From positions 6,696,001 to 6,760,000 of the forward strand of contig NW_026262604.1 in NCBI RefSeq assembly GCF_021869535.1: 64,000 bases of DNA, read 5' to 3'. Made by a program: the position numbers and the translations under genes. Positions within the stretch are counted from its first letter, which is position 1. Every line of letters begins with the position of its first letter. The stretch is from Mytilus californianus (taxonomy: Eukaryota). Below are positions 1 to 64,000 of the stretch, piece after piece. Below the pieces are notes generated by a model. It did no database searches, was not told the DNA's origin, and saw only the letters and a list, made by a program, of their open reading frames with translations.

Positions 1-1419
1 GTGGTATCGTTCTTACCGCGATGTATTATATTTCTCCGTGGTGCTAAAATTTTTAGTTAAAAAATCGAAAATCGGTAAAGTTTTAAACGACTTGTTAAAT
101 CTTTACCATGCTGTATAAAATTCCAGGTGAAATTTGACCAGTTCAAACCAGTTCAGATTGTTTACACCTCATGATCGATTTACCTTTATGAGGTTAACCT
201 TTGTTGATTGGATTTAATCGATGTAATTAACACTTGTAAAATGATTCTTTTGTGTTTTAATTAAGAGATCATAACTTTATGATCGTAGATAACTTTTTTA
301 TGGCTTCACTCACCACCTGACAAGTCGGCAAATACTTTGTACACAAACTGTGTCGACCCGATAGTTGTACACACTATGGTACACATTTTGTACATTATAA
401 AGTTGGCTCATTACGTATACTTGACCATTATACACTTCTCAATACTTATGTAATAGTATTATATGTCTCTGATTAAACCATGGCCAAATTATCTTTAATT
501 TTGACATAGTTTATATTGTATGATATTCCGGTTTCAAACTATCATAGTATCTGTCAACAAGTAATTCAAAGGGGACAGATCACATGACCCAGTTAGTTCA
601 CATAGAATACCCAAGATTATTACAATTAACTGCAATCTATTCTATTTTATAAATAAAATTCATGACTGTACCTTCAAACTGGATATCTATATCCATATGA
701 TAATTAATGAATAACAGTAGTGATTTGCAAATTTTATCCATAAGCACATGTTAAATCTATTTATATCTACTTCCTGTCATTTAGGCGGGAAAATAGGGAG
801 TCTTAGTTGTTGACATTGAATAGGGTTACTTATAGATCTATAGAACTAGGATAAATTTATAGATTTAGAAATTCTTTTTAAATGGATCATGACAAAAAAA
901 GATTTAGATTTCAGTGCAGTATTAAGTCTGTATCTATGTTTGATTATCACTAAAGACAAGAAAAGTTAATATTTACATGAAATCTAAGGCAAAATGTTTT
1001 GAAATTTATGAAAAATTTCTTTTTATTAAAATTTAAGAAAGAAACTGGTTCAAATAATAATACAATATTTATTCTTGTTAATTTTATATCTCCTTATGAC
1101 AGGAATCCTTTCACAATACAACATCTTTCATTCTAGAAATACGAAAGTTTTTTAAATTGAACATTTTTGTTCTCTTTTGAATGATATTTTATTCTTATTG
1201 ATCATTGATTTTATAAAAGATTTAATAACTTTAAATTTAGATGAATATTTTGTAATGTATCATGTTTTATTTATTTTTAAAAAATATTAAAGTATACATG
1301 TCAAACTGTTTATTGATTTACTTCTTTTTTACCAATAATTTTCAATGTCTACATAACACAGTACCACAGCATTGAAACAAAACAGGAGACATAAAAACTA
1401 CAGTTACTAGAAATATAGC

Positions 1420-2155
1420 TAAGCGACGCGACGCGACACAACTTATTGTATGAATCATTTCACCAAGCAGTCCACACGCGTTACCCTGGTGCTATCCAAA
1501 AATCCTGGGGAGAACACTGTTGTTAGCGCTTTCACATGTACAATTCTTGCCAGATTTATATAAAACTTATATCATAGCTTTATATCAGTAATATCTTGGA
1601 CAAGTTCGAAAGTCAGTGCCAATCAACTATTTTTAAAAGAGTTATGCCCCTTGGAAATATTAATTATATGGAAAGTTTCATTGTTAGTGCTCTCATGTGT
1701 ACAATTCTTGCCAGATGTTTAGGAAACTTATATCATAGGTTTAATCAGCAATGTTTTGGACAATTTTGAAAATCGGTGCGGATCAATTATTTTTAAAACA
1801 GTTATGACCCTTGGAAGTATTAAGTGTTTGGAAAATTGCATTATAAGAACTCTCATGTGTACAATTTTTGCCAGATTTTTATCAAATTTATATCTAAGGT
1901 GTAAATAAGCAATGCCTTAGACAAGTTTGAAAATCAGTGCTGATCAATTTTTTTTTCAAGTAGTTATGCCCCTTGGAAATATTAATAAAATTGGAAATTG
2001 CATTGTTTTTGTTCTCAAGCCTTTATTTCTTTAAGACATTTGTAAAAAGTTTTAAAGATAAAAAAAAGAGTTTTTTTTATAGTTATTGCCCCTGGATACA
2101 TAATATATGTGCAACCCAGGGGACATTGGAACTTTCATTCAAAGTTATTTTGTTT
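1420..2155. mobile_element. Degenerate HINE/Helentron-like element with ~160-bp internal tandem array
   Basis: (GCGAC)n microsatellite at ~1424, then units recurring at 1538/1699/1859 (gtacaattcttgccagat...ttatgccccttggaaat). Confidence 0.55.
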
Positions 2156-2229
2156 AGAAGTTTCAATAGAGACTGGTTATTGTGATACAATTCAGTAAAC
2201 ATGTTTCTAAACAGTGCTATCTATTTCAG

Positions 2230-2331
2230 AATCCATGGTTTGAAATCTGGCAAACTGCTGAAGGAGTTTAGAGGTCACACATCATTTGTAAACGATGCAG
2301 TGTTTACACAAGACAACCATCACATACTGAG
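2230..2331 (+). CDS. SMU1: SMU1 WD40-repeat spliceosomal protein, internal exon (upstream exons not found in window)
   Basis: tttcag|...|gtgagt; translates (R)[33 protein letters not shown](S), matching metazoan SMU1 as recalled ([26 protein letters not shown]). Confidence 0.95.
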
Positions 2332-2857
2332 GTGAGTCAAAAGTCAAATGTAAAGAGTGCAAAGGTCACACATCATTGTAAATTAAATAATGCTGTGTTT
2401 CCCAAAGAAAGTCATCACCAAAATGACATACTGAGGCATGACAGAAGATAAAAATATAAGATCAAGGGTCACATTATTTAATGATTCAAATGGCTGAAAA
2501 AGATTGAAGTCTTTATATGACCATTAATGGCCAATTTTAAAAGTTTGGTACCATTCCTATATATAGATTTAATTTCTATTTTGAGTGACTCTAAGCTTAA
2601 AAACTATTGAAAATAGTTCTAGTAGATGATTCTTTTTCTTATATCAAAAACAATATTAAATAATTAAATAAGTTGAATAAAAGGAGAAAACTACCATTTG
2701 AAACCATTTGTAATTGACTTCCTATTGGTAAATTTACAACTTACAGAACTTTATGATCCCAATTTAACTATTTTTTACAAATAACTGAACTTTGAGATGA
2801 CCCCCTTTAATTTTGCATCAGACATTTTGAAACATCCCGAATGTAATTATTTTTCAG

Positions 2858-3050
2858 TGCCAGTTCAGATGGAACAATAAAAGTATGGAATCTCAAAACA
2901 ACGGAATGTTCCAACACATTTAAATCTCTTGGCGGTACAGCAGGAAGTGACACCACGGTTCATAGTGTACATCCGTTGCCAAGGAATGCAGAACAGTTTG
3001 TCGTCTGCAACAGATCTAATACAGTTGTTATTATGAATATGCAAGGCCAG
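2858..3050 (+). CDS. SMU1: SMU1 internal exon
   Basis: ttttcag|...|gtatgt; [64 protein letters not shown]; phases compatible with both neighbouring exons. Confidence 0.95.
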
Positions 3051-3070
3051 GTATGTCACATGATGTCATA

Positions 3071-3711
3071 CTGTGGATTTATTTATTTTTTTTCGTGGAT
3101 AGAAGAAAAAAGGAATTTTCATAGATGTTTGATTTCGTGGTAATGATAAATATAAAAAAGAAGATGTGGTATGATTGCCAATGAGACAACTCTCTACAAG
3201 AGACCAAATGACACAGAAATTAACAACTATAGGTCACCGTACGGCCTTCAACAATGAGCAAAGCCCATACCGCACAGTCAGCTATAAAAGGCCCTGAAAT
3301 GACAATGTAAAACAATTCAAACGAGACAACTAACGGCCTAATTTATGTACAAAAAATGAACGAAAAACAATTATGTAACACATAAACAAATGACAACAAC
3401 TGAATTACAGGCTCCTTACTTGGGACAGGCACATACATACAGAATGTGGCGGGCTTAAACATGTTAGCGGGATCCCAACCCTCACCCTAACCTGGGACAG
3501 TGGTGTAACAGTACAACATAAGAACGATCTATAAAAATCAGTTGAAAGAGGCTTAACTCATCAGATGGATAAAAATACAAATAATACAAATACAAGTCTG
3601 CATACACACCTATAGAAAATTTGTATTTCGTTGAACATTTAAATTCATGGTTCGCCTTTACCCATGAAATCCACGAAAATTGGTATCCAACGAATAATAA
3701 TGAATCCACTG
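3071..3711. mobile_element. TA-flanked MITE with a nested interspersed repeat (~3152-3612)
   Basis: ta|ctgtggatt ... aatccactg|ta termini (1 mismatch). The interior carries the agatgtggtatgattgccaatgagacaactctc repeat, also seen at ~9865, 13510-13570, 47660-47930 and 61230-61490. Confidence 0.6.
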
Positions 3712-4265
3712 TATGATGTTTTTCTTTATTTCATTGTTAATTGAATTTTATACACTAGATCAGAAGTAGAGAGTATACCGTTTAACCTCTGTTTGTCTGT
3801 TCATGTGTATATCCATCACATGAATTTTCGTAGCAATTTTCTCAGGAACTGCTAATTACAGCACCATGAACTTAAAAATTGTGACGTGATAGGTTTCACA
3901 AAAGTAAAACCTTGTATTTTAATATCATTTGTATGCAGCATTTTCTGAAATTGCAAAAATTATGTCACATTTTTGTCCAATCACTACAATAATTGCTGGA
4001 AAATATTTTGAATTTACAGTAATCATAAATCAATGATTCATATATAAGATACTGGCACTGTTTATTTATCATTGCCAGAAAAGATTTATTTTAGTAAACT
4101 TTTTCTCCAATAATATAAGGCACATCTTATTCAGAGTAGTTCTGATTTTGACTGTTTTGTTTAAACCTGTATTTGTTTTACTAGTAATGCTCCCGTTGAT
4201 TTATGGTGTTTGAGCCCTTCCAATTTTTTTGGCTTCTGTGTGTTTGGCAATCATACCACATCTTC

Positions 4266-6585
4266 TTTTTAGCTCACCTGACCTGAAAGGTCAAGTGAGC
4301 TTTTCTCATCACTTTGCGTCCGTCGTCCGTCGTCCTGCGTCCGTCGTCCGTCAACCGTCGTCCGTAAACTTTTACAAAAATCTTCTCCTCTGAAACTACT
4401 GGGCCAAATTTAACCAAACTTGGCCACAATCATCATTGGGGTATCTAGTTTTAAAAATGTGTGGCGTGACCCTGTCAACCAACCAAGATGGCCGCCACGG
4501 CTAAAAATAGAACATAGGGGTAAAATGCAGTTTTTAGCTTAAAACTCAAAAACCAAAGCATTAAGAGCAAATCTGACATGGGGTAAAATTGTTCATCAGG
4601 TCAAGATCTATCTGCCCTGAAATTTTCAGATGAATCGGACAACCCGTTATTGGGTTGCTGCCCCTGAATTGGTAATTTTAAGGAAATTTTGCTGTTTTTG
4701 GTTATTATCTTGAATATTATTATAGATAGAGATAAACTGTAAACAGCAATAATGTTCAGCAAAGTAAGATTTACAAATAAGTCAATATAACCGAAATGGT
4801 CAGTTGACCCCTTTAGGAGAAATTGCCCTTTATAGTCAATTTTTAACAATTTTTCGTAAATCTTAGTAATCTTTTACAAAAATCTTCTCCTCTGAAACAA
4901 CTGGGCCAAATTAAACCAAACTTTGCCACAATCATCATTGGGGTATCTAGTTTAAAAAATGTGTGGCGTGACCCGGCCAACCAACCAAGATGGCCGCCAC
5001 AGCTAAAAATAAAACATAGGGGTAAAATGCAGTTTTTGGCTTATAACTCAAAAACCAAAGCATTTAGAGCAAATCTGACATGAAGTAAAATTGTTTATCA
5101 GGTCAAGATCTATCTGCCCTAAAATTTTCAGATGAATCGAACAACCTGTTGTTGGGTTGCTGCCCCTGAATTGGTAATTTTAAGGAAATTTTGCTGTTTT
5201 TGGTTATTATCTTGAATATTATTATAGATAGAGATAAACTGTAAACAGCAATAATGTTCAGCAAAGTAAGATTAACAAATAAGTCAACATGACTGAAATG
5301 GTCAGTTGACCCCTTTAGGAGTAATTGCCCTTTATAGTCAATTTTTAACAATTTTTCGTAAATCTTAGTAATCTTTTACAAAAATCTTCTCCTCTGAAAC
5401 TATGTGGCCAAATTAAACCAAACTTGGCAACAATCATCATTTGGTTATCTAGTTTTAAAAATGTGTGGCGTGACCTGGTCAACCAACCAAGATGGCCGCC
5501 ACGGCTAAAAATAGAACATAGGGGTAAAATTCAGTTTTTGGCTTTTAACTCAAAAACCAAAGCATTTAAAGCAAATCTGACATTGGGTAAAATTGTTCAT
5601 CAGGTCAAGATCTATCTGCCCTGAAATTTTCAGATGAATCGGACAACCCGTTATTGGGTTGCTGCCCCTGAATTGGTAATTTTAAGGAAATTTTGCTGTT
5701 TTTGGTTATTATCTTGAATATTATTATAGATAGAGATAAACTGTAAACAGCAATAATGTTCAGCAAAGTAAGATTTACAAATAAGTCAATATAACCGAAA
5801 TGGTCAGTTGACCCCTTTAGGAGTAATTGCCCTTTATAGTCAATTTTTAACCATTTTTCGTAAATCTTAGTAATCTTTTACAAAAATCTTCTCCTCTGAA
5901 ACAACTGGGCCAAATTAAACCAAACTTGGCCACAATCATCATTTGGTTATTTAGTTTTAAAAATGTGTGGCGTGACCTGGTCAACCAACCAAGATGGCCG
6001 CCACGGCTAAAAATAGAACATAGGGGTAAAATTCAGTTTTTGGCTTTTAACTCAAAAACCAAAGCATTTAAAGCAAATCTGACATGAAGTAAAATTGTTT
6101 ATCAGGTCAAGATCTATCTGCCCTGAAATTTTCAGATGAATCGGACAACCCGTTGTTGGGTTGCTGCCCCTGAATTGGTAATTTTAAGGTAATTTTGCTG
6201 TTTTTGGTTATTATCTTGAATATTATTATAGATAGAGATAAACTGTAAAAAACGATAAATGTCGGCAAAGTAAGATCAACAAATAAGTCAACATGACCGA
6301 AATTGTCAGTTGACCCCTTTAGGAGTTATTGCCCTTTATAGTCAATTTTAACCATTTTTTCGTAAATCTTAGTAATCTTTTACAAAAATCTTCTCCTCTG
6401 AAACTACTGGGCCAAGTTAATTATAGATAGAGATAATTGTAAGCAGGAAAAATGTTCAGTAAATTAAGATGTACAAACACATCACCATCACCAAAACACA
6501 ATTTTGTCATGAATCCATCTGCGTCCTTTGTTTAATATTCACATAGACCAAGGTGAGCGACACAGGCTCTTTAGAGCCTCTAGTT
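4266..6585 (+). mobile_element. Helentron-associated non-autonomous element (HINE, pearl/MgE-like) with 502-bp tandem array
   Basis: T-rich start; agctcacct...gtgagct inverted repeat; (CGTC)n microsatellite; units at 4381/4883/5385/5887/6389 (period 502); 3' ggtgagcg subterminal repeat and hairpin aggctct-tt-agagcct followed by ctagtt. Confidence 0.85.
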
Positions 6586-6681
6586 TATATGTTCTTATAT
6601 TGATTATTAATTTTTAAAATTTTATGATTTTAACCATATAAGCTAACCTTAATTAATCAAATTCAAATGTGTGGTTTTTAA

Positions 6682-6867
<186 letters not shown>

Positions 6868-7200
6868 TAGTTTGTATGTTAGAAATCAAATGGACATAAC
6901 TTTGTGAGAGAAGACTTTGGTCATGTATAAATTTATTACCTTGTTTAGAGAAGGGAGGACATTTTGTAATCACATTGTTGTCTGTTCTTCCATCTGTTCA
7001 TCCAACAAATAATTTCGTCACACATTTCTAAGATACTACTGAAAAGAATGACTTCATATTTTGTCAGCATCTAGACAGCAATGAGTTAAAACGTGTGAGG
7101 ACTTTTTGGATCTGTCAGACACCTATAGCCTATTAGCTGATTCTTTTGATTTTTGTTTTCAATATATTTAAAGATCTTTATATTTTTATCTCTAGTACTA

Positions 7201-7406
7201 CTGTAAATTCAGAAATTATTGCGAGGTTTTTATTATTGCGACAAATGCGACAGAGTTGTTAACGCAATAATTTAAACTCGCATTTTGAAATATTTTATAT
7301 GAACTAAACAGGATTTTTCTCAAAATCGTAAAAATTAAAATCGCATTTAAATCTAAAATGACAAAATCGCAATAATAAATGCATGCAATAATTTCTGAAT
7401 TTACAG
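7201..7406. mobile_element. Tc1/mariner-type MITE
   Basis: TIR ctgtaaattcagaaattattgc / gcaataatttctgaatttacag, flanked by TA on both sides. Confidence 0.8.
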
Positions 7407-7564
7407 TACTTAAACAAAACCACTTCATATATGGTCTGGTTACTGTGAGGATTTGAAAGTAAACACTTATCATGACTGTATAAAAGATTTGATAGAGGTT
7501 GATTTTGATAGCATTAGATAGTAAAAATATAGAGGAGTTAGAAAAAGGGAAAGGTGAATACAGA

Positions 7565-7826
7565 TTGATTTTTGATTTTGATTTTTGGTGTTTTAACGCC
7601 ACTTTTAAGCACCGCTTTTGGGCTATTTCGTGGCAGCCAGTTTTTATTGGTGGAGGAAGTGCCCGGAGAAAACCACCCACCTTCGATAGGAAAACTGACA
7701 ATCCTAGTCAATTAAGATTGGAGTCGAGTGCACCCTCACGAGCGGGGTTCGAACTCACAACCTCAGTGTTGAATGGCTAGTGATTACAGTAGTAACTACT
7801 TAGACCACTCAGCCACCGAGGCCCCT
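7565..7826 (-). mobile_element. Full-length tRNA-derived SINE (Meta-domain-like)
   Basis: Minus strand starts ggggcctcggtggctgagtgg (box A) and gagttcgaacc (box B); (A)nTC-type tail; 13-bp TSD aggtgaatacaga at 7552-7564 and 7827-7839. Confidence 0.85.
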
Positions 7827-8262
7827 AGGTGAATACAGAATATTATCAATTAGCCAATTGGAAAAAAAAAAGAACTATGAACCAACTAACGTTCATGACT
7901 TTCGGAAGTAAAAATTATGTGAACATAAATCTTATGAAAAACTTGGATTTTCTTTATAAAAAAAACATTCAGAAAATCCAAAAATTGCAAAAACGAATTA
8001 CAGTGAACTGATAGAAAAAAAGTAAAAGAACAAAAATACAGAACTCCAAGGAAAATTCAAAACGAAAGTCCCCAATCAAATGAAAAAGTCTAAAGGGGAA
8101 ATAAAATTTCTGGGAAAATTAGTTGGTTTTCAGTATATGGGGTTGATGTTTTTTTAAGACAACAATCCCAAATACTCAAAATACACAAAATATCGATAAT
8201 TTTTAAGGGAGTACACAATAAATTGCATGACAAATTATTCAAATTTTTGTCTTTCTTTACAG

Positions 8263-8361
8263 GTACATGAAAAAGACGTAATAGGAATAACACATCATCC
8301 ACATCAGAATTTACTGGGGACTTACTCAGAAGATGGACTATTAAAAATATGGAAACCTTGA
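8263..8361 (+). CDS. SMU1: SMU1 terminal coding exon
   Basis: ctttctttacag|; [32 protein letters not shown], the conserved SMU1 C-terminus. Confidence 0.95.
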
Positions 8362-9106
8362 TCAAAACATTTATTAATTAATGTGACTTTTGTTTGAATG
8401 ACTAAGTGAAGAAAATGTGTTTGAGATGGTCCCTGTAGTGTTTAAAATGTGGATGATTTATTTTGATTTAAGATGTAGAATGGACAAGAAAATATTTTAA
8501 GATTTTCTATGATACATGTATGTTTAGAATATTGAAAATCTTACTAATATGTTTTAATTACATGTACATGTACTATGAAATATTTGTAATATTCATTAAA
8601 AACAATTTGAGAAGGTGAAGGTAAGGTGGTTAACAATTGTCATATTTGGAAAAATTCTGATTATTTTATATTTGCTGGCATGGTGTGAAAGTTGGTAAAG
8701 AATTTTTTTGTTGGAGTTTTGGAACAATTTTTGTAAGAATCAGAAAACATTGCTTTTTCACATAGTATGGTTCTGTCACAAAATTTGAACTGAAATTAAG
8801 ATCAGGGAAATCCTATAATTTTTTTTTGCACATTCATCAGAATGGAATGGATGGATTATAAGAGCTAATTAGGTATATTAAAAAAAAATAATGAGTTCAG
8901 AACTAACTGTTGTGTTTTTATAATTGCAAAAATTGTGAAAGGATACTTTTAACAAAAGCAAAAAAAAAATGGAATTTCCTTAATCTTGCATTTTTGTCCA
9001 TTGTTCAACATTTGCAATATTAAAAAAAACCCAACTGAAAATGAAAGAAAAAAAGAGAATTTTTGCCAACTTGAGGTTTATCAGTCTGAAGTAATTAAAT
9101 CATTTT

Positions 9107-9323
9107 CTGTAAATTCAGAAATTAATGTGCGGTTTTTATTTATGTGAATAAATATATAAATAAATATATGGGTGAGTATTGCAATAATAAGACCTGGCAT
9201 TCTGAAATCTAGCACATATATCTGTTACAGATTTTTCTGAAATCGCAACAATTTATCTCACATTTTTGTCCATTCCTCAAAAATCACAATAATAAATGCA
9301 CGCAATAATTTCTGAATTTACAG
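9107..9323. mobile_element. Second copy of the ctgtaaattcag MITE, in the probable SMU1 3'UTR
   Basis: Same TIRs as 7201-7406. Confidence 0.7.
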
Positions 9324-9410
9324 TACTTGATTTGAAGGATTTTATCATTTTTGTTGTCACTGTAAATATTCATTATGTATAAACAAATATAAAGAGTCGT
9401 ATAAAATGTC

Positions 9411-9416
9411 AATAAA
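9411..9416 (+). promoter_or_regulatory. Candidate SMU1 polyadenylation signal
   Basis: AATAAA about 1 kb after the stop, followed by GT/T-rich sequence. Other AATAAA hexamers occur upstream, so the choice is uncertain. Confidence 0.3.
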
Positions 9417-9864
9417 AATAGTGGATATTTGTAGTGTGCTTGATTTTTTTTTTTTCTCGCCTTGAAGAAGTTAACAAAAAATTGAAACGTAGGCGCGCTG
9501 TTTCTGGTGGCAGCAGCAACAATGTATAAGTTTGTGATTAGGTCAGTTTCAGGGGAACCATTAGTTGTAAGTCAATGAAATGTGGAATGGATTTGTATTA
9601 ACATGGAAAAATCTAGTTTCCATGCAGATTATATGGCCCGCCCCTCAGTCATGGTCAATTGACTTTGAAATTTTGCTTAGTTTACTTTTAATTTTTCTCC
9701 TGATACAAGGGATTGATATTTGGCACAACTTTTTAAAATTTTAGGTTTATAATGCTACTCAACTTCGTATTTGAAATGCCCTTCCAACCTTTTTTAACAT
9801 GAGCACCATGATGAGCCTTATGTAGACTAAACGTGCATCTGGCGTACCAATTATAATATAAATA

Positions 9865-10790
9865 AGAAGATGTGGTATGAGTGCCAATGAGACAACTCTC
9901 CATCCAAGTCACAATATATAAAAAGCTAACAATTATAGGTCAAAGTATGGCCTTAAACACGGAGCATTGGCTCACACAGAACAGCAAGCTATAAAGGGCC
10001 CCATAATGACAGGTGTAAAACAATTCAAACAGGAAAACCAACAGTCAATCTATATAAAACATGAGGAACAAGAAACATCTATGAACTACAACAAACGACA
10101 ACCACTGAACAACAGGCTCCTGACTTAGGACAGGTGCATACAAATGCAGCGGGTTTAAACGTTTTAACCACAAGGGGGTACACATTAAAACAGTGAGAAG
10201 AGATATTACACAAAATAAGTAAACATTGAATTACAGAAATGCATTACAAATTGTGTCAATAGGTCAAATTAACATGAAAGTACGATTTGAGAGTACTCGC
10301 AATTACTAAAAGCCAAAAACAATTAAGAATAAAAAATCATGCATCAGAGACTAAAATCAATTAAAACACATCCCAGGGATTTAGTGTTTTAAATCCATGG
10401 TCAGTAAAAGAAGACATGACTTGTGCAATGCCAAAATAAAAGTATCGACAGGCAGTAGGATCGTTAGCATTTAACCTTATAATAAATATTTATCATGTTA
10501 TATATAAATACAGCAATCTCTAAATAGAAAATTGACGTTGATGTGTATTTATATATATCAAAAACCATTCTAAAAGAATACAAATTTAGTTCTGTTTTAA
10601 TTTGTTGATGACTAAATCGATGTTAGTGCCAATGTAAACAATATTCAAAGATCTTATTACAACATTAATAAGATAACCTTTACTAATAAGTTTGTTTAAG
10701 GGTTCGATGAGTTTACACGGATCACATAGTGATTTACGAATTTTAAGTACAAGCCTGGAATCTTTGATGAATTTTTACAATGTCTGGTGA
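9865..10790. repeat. Composite of dispersed retroelement-derived repeats
   Basis: 9865-10170 matches the 3152-3612 family; 10180-10790 is an inverted copy of 30915-31450 and 34960-35510. Confidence 0.7.
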
Positions 10791-10992
10791 TCATAGATAA
10801 CAAAAACAAATTCATTTCTATGTTTCTGAGATTTTCTATCTGACCTCAGGCTGATCTTTATCTGACGAGAGCATGGACATCAAATTGTCAGACACCTACT
10901 TCCAGCTTGTTAACAACATTAATTTGAGAAATGAAACTGATATTTATTGTCATTTTGGAAATTGGTGTTGTTGTTAGATTATTGAAAATCTG

Positions 10993-11090
10993 TTAAATTT
11001 CATTCGCATCTTTCCTAAAATCTTGGTAGCAATATGACAAATAACCAATGAGAATAACATAAACATATTGGGGAAACTGCTGACTGCTAC
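10993..11090 (-). CDS. Candidate terminal exon (hydrophobic, TM/GPI-like) of the FN3-CUB gene
   Basis: Strong acceptor tttctatttcag|; phase-1 frame reads GSSQQFPQYVYVILIGYLSYCYQDFRKDANEI*. The link to upstream exons is not established. Confidence 0.25.
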
Positions 11091-11494
11091 CTGAAATAGA
11101 AAAACAATATCTATATCTTTACTTCATTTCAACAAGATTTTCTTCCTTAAATGAAGATTTAAATAATTCTATGAAAAATAGCAGTCGTTGTATTGATCTT
11201 TCTTTCTCCCAGGAGAAGTTGACCTTAACCGGTTTGTTTAAAACTTTTTAGGTAACAACCATTTAAATTTGAGTGGGGAGTGTATATGTTCCTGTTTTAT
11301 TTTGACCTTTGTGTTCGTAACACGCAATCATCAAATTTGTTTTTCTAAGAACTTAATATTCATTAAATGTTAAAAACTCTCATCGAATTTTGTTTTCTTC
11401 AATTTTTTAAACACACCCCCTTCAGAATTTAATGGCCGTTCCCTTATGCTCTGAAAAGTTTTGTACATTTTGCTTTCCAAACGTTTGATCTCGA

Positions 11495-11536
11495 GTGAAC
11501 CTGATGAAGGTTATGCCAGAAACACGTGTTGTGTGC
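11495..11536 (+). ncRNA. Minimal type I hammerhead ribozyme-like motif (Penelope-associated, degenerate)
   Basis: gtgaac-CTGATGA-aggttatgcca-GAAA-cacgtg-TT-gtgtgc: intact core and palindromic helix III (acacgtgt); helices I and II are weak. Confidence 0.5.
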
Positions 11537-11875
11537 AAGGAAATGATTTTATAGCACACGTATCTGTAAATGCCCAACAAACAACGTTCATCGCAGTACG
11601 TTATTTTAAGCCTCTTGTTCGTATATCTATGTTCCATATCTTTCGGGTCAAATCTGCATTTAAGTCATTCTGAAAAAAGTACTTCAAATTAGGATCCATA
11701 TACTCAGTATAATCTAAACGCCCTCATTCCTTTAGTTTAATTTACCTACGTTTTTTATTCAACTCGCTAAAGTTTTTATTTACTACATCAGCCATTTTGG
11801 TTGATTTACAGCATTTTTAAACACAATCCAATTGTAAAAAGAATTTACTACTGTCAATAATATCAATTATTAGTT

Positions 11876-12936
11876 TTTTGTCTCGCCTTTTGTGTTTCGT
11901 ATTTCATGTATTTATGAGTTCTTAATGCGAGTATGCGAGACTTAGGTATTGCTATCTGGCGGCAGCGACGTAAACTATTTGTTTGAAGCTATATATTTTA
12001 GAAGGTAGAAGACCTGGATGCTTCATATCTTGTATGCAGATACCTTATGTTACGAAGTTTCTGTCTGTAATATGTCCAATGTCTTTGACTTCATTTTCAT
12101 GTTTCAGCGACTACATGAAAAAAAATCTTGAGTTTTTTTGTCATGTGAATTTCTCACTTATTATGAGTAATAGGATAACCATATTTGGCATATGGGTTCA
12201 TTGCAATGTCTACATGTCCGTCAGACAGGGTTCACCTGACCTCGACCTCATGTCATGGATCAGTGATCAAGGATAAAGTTACGTGGTTAGGTCCGCTTCT
12301 CAAATACTATAAGCAGTTGGTCAGCTATATGTGGTGTATGGAATGACTGTAATGGGTATATGTCTGTCTGGCAGGTTTTATCTGACCTTGACCTCATTTT
12401 CATGGTGAATTGGTCAATGTTAAGTTTTTGAGGTTTGGTCTGTTTTTAAAGTACTATAAGCAATAGGTCAACTATATTTGGTGTATGGAATGGTTGTAAG
12501 GTGTATATGTCTGTCTGGCAGGTACCATCTGACCTTGACCTCTTTTTCATGGTTCATTGGTCAATGTTAAGTTTTTGTTTTTTGGTCTGTTTTTCAAGTA
12601 CTTTTAGCAAAAGGTCAACTATATTTGGTGTTTGGAATTGTTTTAAGGTGTATATGTCTGTCTGGCAGGTATCATCTGACCTTGACCTCATTTTCATGGT
12701 TCATTGGTCAATGTTCAGTTTTTTTTGGTTTTGGTCATTTTTTCAATTATCATAAGCAATAGGTCAACTATATATGGTATATAGAAAAAATGTAAGGTGT
12801 ATATGTCTGCCTGACAGCATTTATCTGACCTGAATTTCTGTGATGTTTTTAATTAAAGCTTTATCTTTAAGACTTTCAACATAAAATCAATGGTCAGTAA
12901 AGCAGGCGAGACATTTCAGCGTGTGCACTCTTGTTT
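11876..12936 (+). mobile_element. HINE-type element with ~148-bp internal tandem array
   Basis: gtctcgcc / ggcgagac subterminal inverted repeats; units at 12359/12506/12653/12802 (tatgtctgtctggcagg...atctgaccttgacctc); T-rich flanks. Confidence 0.75.
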
Positions 12937-13273
12937 TAATTTTCGGTCAACTATTTTCATAACGCATATGATTTTATTTGTGTTTCGTATTTCATGTATT
13001 TATGAGTTCTTAATAAGGATTGATAAAATTGTTTTTGCATATACCGATCTACTTCGCCAATTACCTTAAATCTTCCCCTTAATCTAGCTGTGAATTCTGG
13101 TCAACTAATATAGAATTTGATATGCTTCAAATAGTTTATATTTCTTCCTGTTTCCGATGTCTCTTCTAATGCTCGCGTGTGTTATTAAACTTTCCGCGTA
13201 CATGGAATTGTTTTATATGACAGTGAAAGACCTTAGTAGAACTGGTAAAAACTCAATTAATTAAAAACCTCAC

Positions 13274-13364
13274 CTGACGTTAAAACTGATTGTTTTGTCA
13301 TTGATGAGGAAGTAGTATCCATCAGTTCTGAAGTTAAAAAATGTAAACAGTCACTACATGTTGT
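13274..13364 (-). CDS. Candidate Ser/Thr-rich stalk exon of the FN3-CUB gene
   Basis: cag|...|gtgagg; TTCSDCLHFLTSELMDTTSSSMTKQSVLTS. The best acceptor is phase 0 and does not match the upstream phase-1 donor. Confidence 0.25.
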
Positions 13365-13978
13365 CTGATATAAATATTCTTGCATGTGCATTTTCGCGTA
13401 TTATGGAAACCTCAAGTGCAAATTTTTTGAATGGTTTCTGTAATGAACTACTGACTATACGGTATAGATTTTCTCATAGTTTAAGGCCATACAGTGACCT
13501 ATAGTTAGTAATAACCACATCATTTGGACTTTGATGGACAGTTGTATCATGGGCAATCATACCGCATCACCTTATTTTTATCTGATGTCTAACTTTTCTA
13601 TTGGGTCTTATGCATTTGTTCTTGATCATAATGTCACATGGATTTTTTTATTTGCAGATCTCACACTATCGCTCGCGTTGAACCCTTTTTTCTGAATTTT
13701 ACATGTTCCGACAAGGCTTCGAAATGTTCTTAAAAGTGTGTCCTAGTCTTTCTGACTTGTAAATTGAATCATATTTGTGTAACATTCATCGTTATACAAC
13801 AAATACATACATAGGGGGTTATAAAGAGGGAAAGGAAATACCAAGTGGGAATAAAAAAAAACCATGTCACGTCGAAGATAAACAGAAAACATCATGGTTA
13901 AAAGAATAAAAGACAACTGACAAGGAATACACCATAACCCCTACACAAACAATTTAAGAGAAAACAAGAAAAACGTAC

Positions 13979-14347
13979 CACTGCTACTAATCTTAAGGAA
14001 TAACTTAATCTCGTCGTTGTTGTTTCGAGCTGTCAGAGAAATATCAGCCTCTTTTTCATGAATGATGTAAGTTTTCATAACTTCCTGCTGGTCACAAATT
14101 TCATCATTGTTGGAAATTTCCAGTGTTAAGCCATCACATCTGTTAGTCACGTGGTTACATTGGCCAGTCACATGATCACATCTACTCAAATTTGATTGAG
14201 GAAATTGAACGTCAATAACATGTAAAAGAAAACTGAAATGTGAGGTCACGTGCCATTTGCAGAAAGCATCACGTGGTCGCCATTTCCCATAGAATGGCGT
14301 GATGATAAAAGAGGATGTGTTAGACAGATTTATATTTTCACCACAAC
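13979..14347 (-). CDS. FN3-CUB protein: CUB-like exon 4
   Basis: ttcttcag|...|gtacgt; 369 nt, phase 1/1; GCGENINLSNTSSFIITPFYGKWRPRDAFCKWHVTSH...EIKLFLKISSS, with the CUB-type C-G...C-x-W signature. Confidence 0.8.
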
Positions 14348-14683
14348 CTGAAGAAAAAAAAATATAATTAAAACACCTATGACTTGTATAACTGCTGTTT
14401 TTGTACTTTTTTGTAGAGACAGATCAGATTAGTAGATCACTGTCTTTGGTATTCGAAGACCAATTATCTAATTCCCGGTATGTCATTGACGAAATGAGCA
14501 CGCCTGTTTTGAGATAAAGCAGATGGTTAATCAAAATTGAGAGTAATATACATACATATAACATTCAAAATGGTTCTTGTTTATATGTACTGAATTTGTC
14601 AAATTTTTGTTGATTTTATCAGAGTATTAAAAATTTCAAGGCTCTATAATACATGCAACTATAAAGATAGACCAGCCGTTTAC

Positions 14684-14968
14684 CAGAATATGCAAACATG
14701 TGACCTGTTTCCGAACTGGTACCACCATCTCCATTGCAGCTCATCCAAACTTCAAACCTGGTACCTGGATATTTTGTTGTATCAATTACATAAGAGAACT
14801 GCTGTTTTGATAACAGTATTTTGACTGGTTTCGATGTGTATTCATTCTCATAAAACAAACTGTAGCTTTGTATGAAATCTGTTTTGTATAAAGGTTGTTC
14901 CCAGGTGACCATCATACCGTAAGTGGCTGGTTTTATGGATATATTTCGTGGTTTGTCTGGGGGTGTTC
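14684..14968 (-). CDS. FN3-CUB protein: FN3 exon 4
   Basis: tttaag|...|gtaaac; 285 nt, phase 1/1; TPPDKPRNISIKPATYGMMVTWEQP...YSLFY...PGTRFEVWMSCNGDGGTSSE. Confidence 0.85.
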
Positions 14969-15550
14969 CTTAAATTAAAATTGAAAGCATTATGGACTAA
15001 CGTAGGAGAGGATTCGTCTTTTTTTTTTTAACTATCTGGTTTAAAAAATTTTGATTTAAATATGAGCTATATACACCTTGTAGAACATGAATTGTGAGAA
15101 AATATTTGGCAAAGCTTGTTTTGCTCAGTCCCCACTTCTCTGTTTAGTACGTGTTGTTTGTCTGTGCGCCTTTTTGGCCATGGTATTGATTGTCTGGTTT
15201 TCTACTAGATATGATTGCCTTCTTCGTATCGTCTTATATTTTGAGAATTCTCAAAACAGCCAATTTATATGAAAAAATCTTTCTCTAAAAAATTACCGCA
15301 AACGCTACTGATGTGCGTAAAGAAAAGAATATGAATTAACCAATATCATGATTGATGACGAAAATCGACTATAAGATGGCTGAGACGGTAAAGTAATGTT
15401 CATAAATCATTCTTATCGTGGGATAGGGTTCTTAAAAGTGCAATTTGTTTCTCATTTGATCTTTTATCAGATTATGAATGCCATATCTCTTCTGTTTGTT
15501 TTTTTCATGATTTTTTATGATTTTATGAGTTAAAATAATATTACTATTAC

Positions 15551-15877
15551 CTACAGCAGACACACTTAGTATAAATCCAATTCCACCAATATCGCCATCA
15601 CTAACAAACATTATTTTGACAGTATTACTTCGCTGAACTATTTCTTTATTATATAAACTTCCGCAAAATGTAGAATTTCCCACCTGGAGATAATCTTTTT
15701 TACATCCATCAGAATGTTCTAAACTCAGGGTATCTATGTTAATCTTAAACCAAAGAGAGGCGCCCGTGTTGAAAGACCATGTGCATTGGACATTCGGAAG
15801 ATATGAAGCCTGGCTATGTCCAGGGAATATAATAATCTTCGACTGTCTTGGTAAGATGAATTTAGACACACCACAAG
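15551..15877 (-). CDS. FN3-CUB protein: CUB exon 3 (canonical CUB)
   Basis: gtttcag|...|gtaata; 327 nt, phase 1/1; ACG...FPG...YLPNVQCTWSF...LEHSDGCKKDYLQVG...FCG...FVSDGDIGGIGF. Confidence 0.9.
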
Positions 15878-16456
15878 CTGAAACAATCACAAAAAATATA
15901 TCAAATCTGCACAAGAATGAAAATTACACTTTATAAATTTGCGCTTTTCCGAATTTACTTAGATCATGAACGATCAAACCAGCAAATAGAAAGTCATGAT
16001 TAAACGGAATATAAATCAGAATAGCAAACTCAACTTAATACAGCGTTGCCTGATAGAGTTGGAACCTTAGTTTCCCTTTTTATCAACGAAGAATATACGA
16101 AAAGTGTGCTATAAGTTATGTCAGTACCGAATTCCTCTTCATGAAGCAATAGAACAGCCTTTCATCGAATCACTCATCTTCATTTGCATAGTGTTTTGCT
16201 GACCATCAAATCAAACCTAACTTCACTTAAAGTAAATAAGATATAAGTATAACCTGTTTGACTGAAAGATAATTTCTTTATTTATAATAACTAACTAATT
16301 TAGATGTATAATTGTATCTATTATGTAAATTAGTTTTAATTTAATGGCATTATAAAGTTTTTAAATTGTTATTTCAACTTTTTCAATATATTAATATTTT
16401 TATAACAGGTTTTTTATTAGTTGTCAGAAAAATATCATTTGCTGTTGTCTATCCAT

Positions 16457-17045
16457 AAAAGAGGGACGAAAGATACCAGAGGGACAGTCAAACTCACAGA
16501 TCGAAAACAAACCTTGGCCAAAAATAAAAAGACAAACAGACAAATAATACTACAGATGACACAACATAGAAAACTAAAGACTAAGCAACACGAACCCCAC
16601 CAAAAACTGGGGGTGATCTCAGGTGCTCCGGAAGGGTAAGCAGATCCTGCTCCACATGTGGCACCCATCGTGTTGCTTATGTTATTACAAATCCGGTAAA
16701 TAGTCTAATTCGGAAGGTCACATTCGTGAAAAGGGAAGGGTATTGTAGTTACGACATAAGGAACATATCCGATATCATCTGTGAAACGGTTATTCCATAA
16801 TGGTCAACCAACTCGTGATGGCGTCCGTAAAACTTACGAAGGGATGATTTCAACTTCACCATTTGGAACTCTTGGTTTAATAGCTTCCTTGTGAGTAGCA
16901 AACCTCTATCAATGAAATCATGATAGGAAATACAAGCCCTGGAATATCGTATCAATTGGGATATATATACTCGTATGCAGGCGCTGCTGGAATGTTGCTA
17001 TATAGAAATGGAAAGTTCACAATTGGGAAGCTGAAATCATCTCTT
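16457..17045 (-). mobile_element. Penelope-like retroelement 3' remnant (RT C-terminal region plus tail)
   Basis: IRYSRACISYHDFIDRGLLLTRKLLNQEFQMVKLKSSLRKFYGRHH, preceded by DDFSFPIVNFPFLYSNIPAAPAY. The tail is also seen at 27555-27815, 31640-31885 and 48635-48890. Confidence 0.75.
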
Positions 17046-17238
17046 TTGTCGTTTTGTCTTTTGGTTCTCATTGGAATTCCGACAGTCTGTTGAAAAACAC
17101 GTCCTCCAAACGTAACAAACATAAGCTATTTGGTCGAAATTTTTTACCTAAATTTACGTATTATTCAAAGGTCAAGACGACAACAAAATTAGATTTTTGA
17201 GAATTAAGATGCAATGGGCTACGTAATATTCATTTCGC

Positions 17239-17557
17239 AATAGACTATTTTCATATTACCGACTTTTGACTCCGGATTATATAATTTGTCGACTGGTTAC
17301 CTTGGACATCATGGTACGCGGTCAAGTAAGAGCAACCAAAATAAGTAAAATCAAACATATAATCGGTGTAATTTGAGGGGAAAGTTTACTGTTTTCCGAC
17401 GATTTTGTAGTGAAAAAAAAAAAGTTGTACCGATTGAACGCTTGGTTTAACTTCTTTAGCTTGCTCTTACCTGACTTGGTACCATGATGTCCAAGGTAAC
17501 CAGTCGACAAATTATATAATCCGGAGTCAAAAGTCGGTAATATGAAAATAGTCTATT
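17239..17557. mobile_element. MITE with 79-bp perfect terminal inverted repeats
   Basis: aatagactattttcatattaccgac...catcatggtac is exactly mirrored at the right end; an inverted second copy lies at 23836-24606. Confidence 0.85.
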
Positions 17558-17839
17558 ACACATTAACATTGTACCGAAAATTTTGAATCCAAACTTGTAA
17601 AGGATCTTACTTTGCTAAAAAATATTAGAATCAAAAGAGAAAGAATAAGGAAACCGATCACAATAAATGTACATAAATGTTATAACTGATATCGATAGCA
17701 CCTTTAACCATAACTGCCATAAAGTTTTTTTTTTTCAAAACGCAAAGTCTCTCGGTGCGTCAACTGATTATTAGCTAATTTATATGTCGATACTGCTCCA
17801 GCGCATATTATAATGGTCCGTATGTATAAGTGAACTAAC

Positions 17840-18124
17840 CTGCGCGAATAAAAACTGCCATTGAAAAGTGACCAACTCCGCCGTTCGTTTCTGATGCTAT
17901 CTTGAAGGCAAACATCTGACCTTGACTTTCAGCTGTAGCTATGTTAAGATAAGTTTTGTTGGGGCTTATTTTCATCATATGATCGGCCGAATAGCTACCT
18001 ATCTGGTATTTAACTATGTAGTGTTGAATAATCCCCGGGCGGTCAATTGGACGCTTCCATGATAAACTAATTGAAGAACTTCTTGTTATTACATCTATAC
18101 CGTGTGGTGGATTCGTTGGTTTAT
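17840..18124 (-). CDS. FN3-CUB protein: FN3 exon 3 (not in ORF track)
   Basis: tttctcag|...|gttagt; 285 nt, open, phase 1/1; DKPTNPPHGIDVITRSSSISLSWKRPIDRPGIIQHYIVKYQIG...GQMFAFKIASETNGGVGHFSMAVFIRA. Confidence 0.85.
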
Positions 18125-18539
18125 CTGAGAAAAATAAATATACATAAGAATATGACCAAATATCGAAACTCCTGAAAAAATGTTAGTTTTACCAGAAGTC
18201 GGATGAAGTATAGTTCGACATTTTGATATTATCTAATGTTTGTTTTCCAGCTCAATGTGCATCTACTTTGTGAGTACAGACAAATCAAAGATGCAGGGCA
18301 TATGAATTTTGACATAAGATATGGAAATATTGGAACTTCCGAAGGTTTAAATCAAACACGAAATTGTGCCAAATACGACTAAGGCCATGCATGCCTGTGA
18401 GTAGATAAACTTGAGTGTTTCAAATAATTCAAAATTTACGTCAGATGAATATAGGAATGAAATATTTAATCTCAACACAAAGTGCTGACCGCTTGGCTGG
18501 TGCAAACTTTATTTACAAATTGTTTTAACCTTTACCTAC

Positions 18540-18839
18540 CAACAGTTGATACCATAAAGCTAATTCCACTGCCATCAATTGCTGTGCCAGATTTATGATC
18601 AATTTTTAGCTTTGCTGTCTCTTCTATCCACGAAAAGTATCTAGATTGTTTGCATGTCACATTCCGGTTAGCTGTTATCAGGGTACTATCTGTGCAATCA
18701 TTATGATTTGTTGTTATTTTTAGCCAGTGAACGTTAGATTCCACTTCTACATTCCATTGACAAAACGTGTCTTGATCATTGTGTTTAGACTCCAAAACAA
18801 AACTTTCTTGTGGTTTCAAAGTAACGTTGTTTACGCATG
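18540..18839 (-). CDS. FN3-CUB protein: CUB-like exon 2
   Basis: ttttcacag|...|gtaggt; 300 nt, phase 1/1; ACVNNVTL...DTFCQWNVEV...DCTDS...CKQS...GSGISFMVSTV. Confidence 0.8.
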
Positions 18840-19639
18840 CTGTGAAAACAAAAGATATGAGTACAACACGTTCTATTTCAAAACCGCCATCATGTCCGCT
18901 TGTATATAACAAAGGTTTGAGGAAAAACAAAACCAAACGTCCAAACAGTGTAATTTAACATTGCCTAAAGTAATAGAATAACAGGAGGCAGAAAATACCA
19001 AAAGGGCGACCAAACTCGAAAGTCAAAGATAGACCGATAAAACCGTTACAAAAGACGAGAAGACAAGCAATAGTTTATAAAACACTACATAGAAAATTAT
19101 AGAATCAGCAAAACGAACCTTACTGGGAGATCTCCGGTGTCCCGGAATGTCAGCAGATCTTGCTGTACGTGATATAATTTTAGTATAGCACAATTACATA
19201 ATTTTATTAGTGTTGAATGAAAATGACTGAACTTAAATCCAATTTTAAGCTTCAGTTGGCATTTAATTAATTTGACATAAAAAATAGGGTTTTACTATTC
19301 ATTATGACAGATGAGGAATAACGAAAGAAATAAGAAATAGAATTACAAATTACAAACAATATTTACTAAACATTGCATAACATTCAAAGAAAACACGCCA
19401 AGTATTTCAATATGTATGACAAAATAGTGCAGAAGAAACCAAAAGGGCAAATAAAGAAAAATAAGTCGTGGAAACAGATGACGAACAGAAATAAGACAAA
19501 GAATCAAGTAGCAATCAACAAAATCCTACACAAAACAACTGAAATTTTAGCAACTCAAACTCAACCAAAAACCGGGAGTGTTGGCAGTTAATACTCCACT
19601 AGGTAATGCTTGTATTGTAAATCAACAAATTGTCACAAG

Positions 19640-19905
19640 CGATTTATTTTCCCGACTTTCGCGAGTTAAAAATAACGCGATAATAAATAGTCGCGAATAT
19701 ATAGAACTTGGGTCTTCTCTCATATAATTACATCAAGAAAATGAGTAAACCGCGAAAATAAATCGTCGCGAATATGTAGCACTTGGGTCTTCTCTCATAT
19801 AATTACAACAAGAAAATAAGTAAACCGCGAAAATGAATCACCGAGAAGTCGGCTGAAAATTGCTAAACGCGAAATAAAGTATCCTCGAAAATAAGTTGGT
19901 TTACA
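19640..19905. repeat. MITE remnant with ~76-bp internal tandem duplication
   Basis: cgcgaatat.tag.acttgggtcttctctcatataattaca occurs twice; ends ...ggtttacagta. Confidence 0.5.
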
Positions 19906-20183
19906 GTATATAGCAAGAGATGATCAACACATCGAGACAATTGGCCTCACTTGGACGTTATGCCTTTTTCTTTTTTTGTCACTCCCGTCTTAGTCTATCT
20001 ACATATAGACCTTTTTATAGTTATAAACAACACGACGGATAGCACGAAAGTAATAAGAACTGCTTTCCATTTCAAGCCCTGAGTTTAACCGTTCCCGATT
20101 CTTTGTTCAGGTCTTTTGGTAAATGTTTTGATTTATGTGTAGTATTTTCTGATATTTCGTCTCTAACTATCTATTTTTCTTAC

Positions 20184-20471
20184 CAGATCGAGCATCAATT
20201 ATCTCTGTGTGTGTACTTTCACCATACTGCGATCTCAAAAACAATGTAATTCCATATTTCTGGCCCCTGTTTTTCGATGTATCTATCACGTGAACAGTTG
20301 TATTAGATTCAAGGATCACTTCCGTCCACGTGCCATTGAACGGATAAGTGAAATATGACATAACTACTGTGAAATCAAAGAAATCTGTAGACTGTAGATC
20401 CCATGAAATGTGAAAAACTTTGTTTGATGTTAGAATGGATATGTTTTGCGGAGGATGAAGAGCTGGCACAA
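20184..20471 (-). CDS. FN3-CUB protein: FN3 exon 2
   Basis: tttatttcag|...|gtaaga; 288 nt, phase 1/1; VPALHPPQNISILTSNKVFHISWDL...RGQKYGITLFLRSQYGESTHTEIIDARS. Confidence 0.85.
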
Positions 20472-21526
20472 CTGAAATAAAAGGATTTATATTGAAATTT
20501 TTCTTTCAAACTGAATATACAGGACAATACCGTCACTAGATAGAAACAAGTGTGAATAAATTTCAAATAACATTGAATAGAAAATAAGGTAAACATACGT
20601 CACAGAATGTTTTTATTAAGGAAAAGAAACCACGGAATAAGTGTAAAATATATATGCACTTCTCTCCAAATAACGGTAACTTTATTATTCTATTTGGTTA
20701 ACTTGCAAATTTTATGATTGAATGGATGTTGCTCGCTATGATTCTATAATTACAGGATCATCTTCATGCAAAAAAAAAAAAACAAGACAAAAATGCAGAG
20801 TGGATGCTTTATTTTGTCTGACCTTTATTTATCCCACATGATCATATTGCTCGATTTTAAGAGATAACACATTTGATGAATATAGAAAAAAAAAACATAA
20901 AAATCTAGGCGACCATGACAATAAAAACATAAGTTAACCAAGAAGCACATCTAAAGGTCACCTTAACGTTCTTCAATGATGGAAAATAATCGTAAGTATG
21001 TTCGCTCCTCTGTTTCAAAATAACAAGCATTTCAAAAGACTGTTATAAATTGATAGAATATATATAACGGAACTTAAAAAGTAGAAAAAAATAAAAGGTT
21101 CGTGTCCTAGTTTTTGAGATATCATTAATTGAAAATTTGGCTGGAAATGATTCTCTCTAGATTTTTCATACATATAATATTGGCGCCTTTTTTCTTTCAA
21201 AAGCTTTGAAAAAATAATAATGGTTTTATAAGATTTTCAAATGTGGCTTTTTAAACTATTTGTAATAAAACAATGAAAAGAAAAGTAGGGGTTAGTGGCC
21301 AAAATCTTTAATGACACTAAATGGATAAAACCAGAGGATTCCGAATATCTGACAAAAATTCAAAAACAAGAGAAGCGAACATCCTTTATTGAATAGTATT
21401 ATATTCACACACAATGTTTGAGAATTTTGACCCATGTTCAGATATCCTATTTAGTTATTTACCGTTTTACTTGTAAGATGGTGGATCTAAAAAAAGGAAG
21501 CCAAGTTCATTGAGTGAGTTCCTTAC

Positions 21527-21823
21527 CTTCTACAGAAATGTTATAACTTTTCATTTCTTGTCGGTTTTGATGAAGTATCTGCATTGAGCTGTTGTAAACT
21601 GTCAAATATTCATTCCAACAAATATTTCTACGATTTACAGTAAGAACACTACTACATACAGAGGTTAGATTGTGTGTTACCGCTAAAATTTTGTACCAGA
21701 CATCTGAATGGCTGCTAACGTGCCATATACATACAACTCGAGGTAAAATATCTTCCGAGTTACCTGGTGAATTAAATGATATCACGTCCCCTACTGTGGT
21801 GTTTCCATAGGATTGACTGCACA
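21527..21823 (-). CDS. FN3-CUB protein: CUB-like exon 1
   Basis: attatttcag|...|gtaagg; 297 nt, phase 1/1; CSQSYG...ISFNSPGNSEDILPRVVCIWHVSS...VCSS...ICW...YNISVE. Confidence 0.8.
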
Positions 21824-22672
21824 CTGAAATAATAAAATAGCTACATAATTGCAAAAAAAAAGCACCTTGATTACTTCCAAACTATGCCTTTCTTTTCCAA
21901 TTTCGGTATTTGTTTTCTGTTTATTGACTACAATTCTTAATTAGGATAATCGATCACATGACGAGGAGAAGGCTACTAAGTATCCAAATGAATGTGGTAA
22001 AATTTGGCAATACTTGTTGTAACTTTTCACAATAGAAAACCCTGCAATTGCTAAGAGAGTAGTTATGACGTATGTAAACTTTCATAAAACATTTCTACTA
22101 AACTAATACAATGTATAAGTTTGTTGAATTTTCTATTTTGTCAATTGAAAATTTAAAAATACTAGTATATCAGTAACGTTTATCTTTTTTCAGACGTCAC
22201 CGACTGTCCTAGACACACTAGAAATGCTATAGCCCATAGTAACACCAACGCTTTTTAATGGGCTACCAGACTATCAAAGACAATTGCACTTGAATTTTTT
22301 CAGATAAGCATCGTACCTTTATATCAACATTTAATTGATGACAACCTCATTCAGGAATCAGGTAAAACAATTCCAGTTTAAATATTTTTATGATATATAT
22401 CAAAATGCTAATACTAAGTTACATTTCAAGGAAATGAAATTAAAAAAAAATGTAATTCTAGTAAATTTAATTTAATATTATTTTTTTTTCATTTCCCATT
22501 AAACCTGACATGTTTATAGAAAGTTACCCTATTCGAGGGTCATAAAATTTACTGGAAATCGCGCTTCCAAACTCCAAAACGGTGGCGAAGTCTTTTTCCT
22601 ACAATCACACTTTTTCGGAGTTTGTCGCGTTACCACAGTCAGAAACGAGTGATAAAGTCTTGTCTTACTCAC

Positions 22673-22933
22673 TTGTCCTTAGAAAACTCAGCCCAATCAC
22701 ATTTTCTCGTCCGTTGCGTGTTCGTTCAACTAATGATAACTTGTACATCGATCCAGGGTGTTCCGAAGTGATTGTTGTTTTCGTGTCTCCTTTGTCCACA
22801 TCGATGACACGATGTAAATGTGTACCCATGATATCAAAAACAAGATAAAATGTCGAGTTTGGTCGGTTTTGGCTTGGCCAGGAAACGGAAATGAATCCCG
22901 GATGTAGTTGTGTAATAAGCGGAAATATGGACT
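22673..22933 (-). CDS. FN3-CUB protein: FN3-like exon 1 (not in ORF track)
   Basis: tttttgttctgcag|...|gtgagt; 261 nt, open, phase 1/1; SIFPLITQLHPGFISVSWPSQNRPNSTFYLVF...HPGSMYKLSLVERTRNGRENVIGLSFLRT. Confidence 0.75.
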
Positions 22934-23371
22934 CTGCAGAACAAAAATATGATGAGAACTGGAACTTGTATTGTAAGCTGGGTCATTGTTTTAAGAGAGC
23001 ATAAAAGGAAATCAAGCTAAAGATGACTTTTGAGTTATTTCCTTACTAGGTTAACACAAATAGAACAACTCTGGTTTACAATTTGTATTTTATAGATGCA
23101 GTTTTACAGTCAGTTATACATGAGTGGTCCTTAACCTGCCATAAAAAAGGAATAATAAAAAACACAGGAAAAAGTAAAGAAAAAGGATCAAACTGAACTT
23201 GTTGATATATCTTTAAAAAGTCATGTTTAGAGATTATCAAATAACACCCAATAGTGTCGTTTAACGGAATTTACCTTGGTTAAAAACTATAACTCTATAG
23301 CTCAGTTATGTGTTTGCAATAATCAATTCCATCAGTGGTTTGCAAGTATTCATTTGAAACCGAACAATATA

Positions 23372-23554
23372 TTAAATGTCACTAAAGATTAGAATATACT
23401 TTGATAAATGTATAATATGAACATACAAGTGATCTAGTTGTAACTTCTGAGCATTGAGTTTATCTTTACAACATTTTAACAATGTCAAGATGAATAACAG
23501 CAATAATAGCGCTATATTTCCTAGTAATCTATCCTTTAGTACTTCAAAATCCAT
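23372..23554 (-). CDS. Candidate signal-peptide exon/ORF upstream of the FN3-CUB exons
   Basis: MDFEVLKDRLLGNIALLLLLFILTLLKCC; the paralog at ~48150-48246 is similar. No clean in-frame splice to exon 22933 was found. Confidence 0.3.
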   Translation of the reverse strand: MDFEVLKDRLLGNIALLLLLFILTLLKCCKDKLNAQKLQLDHLYVHIIHLSKYILIFSDI

Positions 23555-23835
23555 TCACTCCGGTATAAATCTTTTGACATTTGACTTTCTTCATTTTCTG
23601 ACCTTTTAAAAGAGTGACAGCTGTCGTCCACCAGCTACATTGGAAAGCTGTCATGTCTTTACTACAAAAATTTTCATTTTATATACATAATAGACCATAT
23701 GACGAGGATGAAAGCAACTATATAAGTTACTGTGTGAGCATAACCCATACCGTGTAGTAAGACTTAAAAGGCCCCGACATGACAAAATGTAAAATAATTT
23801 AAACAAGAAAAACAATGACCGGATATACTTTTGAC

Positions 23836-24606
23836 AATAGACTATTTTCATATTACCGACTTTTGACTCCGGATTATATAATTTGTCGACTGGTTACCTT
23901 GGACATCATGGTACCAAGTCAGGTAAGAGCAAGCTAAAGAAGTAAAACCAAGCCTTCAATCGGTAAATTTTGGGGGAAAATTACCTGGTTAATATTTTTT
24001 TTTCACTACAAAATCATCGGAAAACAGTAAACTTTCCCCTCAAATTACACCGATTATATGTTTGATTTTACTTATTTTGGTTGCTCTTACTTGACCGAGT
24101 ACCATGATGTCCAAGGTAACCAGTCGACAAATTATATAATCCGGAGTCAAAAGTCGGTAATATGATTGATTGATTGTTGGTTGCTTTACGTCCAGTGGCA
24201 AATATTTCATGCATATTCAGGACGAGAACAAATTAACAATAAATATAAAAGGTAGGTTCTGTAATAGGGGCGTCCGGGATTAAGGTCGGAGAAATTTAGA
24301 CTGCCACGGGAAAGTAAATTGGATAGGGACAGAAATTTAGCCTTGCAACAGGTCCCTGCGGACCCCTCAAAGAGTTGTTGCAAGGGTTCTTAACGTGCAA
24401 AGAGCATGGCACTCTCTTTACACAAGGCATCGGATTTAACGTCCCCATTCTGACCGGACGTGGCTGCAAATTTGTACATCCCGCACAGCCAAACGGACGC
24501 CCCACTTTAGCAAGGGTTTTACTGCCGGTCGGAGGAAGACCAATGACGACCATACTTCTATTCCCCAGTCACCCTTGGGGAATCGGTAATATGAAGATAG
24601 TCTATT
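23836..24606. mobile_element. Second 79-bp-TIR MITE copy, interrupted by a SINE
   Basis: Inverted relative to 17239-17557; the right TIR is split at 24166-24582. Confidence 0.8.
24166..24582 (-). mobile_element. SINE-like retroposon with (CAAT)n tail
   Basis: 12-bp TSD tcggtaatatga at 24154-24165 and 24583-24594; GC-richer body; minus-strand 3' tail aatcaatcaa. Confidence 0.8.
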
Positions 24607-27223
24607 AAATAAGGTTTGTTCCGTTGGTACATTGAAATATAATTTTCAAAACGATAAACATTTTTTTCATATTTTTGATTGCCTAAATAGTGCAATAGCG
24701 CTTATTACTAGTATCCGAAATATGTGTTCTTAACACTGAAACTCGAATTATACGATCACATTGATATTGCTCCGTCTGCTGCACAAGAAGGAAAATGATT
24801 GCCTACCGAAGTAAGAATTTCAGAGAGACAAAGGCCGCATCACACTGTTCATGCGAAACATCTATTGTGTACTCAAGTTTTATCGTTGACATCTTTGAAA
24901 TAAAACTAATCGATTATTTAACATGCAGTAAATTCTAATCAGTAGTTAATTAACAGCCTCAAGTATTCGCAAAATAAACGCATTGATATTTTCATAATTA
25001 GTGTTCAAAAACGTAATTAAACTTGTTTCAAATTTGTTTATGCCTCAGTGCAATAACGGCCTTATTTGAGAATTAAACTTTAGAACAACACAGTTCAGTA
25101 TTTACTATATGATTTAGTTTTATGAATAATGCTTCAATATCGATGATGAGTTTAATTTTCACCTAATGTTGCCAATGTAACGGAACTAAAAACAACTGTC
25201 ATATAAATGGGAGGTTTAGCAAGCTATATAATCAGGTTTAACCCACCATTTGCTTGTTAAAATGTCTGATCTAAGTCAGGATTATGACAGCTGTTTTCAA
25301 TCGTTCCGTTGGTTGATAAACTTAAACGTTCGATTTTGTCATTTTTTATTGTCTTCCCCCTTTTTGAATTTACATCGGAGTTCCGTATTAATGTTTTTTT
25401 TTCTTCTCCCTTTTTTTGTTTTATCATGATGTTGTTTATTTTACTTTGATACTTTTACACTACATTCTTACTTTTGCGCATTTTTATTTAGTTTTTAATT
25501 ATAAAAGAAATGTTACTTGTAAAACATTAATGTGACAAAGCCCCAACAAGACATATTGTTAGAATCTGTTTTTCATATTTGACTTTTTAAATACAATTCC
25601 ACTTGTGTTTATGTATTTTGGGCTCTAAGTGTTCTTGAAAAAATCAATTCATAGATGCGCAGCAAAGTTGATATTCATTTTCACCTGTTTCTAGGCTGGC
25701 TCACTTATTTTGATTATGTACAATATAATTTCCTGATTTTGGCGCAACAGAATATTCATTTTCATCCTATTTAAGGTCATATCATTTATTTTGAGTACTT
25801 ACCTGGCAAGTACATTAGTTTACAAAACCCTCCTGACCCCCTAAGAAAATTAAATAAAATCGTTCCTTAATTGTTTTTTGTTTCACAAGCCACAGAACAT
25901 GTAGAATGGAAGAGCATAAACAGTATTGTCTTTCAAATACTTACTATTAGTACTAAAATGGCTGTCTTTAGAACTGATTTTTTCCCCCAAGTAAACTCCT
26001 CATTATTTACTTCGAAAATACTTCAGCAGTATTATGTGTTTCGTTTAAAAAAATGTATAGTTTTACTTATAAAATTCCAGTGAGATGAATTTTGCTTACC
26101 AGTATATGAAATGAATATTAGCAATGTATCTATAACAAAAAATATCCGTATGAAACTATCCATTTCCAAATTTATTTCAAATTTTATCTACAACACATAC
26201 GACCGTCATTTGGCGTTTTTATCAACAACGTATACAGCAGGTGTTTTAACATTTTCTTAGTGAAGATACACTTGCATACAAACTAGTATCTTAAATATTA
26301 GGTCAAATAAAACAATTCAATTTTGATATACACAACAAAATTAATGCTTTTAGAAAATAATCCAAAATTTTGATAGCAGAAACATATCTTAGTCGCCTCG
26401 TTCTAAAAATCATTGGTATGTTTATGTTTTCCAATTTAATATATGTATGAAAGGCTCAAAAATAACACAGACAGTTGTAAATGCATACAATGATAACAAA
26501 CGTATTACTGATTTAAAAAAAAGTATAACATAAAATACCGAACTCCAAGATAAATTAAAATAAAAGAAGTCCATACAAATTGACAAAATCAAACGTTATC
26601 AATCAACGGAATGAGTTAAAACAACTGTAATATTCCTGACTTGGTACAGGCATTTTCCGAAGAAAATGGTGGGTTAAACCTGGTTTTATTGCTGCTAAAC
26701 CTCACACTTGAATGACAGTTGTTTATAGTTCCGTTATATTGACAAAATTGATTGAGCAACCCTAAAAAACATAATAGGTAAATATGACTAGAATTGGGAT
26801 CTAGCAGCAAAATCACAATTGACTTAAACATTCAAACAAACTAATCTAACCAAGATTCTGCTTCATTAAATAAGCTGAAAATATACACAGTAAATATCAA
26901 TGATTTTAGGGACTTATTATTAGAGTTAACCATGTCGTCAGTATTATTATAAAACTAACAATATGTATCTTCATGAAGGCATACATCATAGAGTCTCTAT
27001 GAAAGAAATCTCAAAGTAAGACAAAAGCTTGTTTGTGGGGTTAAAACAGATTCGAATGAATAGAATAATCATAGACTGTTAGTACTAAAAAGTAAAATCC
27101 CAATAATGTCATTTTAGTTCTTAACCGACTTTTAATATTGTATGCAGCAGAGGTAACTAAATTGTTTCCGAAGTTCATTCATTCTAAGTTTAATGGGTTT
27201 AGATATGGATTAAAGTCATTAAT

Positions 27224-27418
27224 ACAGTAATATCTTTTTGTTACTTCATTGATAAGAGGCAGCAGTAGTTTACAGTAATATCTTTGTGTTACGTCATTGA
27301 TAAGAGGCAACAGTAGTTTACAGTAATATCTTTTTGTTACGTCATTGATAAGAGGCAACAGTAGTTTACAGTAATATCTTTTTGTTACGTCATTGATAAG
27401 AGACAACAGTAGTTTACT
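27224..27418. repeat. 48-bp minisatellite, ~4 copies
   Basis: Unit acagtaatatctttttgttacgtcattgataagaggcaacagtagttt; it explains the repetitive ORF 27179-27460. Confidence 0.9.
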
Positions 27419-29346
27419 GATGTTCACATCTCGTAAATCTATTTTGATTATAAACATCAACTGAAAACTGAATCCCTGCTAGAAGAGTTTTTGCGTTTCC
27501 AGCAAAAAGCGTTCTACCTTTAATGGATTGAGAATGTGTTCGTCGTCAGGATAAGCAACGCATATTATGATAGACTTATTACCGGGTTTGTACTAGCTTG
27601 AGCAACACGACGGGTGCCGCATGTGGAGCAGGATCTGCTTACCCTTCCGGTGCACCTGAGATCACCCCAAGCTTGGTGGGATTCGTGTTACTCAGTCTTC
27701 AGTTTTCTATGTTGTGTTTTGTGTACTATTGTTTGTCTGTTGGTCGTTTAGCCATGACGTTGTCAGTTTAATTTCGAATTATGAGTTTGAATGTCCCTCT
27801 TGTATCTTTCGCCTCTTATATGGATGCTGGCAAAATATAAACAGAGTTACATGGAGTAATGTTATAATAATGTAAACATGCAGGCGTTGAACTGAGATAA
27901 GTAAACGGCATCTGATAGAAAAGATGAGAAATGGGAAGTGATGGGGAAACTGAAATCGTCATGTTTGTCATAAATCCTAGTTTTAAGTTGTCCTTCTGTG
28001 TCAATTTCAAGAAGTAGAAAAAGACCTATTACATTTTCCACGCAATAAAAAGAATTTCGTAACATTCTGTTTATCTGAGAGTAAAATATTAATCCATTTC
28101 GGTATATAGATTTTGCTGTCGTGTTTTCTGTTTTTCTTATGTTTAATTTTTAATCAAAAGAAGAGAAGTTGCAACCAAAACAAAGGTATACTCACAAATC
28201 GACAACACCAATTGATTCCAAACTATTTTATGCATGATTACTAAAAAAAGACAATGCATTATTAAATTCGTACTTCAATGCATGTTCAAAGTAATCTAAA
28301 TCTTGATTTAAAATAATGTACAATAGAACGCCTTATGTCGTTTTAACACTTGATATATCAATCAATTTCGCTTTTAAGTATTATCAATTCAGTTTCAGTG
28401 CTTCTGTACTGGCAGGATTTATGACGTAATCATCTATTATTCTCCGTTGATATATTTGGAAGATATAAACAAGTAAAGTTCCAATTCTCTCAAGCAAAGT
28501 TGACCATAGACGATTTTGGCTATTCCTTTGAGGCCATATAACTCATAAAGTTTCTATGTATCTACACATCATTGGTTATTAAATTCTTAGGTTTCAGCAT
28601 TTCTGATAAAGTTAAATCCGGAAAAGCGCTTCGCACGCATGAAATGTATGAGATGTAATTTCCATTGATAAGATAAATGAATTGAATGTAAGCTTGACCT
28701 TCGTCAAACACAATTTTACATTAGTCAAGTATAAAATAGAGTCTGGATGGGGTTTCTTCAATTCTGTTTTCTTTATTTTTTAAGGCAATTTTTTTCTTTT
28801 CTCTAGTTTTTGTACACCAATCTCTATTCTTTATATTTTAGTAACCCATTATTCTCTATTCTTTAAATTTGTTGCACATCATTTTGCATTTTTTGCCCAT
28901 TACTATCTATATCTTATAAACCCAATATAGACCCTCATGGAAGAAAATACATCTATTTTCGTTTTCAAAGCAAAATAACCAAAACATTATATGTTATTTA
29001 TTTCAACCATTTTTATAATGTAAAATCACAAATTGTATATTGCAGACAGGTAAACCGTGAATAACATATGTTGCAAACTAAATAGTCGTTTAAAACAATT
29101 TCTATAAGAACAACTAATCACTTGATATACTTTCTATGCATTCGATAACTTGCTTTGAGTTTTCAATGTTGATGTAGAATATCGCTGCTGAGTAAATATA
29201 TGTCGTCTAAATGTTTGTTTGGTTTAGTAGTTTACAGAGAGATTATCTTGGAAAGTATTTATGAGATTTGTTTGCTCGTTATAGTATATTTTCGTTCTGT
29301 ATTCTTAAATATACCGAATAATTAACGTCTTATCTTTCAGCCTCGA

Positions 29347-29390
29347 GCATCACTGAAGAGACATTTATTGTCGAAATGCAAATCTGATTC
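29347..29390 (+). ncRNA. Minimal type I hammerhead ribozyme motif (Penelope-associated)
   Basis: gcatca-CTGAAGA-gac(atttatt)gtc-GAAA-tgcaaa-TC-tgattc: complete core, 3-bp helix II, AUC cleavage triplet; helix III is imperfect. Confidence 0.65.
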
Positions 29391-32300
29391 AGAAAAATTG
29401 GTACCTATAAAGTTATTACTATTAAAAGCACTAAAACTAGTCATGCTGTACGTCTTACATACATATATTAACTACAGTTGTTTGTTATCTTCTGTTCAAA
29501 GCAAGAAGAAGCTGTTCTGGGTAACCTATTAAGTATGAAAAATTGCAGTTTTATATTTTTCGACGTCAGTTCCACAGTCCTGAAATACACAGTTTTTAAA
29601 CCACAAACAATAACAGAGTTTAAATGTACAGTTTTATTTCTATAATGGACTAACTGCTCTTCTATTATAGAATTTCAAATATTAAAATCTAACATACGAC
29701 ACGAACGACTGTCATTTGGCGTTTTTATCAACAACGTTTACTTATGGTGTTTTTACATTTTCTTATTCAAGATACACTTGCATACAAACTATCATCATAA
29801 AGATCGAGTAAAATAAAACAAGTTCAATGTTGATAAACACAACAAAATTAATGCTTTAAGAAAATAATCCAAAATTTTGTTAGCAGAAAAATATCTTAAT
29901 CGCCTCGTTTTAAAAATCATTGGTATGTTTATGTTTTCTAATTTGATAATTTTATGAAAGTCTCAAAAATAACACAGACAGTTATAAATGCATACAATGA
30001 TAACAAACGTATTACTGATTAAAAAAGTATAACATGAATACCGAACTCCAAGATGAATTCAAATAATATGAAGTCCATAAAAACTGACAATATCAAACGT
30101 TATCAATCAACGGAAACAACTGTAATATACCTGATTTGGTACAGACATTTTCCGAAGTAAATAGTCGGTCAAATCTGGTTTTATTGCTGCTAAACCTCAC
30201 ACTTGTATGACAGTTGTTTATAGTTCCGTTATATTGACAAAATTGGTTGAGCAACTCAAACATACCTAATAGGTAAATGTGACTAAAATTGGGATCTAGC
30301 AATCAAAATTGTATAAACATATATCACAACTGACTAAAAAATTCAAACAAACATACAAATTAATCTAACCAAGATTCTCCATCATTTAATAAGCTGAAAA
30401 TATACACAGTGAATATCAATGATCTTAGGGACGTATTATCAGTGTAAACCGTGTCAGTGTTAAAATTTAATTTACAATATGTTTCTTCATGAAGGCATAC
30501 AACATAGAGTCTCTATGAAAGGAACCTTAAAAAATAAAATGACAAAAATACCGAACTTCAAGGAAAATTCAAATCGGAAAGTCCCTTATCAGATGGCAAA
30601 ATTAAAAGCTCAAACACATCAAAAGAATGGAAAACAACTGTCATATTCCTGGCTTGGAAGAGACATTTCCTTATGTAGAAAATGGTGGGTTAAACCTGGT
30701 TTTATAGCTAGCTTCAATAGTTATCAATGCATCATTTGTAAATTATTAAGTCAGGTATTTCGTTACAATAAATTACTTAAAACATTTACTAAATTCTTTC
30801 ATAGATACAAAGATTTGATTTGTGAATTTCGCTGTACCTGTAGAAAACTTATTTAAAACGGTATTTCACATCCTAAATTTTACGGTAATATTGTACTAAA
30901 AGCGCGGACATCACTATGTGATCCGTGTAAACTCATCAAACATTTAAACAAACTTATCAGTAAAGGTTATCTTATTAATGTTGTAATAAGATCTTTGAAT
31001 ATTGTTTACATTGGCACTAACATTGATTTTGTCATCAACAAATTATAACATAACTAAATTGGTATTCTTTTCAAATGGTTTTTTGGGATGTATAAATACA
31101 CATCCACGTTTATTTTCTATATAGAGAATGCTTTATCTATATATAACAAGTTACATATTTATTATAAGGTTAAATCCTAACTATCCTACTGCCTGTCGAT
31201 ACTTTTATTTTGGCATTGCACAAGTCATGTCTTTTTTGACTGTCCATGACGTTAAAACATCCCAGGGATGTGTTTCAATTGATTTTAGTCTCTGATGCAT
31301 GATTTTTTTATTATTAACTGTTTTTGGCTTTTAACTAGCTTTCAGTAACCGCGAGTACTCTCAAATCGTACTTTCGTGTTAATTTGACCTGTTGACACAA
31401 TTTGTAATGCATTTCTGTTATTCAATGTTTCCTTATTTTGTGTTATATGTCGTCTCCACATTTTTAATATGTAACACCTTTGATAAGTATTTAGTATGAC
31501 GATAAATTTTCGCTTCCGTACTCGTACTGTAAACTACAAATTTATTTATTTTGTAAAAAAATGTTTCAGTACTCCTTATGTCGTAACTACAATACCCTTC
31601 CCTTTTCACGAATGTGACCTACCGAATTAGACTATTTACCAGATTTGTAATAACATAAGCAACACGACGGGTGCCACATGTGGAGCAGGATCTGCTTACC
31701 CTTCCGGAGCACCTGAGATCACCCCCAGTTTTTGGTGGGGTTCGTGTTGCTTAGTCTTTAGTTTTCTATGTTCTGTCATCTGTACTATTATTTGTCTGTT
31801 TGTCTTTTTATTTTTGGCCATGGCGTTGTCAGTTTGTTTTCGATCAATGAGTTTGACTGTCCCTCTGTTATCTTTCGTCCCCCTTTTCCTTCTTATTTAT
31901 ATTAGATACGGATTAAAGTCATTATTACAGTAACATACTTTTGTTACGTCATTGATAAGAGGCAACATTACCGATGTTCAAATCTCGTAAAACCATTTAG
32001 AATATAAACAACAAGTGAAAACAGAATCCCTGCTGAAAGAGTTTTTGTGTTCATCGTCAGTCTAAGCAACGCATATTATGGATGCAGACAAATTTTATAG
32101 AGAAATAGATGGAATAATGTTATATTAATGTGAACATGCACGCGTTGCACTGAGATAAGTAAACGGCATATGAAAGGACAGATGAGAAATGGAAGGTGAT
32201 GGGGAAACTGAAATCGTCATGTTTGTCATAAATCCTAATTTTTAGTCGTCCTTCTGTGTGAATTTCAAGAAAAAAAGACCCATTATATTTTCCACGAAAT

Positions 32301-33779
32301 AAAAAGAATTTCGTTAAAATTCTGTTTATCTGAGAGTAAAATATTAATCCCTTTCGGTATATAGATTTTGCTGTCGTGTTTTCTGTTTTTCTTATGTTTA
32401 ATTTTTAATCAAAAGAAGAGATGTTGCAACCAAAACAAAGGTATACTCACAAATCGACAAGACCAATTGATTGCAAACTATTATATAATTACTAAAAATC
32501 GAAAATATATCATTGAATTCGTACTTCGATGCATGTTCAAAGTAATCTTAATCTTCATTAAAACTATTAAAAATAGAACACCTATTGTCATTTTAACACT
32601 TGATTTATTAAACTCAGTGTCAGTGCTTTTGTATTGACAGGATTTATAACGTTATTTTCCATTATTCTCCGTTGATATAATTGGAAGATATTAAAAAGTA
32701 AGGTTCAAATTCTCTCAAGCAAAGTTGACCGTAGACGATTGTGGCTATTCCTTTCAGACCATATAACTCATAACGTTTCTACCTATCCACACATCATTGG
32801 TTATTAAATGCTAAGGTTTCCGCATTTCTGATAAAGTTAAATCCGGAAAAGCGCTTCGGCGCACGAAAATTATGAAGTGTAATTTACATTGTTAAGATAA
32901 ATGAATTGAATGTAAGCTTGGCCTTCGCAAATCATAATTTTATATTGGCAAAGTATTAAAGAGAGTCTGGAGGGGGTTTCTTCATTTCTGTTTTCTTTAT
33001 TTTTAATGCCATTTTCCTATTCTCTATTTTTTGTCCATTAATCTCTATTTTTTATATTTTAGCAACCCATAATTCTCTATTCTTTTTATTTTTGAAACCA
33101 ATTATTCTCTATTCTTCATTTTTTGCCATATTTTTCTCTATTCCTTAAATTTGTTGCCCATTATTCTGCATTTTTTTGGCCATAACTATCTATATTCTAT
33201 AAACCCCATATTGACCCCCAATGCAAGAAAATACAGCTATTTCAATTTTCAATGCAAACTAATCAAAAAATTATATGTTTTTGATTTCAATCATTATTTT
33301 GATGTAAAATCACCAATTGTTTATTCCGCATAACACACAAAAAAACACTATGAATCATAAATACTCTACATGACGGGAATAAATTTTAAGCGAAAAGGAA
33401 ATTTTTTTTATAATTGGAGACCAATATAATCCAATTTTCAAAATGGTGGATGGCCATGATTGCAGACAGGTAAACTGTGAATACTATATGTTGCAAACAA
33501 AACAGTCGTTTAAAACAATTTCCATTAGAACAACTAATCACTTAATATACTTTCTATGCATTCGATAACTTGCTTTGAGTTTTCAATGTTGATGTAGAAT
33601 ATCGCTGCTGAGTAAATATATGCCGTCTAAATGTTTGTTTGGTTTAGTAGTTTACAGAGAGATTATCTGGGAAAGTATTTATAAGATTTGTTTGCTCGTT
33701 ATAGTATATTTTCGTTGATATAAACCCGATCTGTATTCTGAAATATACCGAATAATTACGTCTTATCTTTCAGCCTCGA

Positions 33780-33823
33780 GCATCACTGAAGAGACATTTA
33801 TTGTCCAAATGCAAATCTGATGC
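33780..33823 (+). ncRNA. Duplicated hammerhead motif with core G12>C change (likely inactive)
   Basis: gcatca-CTGAAGA-gac...gtc-CAAA-tgcaaa-TC-tgatgc; helix I is perfect. Confidence 0.55.
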
Positions 33824-35519
33824 AGAAAAATTGGTACCTATCAAGTTATTACTATCAAAAGCACTAAAACTAGTCATGCTGTACGTCTTACATACGAATA
33901 TTAACTAAAGTTCACACTGTGTACATAAATTGTTTGTTATCTTCTGTTCAAAGCCAGAAGAAGCTGTTCTGGGTGACCTATGATGTAAGAAAAATTGCAG
34001 TTTTTATATTTTTCGACGTCAGAACCACAGTCCTGAAATACACAGTTTTTAAACCACAAACAATGGCAGAGTTTAAATGTACAGTTTTATTTCCATAATG
34101 GACTAACTGCTCTTCAATTATAGAATTTCAAATATTCAATTTTAACCTACAACACGTATGACCGTCATTTGTCATTTTTATCAACAACGTTTACTTATGG
34201 TGTTTTTACATTTTCTTAGTGAAGATACATTTGCATACAAACTATTTTCTTAAATATCAGGTATAATAAAACAAGTTCAATTTTGATAAACACAACAAAA
34301 TTAACGCTTTTACAAAATAATCCTAAATTTTGTTAGCAGAAAAATATAAATTGATTGAGCAACTCAAACAGACATAATAGGTAAATGTGACTAGAGTTGG
34401 GATCTAGCAGTCAAAATTGTATAAACATATATCACAACTGACTAAAAAATTCAAACAAACATTTATCAGTGTAAACCGTGTCGTCAGTGTTAAAATTTAA
34501 TTTACAATATGTTTCTTCATGAAGACATACAACATAGAGTCTCTATGAATGGAACCTAAAAAATAATAAAATAACAAAAATACCGAACTTCAAGGAAAAT
34601 TCAAATCGGAAAGTCCCTTATCAAATGGCAAAATTAAAAGCTCAAACACACCAAACGAATAGAAAACAACTGTCATATTCCTGGCTTTGTAGAGGCATTT
34701 CCTTATGTAGAAAATGGTGGGTTAAACCTGGTTTTATAGCTAGCTGCAATCGTAATCAATGCATCATTTCTAAATTATTAAGTCAGGGATTTCGTTACCA
34801 TAAATTACTTAAAACATTTAGTAAATTCTTTCATAGATACAAAGATTGTTTTTGATTAGTAAATTTTGCTGTACCTGTAGAAAACTTATTTAAAACGGTA
34901 TTTCATATCCTAAATTTCACTGTTATATTGTACTAAAAGCGCGGACATCACTATGTGATCCGTGTAAACTCATCCAACATTTAAACAAACTTCTCAGTAA
35001 AGGTTATCTTATTAATCTTGTAATAAGATCTTTGAATATTGTTTACATTTGCACTAACATCGATTTTGTCATAAACAAATTAAAACATAACTAAATTGGT
35101 ATTCTTTTCAAATGGTTGTTTGGGATGAATAAATACACATCCACGTTTATTTTTTATTTAGAGATTGCTTCATCTATATATAACATGATACATATTTATT
35201 ATAAGGTTAAATCCTAACTATCCTACTGCCTGTCGATACTTTTATTTTGGCATTGCACAAGTCATGTCTTCTTTGACTGTCCATGACGTCAAAACAGTAA
35301 ATCCCAGGGAAGTGTTTTAATTGATTTAAGTCTCTGATGCATAATTTTTTATTATTAATTGTTTTTGGCTTTTAACTAGCTTTCAGTAACCGCAAGTACT
35401 CTCAAATCGTACTTTCGTGTTAATTTGACCGGTTGACCCAATTTGTAATGCATTTCTGTTATTCCATGTTTACTTATTTTGTGTTATATCTCGTCTCACT
35501 ATTTTTAATGTACCACCTT

Positions 35520-36620
35520 TGACTTATCTCTTCATTTTCTTTACGACAAATAAGTTTTTCTTCTGGCAGACAAACCTCTAAAATATTGTTATTTGGATGT
35601 ATGACCTAAGAACTCGGAATTTATTGCAAAACTGGGATTTCAATGTAAAGCCTGACACAATTCACGAAAGAGGAGATTTTTCAAATCATAAACAATCCTT
35701 CTCTCCTTTGGTATTAATATAGAATCTTCAATCTCAATACTGGATACTCAAATAAACAAAAATCCTTATAAAGAACTATGTATAGCAGAGTCGTTAAGAT
35801 GTTTCAATCATTCTTTTTGCAGTAAAAGATGGCATTAAGAAATATTGCGAGGAGGTATATTCAACAAGCGGTGTCAATCAGAAGTGGATTCTTAAAATTC
35901 TCAAGATCTGCTGAAAATCTTTAATCCAATTCTAAACAACTTTGAAGTAATATTAAAAGCGTATAATTTTTCTTAAGCTTGCTATACCCCATGTACAATT
36001 GAAAGATGAAAAACTTATCAATTCATTGAATAAAGATTTTCTACACATGGGAATCGTATTTAAAAACTTTTCGTTAAAGGCCATAAAACATTTTGCGAAG
36101 AACCGCACGGATTGCAAAAACCCAACCAATTACACCGAAGATGATATCATCAAAATGTCCAACTTTTTGATCGGCAACATGTTTGTTGAGTTATAAATAG
36201 ATTGATATTTCAACAGACAGTCGACGGTATTACAATGGGTAATAATTGCACGTGCAATCGACTGACATATTTGTTTTTATACTCATATGAAGCAGGTTTC
36301 ATATGAAACATTCTTCGAAAAAAACACCTAGCAAAAATTATAATTTTCTATTTGTCAACTTCCCATTTCTTAGCAGTAGCATACCCTCCTTTTGATCCTT
36401 TTACTTTTACATATTTCACGTTACGCCACTGTATGTGCATGCATATGGAGCTTCATTAGCAACAGTTTGCTCCTTACACAAAACCTGTTCCAACAGAGTT
36501 ATGAGGAAAAAACGAGACTTAAATCGACAGTGCATAAGTTTTAAAGTCTTCTCTTGAATTTGCTGACCAATATGTTATTATACCAGTTTCTCAATTCACT
36601 AGGGAAATGTTTTCGCAGTC
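35520..36620 (+). pseudogene. Decayed Penelope-like reverse transcriptase fragment
   Basis: Fragments KMSNFLIGNMFVEL and IFQQTVDGITMGNNC (RT core-like); multiple stops and frameshifts; paralog of 53700-55090. Confidence 0.7.
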
Positions 36621-37553
36621 TTATTTTATATCTATATTCTAGAATGAAAGATTAAAGGTAAAAACGTAGACCAAGGGTGTAATTATCTGAAAATGAAGCA
36701 TTTAATCTCAAATAAGGATAAAATAAAATCACAAAAAAACTGAACTCCGAGGAAAATTCAAAAAGGAAAGTCCCTAATCAAATGGCAAAATCAAAAGCTC
36801 AAACACATCAAACGAATGGATAACAACTGTCATATTCCTGACTTGGTACAGGCATTTTCGTATGTGAAAAATGGTGGATTAAACCTCAAATCAAATTCCA
36901 TTATATTGACAACGATGTATGAACAAAACAAACAGACACAATAGGTAAAAATGTCACAAATAGGGGTACAACAGCAGCACGAACCCCACCAAACTGTGGG
37001 TAATCAACCGCATTGCTCTTAAATTCTAGGGCACCAAACATTCATCCCTTTTGTTGGACAACCATACCGTGGAATTTGATTGAAAACAAACAATTTTTTT
37101 CAATTACTTACAGACACAGCATTTTGTTTGAAACTCAGTTTTCTCTCAACTTCTCAATTAATTTCTGAAACTTTTTTTTTCTCAAAAAAAAATCAGAATG
37201 AAATATTTTATGATATAAACATGACCTTCCTCTCAACCAACCAACAACACAAAAAAAAATGAATGGTCGGGTTCCAAAGTTCAGCTTAAGATACCTCATT
37301 CAGTAGACAAAATGCAATTCTAGACACGCGATAAAAGTTTTTGATAGCATCATACCAAACAAATTATATAAACGGTCGATTTCCTATCAAGATTGAAAAA
37401 TGTTGAAATATAGTAAAACAGTTTACACATAGATTAGTAAATTCAATTAAACAGTTTTTGATATAATGATTACTACGGATCATACCATTTGCTATATTCT
37501 ACGCCCATTCTTATAAATACCAAGTACTAGTATTATTTCATTGGTAAATCTAA

Positions 37554-37868
37554 TCAATAGAAAAGAGCCAAATTATTATTCTGACAATTTATCACCGTGT
37601 CATTCAGATAAAAATGAGACAATAGACAGCGACTTTTAGCCGGTTTGTAGCCTACAGAAACGCAGAATGTGGTTTGCATACAGTATACAAAACAATCAAT
37701 CATTGCAGTTACAATAATATCATGTGCACTGAAATCCCGCAAAATCTTACATCTAGAAATATGACCGTCAAAGAGTTTTTCCTTTATGTTACAATGTATA
37801 ATCATTGCTGTAAAGATCAAAACAATTCCAAGTATGCGATTTATTTTTGAATTACATGCTTGTTCCAT
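37554..37868 (-). CDS. Secreted single PAN/apple-domain protein, 6-Cys type A (copy A1), 104 aa
   Basis: Hydrophobic N-terminus ILGIVLIFTAMII; C-x3-C-x5-C-x-S-x2-Y-x6-C-x-L PAN core plus two flanking Cys; an intact paralog exists at 55703-56017. Confidence 0.8.
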   Translation of the reverse strand: MEQACNSKINRILGIVLIFTAMIIHCNIKEKLFDGHISRCKILRDFSAHDIIVTAMIDCFVYCMQTTFCVSVGYKPAKSRCLLSHFYLNDTVINCQNNNLALFY

Positions 37869-37919
37869 GGCAGCGTATTTGTATCTAACTGATGATTTCT
37901 ACAATTTCATGCGAATTAA

Positions 37920-38194
37920 GGTGGTACCAAACACCTTGTCTAAAATTAATTTGGCTCGTTTAATTTTCATAAAATGTTGACAAAATATTTTCTTTGACAC
38001 TTTGACAAAAAATATAAAATTTCAAAAAACTTGAACAACACACTTTATCGGAAAAATTTCATTGGACATATAACAGTTTGACAAACACTAATGTTGATCA
38101 TTGAGAAGCTTTAATATTTCCTTAACAATAGAAAGTGATTAAAATGTTCAGCTGATTTTTACAGAGTTATCTCCCTTTAGTGTTATATACCACC
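37920..38194. mobile_element. Non-autonomous DNA transposon with TTAA target duplication (Kolobok-like)
   Basis: ttaa|ggtggta ... taccacc|ttaa; the paralogous site upstream of A2 (~56066) is empty, with a single ttaa. Confidence 0.75.
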
Positions 38195-38894
38195 TTAAGA
38201 CAGCTTTCCTATTTACACACAAATCTCGAAGCATGAGACTAAGAAGCTCTTTATCTTTCCTGAATAAATACTAAATAGATAGTTTTCCAAAATTTTTATA
38301 TACGAGAAACATTTGTATATCATCTGAGCTTTGAGAAGTTTTCAGATATGGGAAAAATAGTAAATTCTGTAAATAATACGTCGCATGGTCACCATTTTTA
38401 AATTCTATGCTAATTCAGGGCAACATCAAACAAAAAAATCCTCAAATAATTAATTGCAGATCGGCATTACGTTGCGTTAAATCATGAAATGGTTTATGAA
38501 GTGCTGTTAGTGAAATCCTTTCAAGATACAATTACAAATTTGCATTTTAAAAAAGATTTCATTAAGTCCGTTTTGCAGAATAGTATCTAGTGTTGAAAAC
38601 AAATTAAACATGTAAGAAAGATTGCATCTAGGAATCCAATTTACTTAAGAATAGATATTCTACTTGGTCTTTAATATACTGTAAAATGTAATGATTTATT
38701 AAAAAAATGTAGAAAAAACAACTTTATTTATTTTATGCGTCCTAAGCGTTGTATCTGTTCCCTGTCTTACATTTTATATTTGAGAAATAAAACTATAGTT
38801 AATTTCATCACTCGCTAACGTTCGGGATGCAACCCATGTGAAAATATCAAACAAATCTATAAGTTGTATGTATTATTTCTAAATAAGTCTTTCA

Positions 38895-39054
38895 GGAGAT
38901 TACTGTATTGCATTTTAAGCTTGGCCTTCATAAAACGTAGATACTGTCGCAAATTGTGTTTACTTAACGATGCGAAGCGGAGCTATGTAGACGGATATTT
39001 GCGACAGTAAAATCTTTACGAAGGCCAAGCTTAAAATACAATACAGTTATCTCC
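38895..39054. repeat. Long palindrome / foldback element
   Basis: ggagattactgtattg...aagcttggccttc...tactgtcgcaaat mirrored by atttgcgacagta...gaaggccaagctt...caatacagttatctcc. Confidence 0.8.
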
Positions 39055-39814
39055 GTTCGTATGCCACATATTGAAATAAATTCCATTTGAATAAATATTT
39101 TGGCTTAAAAATGCCATAAATGAAAAAGTCCGCTAAACTGTTACATCGTCTAAGGTATCTTAACAATGTTACGTCATAAGTATACTCTCGATGTCAAACA
39201 TAAACATTAGTCTAAGACGTATTTATACTTTTCGTACGCTTCTGAATGGTTTAAATATTGACTTGAAGAATTTGAGGCACAACATGTGTCTTTTTGTATA
39301 TTTTTTGAGAAATTACATACCAAAAAATATTTGGAATTCAAAACGGTGGTTTTTTCTCAGTCACCAATAGGGATGGAGAATGTTATCCTATCCTATTATA
39401 TTTTTTGTTGTTGTCATAAGTAATCAATACTTGAAAAATAGATGAATTCGTTTATCTTTGAAATATAAAAATAAGATTAAGACTATTTCTTTAGATTATA
39501 ATTACTAGTATGTTTTTTTTGTCAGATTAAAAATATTTTCCAGCACTCCCCTTTCACGTTTTTTAATTTTTTTGTCATATGAAAAATATTAGCAATCACT
39601 ACCCTTTCACCCAATTTACAATATAAACTCATCCATAATCTGTATGGGAACTCATCTGTTAAGCTATTTAAAAAGTAATAAAAATCTATATAGACAAAAG
39701 TATGGCTAGTCCACCAAAAAAAGAAAACGAACCCCAAGTTTTAAAATAGAGTTTTCTGGAAGTAATGAAAAGAAGGCCGAGATTCTTGAAAAAATACTGG
39801 ACATTAGGAATATA

Positions 39815-40560
39815 TTGACTCAAAGGTTAAACAAACCTACAGGACATTTGCAAGTTTTAGAAACTTTATTCGAGATGTGGTGTAGTCAGGAAGTAGGAAA
39901 TGCATCTGATGAACAATTAATACATGTACCAGATCCTTTACTAAGTACCTACGTTAAAGCTAGGAAAAAAGATGTTAACCAAAAAATATTCCGTTGTGCT
40001 GAGGACTCACTTAACGTTACAAAGAAGAAGTGGAAAGTCATACCAGATACTGCAAAGACAACCTAAATATAGAGAAATGGACAACAAGAGGACATGTAAT
40101 TATGACAAGAATGAAATTTGAATCCTCTCACACTTTTTTGTGGTCTTCTTTGCCATACATGCAAAACAAGGGGTACTTGGTGAATAACAGAGTCCAACAT
40201 GGTCTGATCTGTAGTGGAATGTTGCCATCACATTATAAAAAGTTTGTAGATGGTGCAGGAATTGGGAAAATTAATAAGAAAAAACTAAATAAGTTCTTCA
40301 ACTCATATGACAACCACATCCAAACAGAATACCACAAGTATACAACAACAGCCTTGCTTGAAGATTCAGTCTCGTATGATGATGACAAATTTGAAGAAAT
40401 AGATATAGTCTAACTGACGCAATGCATGACTGGCGTAAAAACGCTAAAGATGCAAGTATTGTTGCGATTGGTGAGAAAACCCACAAAGTTTTATCTTGTC
40501 AACAAGTTACAAAAGCTGACGATGTTGTGTCTCAAAGACATGAACGTATCAGTACCGTTA
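39815..40560 (+). pseudogene. Decayed DDE-transposase-like ORF within a ~2-kb insertion
   Basis: Frameshifted ORFs 39815-40066 and 40030-40413 continue past a stop as EIDIV*TDAMHDWRKNAKDASIVAIGEKTHKVL...VSQRHE; the region is absent from the paralogous A2-B2 interval. Confidence 0.55.
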
Positions 40561-41080
40561 GCGTTAGCATATTTGGTCCTTTCAACTAAGTGACAAAGTG
40601 AAACCTGTCTCAACTCATGTTCATTGGGCAATCAGAAGTTGTAACAATGATCCAGAGAAAGTAAGGCAAAAACAGGCATTTGTTGTGTGATACTTCTTCT
40701 AGATGTAGAAATGATAAAAAATATGAACCATCAAGGATAGTTTTGAATAATCCATTAGTCGAAATTTGTTACTTGGAGTACTTTTAAATTCCAACTTTTT
40801 TAAGTATCCTCAGGATTGTGTTTTAGGAAAAGACACATTTTATGTTGAAAGTTTCAACAACGTTATAAACATATATCAGGATAAGCGTATTACGTTTGGT
40901 GACAAACAGTACAATTCACGTTCAAAATTGACAGTTTATCAATGGAATGACTCCTGAATTCATATGTTTCTACGACTCTATCATTGAAATTCTTCTGATT
41001 GTTAACTTTCTATTTTATCAAATATAACGTATAAAAAGATACAATTTTAGAATGGTTTATACCTCTCCAAAGTTTGAATC

Positions 41081-41377
41081 TCAGTGAAATAGAATCCAAT
41101 TATTCCTCTGACGTAATTTTACATCCGGGTCATTAGGATGTAACGTCGAAAGTTGGCAGAGCTTCCTGTTGGGTTTGTAATTAACAGAAACACATAATGA
41201 TGTTTTCATACAGTTGATAAAACAATCATTCATATAGGATACAAATATATCATGTGTTGTCATATTACGCTGAATTCTATAACCAGAAATTCCGCTGAAT
41301 ATTTTCTCTTTCATTTCACAACGTGACATCATTATAATAATTCCGAATATTAGTAATGTTCCCAACATGAATTTCAT
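41081..41377 (-). CDS. Secreted single PAN/apple-domain protein, 4-Cys type B (copy B1), 98 aa
   Basis: Signal peptide MKFMLGTLLIFGIIIMMSRC; PAN core DCFINCMKTSLCVSVNYKPNRKLCQL; NMT sequon. Confidence 0.8.
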   Translation of the reverse strand: MKFMLGTLLIFGIIIMMSRCEMKEKIFSGISGYRIQRNMTTHDIFVSYMNDCFINCMKTSLCVSVNYKPNRKLCQLSTLHPNDPDVKLRQRNNWILFH

Positions 41378-44074
41378 GTTTGTTGTTAGATTCTTAATAC
41401 TGCATTTTTAACATGTTTAATAAGCACTGAATATCCGTTCACTTGTATTTTTAAGGATGTATATACAATTATTTTAAGAGAACTTAACTCTGATGAAAAT
41501 CACTGGTACATTTGTTCCAACCATTTTTCATAAATCAATTTATATTTGAACCTTTTACCCTCAGTATTCGTTTCGCCTAAATTTAAAGGTTTGATAATTC
41601 TTTCAGATTAATAAAGCGCCTCTGTTGCACTAATCCTTGCCAGTTAAAAAAATCATTTTTTGTGAAAATATGTTGATTAGAATTCAATAGCACAACCTTC
41701 ATGCCATCCATGTAAAACATCTTATTACAACATATTTTCCTTTAGAATCAATTCAACTTCATTTCAATCTTCTATTTTCTTAATTAGTATTTACGGAATC
41801 AGTTCAGTGATCAAACTGCGGTATTGTAAGAATTTACACTAATAAACAATGTAGCGTTGTTTTTCTTTTTATGCTTTTTCAAAACAATACAAAGCTACGT
41901 GCCGGGAAAAATCCCGTCAAGTGTAAACTAGTTAGTAGTTAGTAGTTAATGCATGTATAATAAACGCATCCTTTAAGCGTAAAAACATTGGGTGAGTTCA
42001 ATTTTTCTTATATAACTTATCAGTCCGTATAAATTTGACATGCAAAATAATCACCTCCTGCCATACACTCATTCTCCAATGTATAATTGCCACTTCCCTA
42101 CATAGACCCTGTAATAAGAAATCCATTTTTTAGTTGTCTCCTTTAAGAGGAATATAAATTTTTATTGACAATGGAGGGCAAATGGAAAGAAATAATTTAT
42201 CTGTGAGTAATATGTGTAACCTTTAATGTTTTCAAATCTTTCAATAACATTAAATTTTTTGATAATCTGAAAACTTCTGATACCAGTAGTTATTTTCCTT
42301 AAATATTGGTTAAAACGCCAATACATGTATTTCACTTTCGAGTTATTATGCAATGCGTGGGCTGAAGCCATTTTTGTCCGGTATAGAACAAATCTTCGAT
42401 TGATGTTAAGATTGTGTAATAACAGAACCAAATCAGTAATCTGATGAAGACTCTGATGGATAGTTGTTTCCTTGGCAAGCATAACATGTCCATTCATTCT
42501 CTCATATTTAGACTTGGTAAAATGATTTCTTTCATTTATAATTCCATATGTCGACATATAAACATCTTCAGCTATGTATTCATTTTTTAATGTGTGGTCA
42601 GATATAAAATGTATTACTTATCCTGATTCACCCCATATGTCGACTGTGTAAATATCGCCTGCTTAAGCATGTATAGGGGAAGCGTAAGTATTTATTCTTG
42701 CATAGGCGACAATACTAACATTTTCTTAAGTTACCACTTTTTATAATAAAAACCTGGATAAACAGTTATGTGTGATATTAGTACTTTATTATTCAGTTTT
42801 GGATGGTATTTTTACCATCTTCGAACGGAGCTTGTTTATGGTATCCATGCCTACGGTCATTTTACATCAAATTTGTGTAATTTGGAAGCCTTTTCGAATA
42901 ATTATCAACAAAATATTTCGATATGTTTCAAAAATTATATTTCAAATATAAACACTGCAGTTATTCATAAATAAATACAAAAAATGTATTGTAACCTTAC
43001 ATCCAAAAACAGTGCTCCTACATTGACTTCCTTTGCCTTGGGTATACGAAAGGCCAACCTAAAGCCGAGAAAATGTAGTACTACTTTTTTCCCTATACTG
43101 TGACATAAAAAATATAAAGAATTCTTATGATACCATCAATGCAAAACTGATTTATTGTGAAACTATTTGCCATGAGAAATACTTGCCTGTCCCTATTACT
43201 TATAGAAACATGGATCATTTTATGTCCCCATCCCTACATTCTGGTTTAACTCTTTCTGTACTTCTTTCAGATAAAGCATGATAAAATACCTGTATCCAAT
43301 CCCATCTGTTCTTATTTAAAAAGAATAGTTAACAGTACTTTTAAACATATAAAAATAACTGTTCCATTCAATTTATATCCATTTAATCCAAAAAATCACA
43401 GCATAACACAAAATCAAGATTGGTCATACTTATCTCCATGCCATGCTTTAGTATATGCCATATTGTGGTCCAAAATTTCAGAGCTTGTTATGTCCATTAT
43501 TCTGTCTTGATATGATAAAGACAAAGATGTTGGACACTAAAAACATTAAATATGCAAAAAACACAGCTGTAAAATTGCATTTTTTGGCTGTATTTATCTA
43601 CAAAAAACTGAATTATGTCACATGGGAGTATTCATTACCAAAACATAAATCTTTTCATTACATGTGACTTATTCTTTTCGTATATGTAAGACTTGTGATA
43701 TCCCTCCTTAGAACACACTATACCCTTATGTGAGAGTAAAAATCGTCCTTCGTAGACATTATACGTGTATGTGAACCTTATTTCCCTTTGAACACACTTA
43801 ACATGGACGTGAGGCTTATCTCCCTTTATTCACATACCGATTATGAAAACTTAAAGAGCTTTTGGGACTGCCAATGAAATTACTTTCTCAACTCTTTAAG
43901 TTTAAGTACCCCAAAGACCAATAGACACTGATTTGAATAACTTGAGAAAAACCATACCGTACAGTAAGCTAAAGAGGTCATGTGATGATAATATTTGAAA
44001 CAATTCAAGGGTGAAAACCAATAGCATGATTTAATCTTAGAACAATAAACCTTTAAATATTGTAGCAGAAAAAA

Positions 44075-45020
44075 GTAAAATCACAAAAATACTGAACTCC
44101 AAGGAAAATTCAAAAAGGAAAGTCCCTAATCAAATGGCAAAATCAAAAGCTCAAACACATCAAACGAATGAATAACAACTGTCATATTCCTAAATTGGTA
44201 CAGGCATTTTCTTATGTAGAAAATGGTGGATTGAACCTGGTTTTATAGCTAGCTAAACCTCTCGTTCTATGACAGTCGCATACAATTCCATTATATTGAC
44301 AACGATGCGTGAACAAAACAAACAGACACAATAGGTAAAAATGTCAAAAATAGGGATACAGCAGTCAATATTGTGTTATCATGTTAATTACAATAAAACA
44401 AACAAATGTAACAAAGAAGCACAAAAAGGCATACATCAAATTTAAAATCCTCAGTTTGCATTTTTTATTATACGATTTTATTTATCTATGTAAAATCCAT
44501 CCATAAAGGATGGAAGGTTTTAAGTACTGGCGTAGAATCGCGCGTTTGACGTCACACAGGTAGATATAAAATAATTTTGTCGTTCAAAGTATGACGGGAT
44601 ACATATAAGTACAGAGTCACGTCAAATGGATATCACAAAAAACAGACTTAACAGTAAAAGTAATATTAATAAAATAAAATAATTTTGTCGTTCAAAGTAT
44701 GACGAGATACATAAGTACAGAGTCACGTCGAATGGATATCACAAAAAACAGACTTAACAGTAAAAGTAATATTAATAAAGACAAATAAAAGAATACTATA
44801 ACACGTTATCAAGATGATAAACAACGTCAGTACGCAGAATCTATACTTCAAGACCATCGTGTATTATTTGTGAAGTTGATACGGAATATTTATCAACAAG
44901 GTCTTAATTGGTACCTTCCGATGAACTTTTTTAGAAAAATGACGAAACGTTCTTTGACATACCCCTGGTTCATCAACTTTCTGCTCAGACACTGGTGACG
45001 TTTTACAAAGTCTGAGTAGA
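44075..45020. mobile_element. Retroelement-derived repeat (aaaatcacaaaaatactgaactcc family) with internal ~110-bp tandem duplication
   Basis: Same head at ~8030, 30535, 34560, 36720 and (inverted) 54480-54590; duplicated block at 44568-44665 and 44677-44778; Penelope-like coding remnant on the minus strand at 44900-45020. Confidence 0.65.
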
Positions 45021-45419
45021 AGCTGCAAGCTCTTGAATACCGAATAAGTTGGGAAATAGGCAGCAATCATCGATAATCACCTGATTACAGGCTCTTTACT
45101 TGTGAAGTTTAAGGCTCGGGCTAAACATGTCTCTAACTTAACCTAGAATAGTGGTATAACAGCATGAAGAGTATAACAACAGAATAAACTGTAGAAATCA
45201 GTTAAAAATTTGCAGGATTCATCGATACTAAACAAAAAACAATTAATAAACAATAGAAAGAACTGACCTAAGAGAAATCAGTTTCCGAATTTAGTTAAAA
45301 GTCCAATTTCAACTTGTTAAAACAAATAAAAAAAAAAAACAACGCACCTCCATGTTCTTCAATGAAACAAACTTCTATCTAATACCAACCGAAAATTTCA
45401 GACAACGTTACACAAGGTC

Positions 45420-47260
45420 CTTGAATGAAAAAACAATGTATCTATCACATGACTAGTTGTATTAGATTCGAGGCTCACTTCCGTCCGCGTGCCATTGAAC
45501 GGATAAATGAAATATGACATAACTTCTGTGAAATCAAGGAAATCTTTAAACTGTAGATCCCATGAAATATGACAACAACAACACATATTAAGTGCAAGTC
45601 TTTGTAAGAACCAGGCAATTAAAAAAAAAAAATCAAAACATGGCCGAAAACAAACCACCGACCTAACCATCCTATTTTGAAGCTACCTTCATCCGGAGTT
45701 AGAAATGGCAGGTCTTTTATTTCTGCGGGTCTGGTAATTCGAGAAATCTCTAGATAACTTTTGGCAAATTGCGGAGTTAGCTCCCCTTAATTGTTAATTT
45801 CTAGGGCATTTCAAACAAATCATATCTTGAATTACCAGAACAGGAAAAGGAAACAAATGTTATATTCGTGCACCATTATACATTTTGAACATAAATTAAT
45901 GTAAACTTGAGTGGGTTTTTGATTGTCATGTTTCACCACTTCCTGATTCTTAGGCAGTTTGGCACTTAACCAAGAAGTACATCTATAGGTCATCACAGTT
46001 ACGTTCTTTAACGATCGAAAACAATCATTATTGAATATTATTATATTCTTCACACGCCGTGTTTGAGAATGTTGACCCATGTTTGATATCATATTTTGTT
46101 GCTTACCGTTTAACTTTCAATTGTTAGGTAGTGGGTCTGAATAAAGGGAAGTCAAATTAATTTATTTGAGTTTCTTTCCTTCAACAGAAATGTTTTAACT
46201 TTTTATTTCCTGACGGTTAAGTATCTACATTTAGCTGTTGTAAACTGTCAAAGATTCATTTCAGCATATTTTCCTATACTTTTATTATAAAAACTGGATT
46301 TTGATTATTATATATATCAATTGTTATTTATGTTGTGTACTTATTCTGATTTTAACTTGAAACTGACTGTTTAAAGATAATATGTCAATCAGCATTTGAT
46401 TTGATTTGATAATAAATCACGTAACGAGTAGTATCTAAATGTATTTTGTAAAATTTGATAATACTCGTTTTAACATTTCACAATAGAACTGAAAAACCTG
46501 CAATTGCTTAGAAAGAACTGTTTTGATTTGGGTAAACTTTCATTTAACATTTCCACTGAACTGACATAATAATTCAATTCAATTTGGTAAATTTTGTTAA
46601 ATTGTCTAGTTTTAAAAACCGGATATATCAGATACATGTATCTTTCTGCAGGCGTCCCTAACTTCCCTTACACTATATATATATATATGTTTGTAAACCC
46701 CGTGTATCACCAACGACTTTCATTGGACTGCCAGTTGCATAATATTTCAAAGCCAATTACATTCGAATTTCTTCAGGTATAGCATACGACTATACTATCT
46801 ATAATTAATTCTGGACAATTTCATGCAAGAGTCAGGTATGAATTGAAAAACATCCCAGTTTTAATACTTTCATGATTTGCATATATCAAAATTAATTGTC
46901 ATTGCTACATTACATTGTTCATTGACATAAAATGAACAAAATATAATTATTTTTTATTCAATTTTGTTTTAAGATAAAAGTTCATTCCCTATGAAACCTG
47001 ACATTTTTTTGGAAAGTTTTTACCATTCAAAGGTTAAAACATTTACTGAGAACTGTGTTTCATAGCTGCGAAACAGTGGTGACGTTTTCCTACAAACAAG
47101 TGTTTCCGAATTTGCTGTGTTACCACCGTCAGAGTTTAGTTAAAGAGCCTTACTCACTTGCCATTAGAAAACTAAGCCCAAACACATGCGTGTTTGTTCA
47201 ACTAGTGATAACATGTACATTGATCCAGGGTTTCCGCAGTTATGGTGGTATTGGGAGATG
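45420..47260 (-). pseudogene. Decayed duplicate of FN3-CUB exons (parts of FN3-2, CUB-1 and FN3-1)
   Basis: 45440-45570 matches 20280-20410 (HISWDLQFKDFLDFTEVMSYFIYPFNGT); 46185-46265 matches 21528-21620; 47140-47240 matches 22665-22770 with frameshifting deletions. Confidence 0.8.
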
Positions 47261-50200
47261 GGCCACTGTGAATAGAGAGTATAAAGGGAACTCAAACTAA
47301 ATATGACGATGTCGACTGTCATTTTTTTCTAAAGTATTTCTAAAAAAAATTCATAACTATAATTTCCGACCGTGCGAGACCCTCATGGGAACCAAGGTCG
47401 TTAAACACCCCCATAGTAGTAGTTACTATGTTTAGAACAGGCTTTGTTTACAATATTTTGTAGGTTATAAATGCAGGTGTACCGTCGCTCATGCATAACA
47501 GGTCCTTAGTCTGCTTTAAAAAGAAACAATCAAAAGCAGAACACCCTTTGAATACAATAAATTTTGTTAAATATACAGTTGTACCAGCGCTCATGCATTA
47601 CAAAAACTGTGTTGGGAAAGGGTTGGACGCCCCCTTAAATGTCCAACCCGACCACAATCTGTATGTGCCTGTACCAAGTCGGGAACCTGTAACTCACTGG
47701 TTGGTCGATTGTTGCTCTATAGCATATTTGCTTTTTCGTTTATTGTTTTGTACACAAATCAGGCCGTTAGTTTTCTTGTTTGATATTCCTTACATTTGTC
47801 ATTTCGGGGCCTTTTGTAGCTTGCTGTGCTGTTAGGCCGTACTTTTACTTACCATAGCTGACCTCAACGTCATTTGGTGGTCTCTGATGGAGATTTGTCA
47901 AATTATACCACAACTTATTATTTTCATATCAGTTTGTGATAACTATTAACATGTGGATATACCTTTTAAAAAAGACAAGTTTACTGGTTATCGAATAATA
48001 TCAAAAAGTGTCTCTTAGCGGAATGGACTTTGTGTAAAGATGATAGCTCTAGAAACTTATATTATTTCTCACTACGGCTAGAACAAAATTTTTTAAAATT
48101 TAGAACACTAACATACAAGTGATCAAGTTTTAACATGTGAGCAAGTCAGTTTATCTTAACACCATTTTAACAATTGTCAATTTGAATAACAGCAATAATA
48201 GTGCTATATTTCCTGGTAATGTAGCATCTAGTACATCAAAATCCATTCATCCGTTATAAATCTCTTGGCATTTGACTTTATTCATTCTCTGAACTTCCGA
48301 AAGAGTGGCTGTTGTCGACCTCCAACTACATTTGCAAATCAGTCATTTCTTTACTACAGAAATGTTCAATTTATATCCACGAGAGACAAAGGCCGCGTTC
48401 ACACTGCGAATGCGAAACATATCTGTTGTATACTCAAGTTTTATTGTTGACATCTTTGAAAAAAAAATAATAACATTTTGAAATTGTTTTACGTCCATTC
48501 AATTCTATATTCATATGTCAATTAACATCATCAACTATTTGCAAAATAAACGCATTGATACTTCATTATCAATGTTCAAACGCTCAATTAAACCTGTTTT
48601 AAACTTGTTTAGGCCTCAGTGTAAATACCTCCTAAAAGAGGGACGAAAGATACTAGAGGGACAGTCAAACTCATAGATCGAAAACAAACTGACAACGCCA
48701 TGGCCAAAAATAAAAGACAAAAAGACAAATAATAGTACAGATGACACAACATAGAAAACTAAATTCTAAGCAACACGAACCCCACCAAAAACTGGGGGTT
48801 ATCTCAGGTGCTCCGGAAGGGTAAGCAGATCCTGCTCCACATGTGGCACCAGTCGTGTTGCTTATGTTATTACAAATCCGGTAAATAGCCTAAATTGAGA
48901 ATCAAACGTTAGGACAACACAGTTCAGTATTTACTTTGTGATTAAGTTTAATAAATAATGCTTCAATATCTATGATGAGTTTGCTTTTCAAGTTATATTG
49001 CTAATATAACGGAACTATAACCATCTATCATACAATTGGGACGTTTAGCAAGTTATATAACCAGGTTTTACCAACCATTTTTTTGTTGTAATGCTTGTAA
49101 ATGTCACGGACGCAATCACGAGTTGATTGACCGTTATGGAATATCCGTTTCAAAGAAGATAAAGGATATGTTCTAAATGTATATAAATTGGATATAATTC
49201 CTCTTATGTTTATGTATTTTAAACTCTGAGCGTTCTTAAATAAAGTTGAATTCATTGATGCGCAACAAAATTGGTATTTTTTTTCACCTTTTTCTAAGCT
49301 CGCATACTTATTTATATTTATCTTTATTTCATAAGCCACAGAACATGTAGAATGGAAGAGCATACACAGTATTGTCTATCAAATGGATGTATGAAACCTG
49401 GACCCGGAATACATAAAGTCACTTCCAGATTATGAGTAAAAGTATTAAATTTTGAAGAATCGATGAATCGTATGGGACAAACGAGCAGTACATCATTAAT
49501 GGCTGTCATTTCAACTGAATTCTTTCCGGAATAAAACCTTTATGCTTTACTTAACGGAAATACTTCAACAGTATTATGTGTTAATTTTAAATAAAACGTA
49601 TAGGTTTCCTTATAAAATTTCAGAAAATAATCATAAATTTTGATAGCACAAAAATATCTTAGTTGACTTGTTCTAAAAATCACTGATCTAATAGTTTTAT
49701 AAACTTTTTTTTAAGGCTCCTAAATAGCACAGACATTAATGAATGTATACGATGTTAACAAACGTAAAACTGATTAAAAAAGTATAACAAAAGTACCAAA
49801 CTCCAAGGTAAATTCAAAATGGGGAGTCCGTAAAACTGACAAAATCAAACACTATCAATCAACAGAACGAGTTAAAAACATGTCATATTCCTGACTTGGT
49901 ACAGGCATTTTCGGAAGAAAATGACGGGTTGTTTAGCCTGGTTTTATTGCTGCTAAACCTCACACTTGTATGACAGTTGTTTATAGTTCCGTTTTATTGA
50001 ATAAATTGGGTGAAATAATAGGTAAATGTGACTAGAATGGGGATCTAGCAGCCAACATTGTACATCACAGCTGCCTAAAAAATTCTGAAAAACATACAAA
50101 TTAATCTAATCAAGATTCTTCTTTATTGCATCAGCTGAAATTATACACATTATATATCAACGATCTCAGTGACTTGTTATCATAGTTAACCATGTCGTCA

Positions 50201-52048
50201 GTATTATGAGATAAAAGGCCTTTTGTTTGATTTAAATGATGGAAATGAACTGAATATTCATAGAACTTTAGTACTTAAAAGTAAAATTTCGATGATGTCA
50301 TTTTAGTTCGTAACTGACCTTCAATAAAGTGTGCAGCAGAGGTTAGTAAACTGTTTCTGAAGTTCATTTATTATAAGTTTGATGGGTTTAGATGCGGATT
50401 AAATTCATTATTATAGTAATATCTTTTTGTTACGTCACTGATTATTGACAACAGTAGTTTACTGATGTTCAAATCTCGTAAATCCATTTTGAATATAAAC
50501 ATCAAGTGAAATCAGAATCCCTGCTGGAAGAGTTTTTGCGTTTTCAGCAGAAAGCGTTATACCTCTAATGGATTGAGAATGTGTTCGTCGGTAGGATAAA
50601 CAACGCATATTATTAATGCTGGCAAAATATATAGAGAAATAGATGAAATAATGGTATATTATTAGAACATGCACGCGTTGAACTGAGATAAGTAAACGGC
50701 ATGTGATGGGACATATGAGAAATGGGAAGTGTTGGGGAAGCTGAAATTGTCATGTTTGTCATAAATCCTAGTTCTTAAGTTGTCCTGTGTCAATTTCAAG
50801 AAAAAAAAAAGACCCATTACATTTTCCACGTAATAAAAAGAATTTCGTATTTTTTTATTTATCGGAGAGTAAAATATTATTCCATTTCAGGTTATAGATT
50901 TTGCTGTCGTGTTTTCTGTTTTTCCTATGTTTAATTTTTTAATTAATAGAAGAGAAGTTGTAACGAAAACAAAAGTATACGCAAAAATCAATAAGACCTA
51001 TTGATTCCAAACTATTATGTAATTACTAAAAATAGACAATGTATTATTGAATTCGTACTTCAATGCATGTTCAAAGTAATCTAAATCTTGATCTAAGACA
51101 ATATACAATAGAACGCCTAATGTCGTTTTAACACTTGATTTATCAATCAATTTCGCTTTTAAGTATTATCAATTGAGTTTCAGTGCTTCTGTACTGGCAG
51201 GATTTATGACGTAATTTTCTATTATTCTCCGTTGATATATTTGGAAGATATAAAAAAGTAAAGTTCCAACTCTCTCAAGCAAAGTTGACCATAGACGATT
51301 TTGGCTATTCCTTTCAGGCCATATAACTCATAACGTTTCTACCTATCCACACATCATTGGTTATTAATGCTTAGGTTTCCGCATTTCTGATAAAGTTAAA
51401 TCCGGAAAAGCACTTCGACGCACGAAAATTATATAGTGTAATTTTCATCATAAAGATAAATGAATTGAATGTAAGCTTGGCCTTTGCCAATCATAATCTT
51501 ATATTGGCAAGGTATTAAAGAGAGTCTGGAGGGGGTTTCTTCATTTCTGTCTTCTTTATTTTTAATGCCATTTTCCTATTCTCTATTTTTTGTCAATTAA
51601 TCTCTATTTTTTATATTTTAGCAACCCATAATTCTCTATTCTTTTTATTTAGAAACCAATTATTCTCTATTCTTCATTTTTTTCCACATTTTTCTCTATT
51701 CCTGAAATTTGTTGCACATTATATTGCATTATTTGCCCATTATTCTGCATATTTTGGCCATTACTATCTATATTCTATAAACCCCATATTGACCCCCCAT
51801 GCAAGAAAATACAGCTATTTCCATTTTCAATGCAAACTAATCAAAAAATTATATGTTTTTGATTTCAACCATTATGTTGATGTAAAATCACCAATTGTAT
51901 ATTCCGCATAACACATAAAAAACACCATGAATCATAAATACTCTACATGAAGGGAATAAATTTTTAGCTAAAAGGAAATTTTCAGATGAAAATGTACCGT
52001 TTTTTTTATGATTGGAGACCAATAATATGAGGCCGGCGTTACCTGTGA

Positions 52049-52709
52049 AAGGGGACGAAGTCTGTATGAATTATTTTTTTTTAATTCAAACATATTTCAA
52101 CTTCAAAATCTGTTCAAAAAAGAAACGGAAATACCCTTACGTTTCCGATTTCGGTTCTGTTGTTCGGAATTTTAGTTGTGACGTTATTTATGTTATGACG
52201 TCATATTCAATGTAAACAAAGAAACGCTATCAGGGTTGCGTTCAATATCGTAGCGGCTACATAGGGCTACGTAGATTTATGACTATTGAACGTGTAGCTA
52301 GCCTAGCTGCTACATAGATATCAATAGCAGCTAGGCTAGCTACTCGTTCAGTAGACAAAAATCTACGTAGCACTACGTAGCCGCTACGATATTGAACGCA
52401 ACCCAGGTAACGTTTTTTCATATCAAGCCATTCAAGGAATTATTGAAAATGGAATTGGTATTGCGTTCCTTCCTATATTTTACTAGACTGATAAATATAT
52501 ATATTACTCAAAGACTCATGCAAACGAGACCGGAAAAAGGAAGTAGATTTCTGCGCAAATGCGGGAAAATAAAAAAGTCTGAAAATTAAAAAGTTAACGA
52601 TTTTGAGTTCATTAGTAGAACGAAAATTTCGGGAAATTTTCCCGATTTTTTTTTTTTTTTTTTTTTTTTTTATTGATTTTTCTACCGTAATAGGGGACTT
52701 CGTCCCCTT
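52049..52709. mobile_element. Insertion with aaggggacgaagtc/gacttcgtcccctt inverted ends and a nested ~172-bp palindrome (52233-52404)
   Basis: Absent at the paralogous site (~33425); terminal hairpin aggggac-ttc-gtcccct; poly-T tract at ~52646-52671. Confidence 0.7.
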
Positions 52710-53049
52710 ATAATCCAATTTTCAAAATGGCGGTTGCCCTAGATTGCAGACTGGTAAACTGTGAATAATATTTGTTGCAAACAAAACAGTCGTTTAAAAC
52801 AATTTCCATTAGAACAACTAATCACTGTATATACTTTCTATGCATTCGATAACTTGCTTTGAGTTTTCATTGTTGATGTAGTATTTCACTGCTGAGTAAA
52901 TATATGTCGTCTAAATGTTTGTTTGGTTAAGCATTTTACCGAGAGATAATCGGGAAAAGTATTTATGAGATTTGTTTGCTCGTGATAGTATATGTTGGTT
53001 GATCTAAACCCCGATCTGTATTCTCAAATATACCGGATAAGCTTAATTC

Positions 53050-55090
53050 ACTGTTGCACGAGACCCATAACACTTCCGTTATTGGTTCAAATCCAGCTAA
53101 GTTCAGATGGGTTGCAATTATTTTGCACAGTGCTAGCCATAGGCTATTCAAAACCGTGACAACTTATCCAAAGATGGGGAAAACGTACCATTTAAATGTA
53201 TTATATGCTAATAAGGGTTTGGATGCTATTAATATTAGAACATCTTTTTTCACAACAAATCTGTGCAGAAAACGACTTGAAAATAAAACTACACTAAACT
53301 TATTGTATCTAAAATTTTCAATCACAAAAAAGGTATTAGAGATCGTTACCCCCAAGGATGAAAAACCCTAGTCTTTCATTCTTTTTCATTGTTTCCATAC
53401 ATATATAGTCATCTGGTCATGTTATTACTGGAAACTTTGGCAGCGATAACAATGAACAAGTAAGAGAATTAACAGCAAAGACCCGAAATATTGAATTCCC
53501 CAATCTATCAACTGGAACAAGAACTTCAGTTACTAATGATGCAGTTGGGGACTATCCCAAAAAATTACCAAGGCACGAGCCATATGAACTAAACCTGAAC
53601 ACTTGTGTTATACGTTCAAAAGCGTATTCCAATTCTACGACGTACAATGAGACAACGGGTTTATATTCCTTTCAAGAAGTCAGAGGTTGTTGATGCTTTA
53701 TCTCTTAATTTTCTTTACGACAAATAAGTTTTTTTTCTAGCAGACAAAGCCTCTAAAAATATTGTTATTTGGATGTATAACTTAAGAACTCGGAATTCAT
53801 TGCAAAACTGGGATTTCAATGTAAAGCCTGACACTATTCACGAAAGAGGAGATTTTTCAAATCATAAACAATCCTTCTCTCATTTGGTATTAACATAGAA
53901 TCTTCAACCTCAATACTGGATAGCTAATTACACAAACATCTTTATAAAGAACTATCTATAGAAGAGTCGTCAAGATGTTGCAATCATTCTTTTTGCAGTA
54001 AAAGATTGCTCTAAGAAATATTGCGATGAGGTATATTCAACAAGCGGTGTCAATCAGAAGTGGATTCTTAAAATTCTAAAGATCTACTGAAAATCTTTTA
54101 TCCAATTCTAAACAACTTTGAAGTAATATTAAAAGCGTATAATTTTTCTATGCTTAAGGTTACTATTCCCCATGCACAATTAAAAGATGAAAAACATATC
54201 ATCTCATTGAAATAAGAGTTTTCTACACATGGAAATCGTATTAAATAATTTCTTGTTAAAGGTCATAAACAATCTTTGCGAAGGATCGCACGGATTGAAA
54301 AACCCAACCTATACACCGAAGATGATATCATCAAAATGTCGAACGTTTTGATCGGCAACATGTTTGTTGAGTTAAATGGATTAATATTTCAACAGACAGT
54401 CGACGGTATTACAATAGTTAATAATTGTGCAATCGACTGACATATTTGTTTTTATACTCATATGAAGCAGGTTTCAGGAATATGACAGTTGTTATCTATT
54501 CGTTTGATGTGTTTGAGCTTTCGGTTTTGCCATTTGATTAGGGACTTTCCGTTTTGATTTTCCTCGGAGTTCGGTATTTTTGTGATTTTACTTTTTTCAT
54601 ACAAAACATTCTTCGAAAATCAGCATCTAGCAAAGATTCAGATAAATTGATGATGTCCTATTACTCAATAAGATACATTTCAGTGGGTGCTTGCATCTTA
54701 TATATCCAAATGAACTTGAAATTAAGGATACAACTGCTACAAGAAGGTCTACAGCATATCTTGACCAGTGATATTGACACAAATCGACGATTTCCAACTA
54801 GAATATATTACAAACGGCATGATATAACTTTCTATTTGTCAACTTCTCATTTCTTATCAATAGCATACCCTCCTTTTGATCTATTAGTGTTTACACATTT
54901 AACGTTACGCCCCTGTATGTTCATGCTATATGGAGCTTTATTAGCAACAGTTTGCTCCTTACACAAAACCTGTTCCAAAAGAGTTATGAGGGAAAAAAAA
55001 AGACAATGCATAAGTTTTAAAGTCGCCTCATGACCAATATGCTATACCAGTTTCTCAATTCACTAGCGATATATTTTCGTAGTCTTATTT
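53050..55090 (+). pseudogene. Longer decayed Penelope-like retroelement ORF
   Basis: Fragments YANKGLDAINI, GHVITGN...EQVREL, the RT core region and RIYYKRHDITFYLS are collinear with the PLE-type polyprotein as recalled. Confidence 0.7.
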
Positions 55091-55702
55091 TATATCTATA
55101 TTTATATATAATTTCTTAGTAAGGACAATCCATCGCATTGCTAATTGAATTTTATATTAAGGGCACTCAACATTCATCTTTTGTGTGGACAAACAAAATT
55201 CTGGACTTTGATCGAAAACAAACAATTCTTTTCAATAACTTACAGACACAAGATTTTTTTAACTCAGTTTTTTCCCAAATTCTCACTTACCTTCTGAAAC
55301 TATTTTTTTCAATTAAATTCAGAATGAGATATATTATGATTTAGACATTACACCCCTCCACCTCACCAAACCAATAACGCAAAAAAAAAAAAAACAACAC
55401 ATGAATGGTCGGGGCCAAAGTAAAGTTAAGCTTAAGATGCCTCATTCAGTAGACAAAATGCATTACTAGGCACGCTATAAAAGTTTTTGTTAACATAATA
55501 CCAAAACAGTAAAATAGTAGGTTCTCATCCTGATTGCAAAATGTTGAAACATAGTTAACAGTTAACACATAAATCAGTAAATAAAACATTTTTTGAGATA
55601 ATGATTAATACGTATCATACCAGTTGTTATATTCCACGTTCATTCTTATGAAAAAGAGTACCAAATACTAAGTAATAGTATTCATTTTATTAATAAATTT
55701 AA

Positions 55703-56017
55703 TCAATAGAAAAGATCCCAATTATTATTCTGACAATTTATCACCGTGTCATTCGGATAAAAATGAGACAACCGACAGCGACTTTTAGCCGGTTTGTAGC
55801 CTACAGAAACACAGGATGTCGTCTGCATACATAATACAAAACAATCCACCATTGCAGTAACAATAATATCATGTGCACTGAAATCCTGCAAAATCTTACA
55901 TCTAGAAATATGACCGTCAAAGAGTTTTTCTTTTATGTTACCATGTATAGTCATTGCTGTAAAAATCAAAACAATTCCAAGTATGCGATTTATTTTTGAA
56001 TAATATGCTTGTTCCAT
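55703..56017 (-). CDS. Secreted single PAN/apple-domain protein, 6-Cys type A (copy A2), 104 aa
   Basis: Intact ORF with the same length as A1; 12 aa and about 21 nt differences (hand count); all six domain Cys are kept. Confidence 0.8.
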   Translation of the reverse strand: MEQAYYSKINRILGIVLIFTAMTIHGNIKEKLFDGHISRCKILQDFSAHDIIVTAMVDCFVLCMQTTSCVSVGYKPAKSRCRLSHFYPNDTVINCQNNNWDLFY

Positions 56018-57154
56018 GGCAATATCTTTGTATCACACTGATGATTTCTGCAATTTCATGCGAATTAAGACAGCTTTCATATTTACACATACATCTCGAA
56101 AAATGAAACTTAGCTCTTGATCTTTCCCGAATAAATACTAAATATAGAGTTTTTCAATACGAGAAACATTAGTATTCCATCTGAGCGTTGAAAAGTTTTC
56201 AGATATGAGAAAAATAGTAACTTCTGTAAATAATACGCCGCATTTTCACCATTCTTTAATTCTAATGTGTTTTTTTTAACATAATAATAAATTTGATACC
56301 ATCAGCAAATATTAGACTAAGTGATCATTGTTGGTTAACATGGCAAATATTTCATGCAAATTCAGGACAACATCAAACAAATAGTCCTCAAATTAATTAA
56401 ATGCAGATCGGCATTACGTTGCATTAAATTACGAAATTTTAATTGAAGTCCATTATCAGGAAATTCTTTGAAGATATAATTACACATTTGCATTTTTAGA
56501 TGATTTCATTAAGACTGTTCTGGCAATTAATATCTATTGTTGTAACTAAATAAGTGTCGTCAATATTTTAGAAAGGTTTCATCTAGAGATCTAATTTACT
56601 AAAGAATAAATGTTCTTCTTGGTCGTTGGTGTGAATGCTAAATATAATCGTTTTTCAATTTATGAGTTCTATTAAAGCTTTGTATCTTTTACCCTTTTTA
56701 GGATTTCAAATCTAAAAAAAAAAAATGGAGTTAATTTTATCCCTCTATAACATTTGGGATAGAGCTCGAATATAACGGCACAGCCCATGTAAAAATTTCA
56801 AACAAATGCATAAATTATCTCTAAATGAGCCATTCAGTTATATAATGTCAAGAGTCTAAAAATTGCTATGCAAAATTAATTATCCGAGGCTCTGACCTTA
56901 TGTCTTCTATCTTTCTTTAAGAAGATATTGACCAAACAGCTTGTGTTGGAGGAGCTGGATATCGTTGTAAAGTACTTGATTCGTGGTTATACGAGACTCC
57001 CCGAGAATCGTTTCGGGTTTAAAATACACAATTAATACTTTCTCACTACTCTTCCACTGAAACTGCGTATAATGGCTAACTTTTGTTTTATTCAAATATA
57101 ACATATAGAAAGGTAGAATATTAAAATAGTGTATGCCTCTCTAATGTTTGAATC

Positions 57155-57451
57155 TTAGTAAAAACTAATCCAGTTAATCCTCTGACGTAATTTTACATCC
57201 GGGTCATTAGGATGGAACGTCGAAAGTTGACAGCGCTTCCTGTTTGGTTTGTAGTTAACAGAAACACAAGAGGATGTTTGCATACAGTAAATGAAACAAT
57301 CATTCATATAGGATACAAATATTTTATGTGTTGTCATATTATTCCGTATTTTGTAACCAGAAATTCCGCTGAATATTTTCTCTTTCATTTCACAACTTGA
57401 CATTGGTATAGTTATCCCGAATATCAGTATCGTTCCCAACATCAACTTCAT
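57155..57451 (-). CDS. Secreted single PAN/apple-domain protein, 4-Cys type B (copy B2), 98 aa (in-frame upstream ATGs to 57478)
   Basis: Same length as B1 from MKLMLGTIL; 17 aa differences; the four core Cys are kept. Confidence 0.8.
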   Translation of the reverse strand: MKLMLGTILIFGITIPMSSCEMKEKIFSGISGYKIRNNMTTHKIFVSYMNDCFIYCMQTSSCVSVNYKPNRKRCQLSTFHPNDPDVKLRQRINWISFY

Positions 57452-60400
57452 ATTTTTAGGTTCATAATACTTCATCATTTATAAGCACTAAATATCCGTT
57501 CACTTGTACTTTTAAGGGAGTACATACACTTATACTAAGGAACTTGACTGATAAAAATCACTGATCAAGAAATATGTGCGTCAACCATTTAAAATCAATT
57601 TAAAGTTACTAATTTCAAAGTTACACAACTTGTTTAAATCATGCTTTTTATTAATACTTAAAAAGATACTGAGTAAAACAAATGTCGTCTTACCGATTCA
57701 CGGTAAACGTTGTTCATGCAATACAAAAAACATCCATTGAACACTTTAAATTGATTTGAACAATGCTATATATTTGAACCATTTACCCTTAGTATTCGTT
57801 TCGCGTATATTTGAAAGTTTAATAAATCCCGCCTGTATCAGACGCTTCTTTTACATTCATAGTTAATGTAGCGTAAATCCTTCCGAGTAAAAAACAATTT
57901 GTGTGAATATATGTTCATTGGAATTCAATAGCACGACCTTGGTGCCATCCATGTAAATACATCTTATTACAACATATTTTCATTAAGAATCAATTAAACT
58001 TCATCTTAATCTTATATTTTCTTAATTGATATTTACGGAATCAATTCAATGTTCAAACTGCAGTATTATAAGAATTTACACTAATACGCAACGTACGGTT
58101 GGTTTTCTTTTATGTTATTTAATACAATACAAAACTACTTACCCGGAAAAACACCGTCAAGTGTAAACTCAAGGGGTAGTAAATGCATGTATAATAGAAT
58201 CATCATTTCAATGAAGATACATTGGGTGAGTGGGATTATTCAAATATATAATATAAGTCATTAGTCGGTATAAATTTGATATGCAAAATAATCATCTCCT
58301 GCCATACATTCATTCATTTATTCACCCTGTAATTATAGATCCATTTTTAGTTGACTCCCTTAAAAGGGAGATAACTTTTTATTGACAATGGAGAACAAGC
58401 GGAAAGAGCAAAGTTATGTGTGCGTACTTATATTTAAAGTTTTGTTAATCTGAAAACTTACGATATCAGTAGTTATTTTTCACTAAAAATTGGTAAAAAC
58501 GCCGATAAATCACTTTCGAGTAATCATGCTTTGCGTGGACATAGGCACATTTTTCCGTTGTAAAACCAGTCTTCGATTACCAAAGAGGAAGTAATTGGTG
58601 TAAAGATTGTGTATCGGTATTTGGCAAATTGACTATTGTGCATTAAAGTTGCTTTAACCATGTCTTTTAGACTCTGTTGAATAGTTGTCTCATTGACATA
58701 TATTCATTCTTCCATATTTAGACAGATTAATATTGTCTTCTTTCTATTCATTATCCCATATGTCGACGTAGAAACATCTTCGGCTATGTATATATTCTCC
58801 AATGTGTGATCAAGGTTAACATCTTTTACTTATCCTGAATCATCCAATGTGTCGATTGGGTAAGACTCCTGCCTGCTATACATCTTTAAGGAATTGAATG
58901 GGGGATCCTTTAATTCTGTATTATTTATTTTAAGCCATTCTCTATTGTTTTATACAATTTGCTCATTATTCTCTATTCTTTACATTTTAGCACCCCATAA
59001 TACTCTACTCTCTATTTGTTTGCCTCTTTTCATATATTTACTAATCTTTTTTGTCCATTTTTTGTATAGTATTAGCATTTTATTCGCCATTCTGTAAACC
59101 CCATTCAGACCCTCGTCTATCATATAAAGGATGAATTTAATATATCACATTAAAAAACGCTATTCTTATTCATTACTGAATCGATCTAATGAGTGTAAGG
59201 AAGACCGATCTTTTTTCATATTTACTAACAAACGTGTGTGTAAGACTTGTAATATTGTTGCGCTCTGGTCATTGGCCTCATGTCAAGAACTAAAACTGGT
59301 AAAAAGTGTATTTTTCTAGTTGTGGCCTCCGTTCCACACTTCTCCATGCAGATGTCTCTGGATACACCTCGTACTGTATTTTTATTAAAGGAATGGTTTA
59401 CCTGAACTTAAATCTATTAAAAGATGCTATTTAATCGATGTATCATCTTCTTTTACATGCGCATTTTTTCAAATTTGTCTTTGTTCATCGCTACTTTCAC
59501 TTTTTGGCGCCATTTTTTATGTTGTGTATTTCTTGTGTACTACGTCGTTTGTGGGCGGAGCCAAAAGTATAAATAGCAAGTTTGCATGCACCGAGTAGGC
59601 TTTTCATCTCACATGCAGAACGTTCGCTGTTTCTAAATATTAGAAAACAATAATATTGCACCAAGCAAAATATTGTAAATGCTGTAAAATGACGCAGAAA
59701 CATATTAGTTTTGGACAGAAATTGGTAAATGTCTATTCCGAGACTTTATTAAAAAATTTTGATTCATTAATCGAAGGCTACTATAAAACTCCGTCGTCTG
59801 CCGTTTTGCACCAATCTGCGTTGTCGGTGTTTCTTTTTTGGCTAGCACCAATCATATTTGCTCGGTGCTACACCAAGTGAAATTAATTTGTGAAAAAGTA
59901 TTTTTATTCAAGAGAAAGCACCTAAATATTTACTTATTAGTCTTATATTTACCCTTATGAAATTATGAGGTCAACTATATATATAACCTGGACCAAGCAG
60001 GGTCCCAAATTATTTGCTGTGCACCAACTAGATTTGTTTGCACCGAGTGCTAACATGAACTACTTCTAAGCCTTTAGGGACAAATGCATCTATATTTATT
60101 ATAATATATATCTCTTTTCATGTGTATTATGAACCACTGTTTTTGTTGTATTGCATATTACTGAAGCAGAAAATAATACAATTTTTGAACTTCCATTATG
60201 ATTTTTATTTTTACTTCCTTCACCAGAGGCCCACATAAGTGACATGGGTATCCTGACTCGAAAACCCCGGAACGTTATAATATCTCCCTTGATACATTCT
60301 ATACACTCTTTTACCTAATGTAAGGGTTAATGTCATTCACCGTACGCATTATATGTGTATGTGAGCGTTATGTCCGTTAAAGCGCACACAACATGAACGT

Positions 60401-62356
60401 ACGACTTATCTCCTCTTGTACACAAACCAAGTATGAAATACTCATCTCTATTCTTACATAAGAGAATTGAGTCAAGTGTTATATCCCTTCATATTCATTA
60501 TACTACATGTAAAATTTATATCACTTTGCGTATATCTAAATACGCCGTTGTACATGCAACTCTGTATGTAAGAGTTGTATCTTTTTTCGGTACTAGTAAT
60601 ATATCATATAGTAAATCATAAACATTCCAAACAATAATGCATTACAAAATCTGCAATGATGTATACGAAGGCAGGTAAGTCCTAAATATACTAATTCTTA
60701 ATGGTTACTAATTTAACACTGTAATTAGATCTTTGAATATTGTTTTTTTCTTGTATACATATTGCATGTATTGATTATGTTTTCAGTCAATTAAAACCAT
60801 ACTTAATAGTATTGTTATAGACCTATGCACTTTCACGGTACTACAATTTGTCGATACTTATATTTCGGCATTGCACAAGGTCATATTTTTCTCTGACTCT
60901 TAATGACGTTTTTACACTAAATCCATTTGATGTTTGATATGTACTGACTGATATATTAGTCTTATATACATGATTTTTATTATTAGTTGTTATTGGCTAT
61001 GACTAGCTGTCAGTAACTGCGAGTACTCTCGGATCTGTACTTTGTGTCTTTTTTGTTGTTTGGGATGTATAAATACCCGTCCACGTCTGGTCTGTGTTTT
61101 TGTTAGATGTTTCTTTTTCATCGATCTGATGAGTTAAGCCTTTTTCAACTGATTTTTATAGTATGTTCTTATGTTGTGCTTTCAAAGGTTAGAGGATGGT
61201 TTGAGCGCTAACAAACATGTTTAACTCCGCCACATTTTTTATGTGCCTGTACCAAGTAAGGAGCCTGTAGTTCAGTGGTTGTCGTTGGTTCATGTCTGTC
61301 ATACTTGTTTTTCGTAAATTGTTTTGTTATAAATTATGCTGTTAGTTTTCTCAATTTTATAGCCGACTATACGATATGGGTTTTCCCAATTCTTGAAGAC
61401 CTTTCAATGGCCTATTGTTGCTTACATCCACCTCACTTGGGTGGATAGTTATCATATTGGTAATCATACCACATCTCCTTATTTTTATATAAGTTAATTA
61501 AAGGTGAACACCAAGAAAGACAAGTTTCATATACGCGTAAACACAGAACGAAGAGGCATATGGCTGACATATACACACCAAGTTAATGAGTCAGGAATTT
61601 CGTTAACATACATTACTAAAAAAATGTTTACAATTTAAAGTTTGACGTTTTCTTACTTGACATTACTCCCCCATTTTACTAAGATATTGTTTATAAAACT
61701 CGTAATTAAGATATAATTGTCATAAAGTTATAAGTCTTTTGAATAGACTTCTTTTCAAATCTAATCAACGCAAACCTGTAGTATGATCTCTGAATATTGC
61801 ATTTTTTGGTACCAACATTAATTTTATTTACCAAAGTAAATACACAACTAACATATATTTCCAACACCTTAAATCCTGCATCCTGTCGATACAAATATTG
61901 TCAATGCACTAGATCATGATGTTCGTAGACGGTTCATTACAACGTTACGCTAAATCCATTGGAGGTGTACTGATTGATGTTTTTTTTTCTTCTGCAAATA
62001 CTAAATCTTATTTCAAGTGGGCACATTGTGATGCATTATAAAATTGAGAATGGAAATGGGGAATGTGTCAAAGAGACAACAACCCGACCATAGAACAGAC
62101 AACAGCAGAAGGTTGGATATACAACATAAATCCAAATCAGATGACGAGATGGACATTCATGAATTATTCTCTTTTTCCAAATAATTCCTTAGATAATCAA
62201 AACAACAAAAAAAACATGAAAAGTAAGGATAACAAAATACACTGTGGATACTTCTTACAGTCACACTGATTTATTGGATCTATAGTAGACAGAGAAGAGA
62301 CTTTATCAAGCACGGCACACATTCAAGATTCTATAAACATCACTCCATACGAAATT

Positions 62357-62655
62357 TTAGTAGTAAATAGTCCATTTGTGTTTCTGATTTAATATGAATC
62401 CCGGGTCATAAGAATGGAACGTTGATCATTCACAGCGATTATTGAAAGGTTGGTAATTAACAGAAACACATGATGTTGTCTGCATACAATAAACTAAACA
62501 ATCCTCTATCATAGATACATCTGGTTCATTTATTGTTAAAACGCCCGAATTTTAAAATCAGAATCAAAACTTTTGAATATTTTCTCTTTTGTTTCACAAC
62601 AAGCCATCATGAGGATAGTCCAAAAAATCATTATAGTTCCGAATATCAAGTTCAT
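62357..62655 (-). pseudogene. Fifth PAN/apple mini-protein gene (4-Cys type, copy C), disrupted
   Basis: MNLIFGTIMIFWTILMMACCETKEKIFKSFDSDFKIR, then a 1-nt frameshift (~62545), then GVLTINEPDVSMIEDCLVYCMQTTSCVSVNYQPFNNRCE*STFHSYDPGFILNQKHKWTIYY*; TGA at 62426-62428. Confidence 0.8.
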
Positions 62656-64000
62656 ATTGGTTAACTTGTAGTTTATCTAATTCAATAAAATCACAAATCT
62701 TAAAACAAATTTATAATATTTTCTTACAGTATTCCTTTTACCTACTTTTGATTATTCTTTCCTATAATTTCACATGCACCTGGCCTACAACGTTTTAATC
62801 CTGGTATCTATGGTGAGTTTTCTCTATATGACCTTCGTCACATATATGTCAACATGATAAAACAACATATTTTCACATTGAGGCAATTAGATTAAATTTC
62901 AATTCAATATAATATTAAAGTCTTAATTAATATTTTCTGAAAAAATTAATATTTGAATAGTCTACATTTAAAATCAAGGGTGCTTTGTTTTTTCGTTTTG
63001 TTTGGTTTTAGACAAGTAAATATATACAGGATCATACAGGTCGACAAAATCAATTAAGGATAAGCTAAATAGAAAATTAACGCATAACTCACGTACTCGT
63101 GCTTCAAAAGAAGGTCAAAAGTTCGAATATAATATAAGCTGAAAGCCATTTATTAATTAGATATCTTTTTTATTTCATAAATTTTCCATTCTGACACTTG
63201 TCTTGCCGGAGTCTTTGCATTCTATCATAAGAATTCATATTAGGAATTTTCAATAAGAATGAAATAAAGAGCACCTAAATAAAGAGGCAAATTATACCAA
63301 TATGGACAATGCAAACTGTTTTATTGATGAGAAACCAATAAAACCAAGGCGAATGACCACCAATGAAGCATCCTTCGGGCGCCTAGGGGAGCGGGAACTA
63401 CTATCCATTGTGAGCATCTGTGTATCCCCTGTTTTATAAGTGATGTTGCTCAGACAGTTTTTTTCGTGAATTTTTTGGAATTTTGCCATAAGAATGATTT
63501 CTAGGGCCCTTGAAAAAAAGAGGAGGAAGATACCAAATTTGTTTGTCAAAGAGAAACCGGTAAAATCAAAGGAAAAACTAGAAATTGCTGCTCGGACTTT
63601 TTTGTTGTGGACTGTTTAGTTGACAGTTATTTGACTGTTCGTCTTTTTTTTGTCTGTTATGGTGTATTTGTCATTCTTTAACTTTTTTGATCAATAGTTT
63701 TTGATTGATGCTATAACAGCATGAGTTCTTTCTCTTTTGTCCCAAGTTGGAGGTCAACGTGCTCAAATCCATTAGAAATTCACCGCTAGAAAAAGTTGTT
63801 TCTTGAACAATTTTAAATTCTTTAAGTCTTAATTAATTCATCAAAACGATCAACAAATGATCAAGTATTACTATCGATCTTATCGGACTTTTGTTAGTCA
63901 AATAGGAAAATCAATCAGTTAAACCTCAAACATAACGACCAAGGGAAATACCTCAAACTAAACTTACATCATAACTTAAATCTATATAGTGCCTTTAAAA

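Follow-up and report, generated by a model that had tools for sequence, protein, structure and literature searches.

We found that the 64,000-nucleotide stretch of Mytilus californianus DNA analysed here (henceforth the window) contains a real protein-coding mussel gene. Our best explanation, to which we give a probability of roughly 0.7, is a single-copy gene for an extracellular mosaic protein of ~875 residues, consisting of a probable signal peptide, four successive FN3-CUB domain pairs, a Ser/Thr-rich stalk and a hydrophobic tail. We consider it an ordinary lineage-restricted extracellular mosaic protein whose domain order is undescribed and whose common modules were assembled by the usual logic of exon shuffling.

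Exon structure and ends of the gene

The gene lies on the minus strand and occupies the window's interval between ~26.2 and ~11.0 kb, meaning that it extends on both sides beyond the span flagged by the initial annotation (13979-22933). Its core is formed by eight exons (E1-E8), each bordered by an AG acceptor and a GT donor and with exactly the length that this annotation, made from the letters alone, had given; the borders, the 1/1 phases and the single open frame that it described were likewise reproduced. Specifically, each of the eight exons is open solely in the frame starting at its third base (i.e., phase 1/1), the acceptors are pyrimidine-rich, the donors are GTRAG-like, and the codons formed across the seven junctions are all sense (M, V, A, D, A, G and G). 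M. trossulus carries all eight of them with identical borders. The exons and other features of the locus are as follows:

E0: 26163-26100, minus strand; candidate first coding exon, ATG plus 21 codons (MDSFIRIFFVIDTLLIFISYT), phase-1 GTAAGC donor
E1: 22933-22673, minus strand, 261 nt; FN3 domain 1, diverged
E2: 21823-21527, minus strand, 297 nt; CUB-like domain 1, non-canonical
E3: 20471-20184, minus strand, 288 nt; FN3 domain 2, diverged
E4: 18839-18540, minus strand, 300 nt; CUB-like domain 2, non-canonical
E5: 18124-17840, minus strand, 285 nt; FN3 domain 3, canonical
E6: 15877-15551, minus strand, 327 nt; CUB domain 3, canonical, the most constrained exon
E7: 14968-14684, minus strand, 285 nt; FN3 domain 4
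E8: 14347-13979, minus strand, 369 nt; CUB-like domain 4, enlarged by a 15-residue insert that carries two extra cysteines
E9: 13327-13274, minus strand, 54 nt, phase 1/1; Ser/Thr-rich linker (LMDTTSSSMTKQSVLTS)
E10: 11090-10993, minus strand; candidate terminal coding exon, predicted to supply the C-terminal tail, which is short and hydrophobic (…YVYVILIGYLSYCY…), and a stop
Decayed duplicate: 45436-48376, minus strand; partial duplicate of the 5' part of the gene, with pieces of E3, E2 and E1 and sequence upstream of E1

At the 5' end, E0 is probably the signal-peptide exon. It was the sole candidate in our scan that combined an ATG start, a hydrophobic product, phase 1, a strong donor and sequence conserved in M. 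edulis; in M. edulis, M. trossulus and M. coruscus alike it retains the ATG, the length and the G/GTAAG donor, free of indels, and the codon that it would form with E1 is GAG. At the 3' end, E9 is present in the M. coruscus, M. trossulus and M. edulis protein models, and its AG and GT borders are shared by all four species. E10 corresponds by homology to the final exon of the M. edulis model, and both M. edulis and M. trossulus keep its acceptor, while a search for it in M. coruscus gave no match. In the window E10 has one extra base compared with M. edulis, so that the tail is read in a different frame (hydrophobic in either). Because of this difference, and because the M. trossulus RefSeq model terminates in yet another exon, there is doubt about both the C-terminus and how the protein would be anchored. 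The length of ~875 residues is what the protein probably reaches once E0, E9 and E10 are added. The M. edulis and M. trossulus models also place the E7 donor, in phase 1, 36 nt upstream (14723 in the window).

A genome search revealed only one other copy, the decayed duplicate. By blastn, 20277-23684 is colinear with 45436-48376 at 74-91% identity, and the readable remnant amounts to ~45 residues of E3 and ~16 of E1; this segment is a pseudogene fragment outside the working gene.

Domain classes of the eight exons

Pfam matches, the cysteine pattern, sequence profiles and structural models of E4 and E1 agreed, with a strength that varies between exons, on one domain per exon and a fourfold FN3/CUB alternation, as had been read from the translations, and profile-profile scores parted the eight exons cleanly into two alternating classes. 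The initial annotation had described only one of the CUB domains as canonical, and indeed E6 alone clears the Pfam CUB threshold (PF00431; 42.5 bits vs. a cut-off of 21.4, E 8.8e-11). E2, E4 and E8 gave no Pfam CUB match at E up to 1, and no CUB was found among PDB sequences with these exons' own profiles; taken individually, E2, E3 and E8 had no significant match in Pfam or PDB sequences.

The CUB class of these exons is nevertheless visible in their cysteines: the four-cysteine CUB pattern (C1-C2 and C3-C4 pairs, with C2-x-W, in a domain of some 100-110 residues) is found in E2, E4, E6 and E8, with four cysteines per exon except for the six of E8, where the extra two lie inside the 15-residue insert. 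Across 15 sequences from four paralogue positions and up to five taxa, C1, C26, W28, C48, L53 and C62 (E4 numbering) are invariant. E2, with its four cysteines at CUB spacing and its C-x-W motif, matched the E6 group by hhalign (probability 88.6%, E 2.6e-6). When E8 was compared by phmmer with 1.8 billion proteins, the matches beyond its orthologues were solely multi-CUB proteins (E 4e-8 and weaker), which cover the N-terminal part of the domain; a divergent relative (in L015) lacks the E8 insert and has the plain four-cysteine pattern. The profile of the whole class matches cubilin in the PDB at 1.1e-12. AlphaFold modelling of E4 gave a CUB fold with nine strands (pLDDT 77.8, pTM 0.70), whose best Foldseek matches in the PDB were CUB domains of neuropilin, C1r, MASP-1 and Kremen (Kremen TM 0.80, rmsd 2.1).

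The CUB domains differ in their acidic residues. Residues of the LE, DY and SD motifs (Glu of strand 5, Asp of C-x-x-D-Y and Asp of F-x-S-D), which we take to be Ca2+ ligands, are kept in the CUB-exon alignment by E6 alone and are missing from E2, E4 and E8. In E6 these motifs align with those of cubilin CUB5 and PCPE-1, and a phmmer match to cubilin CUB5-8 (3kq4; E 2e-12) likewise brought them into register.

Among the FN3 exons, E5 passes the Pfam threshold (PF00041; 34 bits vs. a cut-off of 25, E 3.5e-8), whereas E7 (21.3 bits, E 3.2e-4) and E1 (13.3 bits, E 0.097) fall under it. E3 of the window had no Pfam fn3 match, and the top match of its profile among PDB sequences, domain D1 of the interferon-lambda receptor, was not significant (E 0.09); the E3 region of the M. 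edulis orthologue gave a weak match to the FN3-like Pfam family Tissue_fac (E 2.4e-5). By hhalign, E3 matched E7 across 79 columns (E 9e-4) and E7 matched E5 (probability 88.2%). The strand-B tryptophan (W18) is invariant across the 17 FN3-exon sequences aligned, and apart from one Cys in E7 these exons are cysteine-free. Their joint profile matches FN3 domains of titin, RPTP, DSCAM, neogenin and fibronectin in the PDB, down to E 6e-19. The AlphaFold model of E1 has seven strands in an FN3 fold (pLDDT 90.8), and every one of its top PDB matches is an FN3 domain (TM 0.72-0.80). The two models thus returned the folds that the initial annotation had predicted. They cover the two weakest exons, the CUB class of E2 and E8 being assigned solely through homology, and their alignments held canonical paralogues, meaning that they are not fully independent of the hypothesis.

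The distribution of cysteines and 16 N-glycosylation sequons (NxS/T) in the predicted protein fit an extracellular protein. While the gene, its domain order and its extracellular character as first read all stand, an old two-exon tandem expansion is not demonstrable. Identity between repeats is only 13-26%, and the pairings picked out by profile similarity (E2-E6, E3-E7 and E5-E7) are ambiguous: they would suit a four-exon block duplication or plain retention of the consensus equally well.

Orthologues, selection and transcription

Syntenic orthologues were found in M. trossulus (LOC134718114), M. edulis and M. coruscus, colinear in the three genomes, with shared exon borders and 78-94% identity across E8. 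The gene is thus already filed in databases, a point missing from the initial annotation, as incomplete models named “uncharacterized”; the M. edulis one was auto-named “Cubilin” in UniRef. Although these entries are true orthologues, every Mytilus model is incomplete, and the full eight-domain frame is seen in the window. Specifically, the model of M. coruscus passes over E4 and shortens E2, that of M. trossulus begins within E3, E1 is in none of them, and neither E0 nor E1 was found in any transcript or database gene model. Outside Mytilus, sequence searches found only one contig, and no named counterpart of the (FN3-CUB)x4 architecture, in line with the first impression, in which it was not recognised as a named gene.

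The gene is under purifying selection, with an overall dN/dS of ~0.33. E6 is the most constrained exon (0.12-0.17), while values for E1, E3, E4 and E5 are relatively high (0.43-0.57). At a dS of ~0.3 the introns are full of indels and the exons are not: those of M. edulis and M. trossulus are gap-free, apart from a 1-nt indel in E1 of M. edulis. This indel, near the 3' end of E1, occurs in the assemblies of both M. edulis and M. coruscus and had escaped the initial annotation; E1 is intact in M. trossulus, and the M. coruscus assembly has further 1-nt indels in E2 and E4. Such frame breaks could be real decay rather than assembly error.

Evidence of splicing came from a sister organism. In its RNA-seq run X3, one contig joins 15550 to 14967, which is the predicted E6-E7 junction; this is the sole junction evidence and has a low depth of 4.5. 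Further X3 contigs cover 17879-18031 (E5) and span 18621-18829 (E4) without gaps, including the position frameshifted in the M. coruscus assembly, and once repeats were set aside the X3 coverage fell on exons only. A raw run carrying the window's own species label gave zero reads on any exon in the ~6% of the run that was read. A contig from run X2 continues 28 nt beyond the E8 donor, a possible sign of read-through or unspliced RNA; in the window, read-through at this donor leads to a stop after 13 codons.

Taken together, the empty own-species run, the 1-nt breaks in E1, E2 and E4 of M. coruscus and E1 of M. edulis, the partial state of every database model, the higher dN/dS of E1, E3, E4 and E5 and the degraded duplicate nearby could be explained by a decaying or non-functional gene, i.e., a unitary pseudogene or near-silent relic whose frames are leftovers that yield no working protein. 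We regard this as improbable, as in both the window and M. trossulus the frame is open through all eight exons (~2.4 kb) and the splice sites are intact, indels spare the exons while abounding in introns, and dN/dS is ~0.33 overall and falls to 0.12 in E6. The X3 data, with their spliced contig, exon-only coverage and gap-free passage through the E4 frameshift position, argue against it as well, and the true pseudogene at 45-48 kb illustrates how a decayed copy looks at this locus.

The second alternative concerns the form of the product, which could be a soluble protein of a matrix or body fluid (e.g., shell, byssus, egg coat or haemolymph) if transcripts ended soon after E8 or E9 and left E10 unused. 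The C-terminus does differ among all gene models, a 182-residue database fragment (P0002) and the X2 contig read through the E8 donor, read-through in the window meets the stop after 13 codons, the window and M. edulis read E10 in different frames, and a match to E10 was not found in M. coruscus. We think this rather unlikely, since the donors of E8 and E9 and the acceptors of E9 and E10 are kept between species, E10 is hydrophobic in both frames, and tethered proteins usually have a hydrophobic tail behind a Ser/Thr-rich stalk.

Comparison with known CUB proteins and possible role

Alternating CUB arrays are known from CSMD1-3 and SEZ6, which combine CUB with Sushi domains, and from LRP3 and LRP12, which combine CUB with LDLa. 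With the mussel gene as predicted they share the strict alternation of CUB with one small spacer in a long extracellular array, one-domain exons and a surface tether. In the mussel protein, by contrast, the spacer is FN3, the array has no more than four pairs, all but one of its CUB domains are degenerate, and a long transmembrane and cytoplasmic part is lacking from the predicted protein; protein searches found no sequence orthology to any of these families. Cubilin, which has 8 EGF and 27 consecutive CUB domains and no FN3, contains the closest solved structures to E6 (CUB5-8, with the acidic residues of the Ca2+ site aligned) and resembles the predicted protein in being membrane-associated with no signalling domain. 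We rejected an identity with cubilin, because the mussel protein has no EGF and only four CUB domains, each separated by FN3, within ~875 residues; the “Cubilin” name reflects a transfer at the level of domains and not orthology. Neuropilins, Kremen, Neto and CDCP1 also carry extracellular ligand-capturing modules on a short tether, and neuropilin, Kremen and Neto2 supply the CUB domains that fit the E4 model best, but these proteins have other partner domains (FV/VIII, MAM, kringle, WSC and LDLa), real transmembrane and cytoplasmic parts and no alternation with FN3.

The surface-tethered mosaic protein that we favour would begin with a probable signal peptide, continue through the four FN3-CUB pairs into the Ser/Thr-rich stalk and end in the hydrophobic tail, which may tether it to the cell surface as a GPI-signal-like sequence or a minimal membrane anchor. 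It would have no cytoplasmic signalling domain, and its most likely role would be that of a surface-tethered or secreted binding protein; the receptor or matrix protein suggested earlier remains an inference. In cubilin, C1r/C1s, MASPs and PCPE, acidic residues of CUB domains hold Ca2+ and clamp a basic side chain of the protein ligand. As E6 keeps the corresponding residues, it would be the main ligand-binding site, and the FN3 domains and three degenerate CUB domains may serve as a rod-like, glycosylated spacer or provide secondary contact surfaces.

A more specific version of this role, which we consider a long shot, is a receptor nearly confined to Mytilus, with one Ca2+-binding CUB held on a rigid glycosylated rod of FN3 and “dead” CUB domains, a GPI anchor and a fast-evolving task in recognition (e.g., of gametes or pathogens, or in larval settlement). 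If so, this task would account for the moderate dN/dS outside E6, and (FN3-CUB)n would form a new class of alternating CUB arrays beside CUB-Sushi and CUB-LDLa.

To date this unstudied gene is known almost exclusively from Mytilus mussels, and the impact of its description beyond annotation and mollusc biology is modest. If our model is right, an unstudied family of Mytilus proteins, represented in public databases only by models that are truncated or misnamed “Cubilin”, gains its first complete gene structure, and the locus provides a clean textbook case of phase-1 exon modularity. FN3 would become one of the few domains known to act as spacers between CUB domains in alternating extracellular arrays, and the presence of one constrained Ca2+-type CUB next to three relaxed ones would offer a testable idea about which module binds the ligand.

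Exon structure and domain identity

The alternating FN3-CUB gene is real, and the initial annotation of an (FN3-CUB)x4 mosaic at 13979-22933 was accurate. All eight exon lengths that it listed are matched exactly by AG/GT-bordered exons on the minus strand, in which odd-numbered exons encode FN3 domains and even-numbered exons CUB-like domains.

Domain exons of the FN3-CUB gene (window numbering)
E1, 22933-22673, minus, 261 nt, FN3, AG acceptor and GT donor
E2, 21823-21527, minus, 297 nt, CUB-like, AG acceptor and GT donor
E3, 20471-20184, minus, 288 nt, FN3, AG acceptor and GT donor
E4, 18839-18540, minus, 300 nt, CUB-like, AG acceptor and GT donor
E5, 18124-17840, minus, 285 nt, FN3, AG acceptor and GT donor
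E6, 15877-15551, minus, 327 nt, canonical CUB, AG acceptor and GT donor
E7, 14968-14684, minus, 285 nt, FN3, AG acceptor and GT donor
E8, 14347-13979, minus, 369 nt, CUB-like, AG acceptor and GT donor

Pyrimidine tracts precede the acceptors, and the donor sites resemble GTRAG. Only one reading frame, beginning at the third base, is open in each exon, and all eight are therefore phase 1/1, as had been proposed. Treating the exons singly, we assessed frame continuity junction codon by junction codon: the seven split codons (M, V, A, D, A, G, G) are all sense, and the frame thus stays open from E1 to E8, as also claimed initially. Questions concerning the whole protein were addressed through three database orthologues (P0014, P0003 and P0001). 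At E7, the M. edulis and M. trossulus models take a phase-1 donor 36 nt upstream (14723 vs 14684; GTACCA and GTAAAC in the window, respectively), which leaves the FN3 domain without its last 12 residues, i.e., the final strand.

To assign domains, we searched each exon singly against Pfam. E5 (fn3, E-value 3.5e-8) and E6 (CUB, 8.8e-11) scored above the cut-off, E7 (fn3, 3.2e-4) fell just under it and E1 matched fn3 at 0.097, while E2, E3, E4 and E8 had no relevant match in these single-exon searches. As remarked earlier, the array has a single canonical CUB: E6 alone among the CUB-like exons passes Pfam CUB. Nevertheless, when the four CUB-like exons are aligned across as many as five taxa, the C1, C2-x-W, C3, Leu and C4 positions are invariant; cysteines number four in each of E2, E4 and E6 and six in E8, and FN3 exons have none except for one in E7. 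In hhalign-type profile-profile comparisons of per-exon orthologue alignments, the eight exons fell into two alternating classes. Probabilities reached 88.6% for E2-E6, 29% for E2-E8 and 15% for E4-E6 in the CUB class, and 88.2% for E5-E7, 22.8% for E3-E7, 11% for E1-E3 and 6% for E1-E5 in the FN3 class; all pairs between an FN3 and a CUB-like exon scored 4% or less. When searched against PDB sequences, a profile built jointly from the CUB class matched cubilin CUB5-8 (1.1e-12), and the corresponding FN3 profile matched FN3 modules in titin, RPTPs, DSCAM, neogenin and fibronectin (E-values down to 6e-19); the E2, E3 and E8 profiles taken singly had no significant match there.

The structure prediction proposed earlier as a check was run on the two weakest exons and returned a CUB-like model for E4 (pLDDT 77.8; top PDB matches the CUBs of neuropilin, C1r, MASP-1 and Kremen, TM up to 0.80) and an FN3-like model for E1 (pLDDT 90.8; top PDB matches all FN3 domains, TM 0.72-0.80), each exon being folded singly with paralogue alignments that included canonical paralogues. 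Searched against 1.8 billion proteins, E8 matched, beyond its orthologues, only multi-CUB proteins (E-value 4e-8 and weaker), at the start of their CUB repeats. Relative to a plain CUB, it carries an extra 15-residue insert with two additional cysteines, which is absent from a divergent relative (contig L015). Pfam, cysteine pattern, profile classes, PDB profile matches and the E4 and E1 models agree on strict FN3/CUB alternation with one domain per exon; for E2, E3 and E8, sequence evidence supports the predicted classes.

Gene ends, orthologues and neighbourhood

The gene extends beyond the eight domain exons on both sides. Database orthologues continue past E8 with 'ELMDTT…', and three further exons, E0 and E10 as candidates, were located in the window.

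Exons outside the domain array (window numbering)
E0, 26163-26100, minus, candidate first exon, reads MDSFIRIFFVIDTLLIFISYT
E9, 13327-13274, minus, 54-nt phase-1/1 exon, Ser/Thr-rich linker, window counterpart of 'ELMDTT…'
E10, 11090-10993, minus, candidate terminal exon, reads GSSQQFPQYVYVILIGYLSYCYQDFRKDANEI-stop, counterpart of the last M. edulis model exon with its hydrophobic tail

The borders of E9 are kept in four species. An additional base in the window's E10 puts its tail in a different frame from that of M. edulis, though both tails are hydrophobic; the M. trossulus RefSeq model has a C-terminal end unlike either. The C-terminus is uncertain for these two reasons. At the other end, we scanned for phase-1 exons with an ATG start and hydrophobic content; E0 was the one candidate with a strong donor in sequence conserved in M. 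edulis. Its ATG, length and G|GTAAG donor are conserved in all four species, the E0-E1 junction codon is GAG, and E0 is a plausible signal peptide. With E0, E9 and E10 included, the product would comprise ~875 residues and have no cytoplasmic domain; the eight domain exons contain 16 N-glycosylation sequons.

Two other first exons were considered. A signal-peptide-like ORF at 23554 (MDFEVLKDRLL…LLLLFILTLLKC) was rejected because splicing from its phase-1 donors to E1 would give a TAG codon and because the short intron of M. edulis lacks this segment. The M. coruscus model begins with an exon (window 24892-24830) that does not resemble a signal peptide and lies in a lineage-specific insert; it was treated as a prediction artefact. 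Further upstream, repeated open stretches on the minus strand (26619-26831, 30096-30302 and 36833-37003), ending in '…CHSSVRFSSNKTRFNPPFSSENACTKSGILQLF', mark the upstream limit of the gene and resemble copies of a single exon from a neighbouring family of small secreted PAN-type genes.

The closest proteins are an unnamed M. coruscus product (653 aa, 94% identity over E8), the 'uncharacterized' M. trossulus LOC134718114 (580 aa) and an unnamed M. edulis product (764 aa) auto-named 'Cubilin' by UniRef. None of the public models is complete and none includes E1. Colinearity with the window holds at all three loci and extends to a neighbouring WD40-repeat gene. The end of this WD40/beta-propeller gene lies on the opposite strand at 6650-6847 (92% identity to M. 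edulis), and the gene is conserved in M. edulis and M. trossulus; between it and the end of the FN3-CUB gene are about four tandem copies of a ~500-bp unit (4600-6330, minus) with long open stretches ('KITKIYEKLLKIDYKGQ…').

In M. trossulus E1-E8 are all intact with identical borders. M. edulis has E2-E8 intact and a 1-nt deletion near the end of E1 (matching window 22692), and the M. coruscus assembly has 1-nt indels in E1, E2 and E4 (matching 22698, 21667 and 18745), which account for the exons skipped or truncated in its model. The M. coruscus indels may be long-read assembly errors or real damage; together with the M. edulis deletion, they reflect either faulty assembly or the decay of less constrained exons in particular lineages. 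A transcript contig from RNA run X3 spans the M. coruscus E4 indel position without a gap.

Beyond these Mytilus species, the sole relative found was L015, a 1.7-kb contig from run SRR26215658 that carries an FN3 exon (46% identity to E7) and, after it, a CUB exon (32% to E8), both with phase-1 borders like those of the window's gene. A word search at exon size with E6 gave no fragments in other taxa, and a word search with the M. trossulus protein returned, besides the three Mytilus orthologues, one generic multi-CUB snail protein and nothing else. The gene occurs once in its own 1.65-Gb genome, apart from a decayed 5' duplicate at 45.4-48.4 kb:

45436-48376, minus, decayed colinear duplicate of the gene's 5' part, 74-91% identity, compacted

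This duplicate holds pieces of E3, E2, E1 and an upstream segment (23420-23684), of which only ~45 residues of E3 are still readable, and sits within the PAN mini-protein array. A ~330-bp inverted-repeat element, probably a MITE-like insertion, occurs in the E5-E6 intron (17226-17557) and the E0-E1 intron (23823-24165) at 87-97% identity.

Expression, selection and repeat history

RNA evidence came from four runs mapped over 12901-18900. Of the spliced transcripts suggested as a check, one was found in X3 (organism A), where a 318-nt contig splits into 15550-15700 and 14804-14967, joining E6 to E7 at the predicted borders and removing the predicted 582-nt intron. Further X3 contigs lie within E4, E5 and E8 and, repeat-derived stretches aside, X3 covers exons only. 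At a depth of 2-5, with ~4% mismatches and a probable origin in a sister species, these contigs offer modest support for spliced expression. In X2, one contig continues 28 nt beyond the E8 donor, hinting at read-through or unspliced RNA. Raw RNA from X11, which carries the window's own species label, gave no exon-matching reads in the ~6% of the run examined. Nearly all RNA reads at the locus fall on a dispersed repeat within the E5-E6 intron (16451-16762) which, like its copies at 27571-27825, 31573-31887 and 48630-48893, has very high RNA-run depth and encodes '…HQKLGVISGAPEG' on one strand.

Purifying selection acts on the gene, most strongly on the canonical CUB E6 and only moderately elsewhere. 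Comparing the window with M. edulis or M. trossulus gives a dS of ~0.31 and a dN/dS of ~0.33, with no indels in E1-E8 except the E1 break; by exon, dN/dS is 0.12 in E6, 0.22-0.33 in E8, E7 and E2, and 0.43-0.57 in E1, E3, E4 and E5. Against M. coruscus, dS is 0.10, which makes the window that of a sister species.

An old two-exon tandem expansion had been suggested for the origin of the repeats. Their high divergence stands (13-26% identity among modules), but the two-exon history does not stand out, since a four-exon block fits as well. The best links join E2 to E6 and E3 to E7, then weakly E4 to E8 and E1 to E5, a pattern that would also fit duplication of a four-exon block; at 13-26% identity the two are not distinguishable. 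Neither model readily explains the strong E5-E7 link, which may only reflect that both exons keep the generic FN3 consensus.

Possible function and relation to known architectures

The predicted layout (signal peptide, glycosylated beta-sandwich array, Ser/Thr stalk and short hydrophobic tail, with no cytoplasmic part) would suit a binding protein that is secreted or else tethered by a GPI-like or minimal anchor. In Ca2+-binding CUBs, acidic residues hold a Ca2+ ion and the CUB clamps a basic residue of the protein ligand. E6 aligns with cubilin CUB5 and PCPE-1 with its LE, DY and SD motifs in register, and we take their acidic residues to be the positions that hold Ca2+; in the alignment of CUB-like exons, E2, E4 and E8 are without them. 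Retention of these residues only in E6 among the CUBs, together with its low dN/dS, points to E6 as the putative ligand-binding module. The remaining domains would then serve as spacers or secondary surfaces.

The nearest analogues in organisation appear to be the CUB-spacer arrays of CSMD and SEZ6, in which CUB alternates with Sushi, and of LRP3/LRP12, in which it alternates with LDLa; in the Mytilus gene the spacer is FN3. The name 'Cubilin' given to the M. edulis product is ruled out, since the Mytilus gene, unlike cubilin, has no EGF, only four CUBs and FN3 domains interposed. ESM Atlas look-alikes, scoring only 0.80 in small unnamed 'CUB/Fibronectin type III' clusters, are leads only. A literature search on FN3/CUB alternation and on Mytilus FN3-CUB proteins yielded nothing relevant and no alternating FN3-CUB protein, and the orthologues are unnamed or uncharacterised, in line with the initial view that this is not a named gene. 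Molluscs are a phylum rich in lineage-specific mosaic proteins; the FN3-CUB architecture is undescribed, yet its modules are very common and their assembly from phase-1 exons follows the usual mechanism.

Follow-up and report, generated by a model that had tools for sequence, protein, structure and literature searches.

Leech antiplatelet protein (LAPP) of Haementeria officinalis (PDB 1i8n) is a small, secreted lophotrochozoan protein with a PAN domain, the solved chain of which has 89 residues. Present in the saliva of this blood-feeding leech, it binds collagens I, III and IV (PMC7191736). The PAN modules of the apicomplexan lectins Sarcocystis muris SML-2 (2yil) and Toxoplasma MIC4 (apple domains 4a5v and 2ll4), which carry two to six such domains each, bind galactose (PMC6608980, PMC13672358), and the K469M mutant of MIC4 loses sugar binding (PMC6608980). 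The vertebrate domains that give the best structural matches, the PAp domain of plasminogen (4a5t) and the N domain of HGF (3hms), are N-terminal modules of large kringle/protease proteins. The genes described here, in a 64-kb window of a mussel genome (the whole stretch of DNA that was analysed), encode likewise small proteins, predicted to be secreted, with one PAN domain each. In a structural comparison with the model of one of them, B2, LAPP aligns over 76 residues (Z 8.3), and the Foldseek comparison with the model of another, A2, gives it a TM of 0.58 by target, but the identity is 12-14% with no sequence-profile match to the family, and nothing ties the mussel genes to collagen or haemostasis. 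The vertebrate domains superimpose with an rmsd of 1.5-2.0 Å over 72-74 residues (plasminogen PAp, 1.5 Å over 72 residues and Z 12.6; HGF N, Z 12.4), although only 12-15% of residues are identical. The Z scores of SML-2 and of MIC4 domain A5 are 9.7 and 9.3, and SML-2 and MIC4 are also the sole PDB sequences matched by the family HMM (E 2e-4 to 7e-3). That profile alignment, to SML-2 and to domains A1-A2 of MIC4, spans the helix and the core cysteine motif only (~35-39 residues), and domain A5, which holds K469, lies outside it.

By profile, the nearest relatives outside the family are the giant multi-PAN protein P0002 (5928 aa, 35 PAN matches) and P0005, single repeats of which are 28-37% identical to B2 over 57-81 aligned residues. 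These are tandem arrays of canonical six-cysteine domains, whereas the mussel mini-proteins are without the canonical C1-C6 pair. Unnamed invertebrate single-PAN proteins (P0015-P0098), none of which has been studied, share the architecture and size but only 17-36% identity. The literature searched holds no named mussel or bivalve family of PAN mini-proteins. Invertebrates have many single-PAN proteins of about 100-170 aa. An exhaustive profile search returned 54 proteins, nearly all of 95-172 aa and 35 of them with a precomputed PAN_1 match; these relatives came from that search, a word-index homologue search with B2 alone having given no match. In the ESM Atlas, clusters of PAN-domain proteins of 108-116 aa have 99, 61 and 501 members and are commonest in Rotifera and Cnidaria, and a 142-aa cluster is commonest in Nemertea. 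With such proteins so abundant, and with LAPP already studied, the suggestion in the original prediction that these genes form an undescribed system is not borne out: this is an ordinary, fast-evolving family, unannotated but of familiar architecture, and on the evidence so far not a new kind of system.

The ORF listing contains four intact minus-strand ORFs (A1, B1, A2 and B2) and a broken copy, C (Table 1). Both tblastn and a six-frame scan with the family HMM put the number of family copies in the 64 kb at exactly five, all co-oriented, at the places that had been predicted. Intact copies score E 1e-38 to 1e-43 with the family HMM (A1, E 1.7e-38), and beyond the five copies the six-frame scan gave nothing in the window under E 0.29. 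Weak tblastn sites at 27533-28086 and 32219-32341 (E 0.065-0.7) were rejected as a sixth copy; the family HMM is blank there, and both sit in a repeat found at at least four places. The longest ORF at B2 (57155-57478) has 107 aa, but in a public variant its first nine codons contain a stop, so that translation most likely starts at the tenth codon and gives 98 aa, the length of B1. The in-frame ATG upstream, at 57478, would then probably belong to the 5' UTR.

Table 1. Features of the PAN mini-protein locus (positions in the window)
Feature	Position	Strand	Evidence and remarks
Gene A1	37554..37868	-	ORF; 104-aa precursor, putative signal peptide ~residues 1-26, 78-aa PAN domain, 6 Cys, N-D-T sequon
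Gene B1	41081..41377	-	ORF; 98-aa precursor, putative signal peptide ~residues 1-20, 78-aa PAN domain, 4 core Cys, N-M-T sequon
Gene A2	55703..56017	-	ORF; 104-aa precursor, 6 Cys
Gene B2	57155..57451	-	ORF; 98-aa precursor from ATG at 57451, 4 core Cys
Pseudogene C	62360..62655	-	Family HMM; three pieces in two frames
AATAAA polyadenylation hexamer, A2 (putative)	55686..55691	-	Sequence reading and script; starts 12 nt past stop
AATAAA hexamer, B2 (putative)	57087..57092	-	Sequence reading and script; starts 63 nt past stop
Segmental-duplication block 1	36002..42651		Self-BLASTN; holds A1 and B1; within larger unit ~20277-42651
Segmental-duplication block 2	54183..58863		Self-BLASTN; holds A2 and B2; within larger unit ~45436-58863

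Each intact ORF has its start, a hydrophobic N-terminus, the domain and the stop within one unbroken frame, which agrees with the predicted arrangement of a signal peptide and one PAN domain in a single coding exon. Signal peptides were called from hydrophobicity (Kyte-Doolittle mean of 2.3-2.9 over 12 residues of the N-terminal core) and the -3/-1 rule, the cleavage site of the B type being ambiguous around Cys20, and on this basis the mini-proteins are probably secreted. The ORFs end 2-4 residues past the last strand of the domain and no second domain was detected with Pfam, so each protein consists of a putative signal peptide and exactly one PAN domain. The mature part is ~9.0 kDa with a pI of 7.8 in A2 and ~9.35 kDa with a pI of 9.5 in B2.

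The identity of the domain, on which the original prediction hinged, is upheld by profile and by structure. Pfam PAN_1 (PF00024; gathering cut-off 21.4 bits) matches B2 (30.6 bits, E 3.1e-7), B1 (26.9 bits, E 4.5e-6) and A2 (25.4 bits, E 1.3e-5) above the cut-off, and A1, which is 88% identical to A2, falls slightly under it (19.3 bits, E 1e-3). The AlphaFold2 (AF2) models, with a pLDDT of ~84-94 (mean near 90) over the B2 domain and 77.7 for A2, contain a single helix together with four to five strands, in keeping with the PAN fold, in which one alpha-helix packs against a curved antiparallel beta-sheet. All of the best 50 Foldseek matches of the A2 model are PAN/apple domains or the PAN-like MANEC domain, and the atlas fold matches are nearly all clusters bearing PAN_1. 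Four core cysteines (C-x3-C ... C ... C) are invariant in alignments of 14 and 23 sequences and would pair into two disulfides; the plasminogen PAp and HGF N domains, like the B type, have just two core disulfides. The C1-C6 disulfide of the canonical six-cysteine apple subtype of factor XI and prekallikrein is absent: in an alignment with the canonical repeats of P0002, C1 aligns with a variable residue where the signal peptide ends (Cys in B1, B2 and A1, Gly in A2 and Phe in P0004) and the C6 position lies beyond the stop codon of the mini-proteins. The A type has an extra pair, C40 and C95, at positions unlike those of C1 and C6, which may form a third disulfide.

Duplication and loss within the family, also foreseen in the original prediction, are both seen at this locus. 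Self-BLASTN indicates that the A-B pair was copied within a segmental duplication of ~13-22 kb. The two blocks that hold the pairs are 70-89% identical, and block 1 carries a ~2.3-kb insertion (38672-40957) that is missing from block 2. The putative polyadenylation hexamers differ between the copies, AATAAA of A2 being AATGAA in A1 and that of B2 being GATAAA in B1. Pseudogene C retains an ATG and an intact signal peptide, followed by a stop after codon 39, a frameshift and a second in-frame stop past the last core cysteine, and the family HMM finds it in three pieces (62539-62676, 62429-62551 and 62360-62425). Its counterpart in other contigs (P0004/P0031) is an intact ORF of 99 aa.

Coding DNA exceeds the aligned flanks in similarity by about 10-12 points. 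A1 and A2 have 93% nucleotide identity without an indel in 315 coding nt, against 82% and 18 gap openings in 1046 aligned nt of flanks; B1 and B2 have 87% identity without an indel in 297 coding nt, against 78% and 6 gap openings in 269 aligned nt; and a third coding comparison gave 86% identity without an indel in 315 nt, against 74% and 14 gap openings in 752 aligned nt. Between paralogues, dN/dS is 0.43 (A1/A2) and 0.27 (B1/B2). The subfamilies A, B and C form a clade of their own, and each has a counterpart, limited to closely related contigs whose source is probably a related species. The counterpart contigs L001-L005 are colinear with intergenic DNA and therefore represent genomic DNA and not transcripts, so that UTRs and splicing cannot be read from them. 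Across ~14-17% nucleotide divergence the counterparts keep length (104 aa), start, stop, six cysteines and sequon. Constraint on the protein surface is weak, because dN/dS against the counterparts is 0.65-0.86 and the variants in public runs mostly change the amino acid (9 of 12 and 5 of 8 nt). The pattern of conservation indicates that the ORFs are real, conserved genes lacking public annotation; a public collection of ~15 billion proteins contains none of the four.

We consider it probable that four of the copies are functional genes and the fifth a pseudogene, and that they belong to a lineage-restricted family of small, secreted single-PAN proteins. Each gene, with start and stop within one exon, would give one small secreted protein in which a cleaved signal peptide is followed by a disulfide-stabilised PAN domain of ~78 residues, the mature product being of ~9 kDa, neutral to basic, with one N-glycosylation sequon. 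The family would comprise three subfamilies, A, B and C, each matched in the counterpart contigs; the A-B pair would have been copied by the ~13-22-kb segmental duplication, and C would have decayed in this genome.

Expression of the genes, which had been proposed as a check, is barely documented. At A2, a 312-nt contig (55719-56030) reaches 13 nt beyond the ATG on the upstream side and stops 16 nt short of the lower end of the ORF, without a splice, and a 222-nt contig from another run (218 nt placed, 55717-55934) is also colinear and unspliced; B2 is covered by contigs at 57209-57463, 57284-57434 and 57424-57616. These contigs have a depth of 2.5-6.7 and derive from runs that can only be guessed to be RNA, and the ORF of a distant relative, P0035, lies inside 3-kb contigs of uncertain nature, which are therefore uninformative on transcripts. 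In X7, the sole run recorded as RNA and with the same species label, no reads fell on A2 or B2 in the ~6% of the run that was sampled (10.3 million reads). This blank would suit genes recently silenced or dying, in which the signal of constraint lingers for lack of time and which are heading for the fate of C. The loss of the canonical hexamer in A1 and B1, the dN/dS against the counterparts, the death of C itself and the missing public protein records also point that way. We think silencing unlikely, however: not one of the three coding comparisons has an indel, against 6-18 gap openings in the flanks, the cysteines, sequon, start and stop persist over the divergence from the counterparts, dN/dS between paralogues is 0.27-0.43, and the low-depth contigs of two runs cover the ORFs and not the unique DNA between them.

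If the genes are functional, their working mode may be that of a free extracellular module that binds a glycan or a protein, as we infer because PAN domains elsewhere bind in this way (collagen in LAPP, galactose in SML-2 and TgMIC4). A role in recognition or defence would suit the rapid amino-acid change better than a housekeeping one. The same molecules might instead bind matrix or collagen, for example in the byssus, in the shell matrix or in the plugging of wounds, and not serve glycan or microbe recognition. The structural match of the models to LAPP, itself a collagen binder, is consistent with this, and PAN_1 is among the domains of lophotrochozoan biomineral proteomes (PMC13425148). 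On the other hand, LAPP is absent from the family HMM matches to PDB sequences, among which are only the two galactose lectins, and structural matrix binders less typically evolve fast and in a lineage-specific way; we regard matrix binding as rather improbable. A more elaborate speculation, to which we give little credence, is that the family is an invention of the mussel lineage, in which a PAN repeat was cut down to a free protein of 9 kDa without the canonical outer disulfide, for which subfamily A gained a relocated replacement pair. Its products would be fast-evolving, polymorphic secreted recognition factors in immunity or gametes, with A and B kept as an adjacent pair, duplicated jointly, because of a shared action; they might form a heterodimer, for example, possibly via the variable extra cysteine at the signal-peptide junction.

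The original prediction took the copies for stand-alone genes, and here too the evidence sides with it. That they are alternative first exons, with a donor before the stop spliced to exons of the downstream FN3-CUB gene, at 14-23 kb, to give a PAN-FN3-CUB protein, is very improbable: all five copies do lie upstream of that gene and co-oriented with it, and the B-A pair was duplicated along with its 5' part, but paralogues and counterparts alike keep the stop immediately behind the domain, AATAAA follows closely behind the A2 and B2 stops, the 312-nt contig is unspliced over nearly the whole A2 ORF with no joint reported at the ORFs, the FN3-CUB gene has its own candidate ATG and hydrophobic leader at 22986, and small single-PAN proteins commonly occur as an architecture in their own right.

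The finding adds an unannotated conserved gene family to the mussel genome. The family is also a clean, small case of segmental duplication with unequal fates, in which the PAN pair was retained, the FN3-CUB fragment fell into decay and one lineage lost copy C. It illustrates, too, how a PAN domain can lose or relocate its outer disulfide. Should a tissue and a ligand come to light, the 9-kDa domains would be convenient binding modules to work with.

In our analysis exactly five copies of the PAN mini-protein gene were found in the 64 kb, both by tblastn with the four intact ORFs and by a six-frame scan with a family HMM. The A-type ORFs (A1 and A2) are 88% identical to each other and the B-type ORFs (B1 and B2) 83%, with 45-48% identity between the types. 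The fifth copy, C, has an intact ATG and leader but is broken after codon 39 by a stop and then a frame change; another in-frame stop lies behind the last core cysteine. The ORF list, tblastn and the family HMM thus agree with the original prediction of four intact ORFs and a pseudogene. A possible sixth copy near 27.5-28.1 kb and 32.3 kb was dropped: outside the five copies no family HMM match in the whole window goes below E 0.29. The weak matches at these places, which lie inside a repeat, are therefore due to chance.

Genes, gene remnants and public-run contigs (window positions)
Feature	Position	Strand	Description
A1	37554-37868	-	intact ORF, 104 aa
B1	41081-41377	-	intact ORF, 98 aa
A2	55703-56017	-	intact ORF, 104 aa
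B2	57155-57478	-	intact ORF, 107 aa as listed
C, pieces	62539-62676, 62429-62551, 62360-62425	-	family HMM, six-frame scan
FN3-CUB gene	13979-22986	-	alternating FN3-like and CUB-like exons
FN3-CUB 5' part, decayed partial copy	45436-47252	-	69-91% identical to 20277-22781
X2 contig	55719-56030		312 nt, on A2, low depth
X3 contig	55717-55934		222 nt (218 placed), on A2, low depth
X1 contig	57209-57463		268 nt (255 placed), on B2, low depth
X3 contig	57284-57434		151 nt, on B2, low depth
X1 contig	57424-57616		193 nt, on B2, low depth

Every intact ORF starts with an ATG of its own, encodes a hydrophobic core near the N-terminus (mean Kyte-Doolittle value 2.3-2.9 across 12 residues) and ends in a stop codon that lies 2-4 residues beyond the last strand and is conserved in paralogues and counterparts. 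AATAAA starts 12 nt past the A2 stop (55691-55686) and 63 nt past the B2 stop (57092-57087), the equivalent hexamers being AATGAA in A1 and GATAAA in B1. The FN3-CUB gene, a multi-exon neighbor downstream on the same strand, includes an exon that matches Pfam CUB (15432-15914, E 2.9e-10) and a candidate first exon (22834-22986) with its own ATG (at 22986) and hydrophobic leader. No splice joints at the PAN ORFs were reported among the reads and contigs placed on 54200-59800. On the combined evidence the PAN genes are stand-alone, each ORF encoding a predicted signal peptide and one domain as originally proposed.

Expression, suggested earlier as a check, received a divided answer from public sequencing reads placed on 54200-59800. 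X7, the sole run recorded as RNA under the same species label (about 6% read, 10.3 million reads), has zero reads on A2 or B2; its reads in this region are confined to two repeats, 54474-54600 and 58958-59113. Low-depth contigs on A2 and B2 come from runs X1, X2 and X3, which carry another organism label and are guessed to be RNA. X2 and X3 do not cover the unique intergenic DNA between the PAN genes, which fits transcripts, while coverage by X1 is scattered and this run may include DNA. Any expression of the PAN ORFs would therefore be low at best. One X1 variant has a stop within the nine-codon N-terminal extension of B2, so the real start of B2 is most likely the ATG at 57451, like that of B1. 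The two repeats themselves resemble an interspersed element that is abundant and transcribed: they have deep coverage in both directions, in the RNA run as well as the contig runs, with many loose ends. Related copies occur at 30529-30651, 34560-34683, about 36720-36886 and about 44070-44254.

The assignment of the domain as PAN-like is upheld by Pfam and by predicted structures. All four intact ORFs match PAN_1, B2 (30.6 bits), B1 (26.9) and A2 (25.4) above the gathering score of 21.4 bits and A1 (19.3) slightly under it. The AlphaFold2 model of A2 (14 aligned sequences as input) has a mean pLDDT of 77.7, and its best 50 PDB matches in Foldseek are all PAN/apple or PAN-like MANEC domains, including the HGF N domain, plasminogen, the apicomplexan PAN lectin SML-2, factor XI, prekallikrein, Eimeria PAN and the leech antiplatelet protein LAPP. 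Block means in the B2 model (23 sequences) range from 84 to 94 over the domain and centre near 90. In a search of 48,161 chains, independent of Foldseek, it matched plasminogen (4a5t; Z 12.6, rmsd 1.5 Å over 72 residues), the HGF N domain (Z 12.4), SML-2 (Z 9.7), TgMIC4-A5 (Z 9.3) and LAPP (Z 8.3), whereas the best clearly non-PAN/WSC/kringle-type chain reached only Z 4.6. Nearly all clusters returned by an ESM Atlas fold search were PAN_1-rich.

After predicted cleavage the mature proteins have 78 residues (9.0-9.35 kDa), one sequon each and a predicted pI of 7.8-8.3 in the A type and 9.3-9.5 in the B type. The B and C types have only the four core cysteines. In the A type C40 and C95 are added, and each of the four A-type sequences retains both. 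Cysteines were placed by aligning the sequences to canonical six-Cys repeats from the giant multi-PAN protein P0002. The canonical first Cys aligns to a variable residue ending the signal peptide (Cys in A1 and both B-type ORFs, Gly in A2 and the A2 counterparts, Phe in P0004), and the position of the last lies immediately beyond the stop, a terminal Cys being present only in P0004. This indicates that C40 and C95 are not the standard apple C1-C6 pair but a relocated one, with a putative disulfide between them. Cleavage of the B type before Cys20 would leave one cysteine unpaired.

The blocks holding A1-B1 (36002-42651) and A2-B2 (54183-58863) are duplicates of each other. In global alignments A2 and A1 are 93.3% identical in coding sequence with no indels in 315 nt, versus 82.2% with 18 gap openings in 1046 nt of flanks; for B2 and B1 the values are 86.9% (none in 297 nt) versus 77.7% (6 in 269 nt), and for A2 and the counterpart contig L001 86.0% (none in 315 nt) versus 74.2% (14 in 752 nt). 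About five to seven indels per coding stretch would be expected at the flank rate, and none was observed. Paralogue dN/dS is 0.43 (A) and 0.27 (B). These comparisons show the PAN ORFs to be real, constrained genes.

The counterpart loci lie on short Logan contigs colinear with intergenic DNA of the window, and therefore genomic, probably from a related species. They carry two A-type ORFs of 104 aa each (P0001/P0030 and P0051), one B-like ORF (P0003) and a C-type ORF (P0004/P0031) that is intact and 99 aa long. In a maximum-likelihood tree the A and C types each form a clade that mixes window and counterpart sequences, with the B sequences not resolved. The four A-type sequences share start, stop, length, six cysteines and the N-x-T sequon; dN/dS against the counterparts is 0.65-0.86, and most nucleotide differences in public-run variants (9 of 12 and 5 of 8) alter an amino acid. 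The result is a conserved scaffold with a fast-changing surface. Behind the intact C-type gene, L003 (854-1108) and L004 (786-881) contain one or two partial copies of the C-type 3' half with 79% identity to window 62316-62492, which points to local tandem fragment duplication.

The duplicated unit exceeds the PAN pair: it aligns about 20277-42651 with about 45436-58863 and takes in the 5' portion of FN3-CUB. In the second copy FN3-CUB is reduced to fragments, the ORF at 45398-45670 being a remnant of an FN3-like exon, and both PAN ORFs are open. A1 and B1 are split by an insertion of ~2.3 kb (38672-40957) not present in the A2-B2 copy, whose plus-strand ORFs (39815-40413) have only a weak Mutator-like transposase match (E 0.052). 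The decay of FN3-CUB, the open PAN ORFs and a dead C with an intact counterpart amount to duplication with differential loss, in keeping with the history first proposed.

Other repeats are also present. Several kb-scale internal duplications of 81-93% identity lie in 26176-35522 (27819-29041/32077-33325, 29039-29894/33459-34347 and 30436-31483/34463-35522), with further copies at 49.6-53.0 kb within the large duplicated unit. A minisatellite-like minus-strand ORF (27179-27460) has about four copies of the 16-residue unit LLLPLINDVTKRYYCK. A tandem array at 4364-6420 has about four 502-bp units, 93-95% identical, two with an 82-aa minus-strand ORF (4601-4849 and 5103-5351).

The suggestion of an undescribed system was overstated, as profile searches and the ESM Atlas show small single-PAN proteins to be numerous. 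An exhaustive profile search gave 29 representatives, some of them giant multi-PAN proteins and several others 95-158 aa long. A word-index profile search gave 54 proteins, nearly all of 95-172 aa, 35 of them with a precomputed PAN_1 match; none is named, and all are from Logan, ENA or JGI assemblies. PAN domain-containing ESM Atlas clusters of 108-116 aa have 99, 61 and 501 members and are commonest in rotifers and cnidarians. The single-PAN mini-protein architecture is not rare. None of A1, B1, A2 and B2 was found in a 15-billion-protein collection, and a literature search found no named mussel or bivalve family of such proteins. The only solved relatives by sequence are the galactose-binding apicomplexan SML-2 (E 2-3.5e-4) and MIC4 (E 2-7e-3), in which K469 of MIC4 is relevant to sugar binding (PMC6608980). 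The match is limited to the helix and cysteine core and so implies nothing on sugar binding; the domain of MIC4 that carries K469 lies outside it. LAPP, whose structure matches the A2 and B2 models, is a studied example of a secreted protein with a PAN domain, and its ligands include collagens I, III and IV (PMC7191736). The mussel proteins most likely work as free extracellular binding modules with a fast-evolving surface.

Follow-up and report, generated by a model that had tools for sequence, protein, structure and literature searches.

Does an additional pair of cysteines make a PAN domain an apple domain, and are neighbouring genes with and without that pair likely to encode partners? Both questions are raised by a 64,000-nucleotide stretch of the Mytilus californianus genome (the window), in which small six-cysteine (type A) and four-cysteine (types B and C) proteins are encoded side by side. 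The first-pass annotation had taken the difference to be presence or absence of the classical outer apple disulfide, C1-C6, and the repeated A-B neighbourhood to be a possible sign of co-expressed partners. We arrive at a different overall reading, to which we assign a probability of roughly 0.6: the window carries part of a tandem array of secreted PAN proteins with a four-cysteine ancestor, type A gained a non-apple third disulfide on its stem, and A and B are adjacent through duplication of a larger unit.

The genes in question lie on the minus strand. A1 (37554..37868), a single open reading frame (ORF), and A2 (55703..56017) each specify a 104-residue precursor of a six-cysteine PAN mini-protein, while B1 (41081..41377) specifies a 98-residue precursor and B2 (57155..57478) a 107-residue ORF (98 residues from the ATG at 57451) of the four-cysteine form; the B2 start used in the first-pass annotation is the second ATG, that at 57451. 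The fifth gene, C (62360..62655), falls beyond the span of 37554-57451 that the annotation gave; it is a four-cysteine copy that has become a pseudogene, its reading frame shifted near 62545, directly after KIRA, and interrupted by an in-frame TGA, and an intact C-type copy is found outside the window (L017:1459-1758:-). These ORFs are not chance occurrences, since they are paralogues of 45-88% identity with hydrophobic N-terminal leaders, and since three of the four intact ones score above the Pfam cut-off for PAN_1.

The PAN/apple fold assigned by the first-pass annotation is borne out by Pfam, by a family profile searched against solved structures and by an AlphaFold model. Against PF00024 (PAN_1; gathering cut-off 21.4 bits), B2, B1 and A2 score 30.6, 26.9 and 25.4 bits, and A1 is slightly short at 19.3 bits; no other Pfam domain is present. 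A profile of the family matches the solved chains of MIC4, factor XI, SML-2, HGF and plasminogen with E values of 1e-11 to 1e-5. For structure prediction we used A2, the A copy with the least divergence, and its predicted mature domain (residues 27-104); with a 134-row alignment the model reached a pLDDT of 88.1 and a pTM of 0.78, whereas the full-length precursor modelled on the 16 family rows gave a pLDDT of 53.7, too low to be of use. The top 50 Foldseek matches of this model are all PAN/apple domains (TM up to 0.77, rmsd 1.7-2.9 Å), the N domain of HGF and the PAp domain of plasminogen among them at TM 0.71-0.77, and the model itself has a single helix against an antiparallel sheet with a hairpin. 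The hallmark of the fold is four strictly conserved core cysteines with a C-x3-C pair within the helix (PMC9249922), and by homology the core disulfides C2-C5 and C3-C4 would connect the helix with the central hairpin. The array proteins are putatively secreted; the leader is hydrophobic, and a cleavage site compatible with the -3/-1 rule can be seen by eye.

Searches of the window's own genome place the family almost exclusively in C24:6733557-6840843, with all copies on the minus strand. This array comprises 14 intact and about five broken genes on one strand over 107 kb of a single chromosome piece, and each gene consists of one coding exon that encodes a leader followed by one PAN/apple domain, some 78 residues long. 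The array is specific to this lineage, and its 3' end lies in the window. Overall, the cluster is an ordinary family expansion with a single structural twist in one young subtype.

Inspection of the ORF sequences confirms six domain cysteines for both A1 and A2, among them those of SRCKI and INCQN. The four core cysteines (C-x3-C-x5-C-x11-C) are unchanged across the 16 aligned members of the family and a wider set of 134 homologues, and in the 16-member alignment they account for four of a mere eight invariant columns. In A2, the first extra cysteine is codon 40 (TGT; 55898..55900, minus strand), directly following the conserved Gly/Arg of the G-x-K-I strand, and the second is codon 95 (TGT; 55733..55735, minus strand), with the conserved Trp of the last strand five residues on; these are Cys14 and Cys69 of the mature protein. 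At the first site, B copies including B1 and B2 have Tyr (TAT/TAC), C has Phe, and E and F copies have Phe (TTT). At the second, B and E copies have Arg (CGT/CGC; CGT in B1 and B2), C and D1 have Asn (AAT), and D2, D3 and F have Phe, Ile and Val, respectively. The Arg of type B at this site assumes a gapless V-x-x-[C/R]-Q-x-x-N-W alignment; MAFFT shifts the one-residue gap and pairs the A-type Cys with Leu. Cysteine is absent from both sites in all 11 intact non-A copies, and all six known A-type sequences (three array paralogues and three from other samples) keep both. The number of "domain" cysteines does depend on the cleavage site, because most non-A copies and A1 have a cysteine at the likely -1 position of signal peptidase.

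Is the extra pair then the classical apple pair? According to the first-pass annotation it is, and the corresponding history would be retention of the C1-C6 disulfide in type A and its joint loss in B and C. That outer cysteines of PAN domains at large are gained or lost together, as the annotation expected, is the case (both in 248 instances, neither in 183 and one in 86), and under either history the N-terminal segment would be tied to the C-terminal one. The positions, however, deviate from the canonical ones at both ends. Canonical outer cysteines precede C2 by about 24 residues and follow C5 by about 28, beyond the last strand (198 of 525 PAN cores from 131 homologues have them 21-30 before and 22-31 after), whereas the type A distances are 19 and 14. 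The first A-type cysteine is some 5-13 positions inward of canonical C1; it aligns to residue 11 of factor XI apple 1 rather than residue 2. In the family HMM, the A-type cysteines occupy columns 16 and 72, whereas in other PAN domains the upstream cysteines are concentrated at column 3 and the canonical last cysteine lies beyond the end of the model (>84). The second A-type cysteine precedes the terminal W..FY strand, after which canonical C6 comes, and the array proteins stop about where C6 would be. Type A consequently lacks what sets the apple subtype apart, a third disulfide running from the start of the domain to a cysteine beyond the last strand. Among 134 aligned homologues, only the five A-type rows have cysteines in both columns, and just five more PAN cores have one in the second. 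Moreover, the other lineages of the family and the nearest small homologues are all of the four-cysteine form, so that one gain at the base of type A is a simpler history than the loss of both cysteines together several times over. We thus consider retention of the classical pair quite unlikely.

Type A has a single origin, and this bears on how much the co-variation of the two sites can say. The first-pass annotation had taken the co-variation to support both the fold and selection on the protein; fold and protein-level constraint are real, but the co-variation itself is one event, both cysteines having been gained once on the A stem, and as independent statistical evidence it counts for little. 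Retention of both cysteines within the clade is not significant by itself either (P = 0.22), with 37 of the 78 mature columns invariant. A tree with outgroups (83 columns, many open forks and a long-branch outgroup pulled into the A clade) was used only for the observation that type A forms one group on a long stem. The full profile search returned a single A-type representative, and a second word search with P0002 gave no new A-type orthologues.

We propose that the family ancestor was a four-cysteine PAN protein with two disulfides and that two single-base changes on the type A stem, Tyr TAT to TGT and Arg CGT to TGT, the latter a CpG transition, would have created the two new cysteines. One would follow the Gly conserved in the first long strand, and the other would lie at the turn preceding the last strand, and the pair probably forms a third intramolecular disulfide, away from the classical apple positions, that would staple the N-terminal strand to the C-terminal hairpin. 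Such a bond would be analogous in function to the apple C1-C6 clamp, though not equivalent to it in position, and would be expected to make one face of the domain stiffer or more stable. In the A2 model, the strands are broken exactly at the extra cysteines; residues 10-12 and 15-16 flank Cys14, and the strand at 67-68 ends at Cys69. Should the C-terminal hairpin be packed as tightly as that of the HGF and plasminogen domains, Cys14 and Cys69 would have the last strand between them in the sheet, and the bond would require local distortion. Such strain would be one point in favour of extra cysteines that are not paired within the chain at all, i.e. that are free or bonded to another chain, as in A homo-oligomers or with other secreted proteins such as B; another is that the leader-boundary cysteine of most non-A copies would itself be unpaired if it were kept in the mature protein. 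By the -3/-1 rule, however, the signal peptide ends with that cysteine, which should leave none free in mature B, and an even number of extra cysteines, gained and kept jointly in six of six A sequences, suits an internal pair. A non-internal arrangement is, in our estimation, very unlikely.

Returning to the proposed third intramolecular bond, we ask whether it would matter to the mussel. One might suppose that the array is largely a decaying by-product of duplication, rarely or never expressed, in which the difference in cysteines between A and B has no functional meaning. About five of the 19 copies are broken, several intact copies have odd cysteine counts or have lost conserved residues, and not one A2 or B2 read occurs in the roughly 6% that was read of one genome-project RNA run, the remaining runs being DNA or contigs rather than RNA. 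Additionally, A orthologues are near-neutral overall (dN/dS 0.7-0.95), and D2 versus D3 is also near 1. Set against these signs of decay are 14 open ORFs with their leaders intact, the share of the invariant columns held by core cysteines, and paralogue dN/dS values of 0.19-0.60, those of the A and B pairs being 0.19-0.43; coding sequence is also clearly better conserved than its flanks (86-93% versus about 72-89% identity). We regard this reading as unlikely. The proteins are most likely extracellular modules that bind glycans or proteins and belong to a fast-evolving secreted repertoire of the mussel. More tentatively, and at rather less than even odds, type A may represent a recent de novo disulfide gain in a four-cysteine PAN family, a new structural variant of the PAN module that went along with neofunctionalisation of one member of a duplicated gene unit.

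The suggestion that A and B are co-expressed partners is not supported. Block 1 (A1 and B1; 35524..42651) and block 2 (A2 and B2; 53698..58863) are collinear by blastn, in pieces of 70-91% identity, and the adjacency within them stems from segmental duplication of a larger unit, ...E-D-C-B-A. Because this multi-gene unit was duplicated, adjacency is no evidence of partnership, and an obligate A+B heteromer finds no support in an arrangement that traces to one duplicated unit. A complex prediction for mature A2 with mature B2 gave a score of 0.00, which counts neither for nor against partnership. In related samples, A- and C-type orthologues lie on genomic contigs of 1-1.8 kb, which end before the neighbouring gene. 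A1 and B1 are 3.2 kb apart and A2 and B2 only 1.1 kb, because an extra segment of about 2.3 kb (38673..40956), a gap in the collinearity of the blocks, sits only in the A1-B1 spacer. This segment is probably a decayed transposon insertion; an ORF within it has a weak, sub-threshold match to a Mutator-like transposase (E 0.05).

How do these proteins compare with known systems? The HGF N and plasminogen PAp domains, the best structural matches, share the four core cysteines and the C-x3-C spacing of the helix and, like types B-F, have no terminal clamp. They nevertheless form the N-terminal part of large proteases or growth factors with several domains, and their sequence identity is only 11-15%, whereas the mussel domain is the entire secreted protein. 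The six-cysteine apple domains of factor XI and prekallikrein have the same fold and a third disulfide that joins N- and C-terminal parts; their clamp ties the extreme ends of the domain past the last strand, whereas the A-type cysteines sit further in. Leech antiplatelet protein, saratin and the apicomplexan apple lectins SML-2 and MIC4 are small secreted proteins with one or two PAN domains that bind collagen or galactose, and such stand-alone proteins are recovered both by the family profile and by Foldseek; the leech and apicomplexan proteins are distant in sequence from the mussel family, and their ligands are not transferable to it. Compact six-cysteine repeats (P0035, P0053, P0057, P0090 and P0096), with outer cysteines 16-19 residues before C2 and 16-19 after C5, resemble the A layout in having a strand before the first cysteine and an aromatic strand after the last. 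These repeats belong to long multi-PAN proteins, whereas type A stands alone, and they may be canonical domains with shortened loops; alignment of their flanks is unreliable, local pairwise alignment with A2 covering the core only.

The chief value of this work lies in annotation, in that it delimits a family of secreted PAN proteins in mussel that stand alone, are restricted to one lineage and had no name before, and on which our literature search found no paper. It also corrects an assumption, as a six-cysteine PAN domain need not be an apple domain. No long-standing question is opened by the finding. If the bridge is real, A and B (~48% identical) constitute a natural pair on one scaffold, only A having a third disulfide, and would lend themselves to studying how a disulfide originates and how it affects stability or specificity.

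Some A-type sequences give the impression of damage. In A1, Leu stands in for the Trp conserved in the last strand, and the leader carries two additional cysteines; A3 has a seventh cysteine; and in an A1-like contig from another sample, Tyr replaces one of the core cysteines. Of the same size as the family are unnamed invertebrate or metagenome proteins of about 100 residues, annotated as PAN or hypothetical (P0033, P0042 and P0043), which have a leader, a four-cysteine PAN domain and the same core spacing and, unlike type A, either four cysteines or an odd single extra one. In the ESM Atlas clusters of such proteins, the commonest taxon is Rotifera.

The cysteine pattern described by the first-pass annotation of this DNA is real and its PAN fold is correct; its equation of the extra cysteine pair with the classical apple C1–C6 clamp is wrong, and its suggestion that types A and B are partners is unsupported. 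The window is AT-rich (G+C ~32%) and covers C24:6696001–6760000 of a 1.65-Gb eukaryotic assembly. Five related ORFs lie on its minus strand, each with a hydrophobic leader and then a domain of ~78 residues: A1 (37554–37868), B1 (41081–41377), A2 (55703–56017), B2 (57155–57478) and C (62360–62655). Identity is 88% between A1 and A2, 83% between B1 and B2, and 45–48% between the A and B types. A1 and A2 carry six domain cysteines, including those of SRCKI and INCQN, whereas these two sites hold Tyr and Arg in B1 and B2 and Phe and Asn in C; the Arg rests on the gapless alignment V-x-x-[C/R]-Q-x-x-N-W, and MAFFT sets a one-residue gap elsewhere. The four core cysteines, spaced C-x3-C-x5-C-x11-C, are invariant in 16 of 16 aligned family members. 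The two-subtype description thus holds with three qualifications: C, which lies outside the interval of that annotation, is a pseudogene (one frameshift, one in-frame TGA); the A1 leader has two additional cysteines; and most non-A copies have a cysteine at the leader boundary, which by the -3/-1 rule should be the final residue of the signal peptide.

Elsewhere in the genome, several intact copies have a single additional cysteine and hence odd totals: A3 (locus L003:1501–1812, minus; SCVCV), D2 (L007:1483–1770, minus; KFCEV, three residues past the A-type first site), E3 (L013:1465–1758, minus; IFCRS) and E1 (L015:1459–1755, minus; a doubled cysteine at the leader boundary). Such single cysteines could be left as unpaired thiols or mark the onset of decay. 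An A1-like allele or paralogue, equivalent to window 55720–55969 and found on a contig of run X4 under another species label, keeps both extra cysteines; Tyr (TAC) replaces its third core cysteine (codon 69) alongside A1-type substitutions, and either decay of the copy or misassembly may account for this.

The PAN/apple assignment stands independently of the cysteine argument, because Pfam, profile, AlphaFold and Foldseek results agree on it. B2, B1 and A2 exceed the curated cut-off of Pfam PAN_1, with A1 slightly under, and among solved structures a profile built from family and homologue sequences matches PAN/apple chains (Toxoplasma MIC4, factor XI, Sarcocystis SML-2, HGF, plasminogen and leech antiplatelet protein). 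From a shallow alignment, AlphaFold modelled full-length A2 poorly; with 134 homologous domains, its model of the mature A2 domain reached pLDDT 88.1 and pTM 0.78. The 50 best PDB matches that Foldseek gives for this model are all PAN/apple domains, led by those of HGF (N domain) and plasminogen (PAp domain), with TM 0.71–0.77.

Is the extra pair, then, the outer clamp of a classical apple domain, as had been proposed? Searched with a profile, 1.84 billion representative proteins yielded 140 homologues, many of them stand-alone proteins of ~100 aa, plus multi-PAN proteins, and we surveyed the outer cysteines of 525 PAN cores from 131 of these. Outer cysteines are gained or lost together: of 517 scorable cores, with repeats in one protein not being independent, 248 have both, 183 neither and 86 one. 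Canonical outer cysteines, which 198 cores fit, lie 21–30 residues before C2 (mode 24) and 22–31 after C5 (mode 28), the last one downstream of the terminal aromatic strand. In type A, the first extra cysteine lies 19 residues before C2 and directly follows the Gly that is conserved in the G-x-K-I strand. The second lies 14 residues after C5, with the conserved Trp of the terminal W-x-x-F-Y strand five residues further on, and the protein terminates at the place of the canonical C6. In the family HMM, the A-type cysteines occupy columns 16 and 72, whereas upstream cysteines of other domains cluster at column 3 and the canonical last cysteine falls beyond the model end at column 84. Profile alignment to factor XI apple 1 sets the first A-type cysteine opposite residue 11, not residue 2, which we take to be the clamp partner from the factor XI disulfide map, and Pfam match coordinates agree with the non-canonical place. 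We therefore reject the equation with C1–C6. Compact six-cysteine PAN repeats, a minority class (homologues P0035, P0053, P0057, P0090 and P0096) with outer cysteines at 16–19 and 16–19, are like type A in having a strand ahead of the first outer cysteine and an aromatic strand past the last, though poorly aligning flanks leave any equivalence tentative. Ranked first in the profile search is P0003, a giant protein (5928 aa; 690-kb ENA contig) in which 44 PAN stretches match. A distant stand-alone PAN ORF in the mussel genome (L019; C154:111680601–111680855, plus strand; 27% identity) has the four core cysteines and one three residues from the C-terminus, roughly in the canonical C6 place, without a matching N-terminal cysteine.

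An intrachain Cys14–Cys69 bridge (mature numbering) is the likeliest reading of the extra pair, with a probability that we put at about 0.6. The A2 model has strands at 10–12, 15–16, 25–26, 45–49, 54–58, 67–68 and 75–77 and a helix at 30–39; both cysteines fall in well-predicted regions, exactly on strand breaks, which is the appearance expected of a built-in cross-link. Homology with HGF and plasminogen suggests that residues 67–68 and 75–76 form the C-terminal hairpin, with strand 10–12 probably paired to 75–77. Were the sheet flat, that pairing would put the last strand between the two cysteines, so that the bridge would need the 69–74 loop to leave the sheet plane.

One gain of the extra pair is the simplest history, because cysteine at either site is absent from all intact non-A copies and all nearest small homologues, and because in the tree, which is poorly resolved elsewhere, the five A-type sequences included group together on a long stem (0.51 substitutions per site). 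Each extra-cysteine codon is one base from its B-type counterpart (TAT/TAC to TGT; CGT to TGT, a CpG transition). Only six A-type sequences were found, three paralogues here and P0001, P0142 and P0002 from other samples (66–74% identity), and all six keep both cysteines. The A clade shows no variation in 37 of its 78 mature columns; the probability that all six cysteines are among these is 0.009, and that the extra two alone are, 0.22. Co-variation had been offered as support for both the fold and protein-level selection: the pattern is there, as are fold and selection on other evidence, but as a single event with weak statistics it carries little independent weight. Constraint on the protein is real but moderate. 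In every pair compared, coding sequence is more alike than its flanks, and dN/dS is 0.19–0.43 for A and B paralogue pairs, 0.5–1.0 for D and E copies and 0.7–0.95 between A orthologues. We infer that secreted mini-proteins of a binding or immune type typically combine a fixed cysteine frame with quickly varying surface residues.

Among stand-alone PAN relatives, leech antiplatelet protein and saratin bind collagen, whereas SML-2 and MIC4 bind galactose-type glycans. PAN domains generally make protein–protein or protein–carbohydrate contacts (PMC9249922). By analogy with both, we propose that the array proteins, as predicted stand-alone extracellular PAN modules, are secreted binding proteins within the mussel's fast-diversifying extracellular repertoire, of which type A would be a stabilised or re-shaped derivative with a third bridge in a possibly new placement.

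Searches of the same genome with A1, and later with the family profile, almost confine the family to C24:6733557–6840843, where 14 intact and ~5 broken genes (psi), every copy on the minus strand, run along transcription as E-psi-D-psi-psi-C-B-A, E-F-D-E-D-psiC-B-A and B-A; A3 likewise comes after a B copy (L009:1459–1752, minus). The two A–B blocks in the window are collinear (70–91% identity), and the A1–B1 spacer has a 2.3-kb insertion (38673–40956), absent from the A2–B2 spacer, that is probably a transposon; of its broken ORFs, one (40030–40410, plus) has a weak, sub-threshold match to a Mutator-like transposase. Since array order repeats and the blocks are collinear, A–B adjacency descends from one duplicated multi-gene unit, and since C–B adjacency recurs just as A–B does, it is no independent sign of a functional pair. 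The contigs from related samples end before the neighbouring gene. The suggestion that A and B are co-expressed partners thus loses its footing in adjacency; prediction of an A2 and B2 complex returned no support, which counts neither for nor against it, and the ~6% read of one RNA run (from the study that also produced the DNA runs of this genome) held no reads over A2 or B2. Some 25–35 nt upstream of every ATG is a pyrimidine-rich, splice-acceptor-like sequence ending in gcag or aag and followed by a short leader (56040–56055 for A2, 57470–57490 for B2, 41395–41410 for B1), which hints at a predicted non-coding first exon for each gene, with promoters probably further upstream. Both duplicated blocks also contain a ~120–150-bp repeat (54454–54607; also 36720–36841 and, inverted, 44068–44194), probably a SINE- or MITE-like element of very high abundance, which has huge depth in all DNA and RNA runs (10^5–10^6 summed word depth) and from which hundreds of RNA reads continue into dissimilar sequence.
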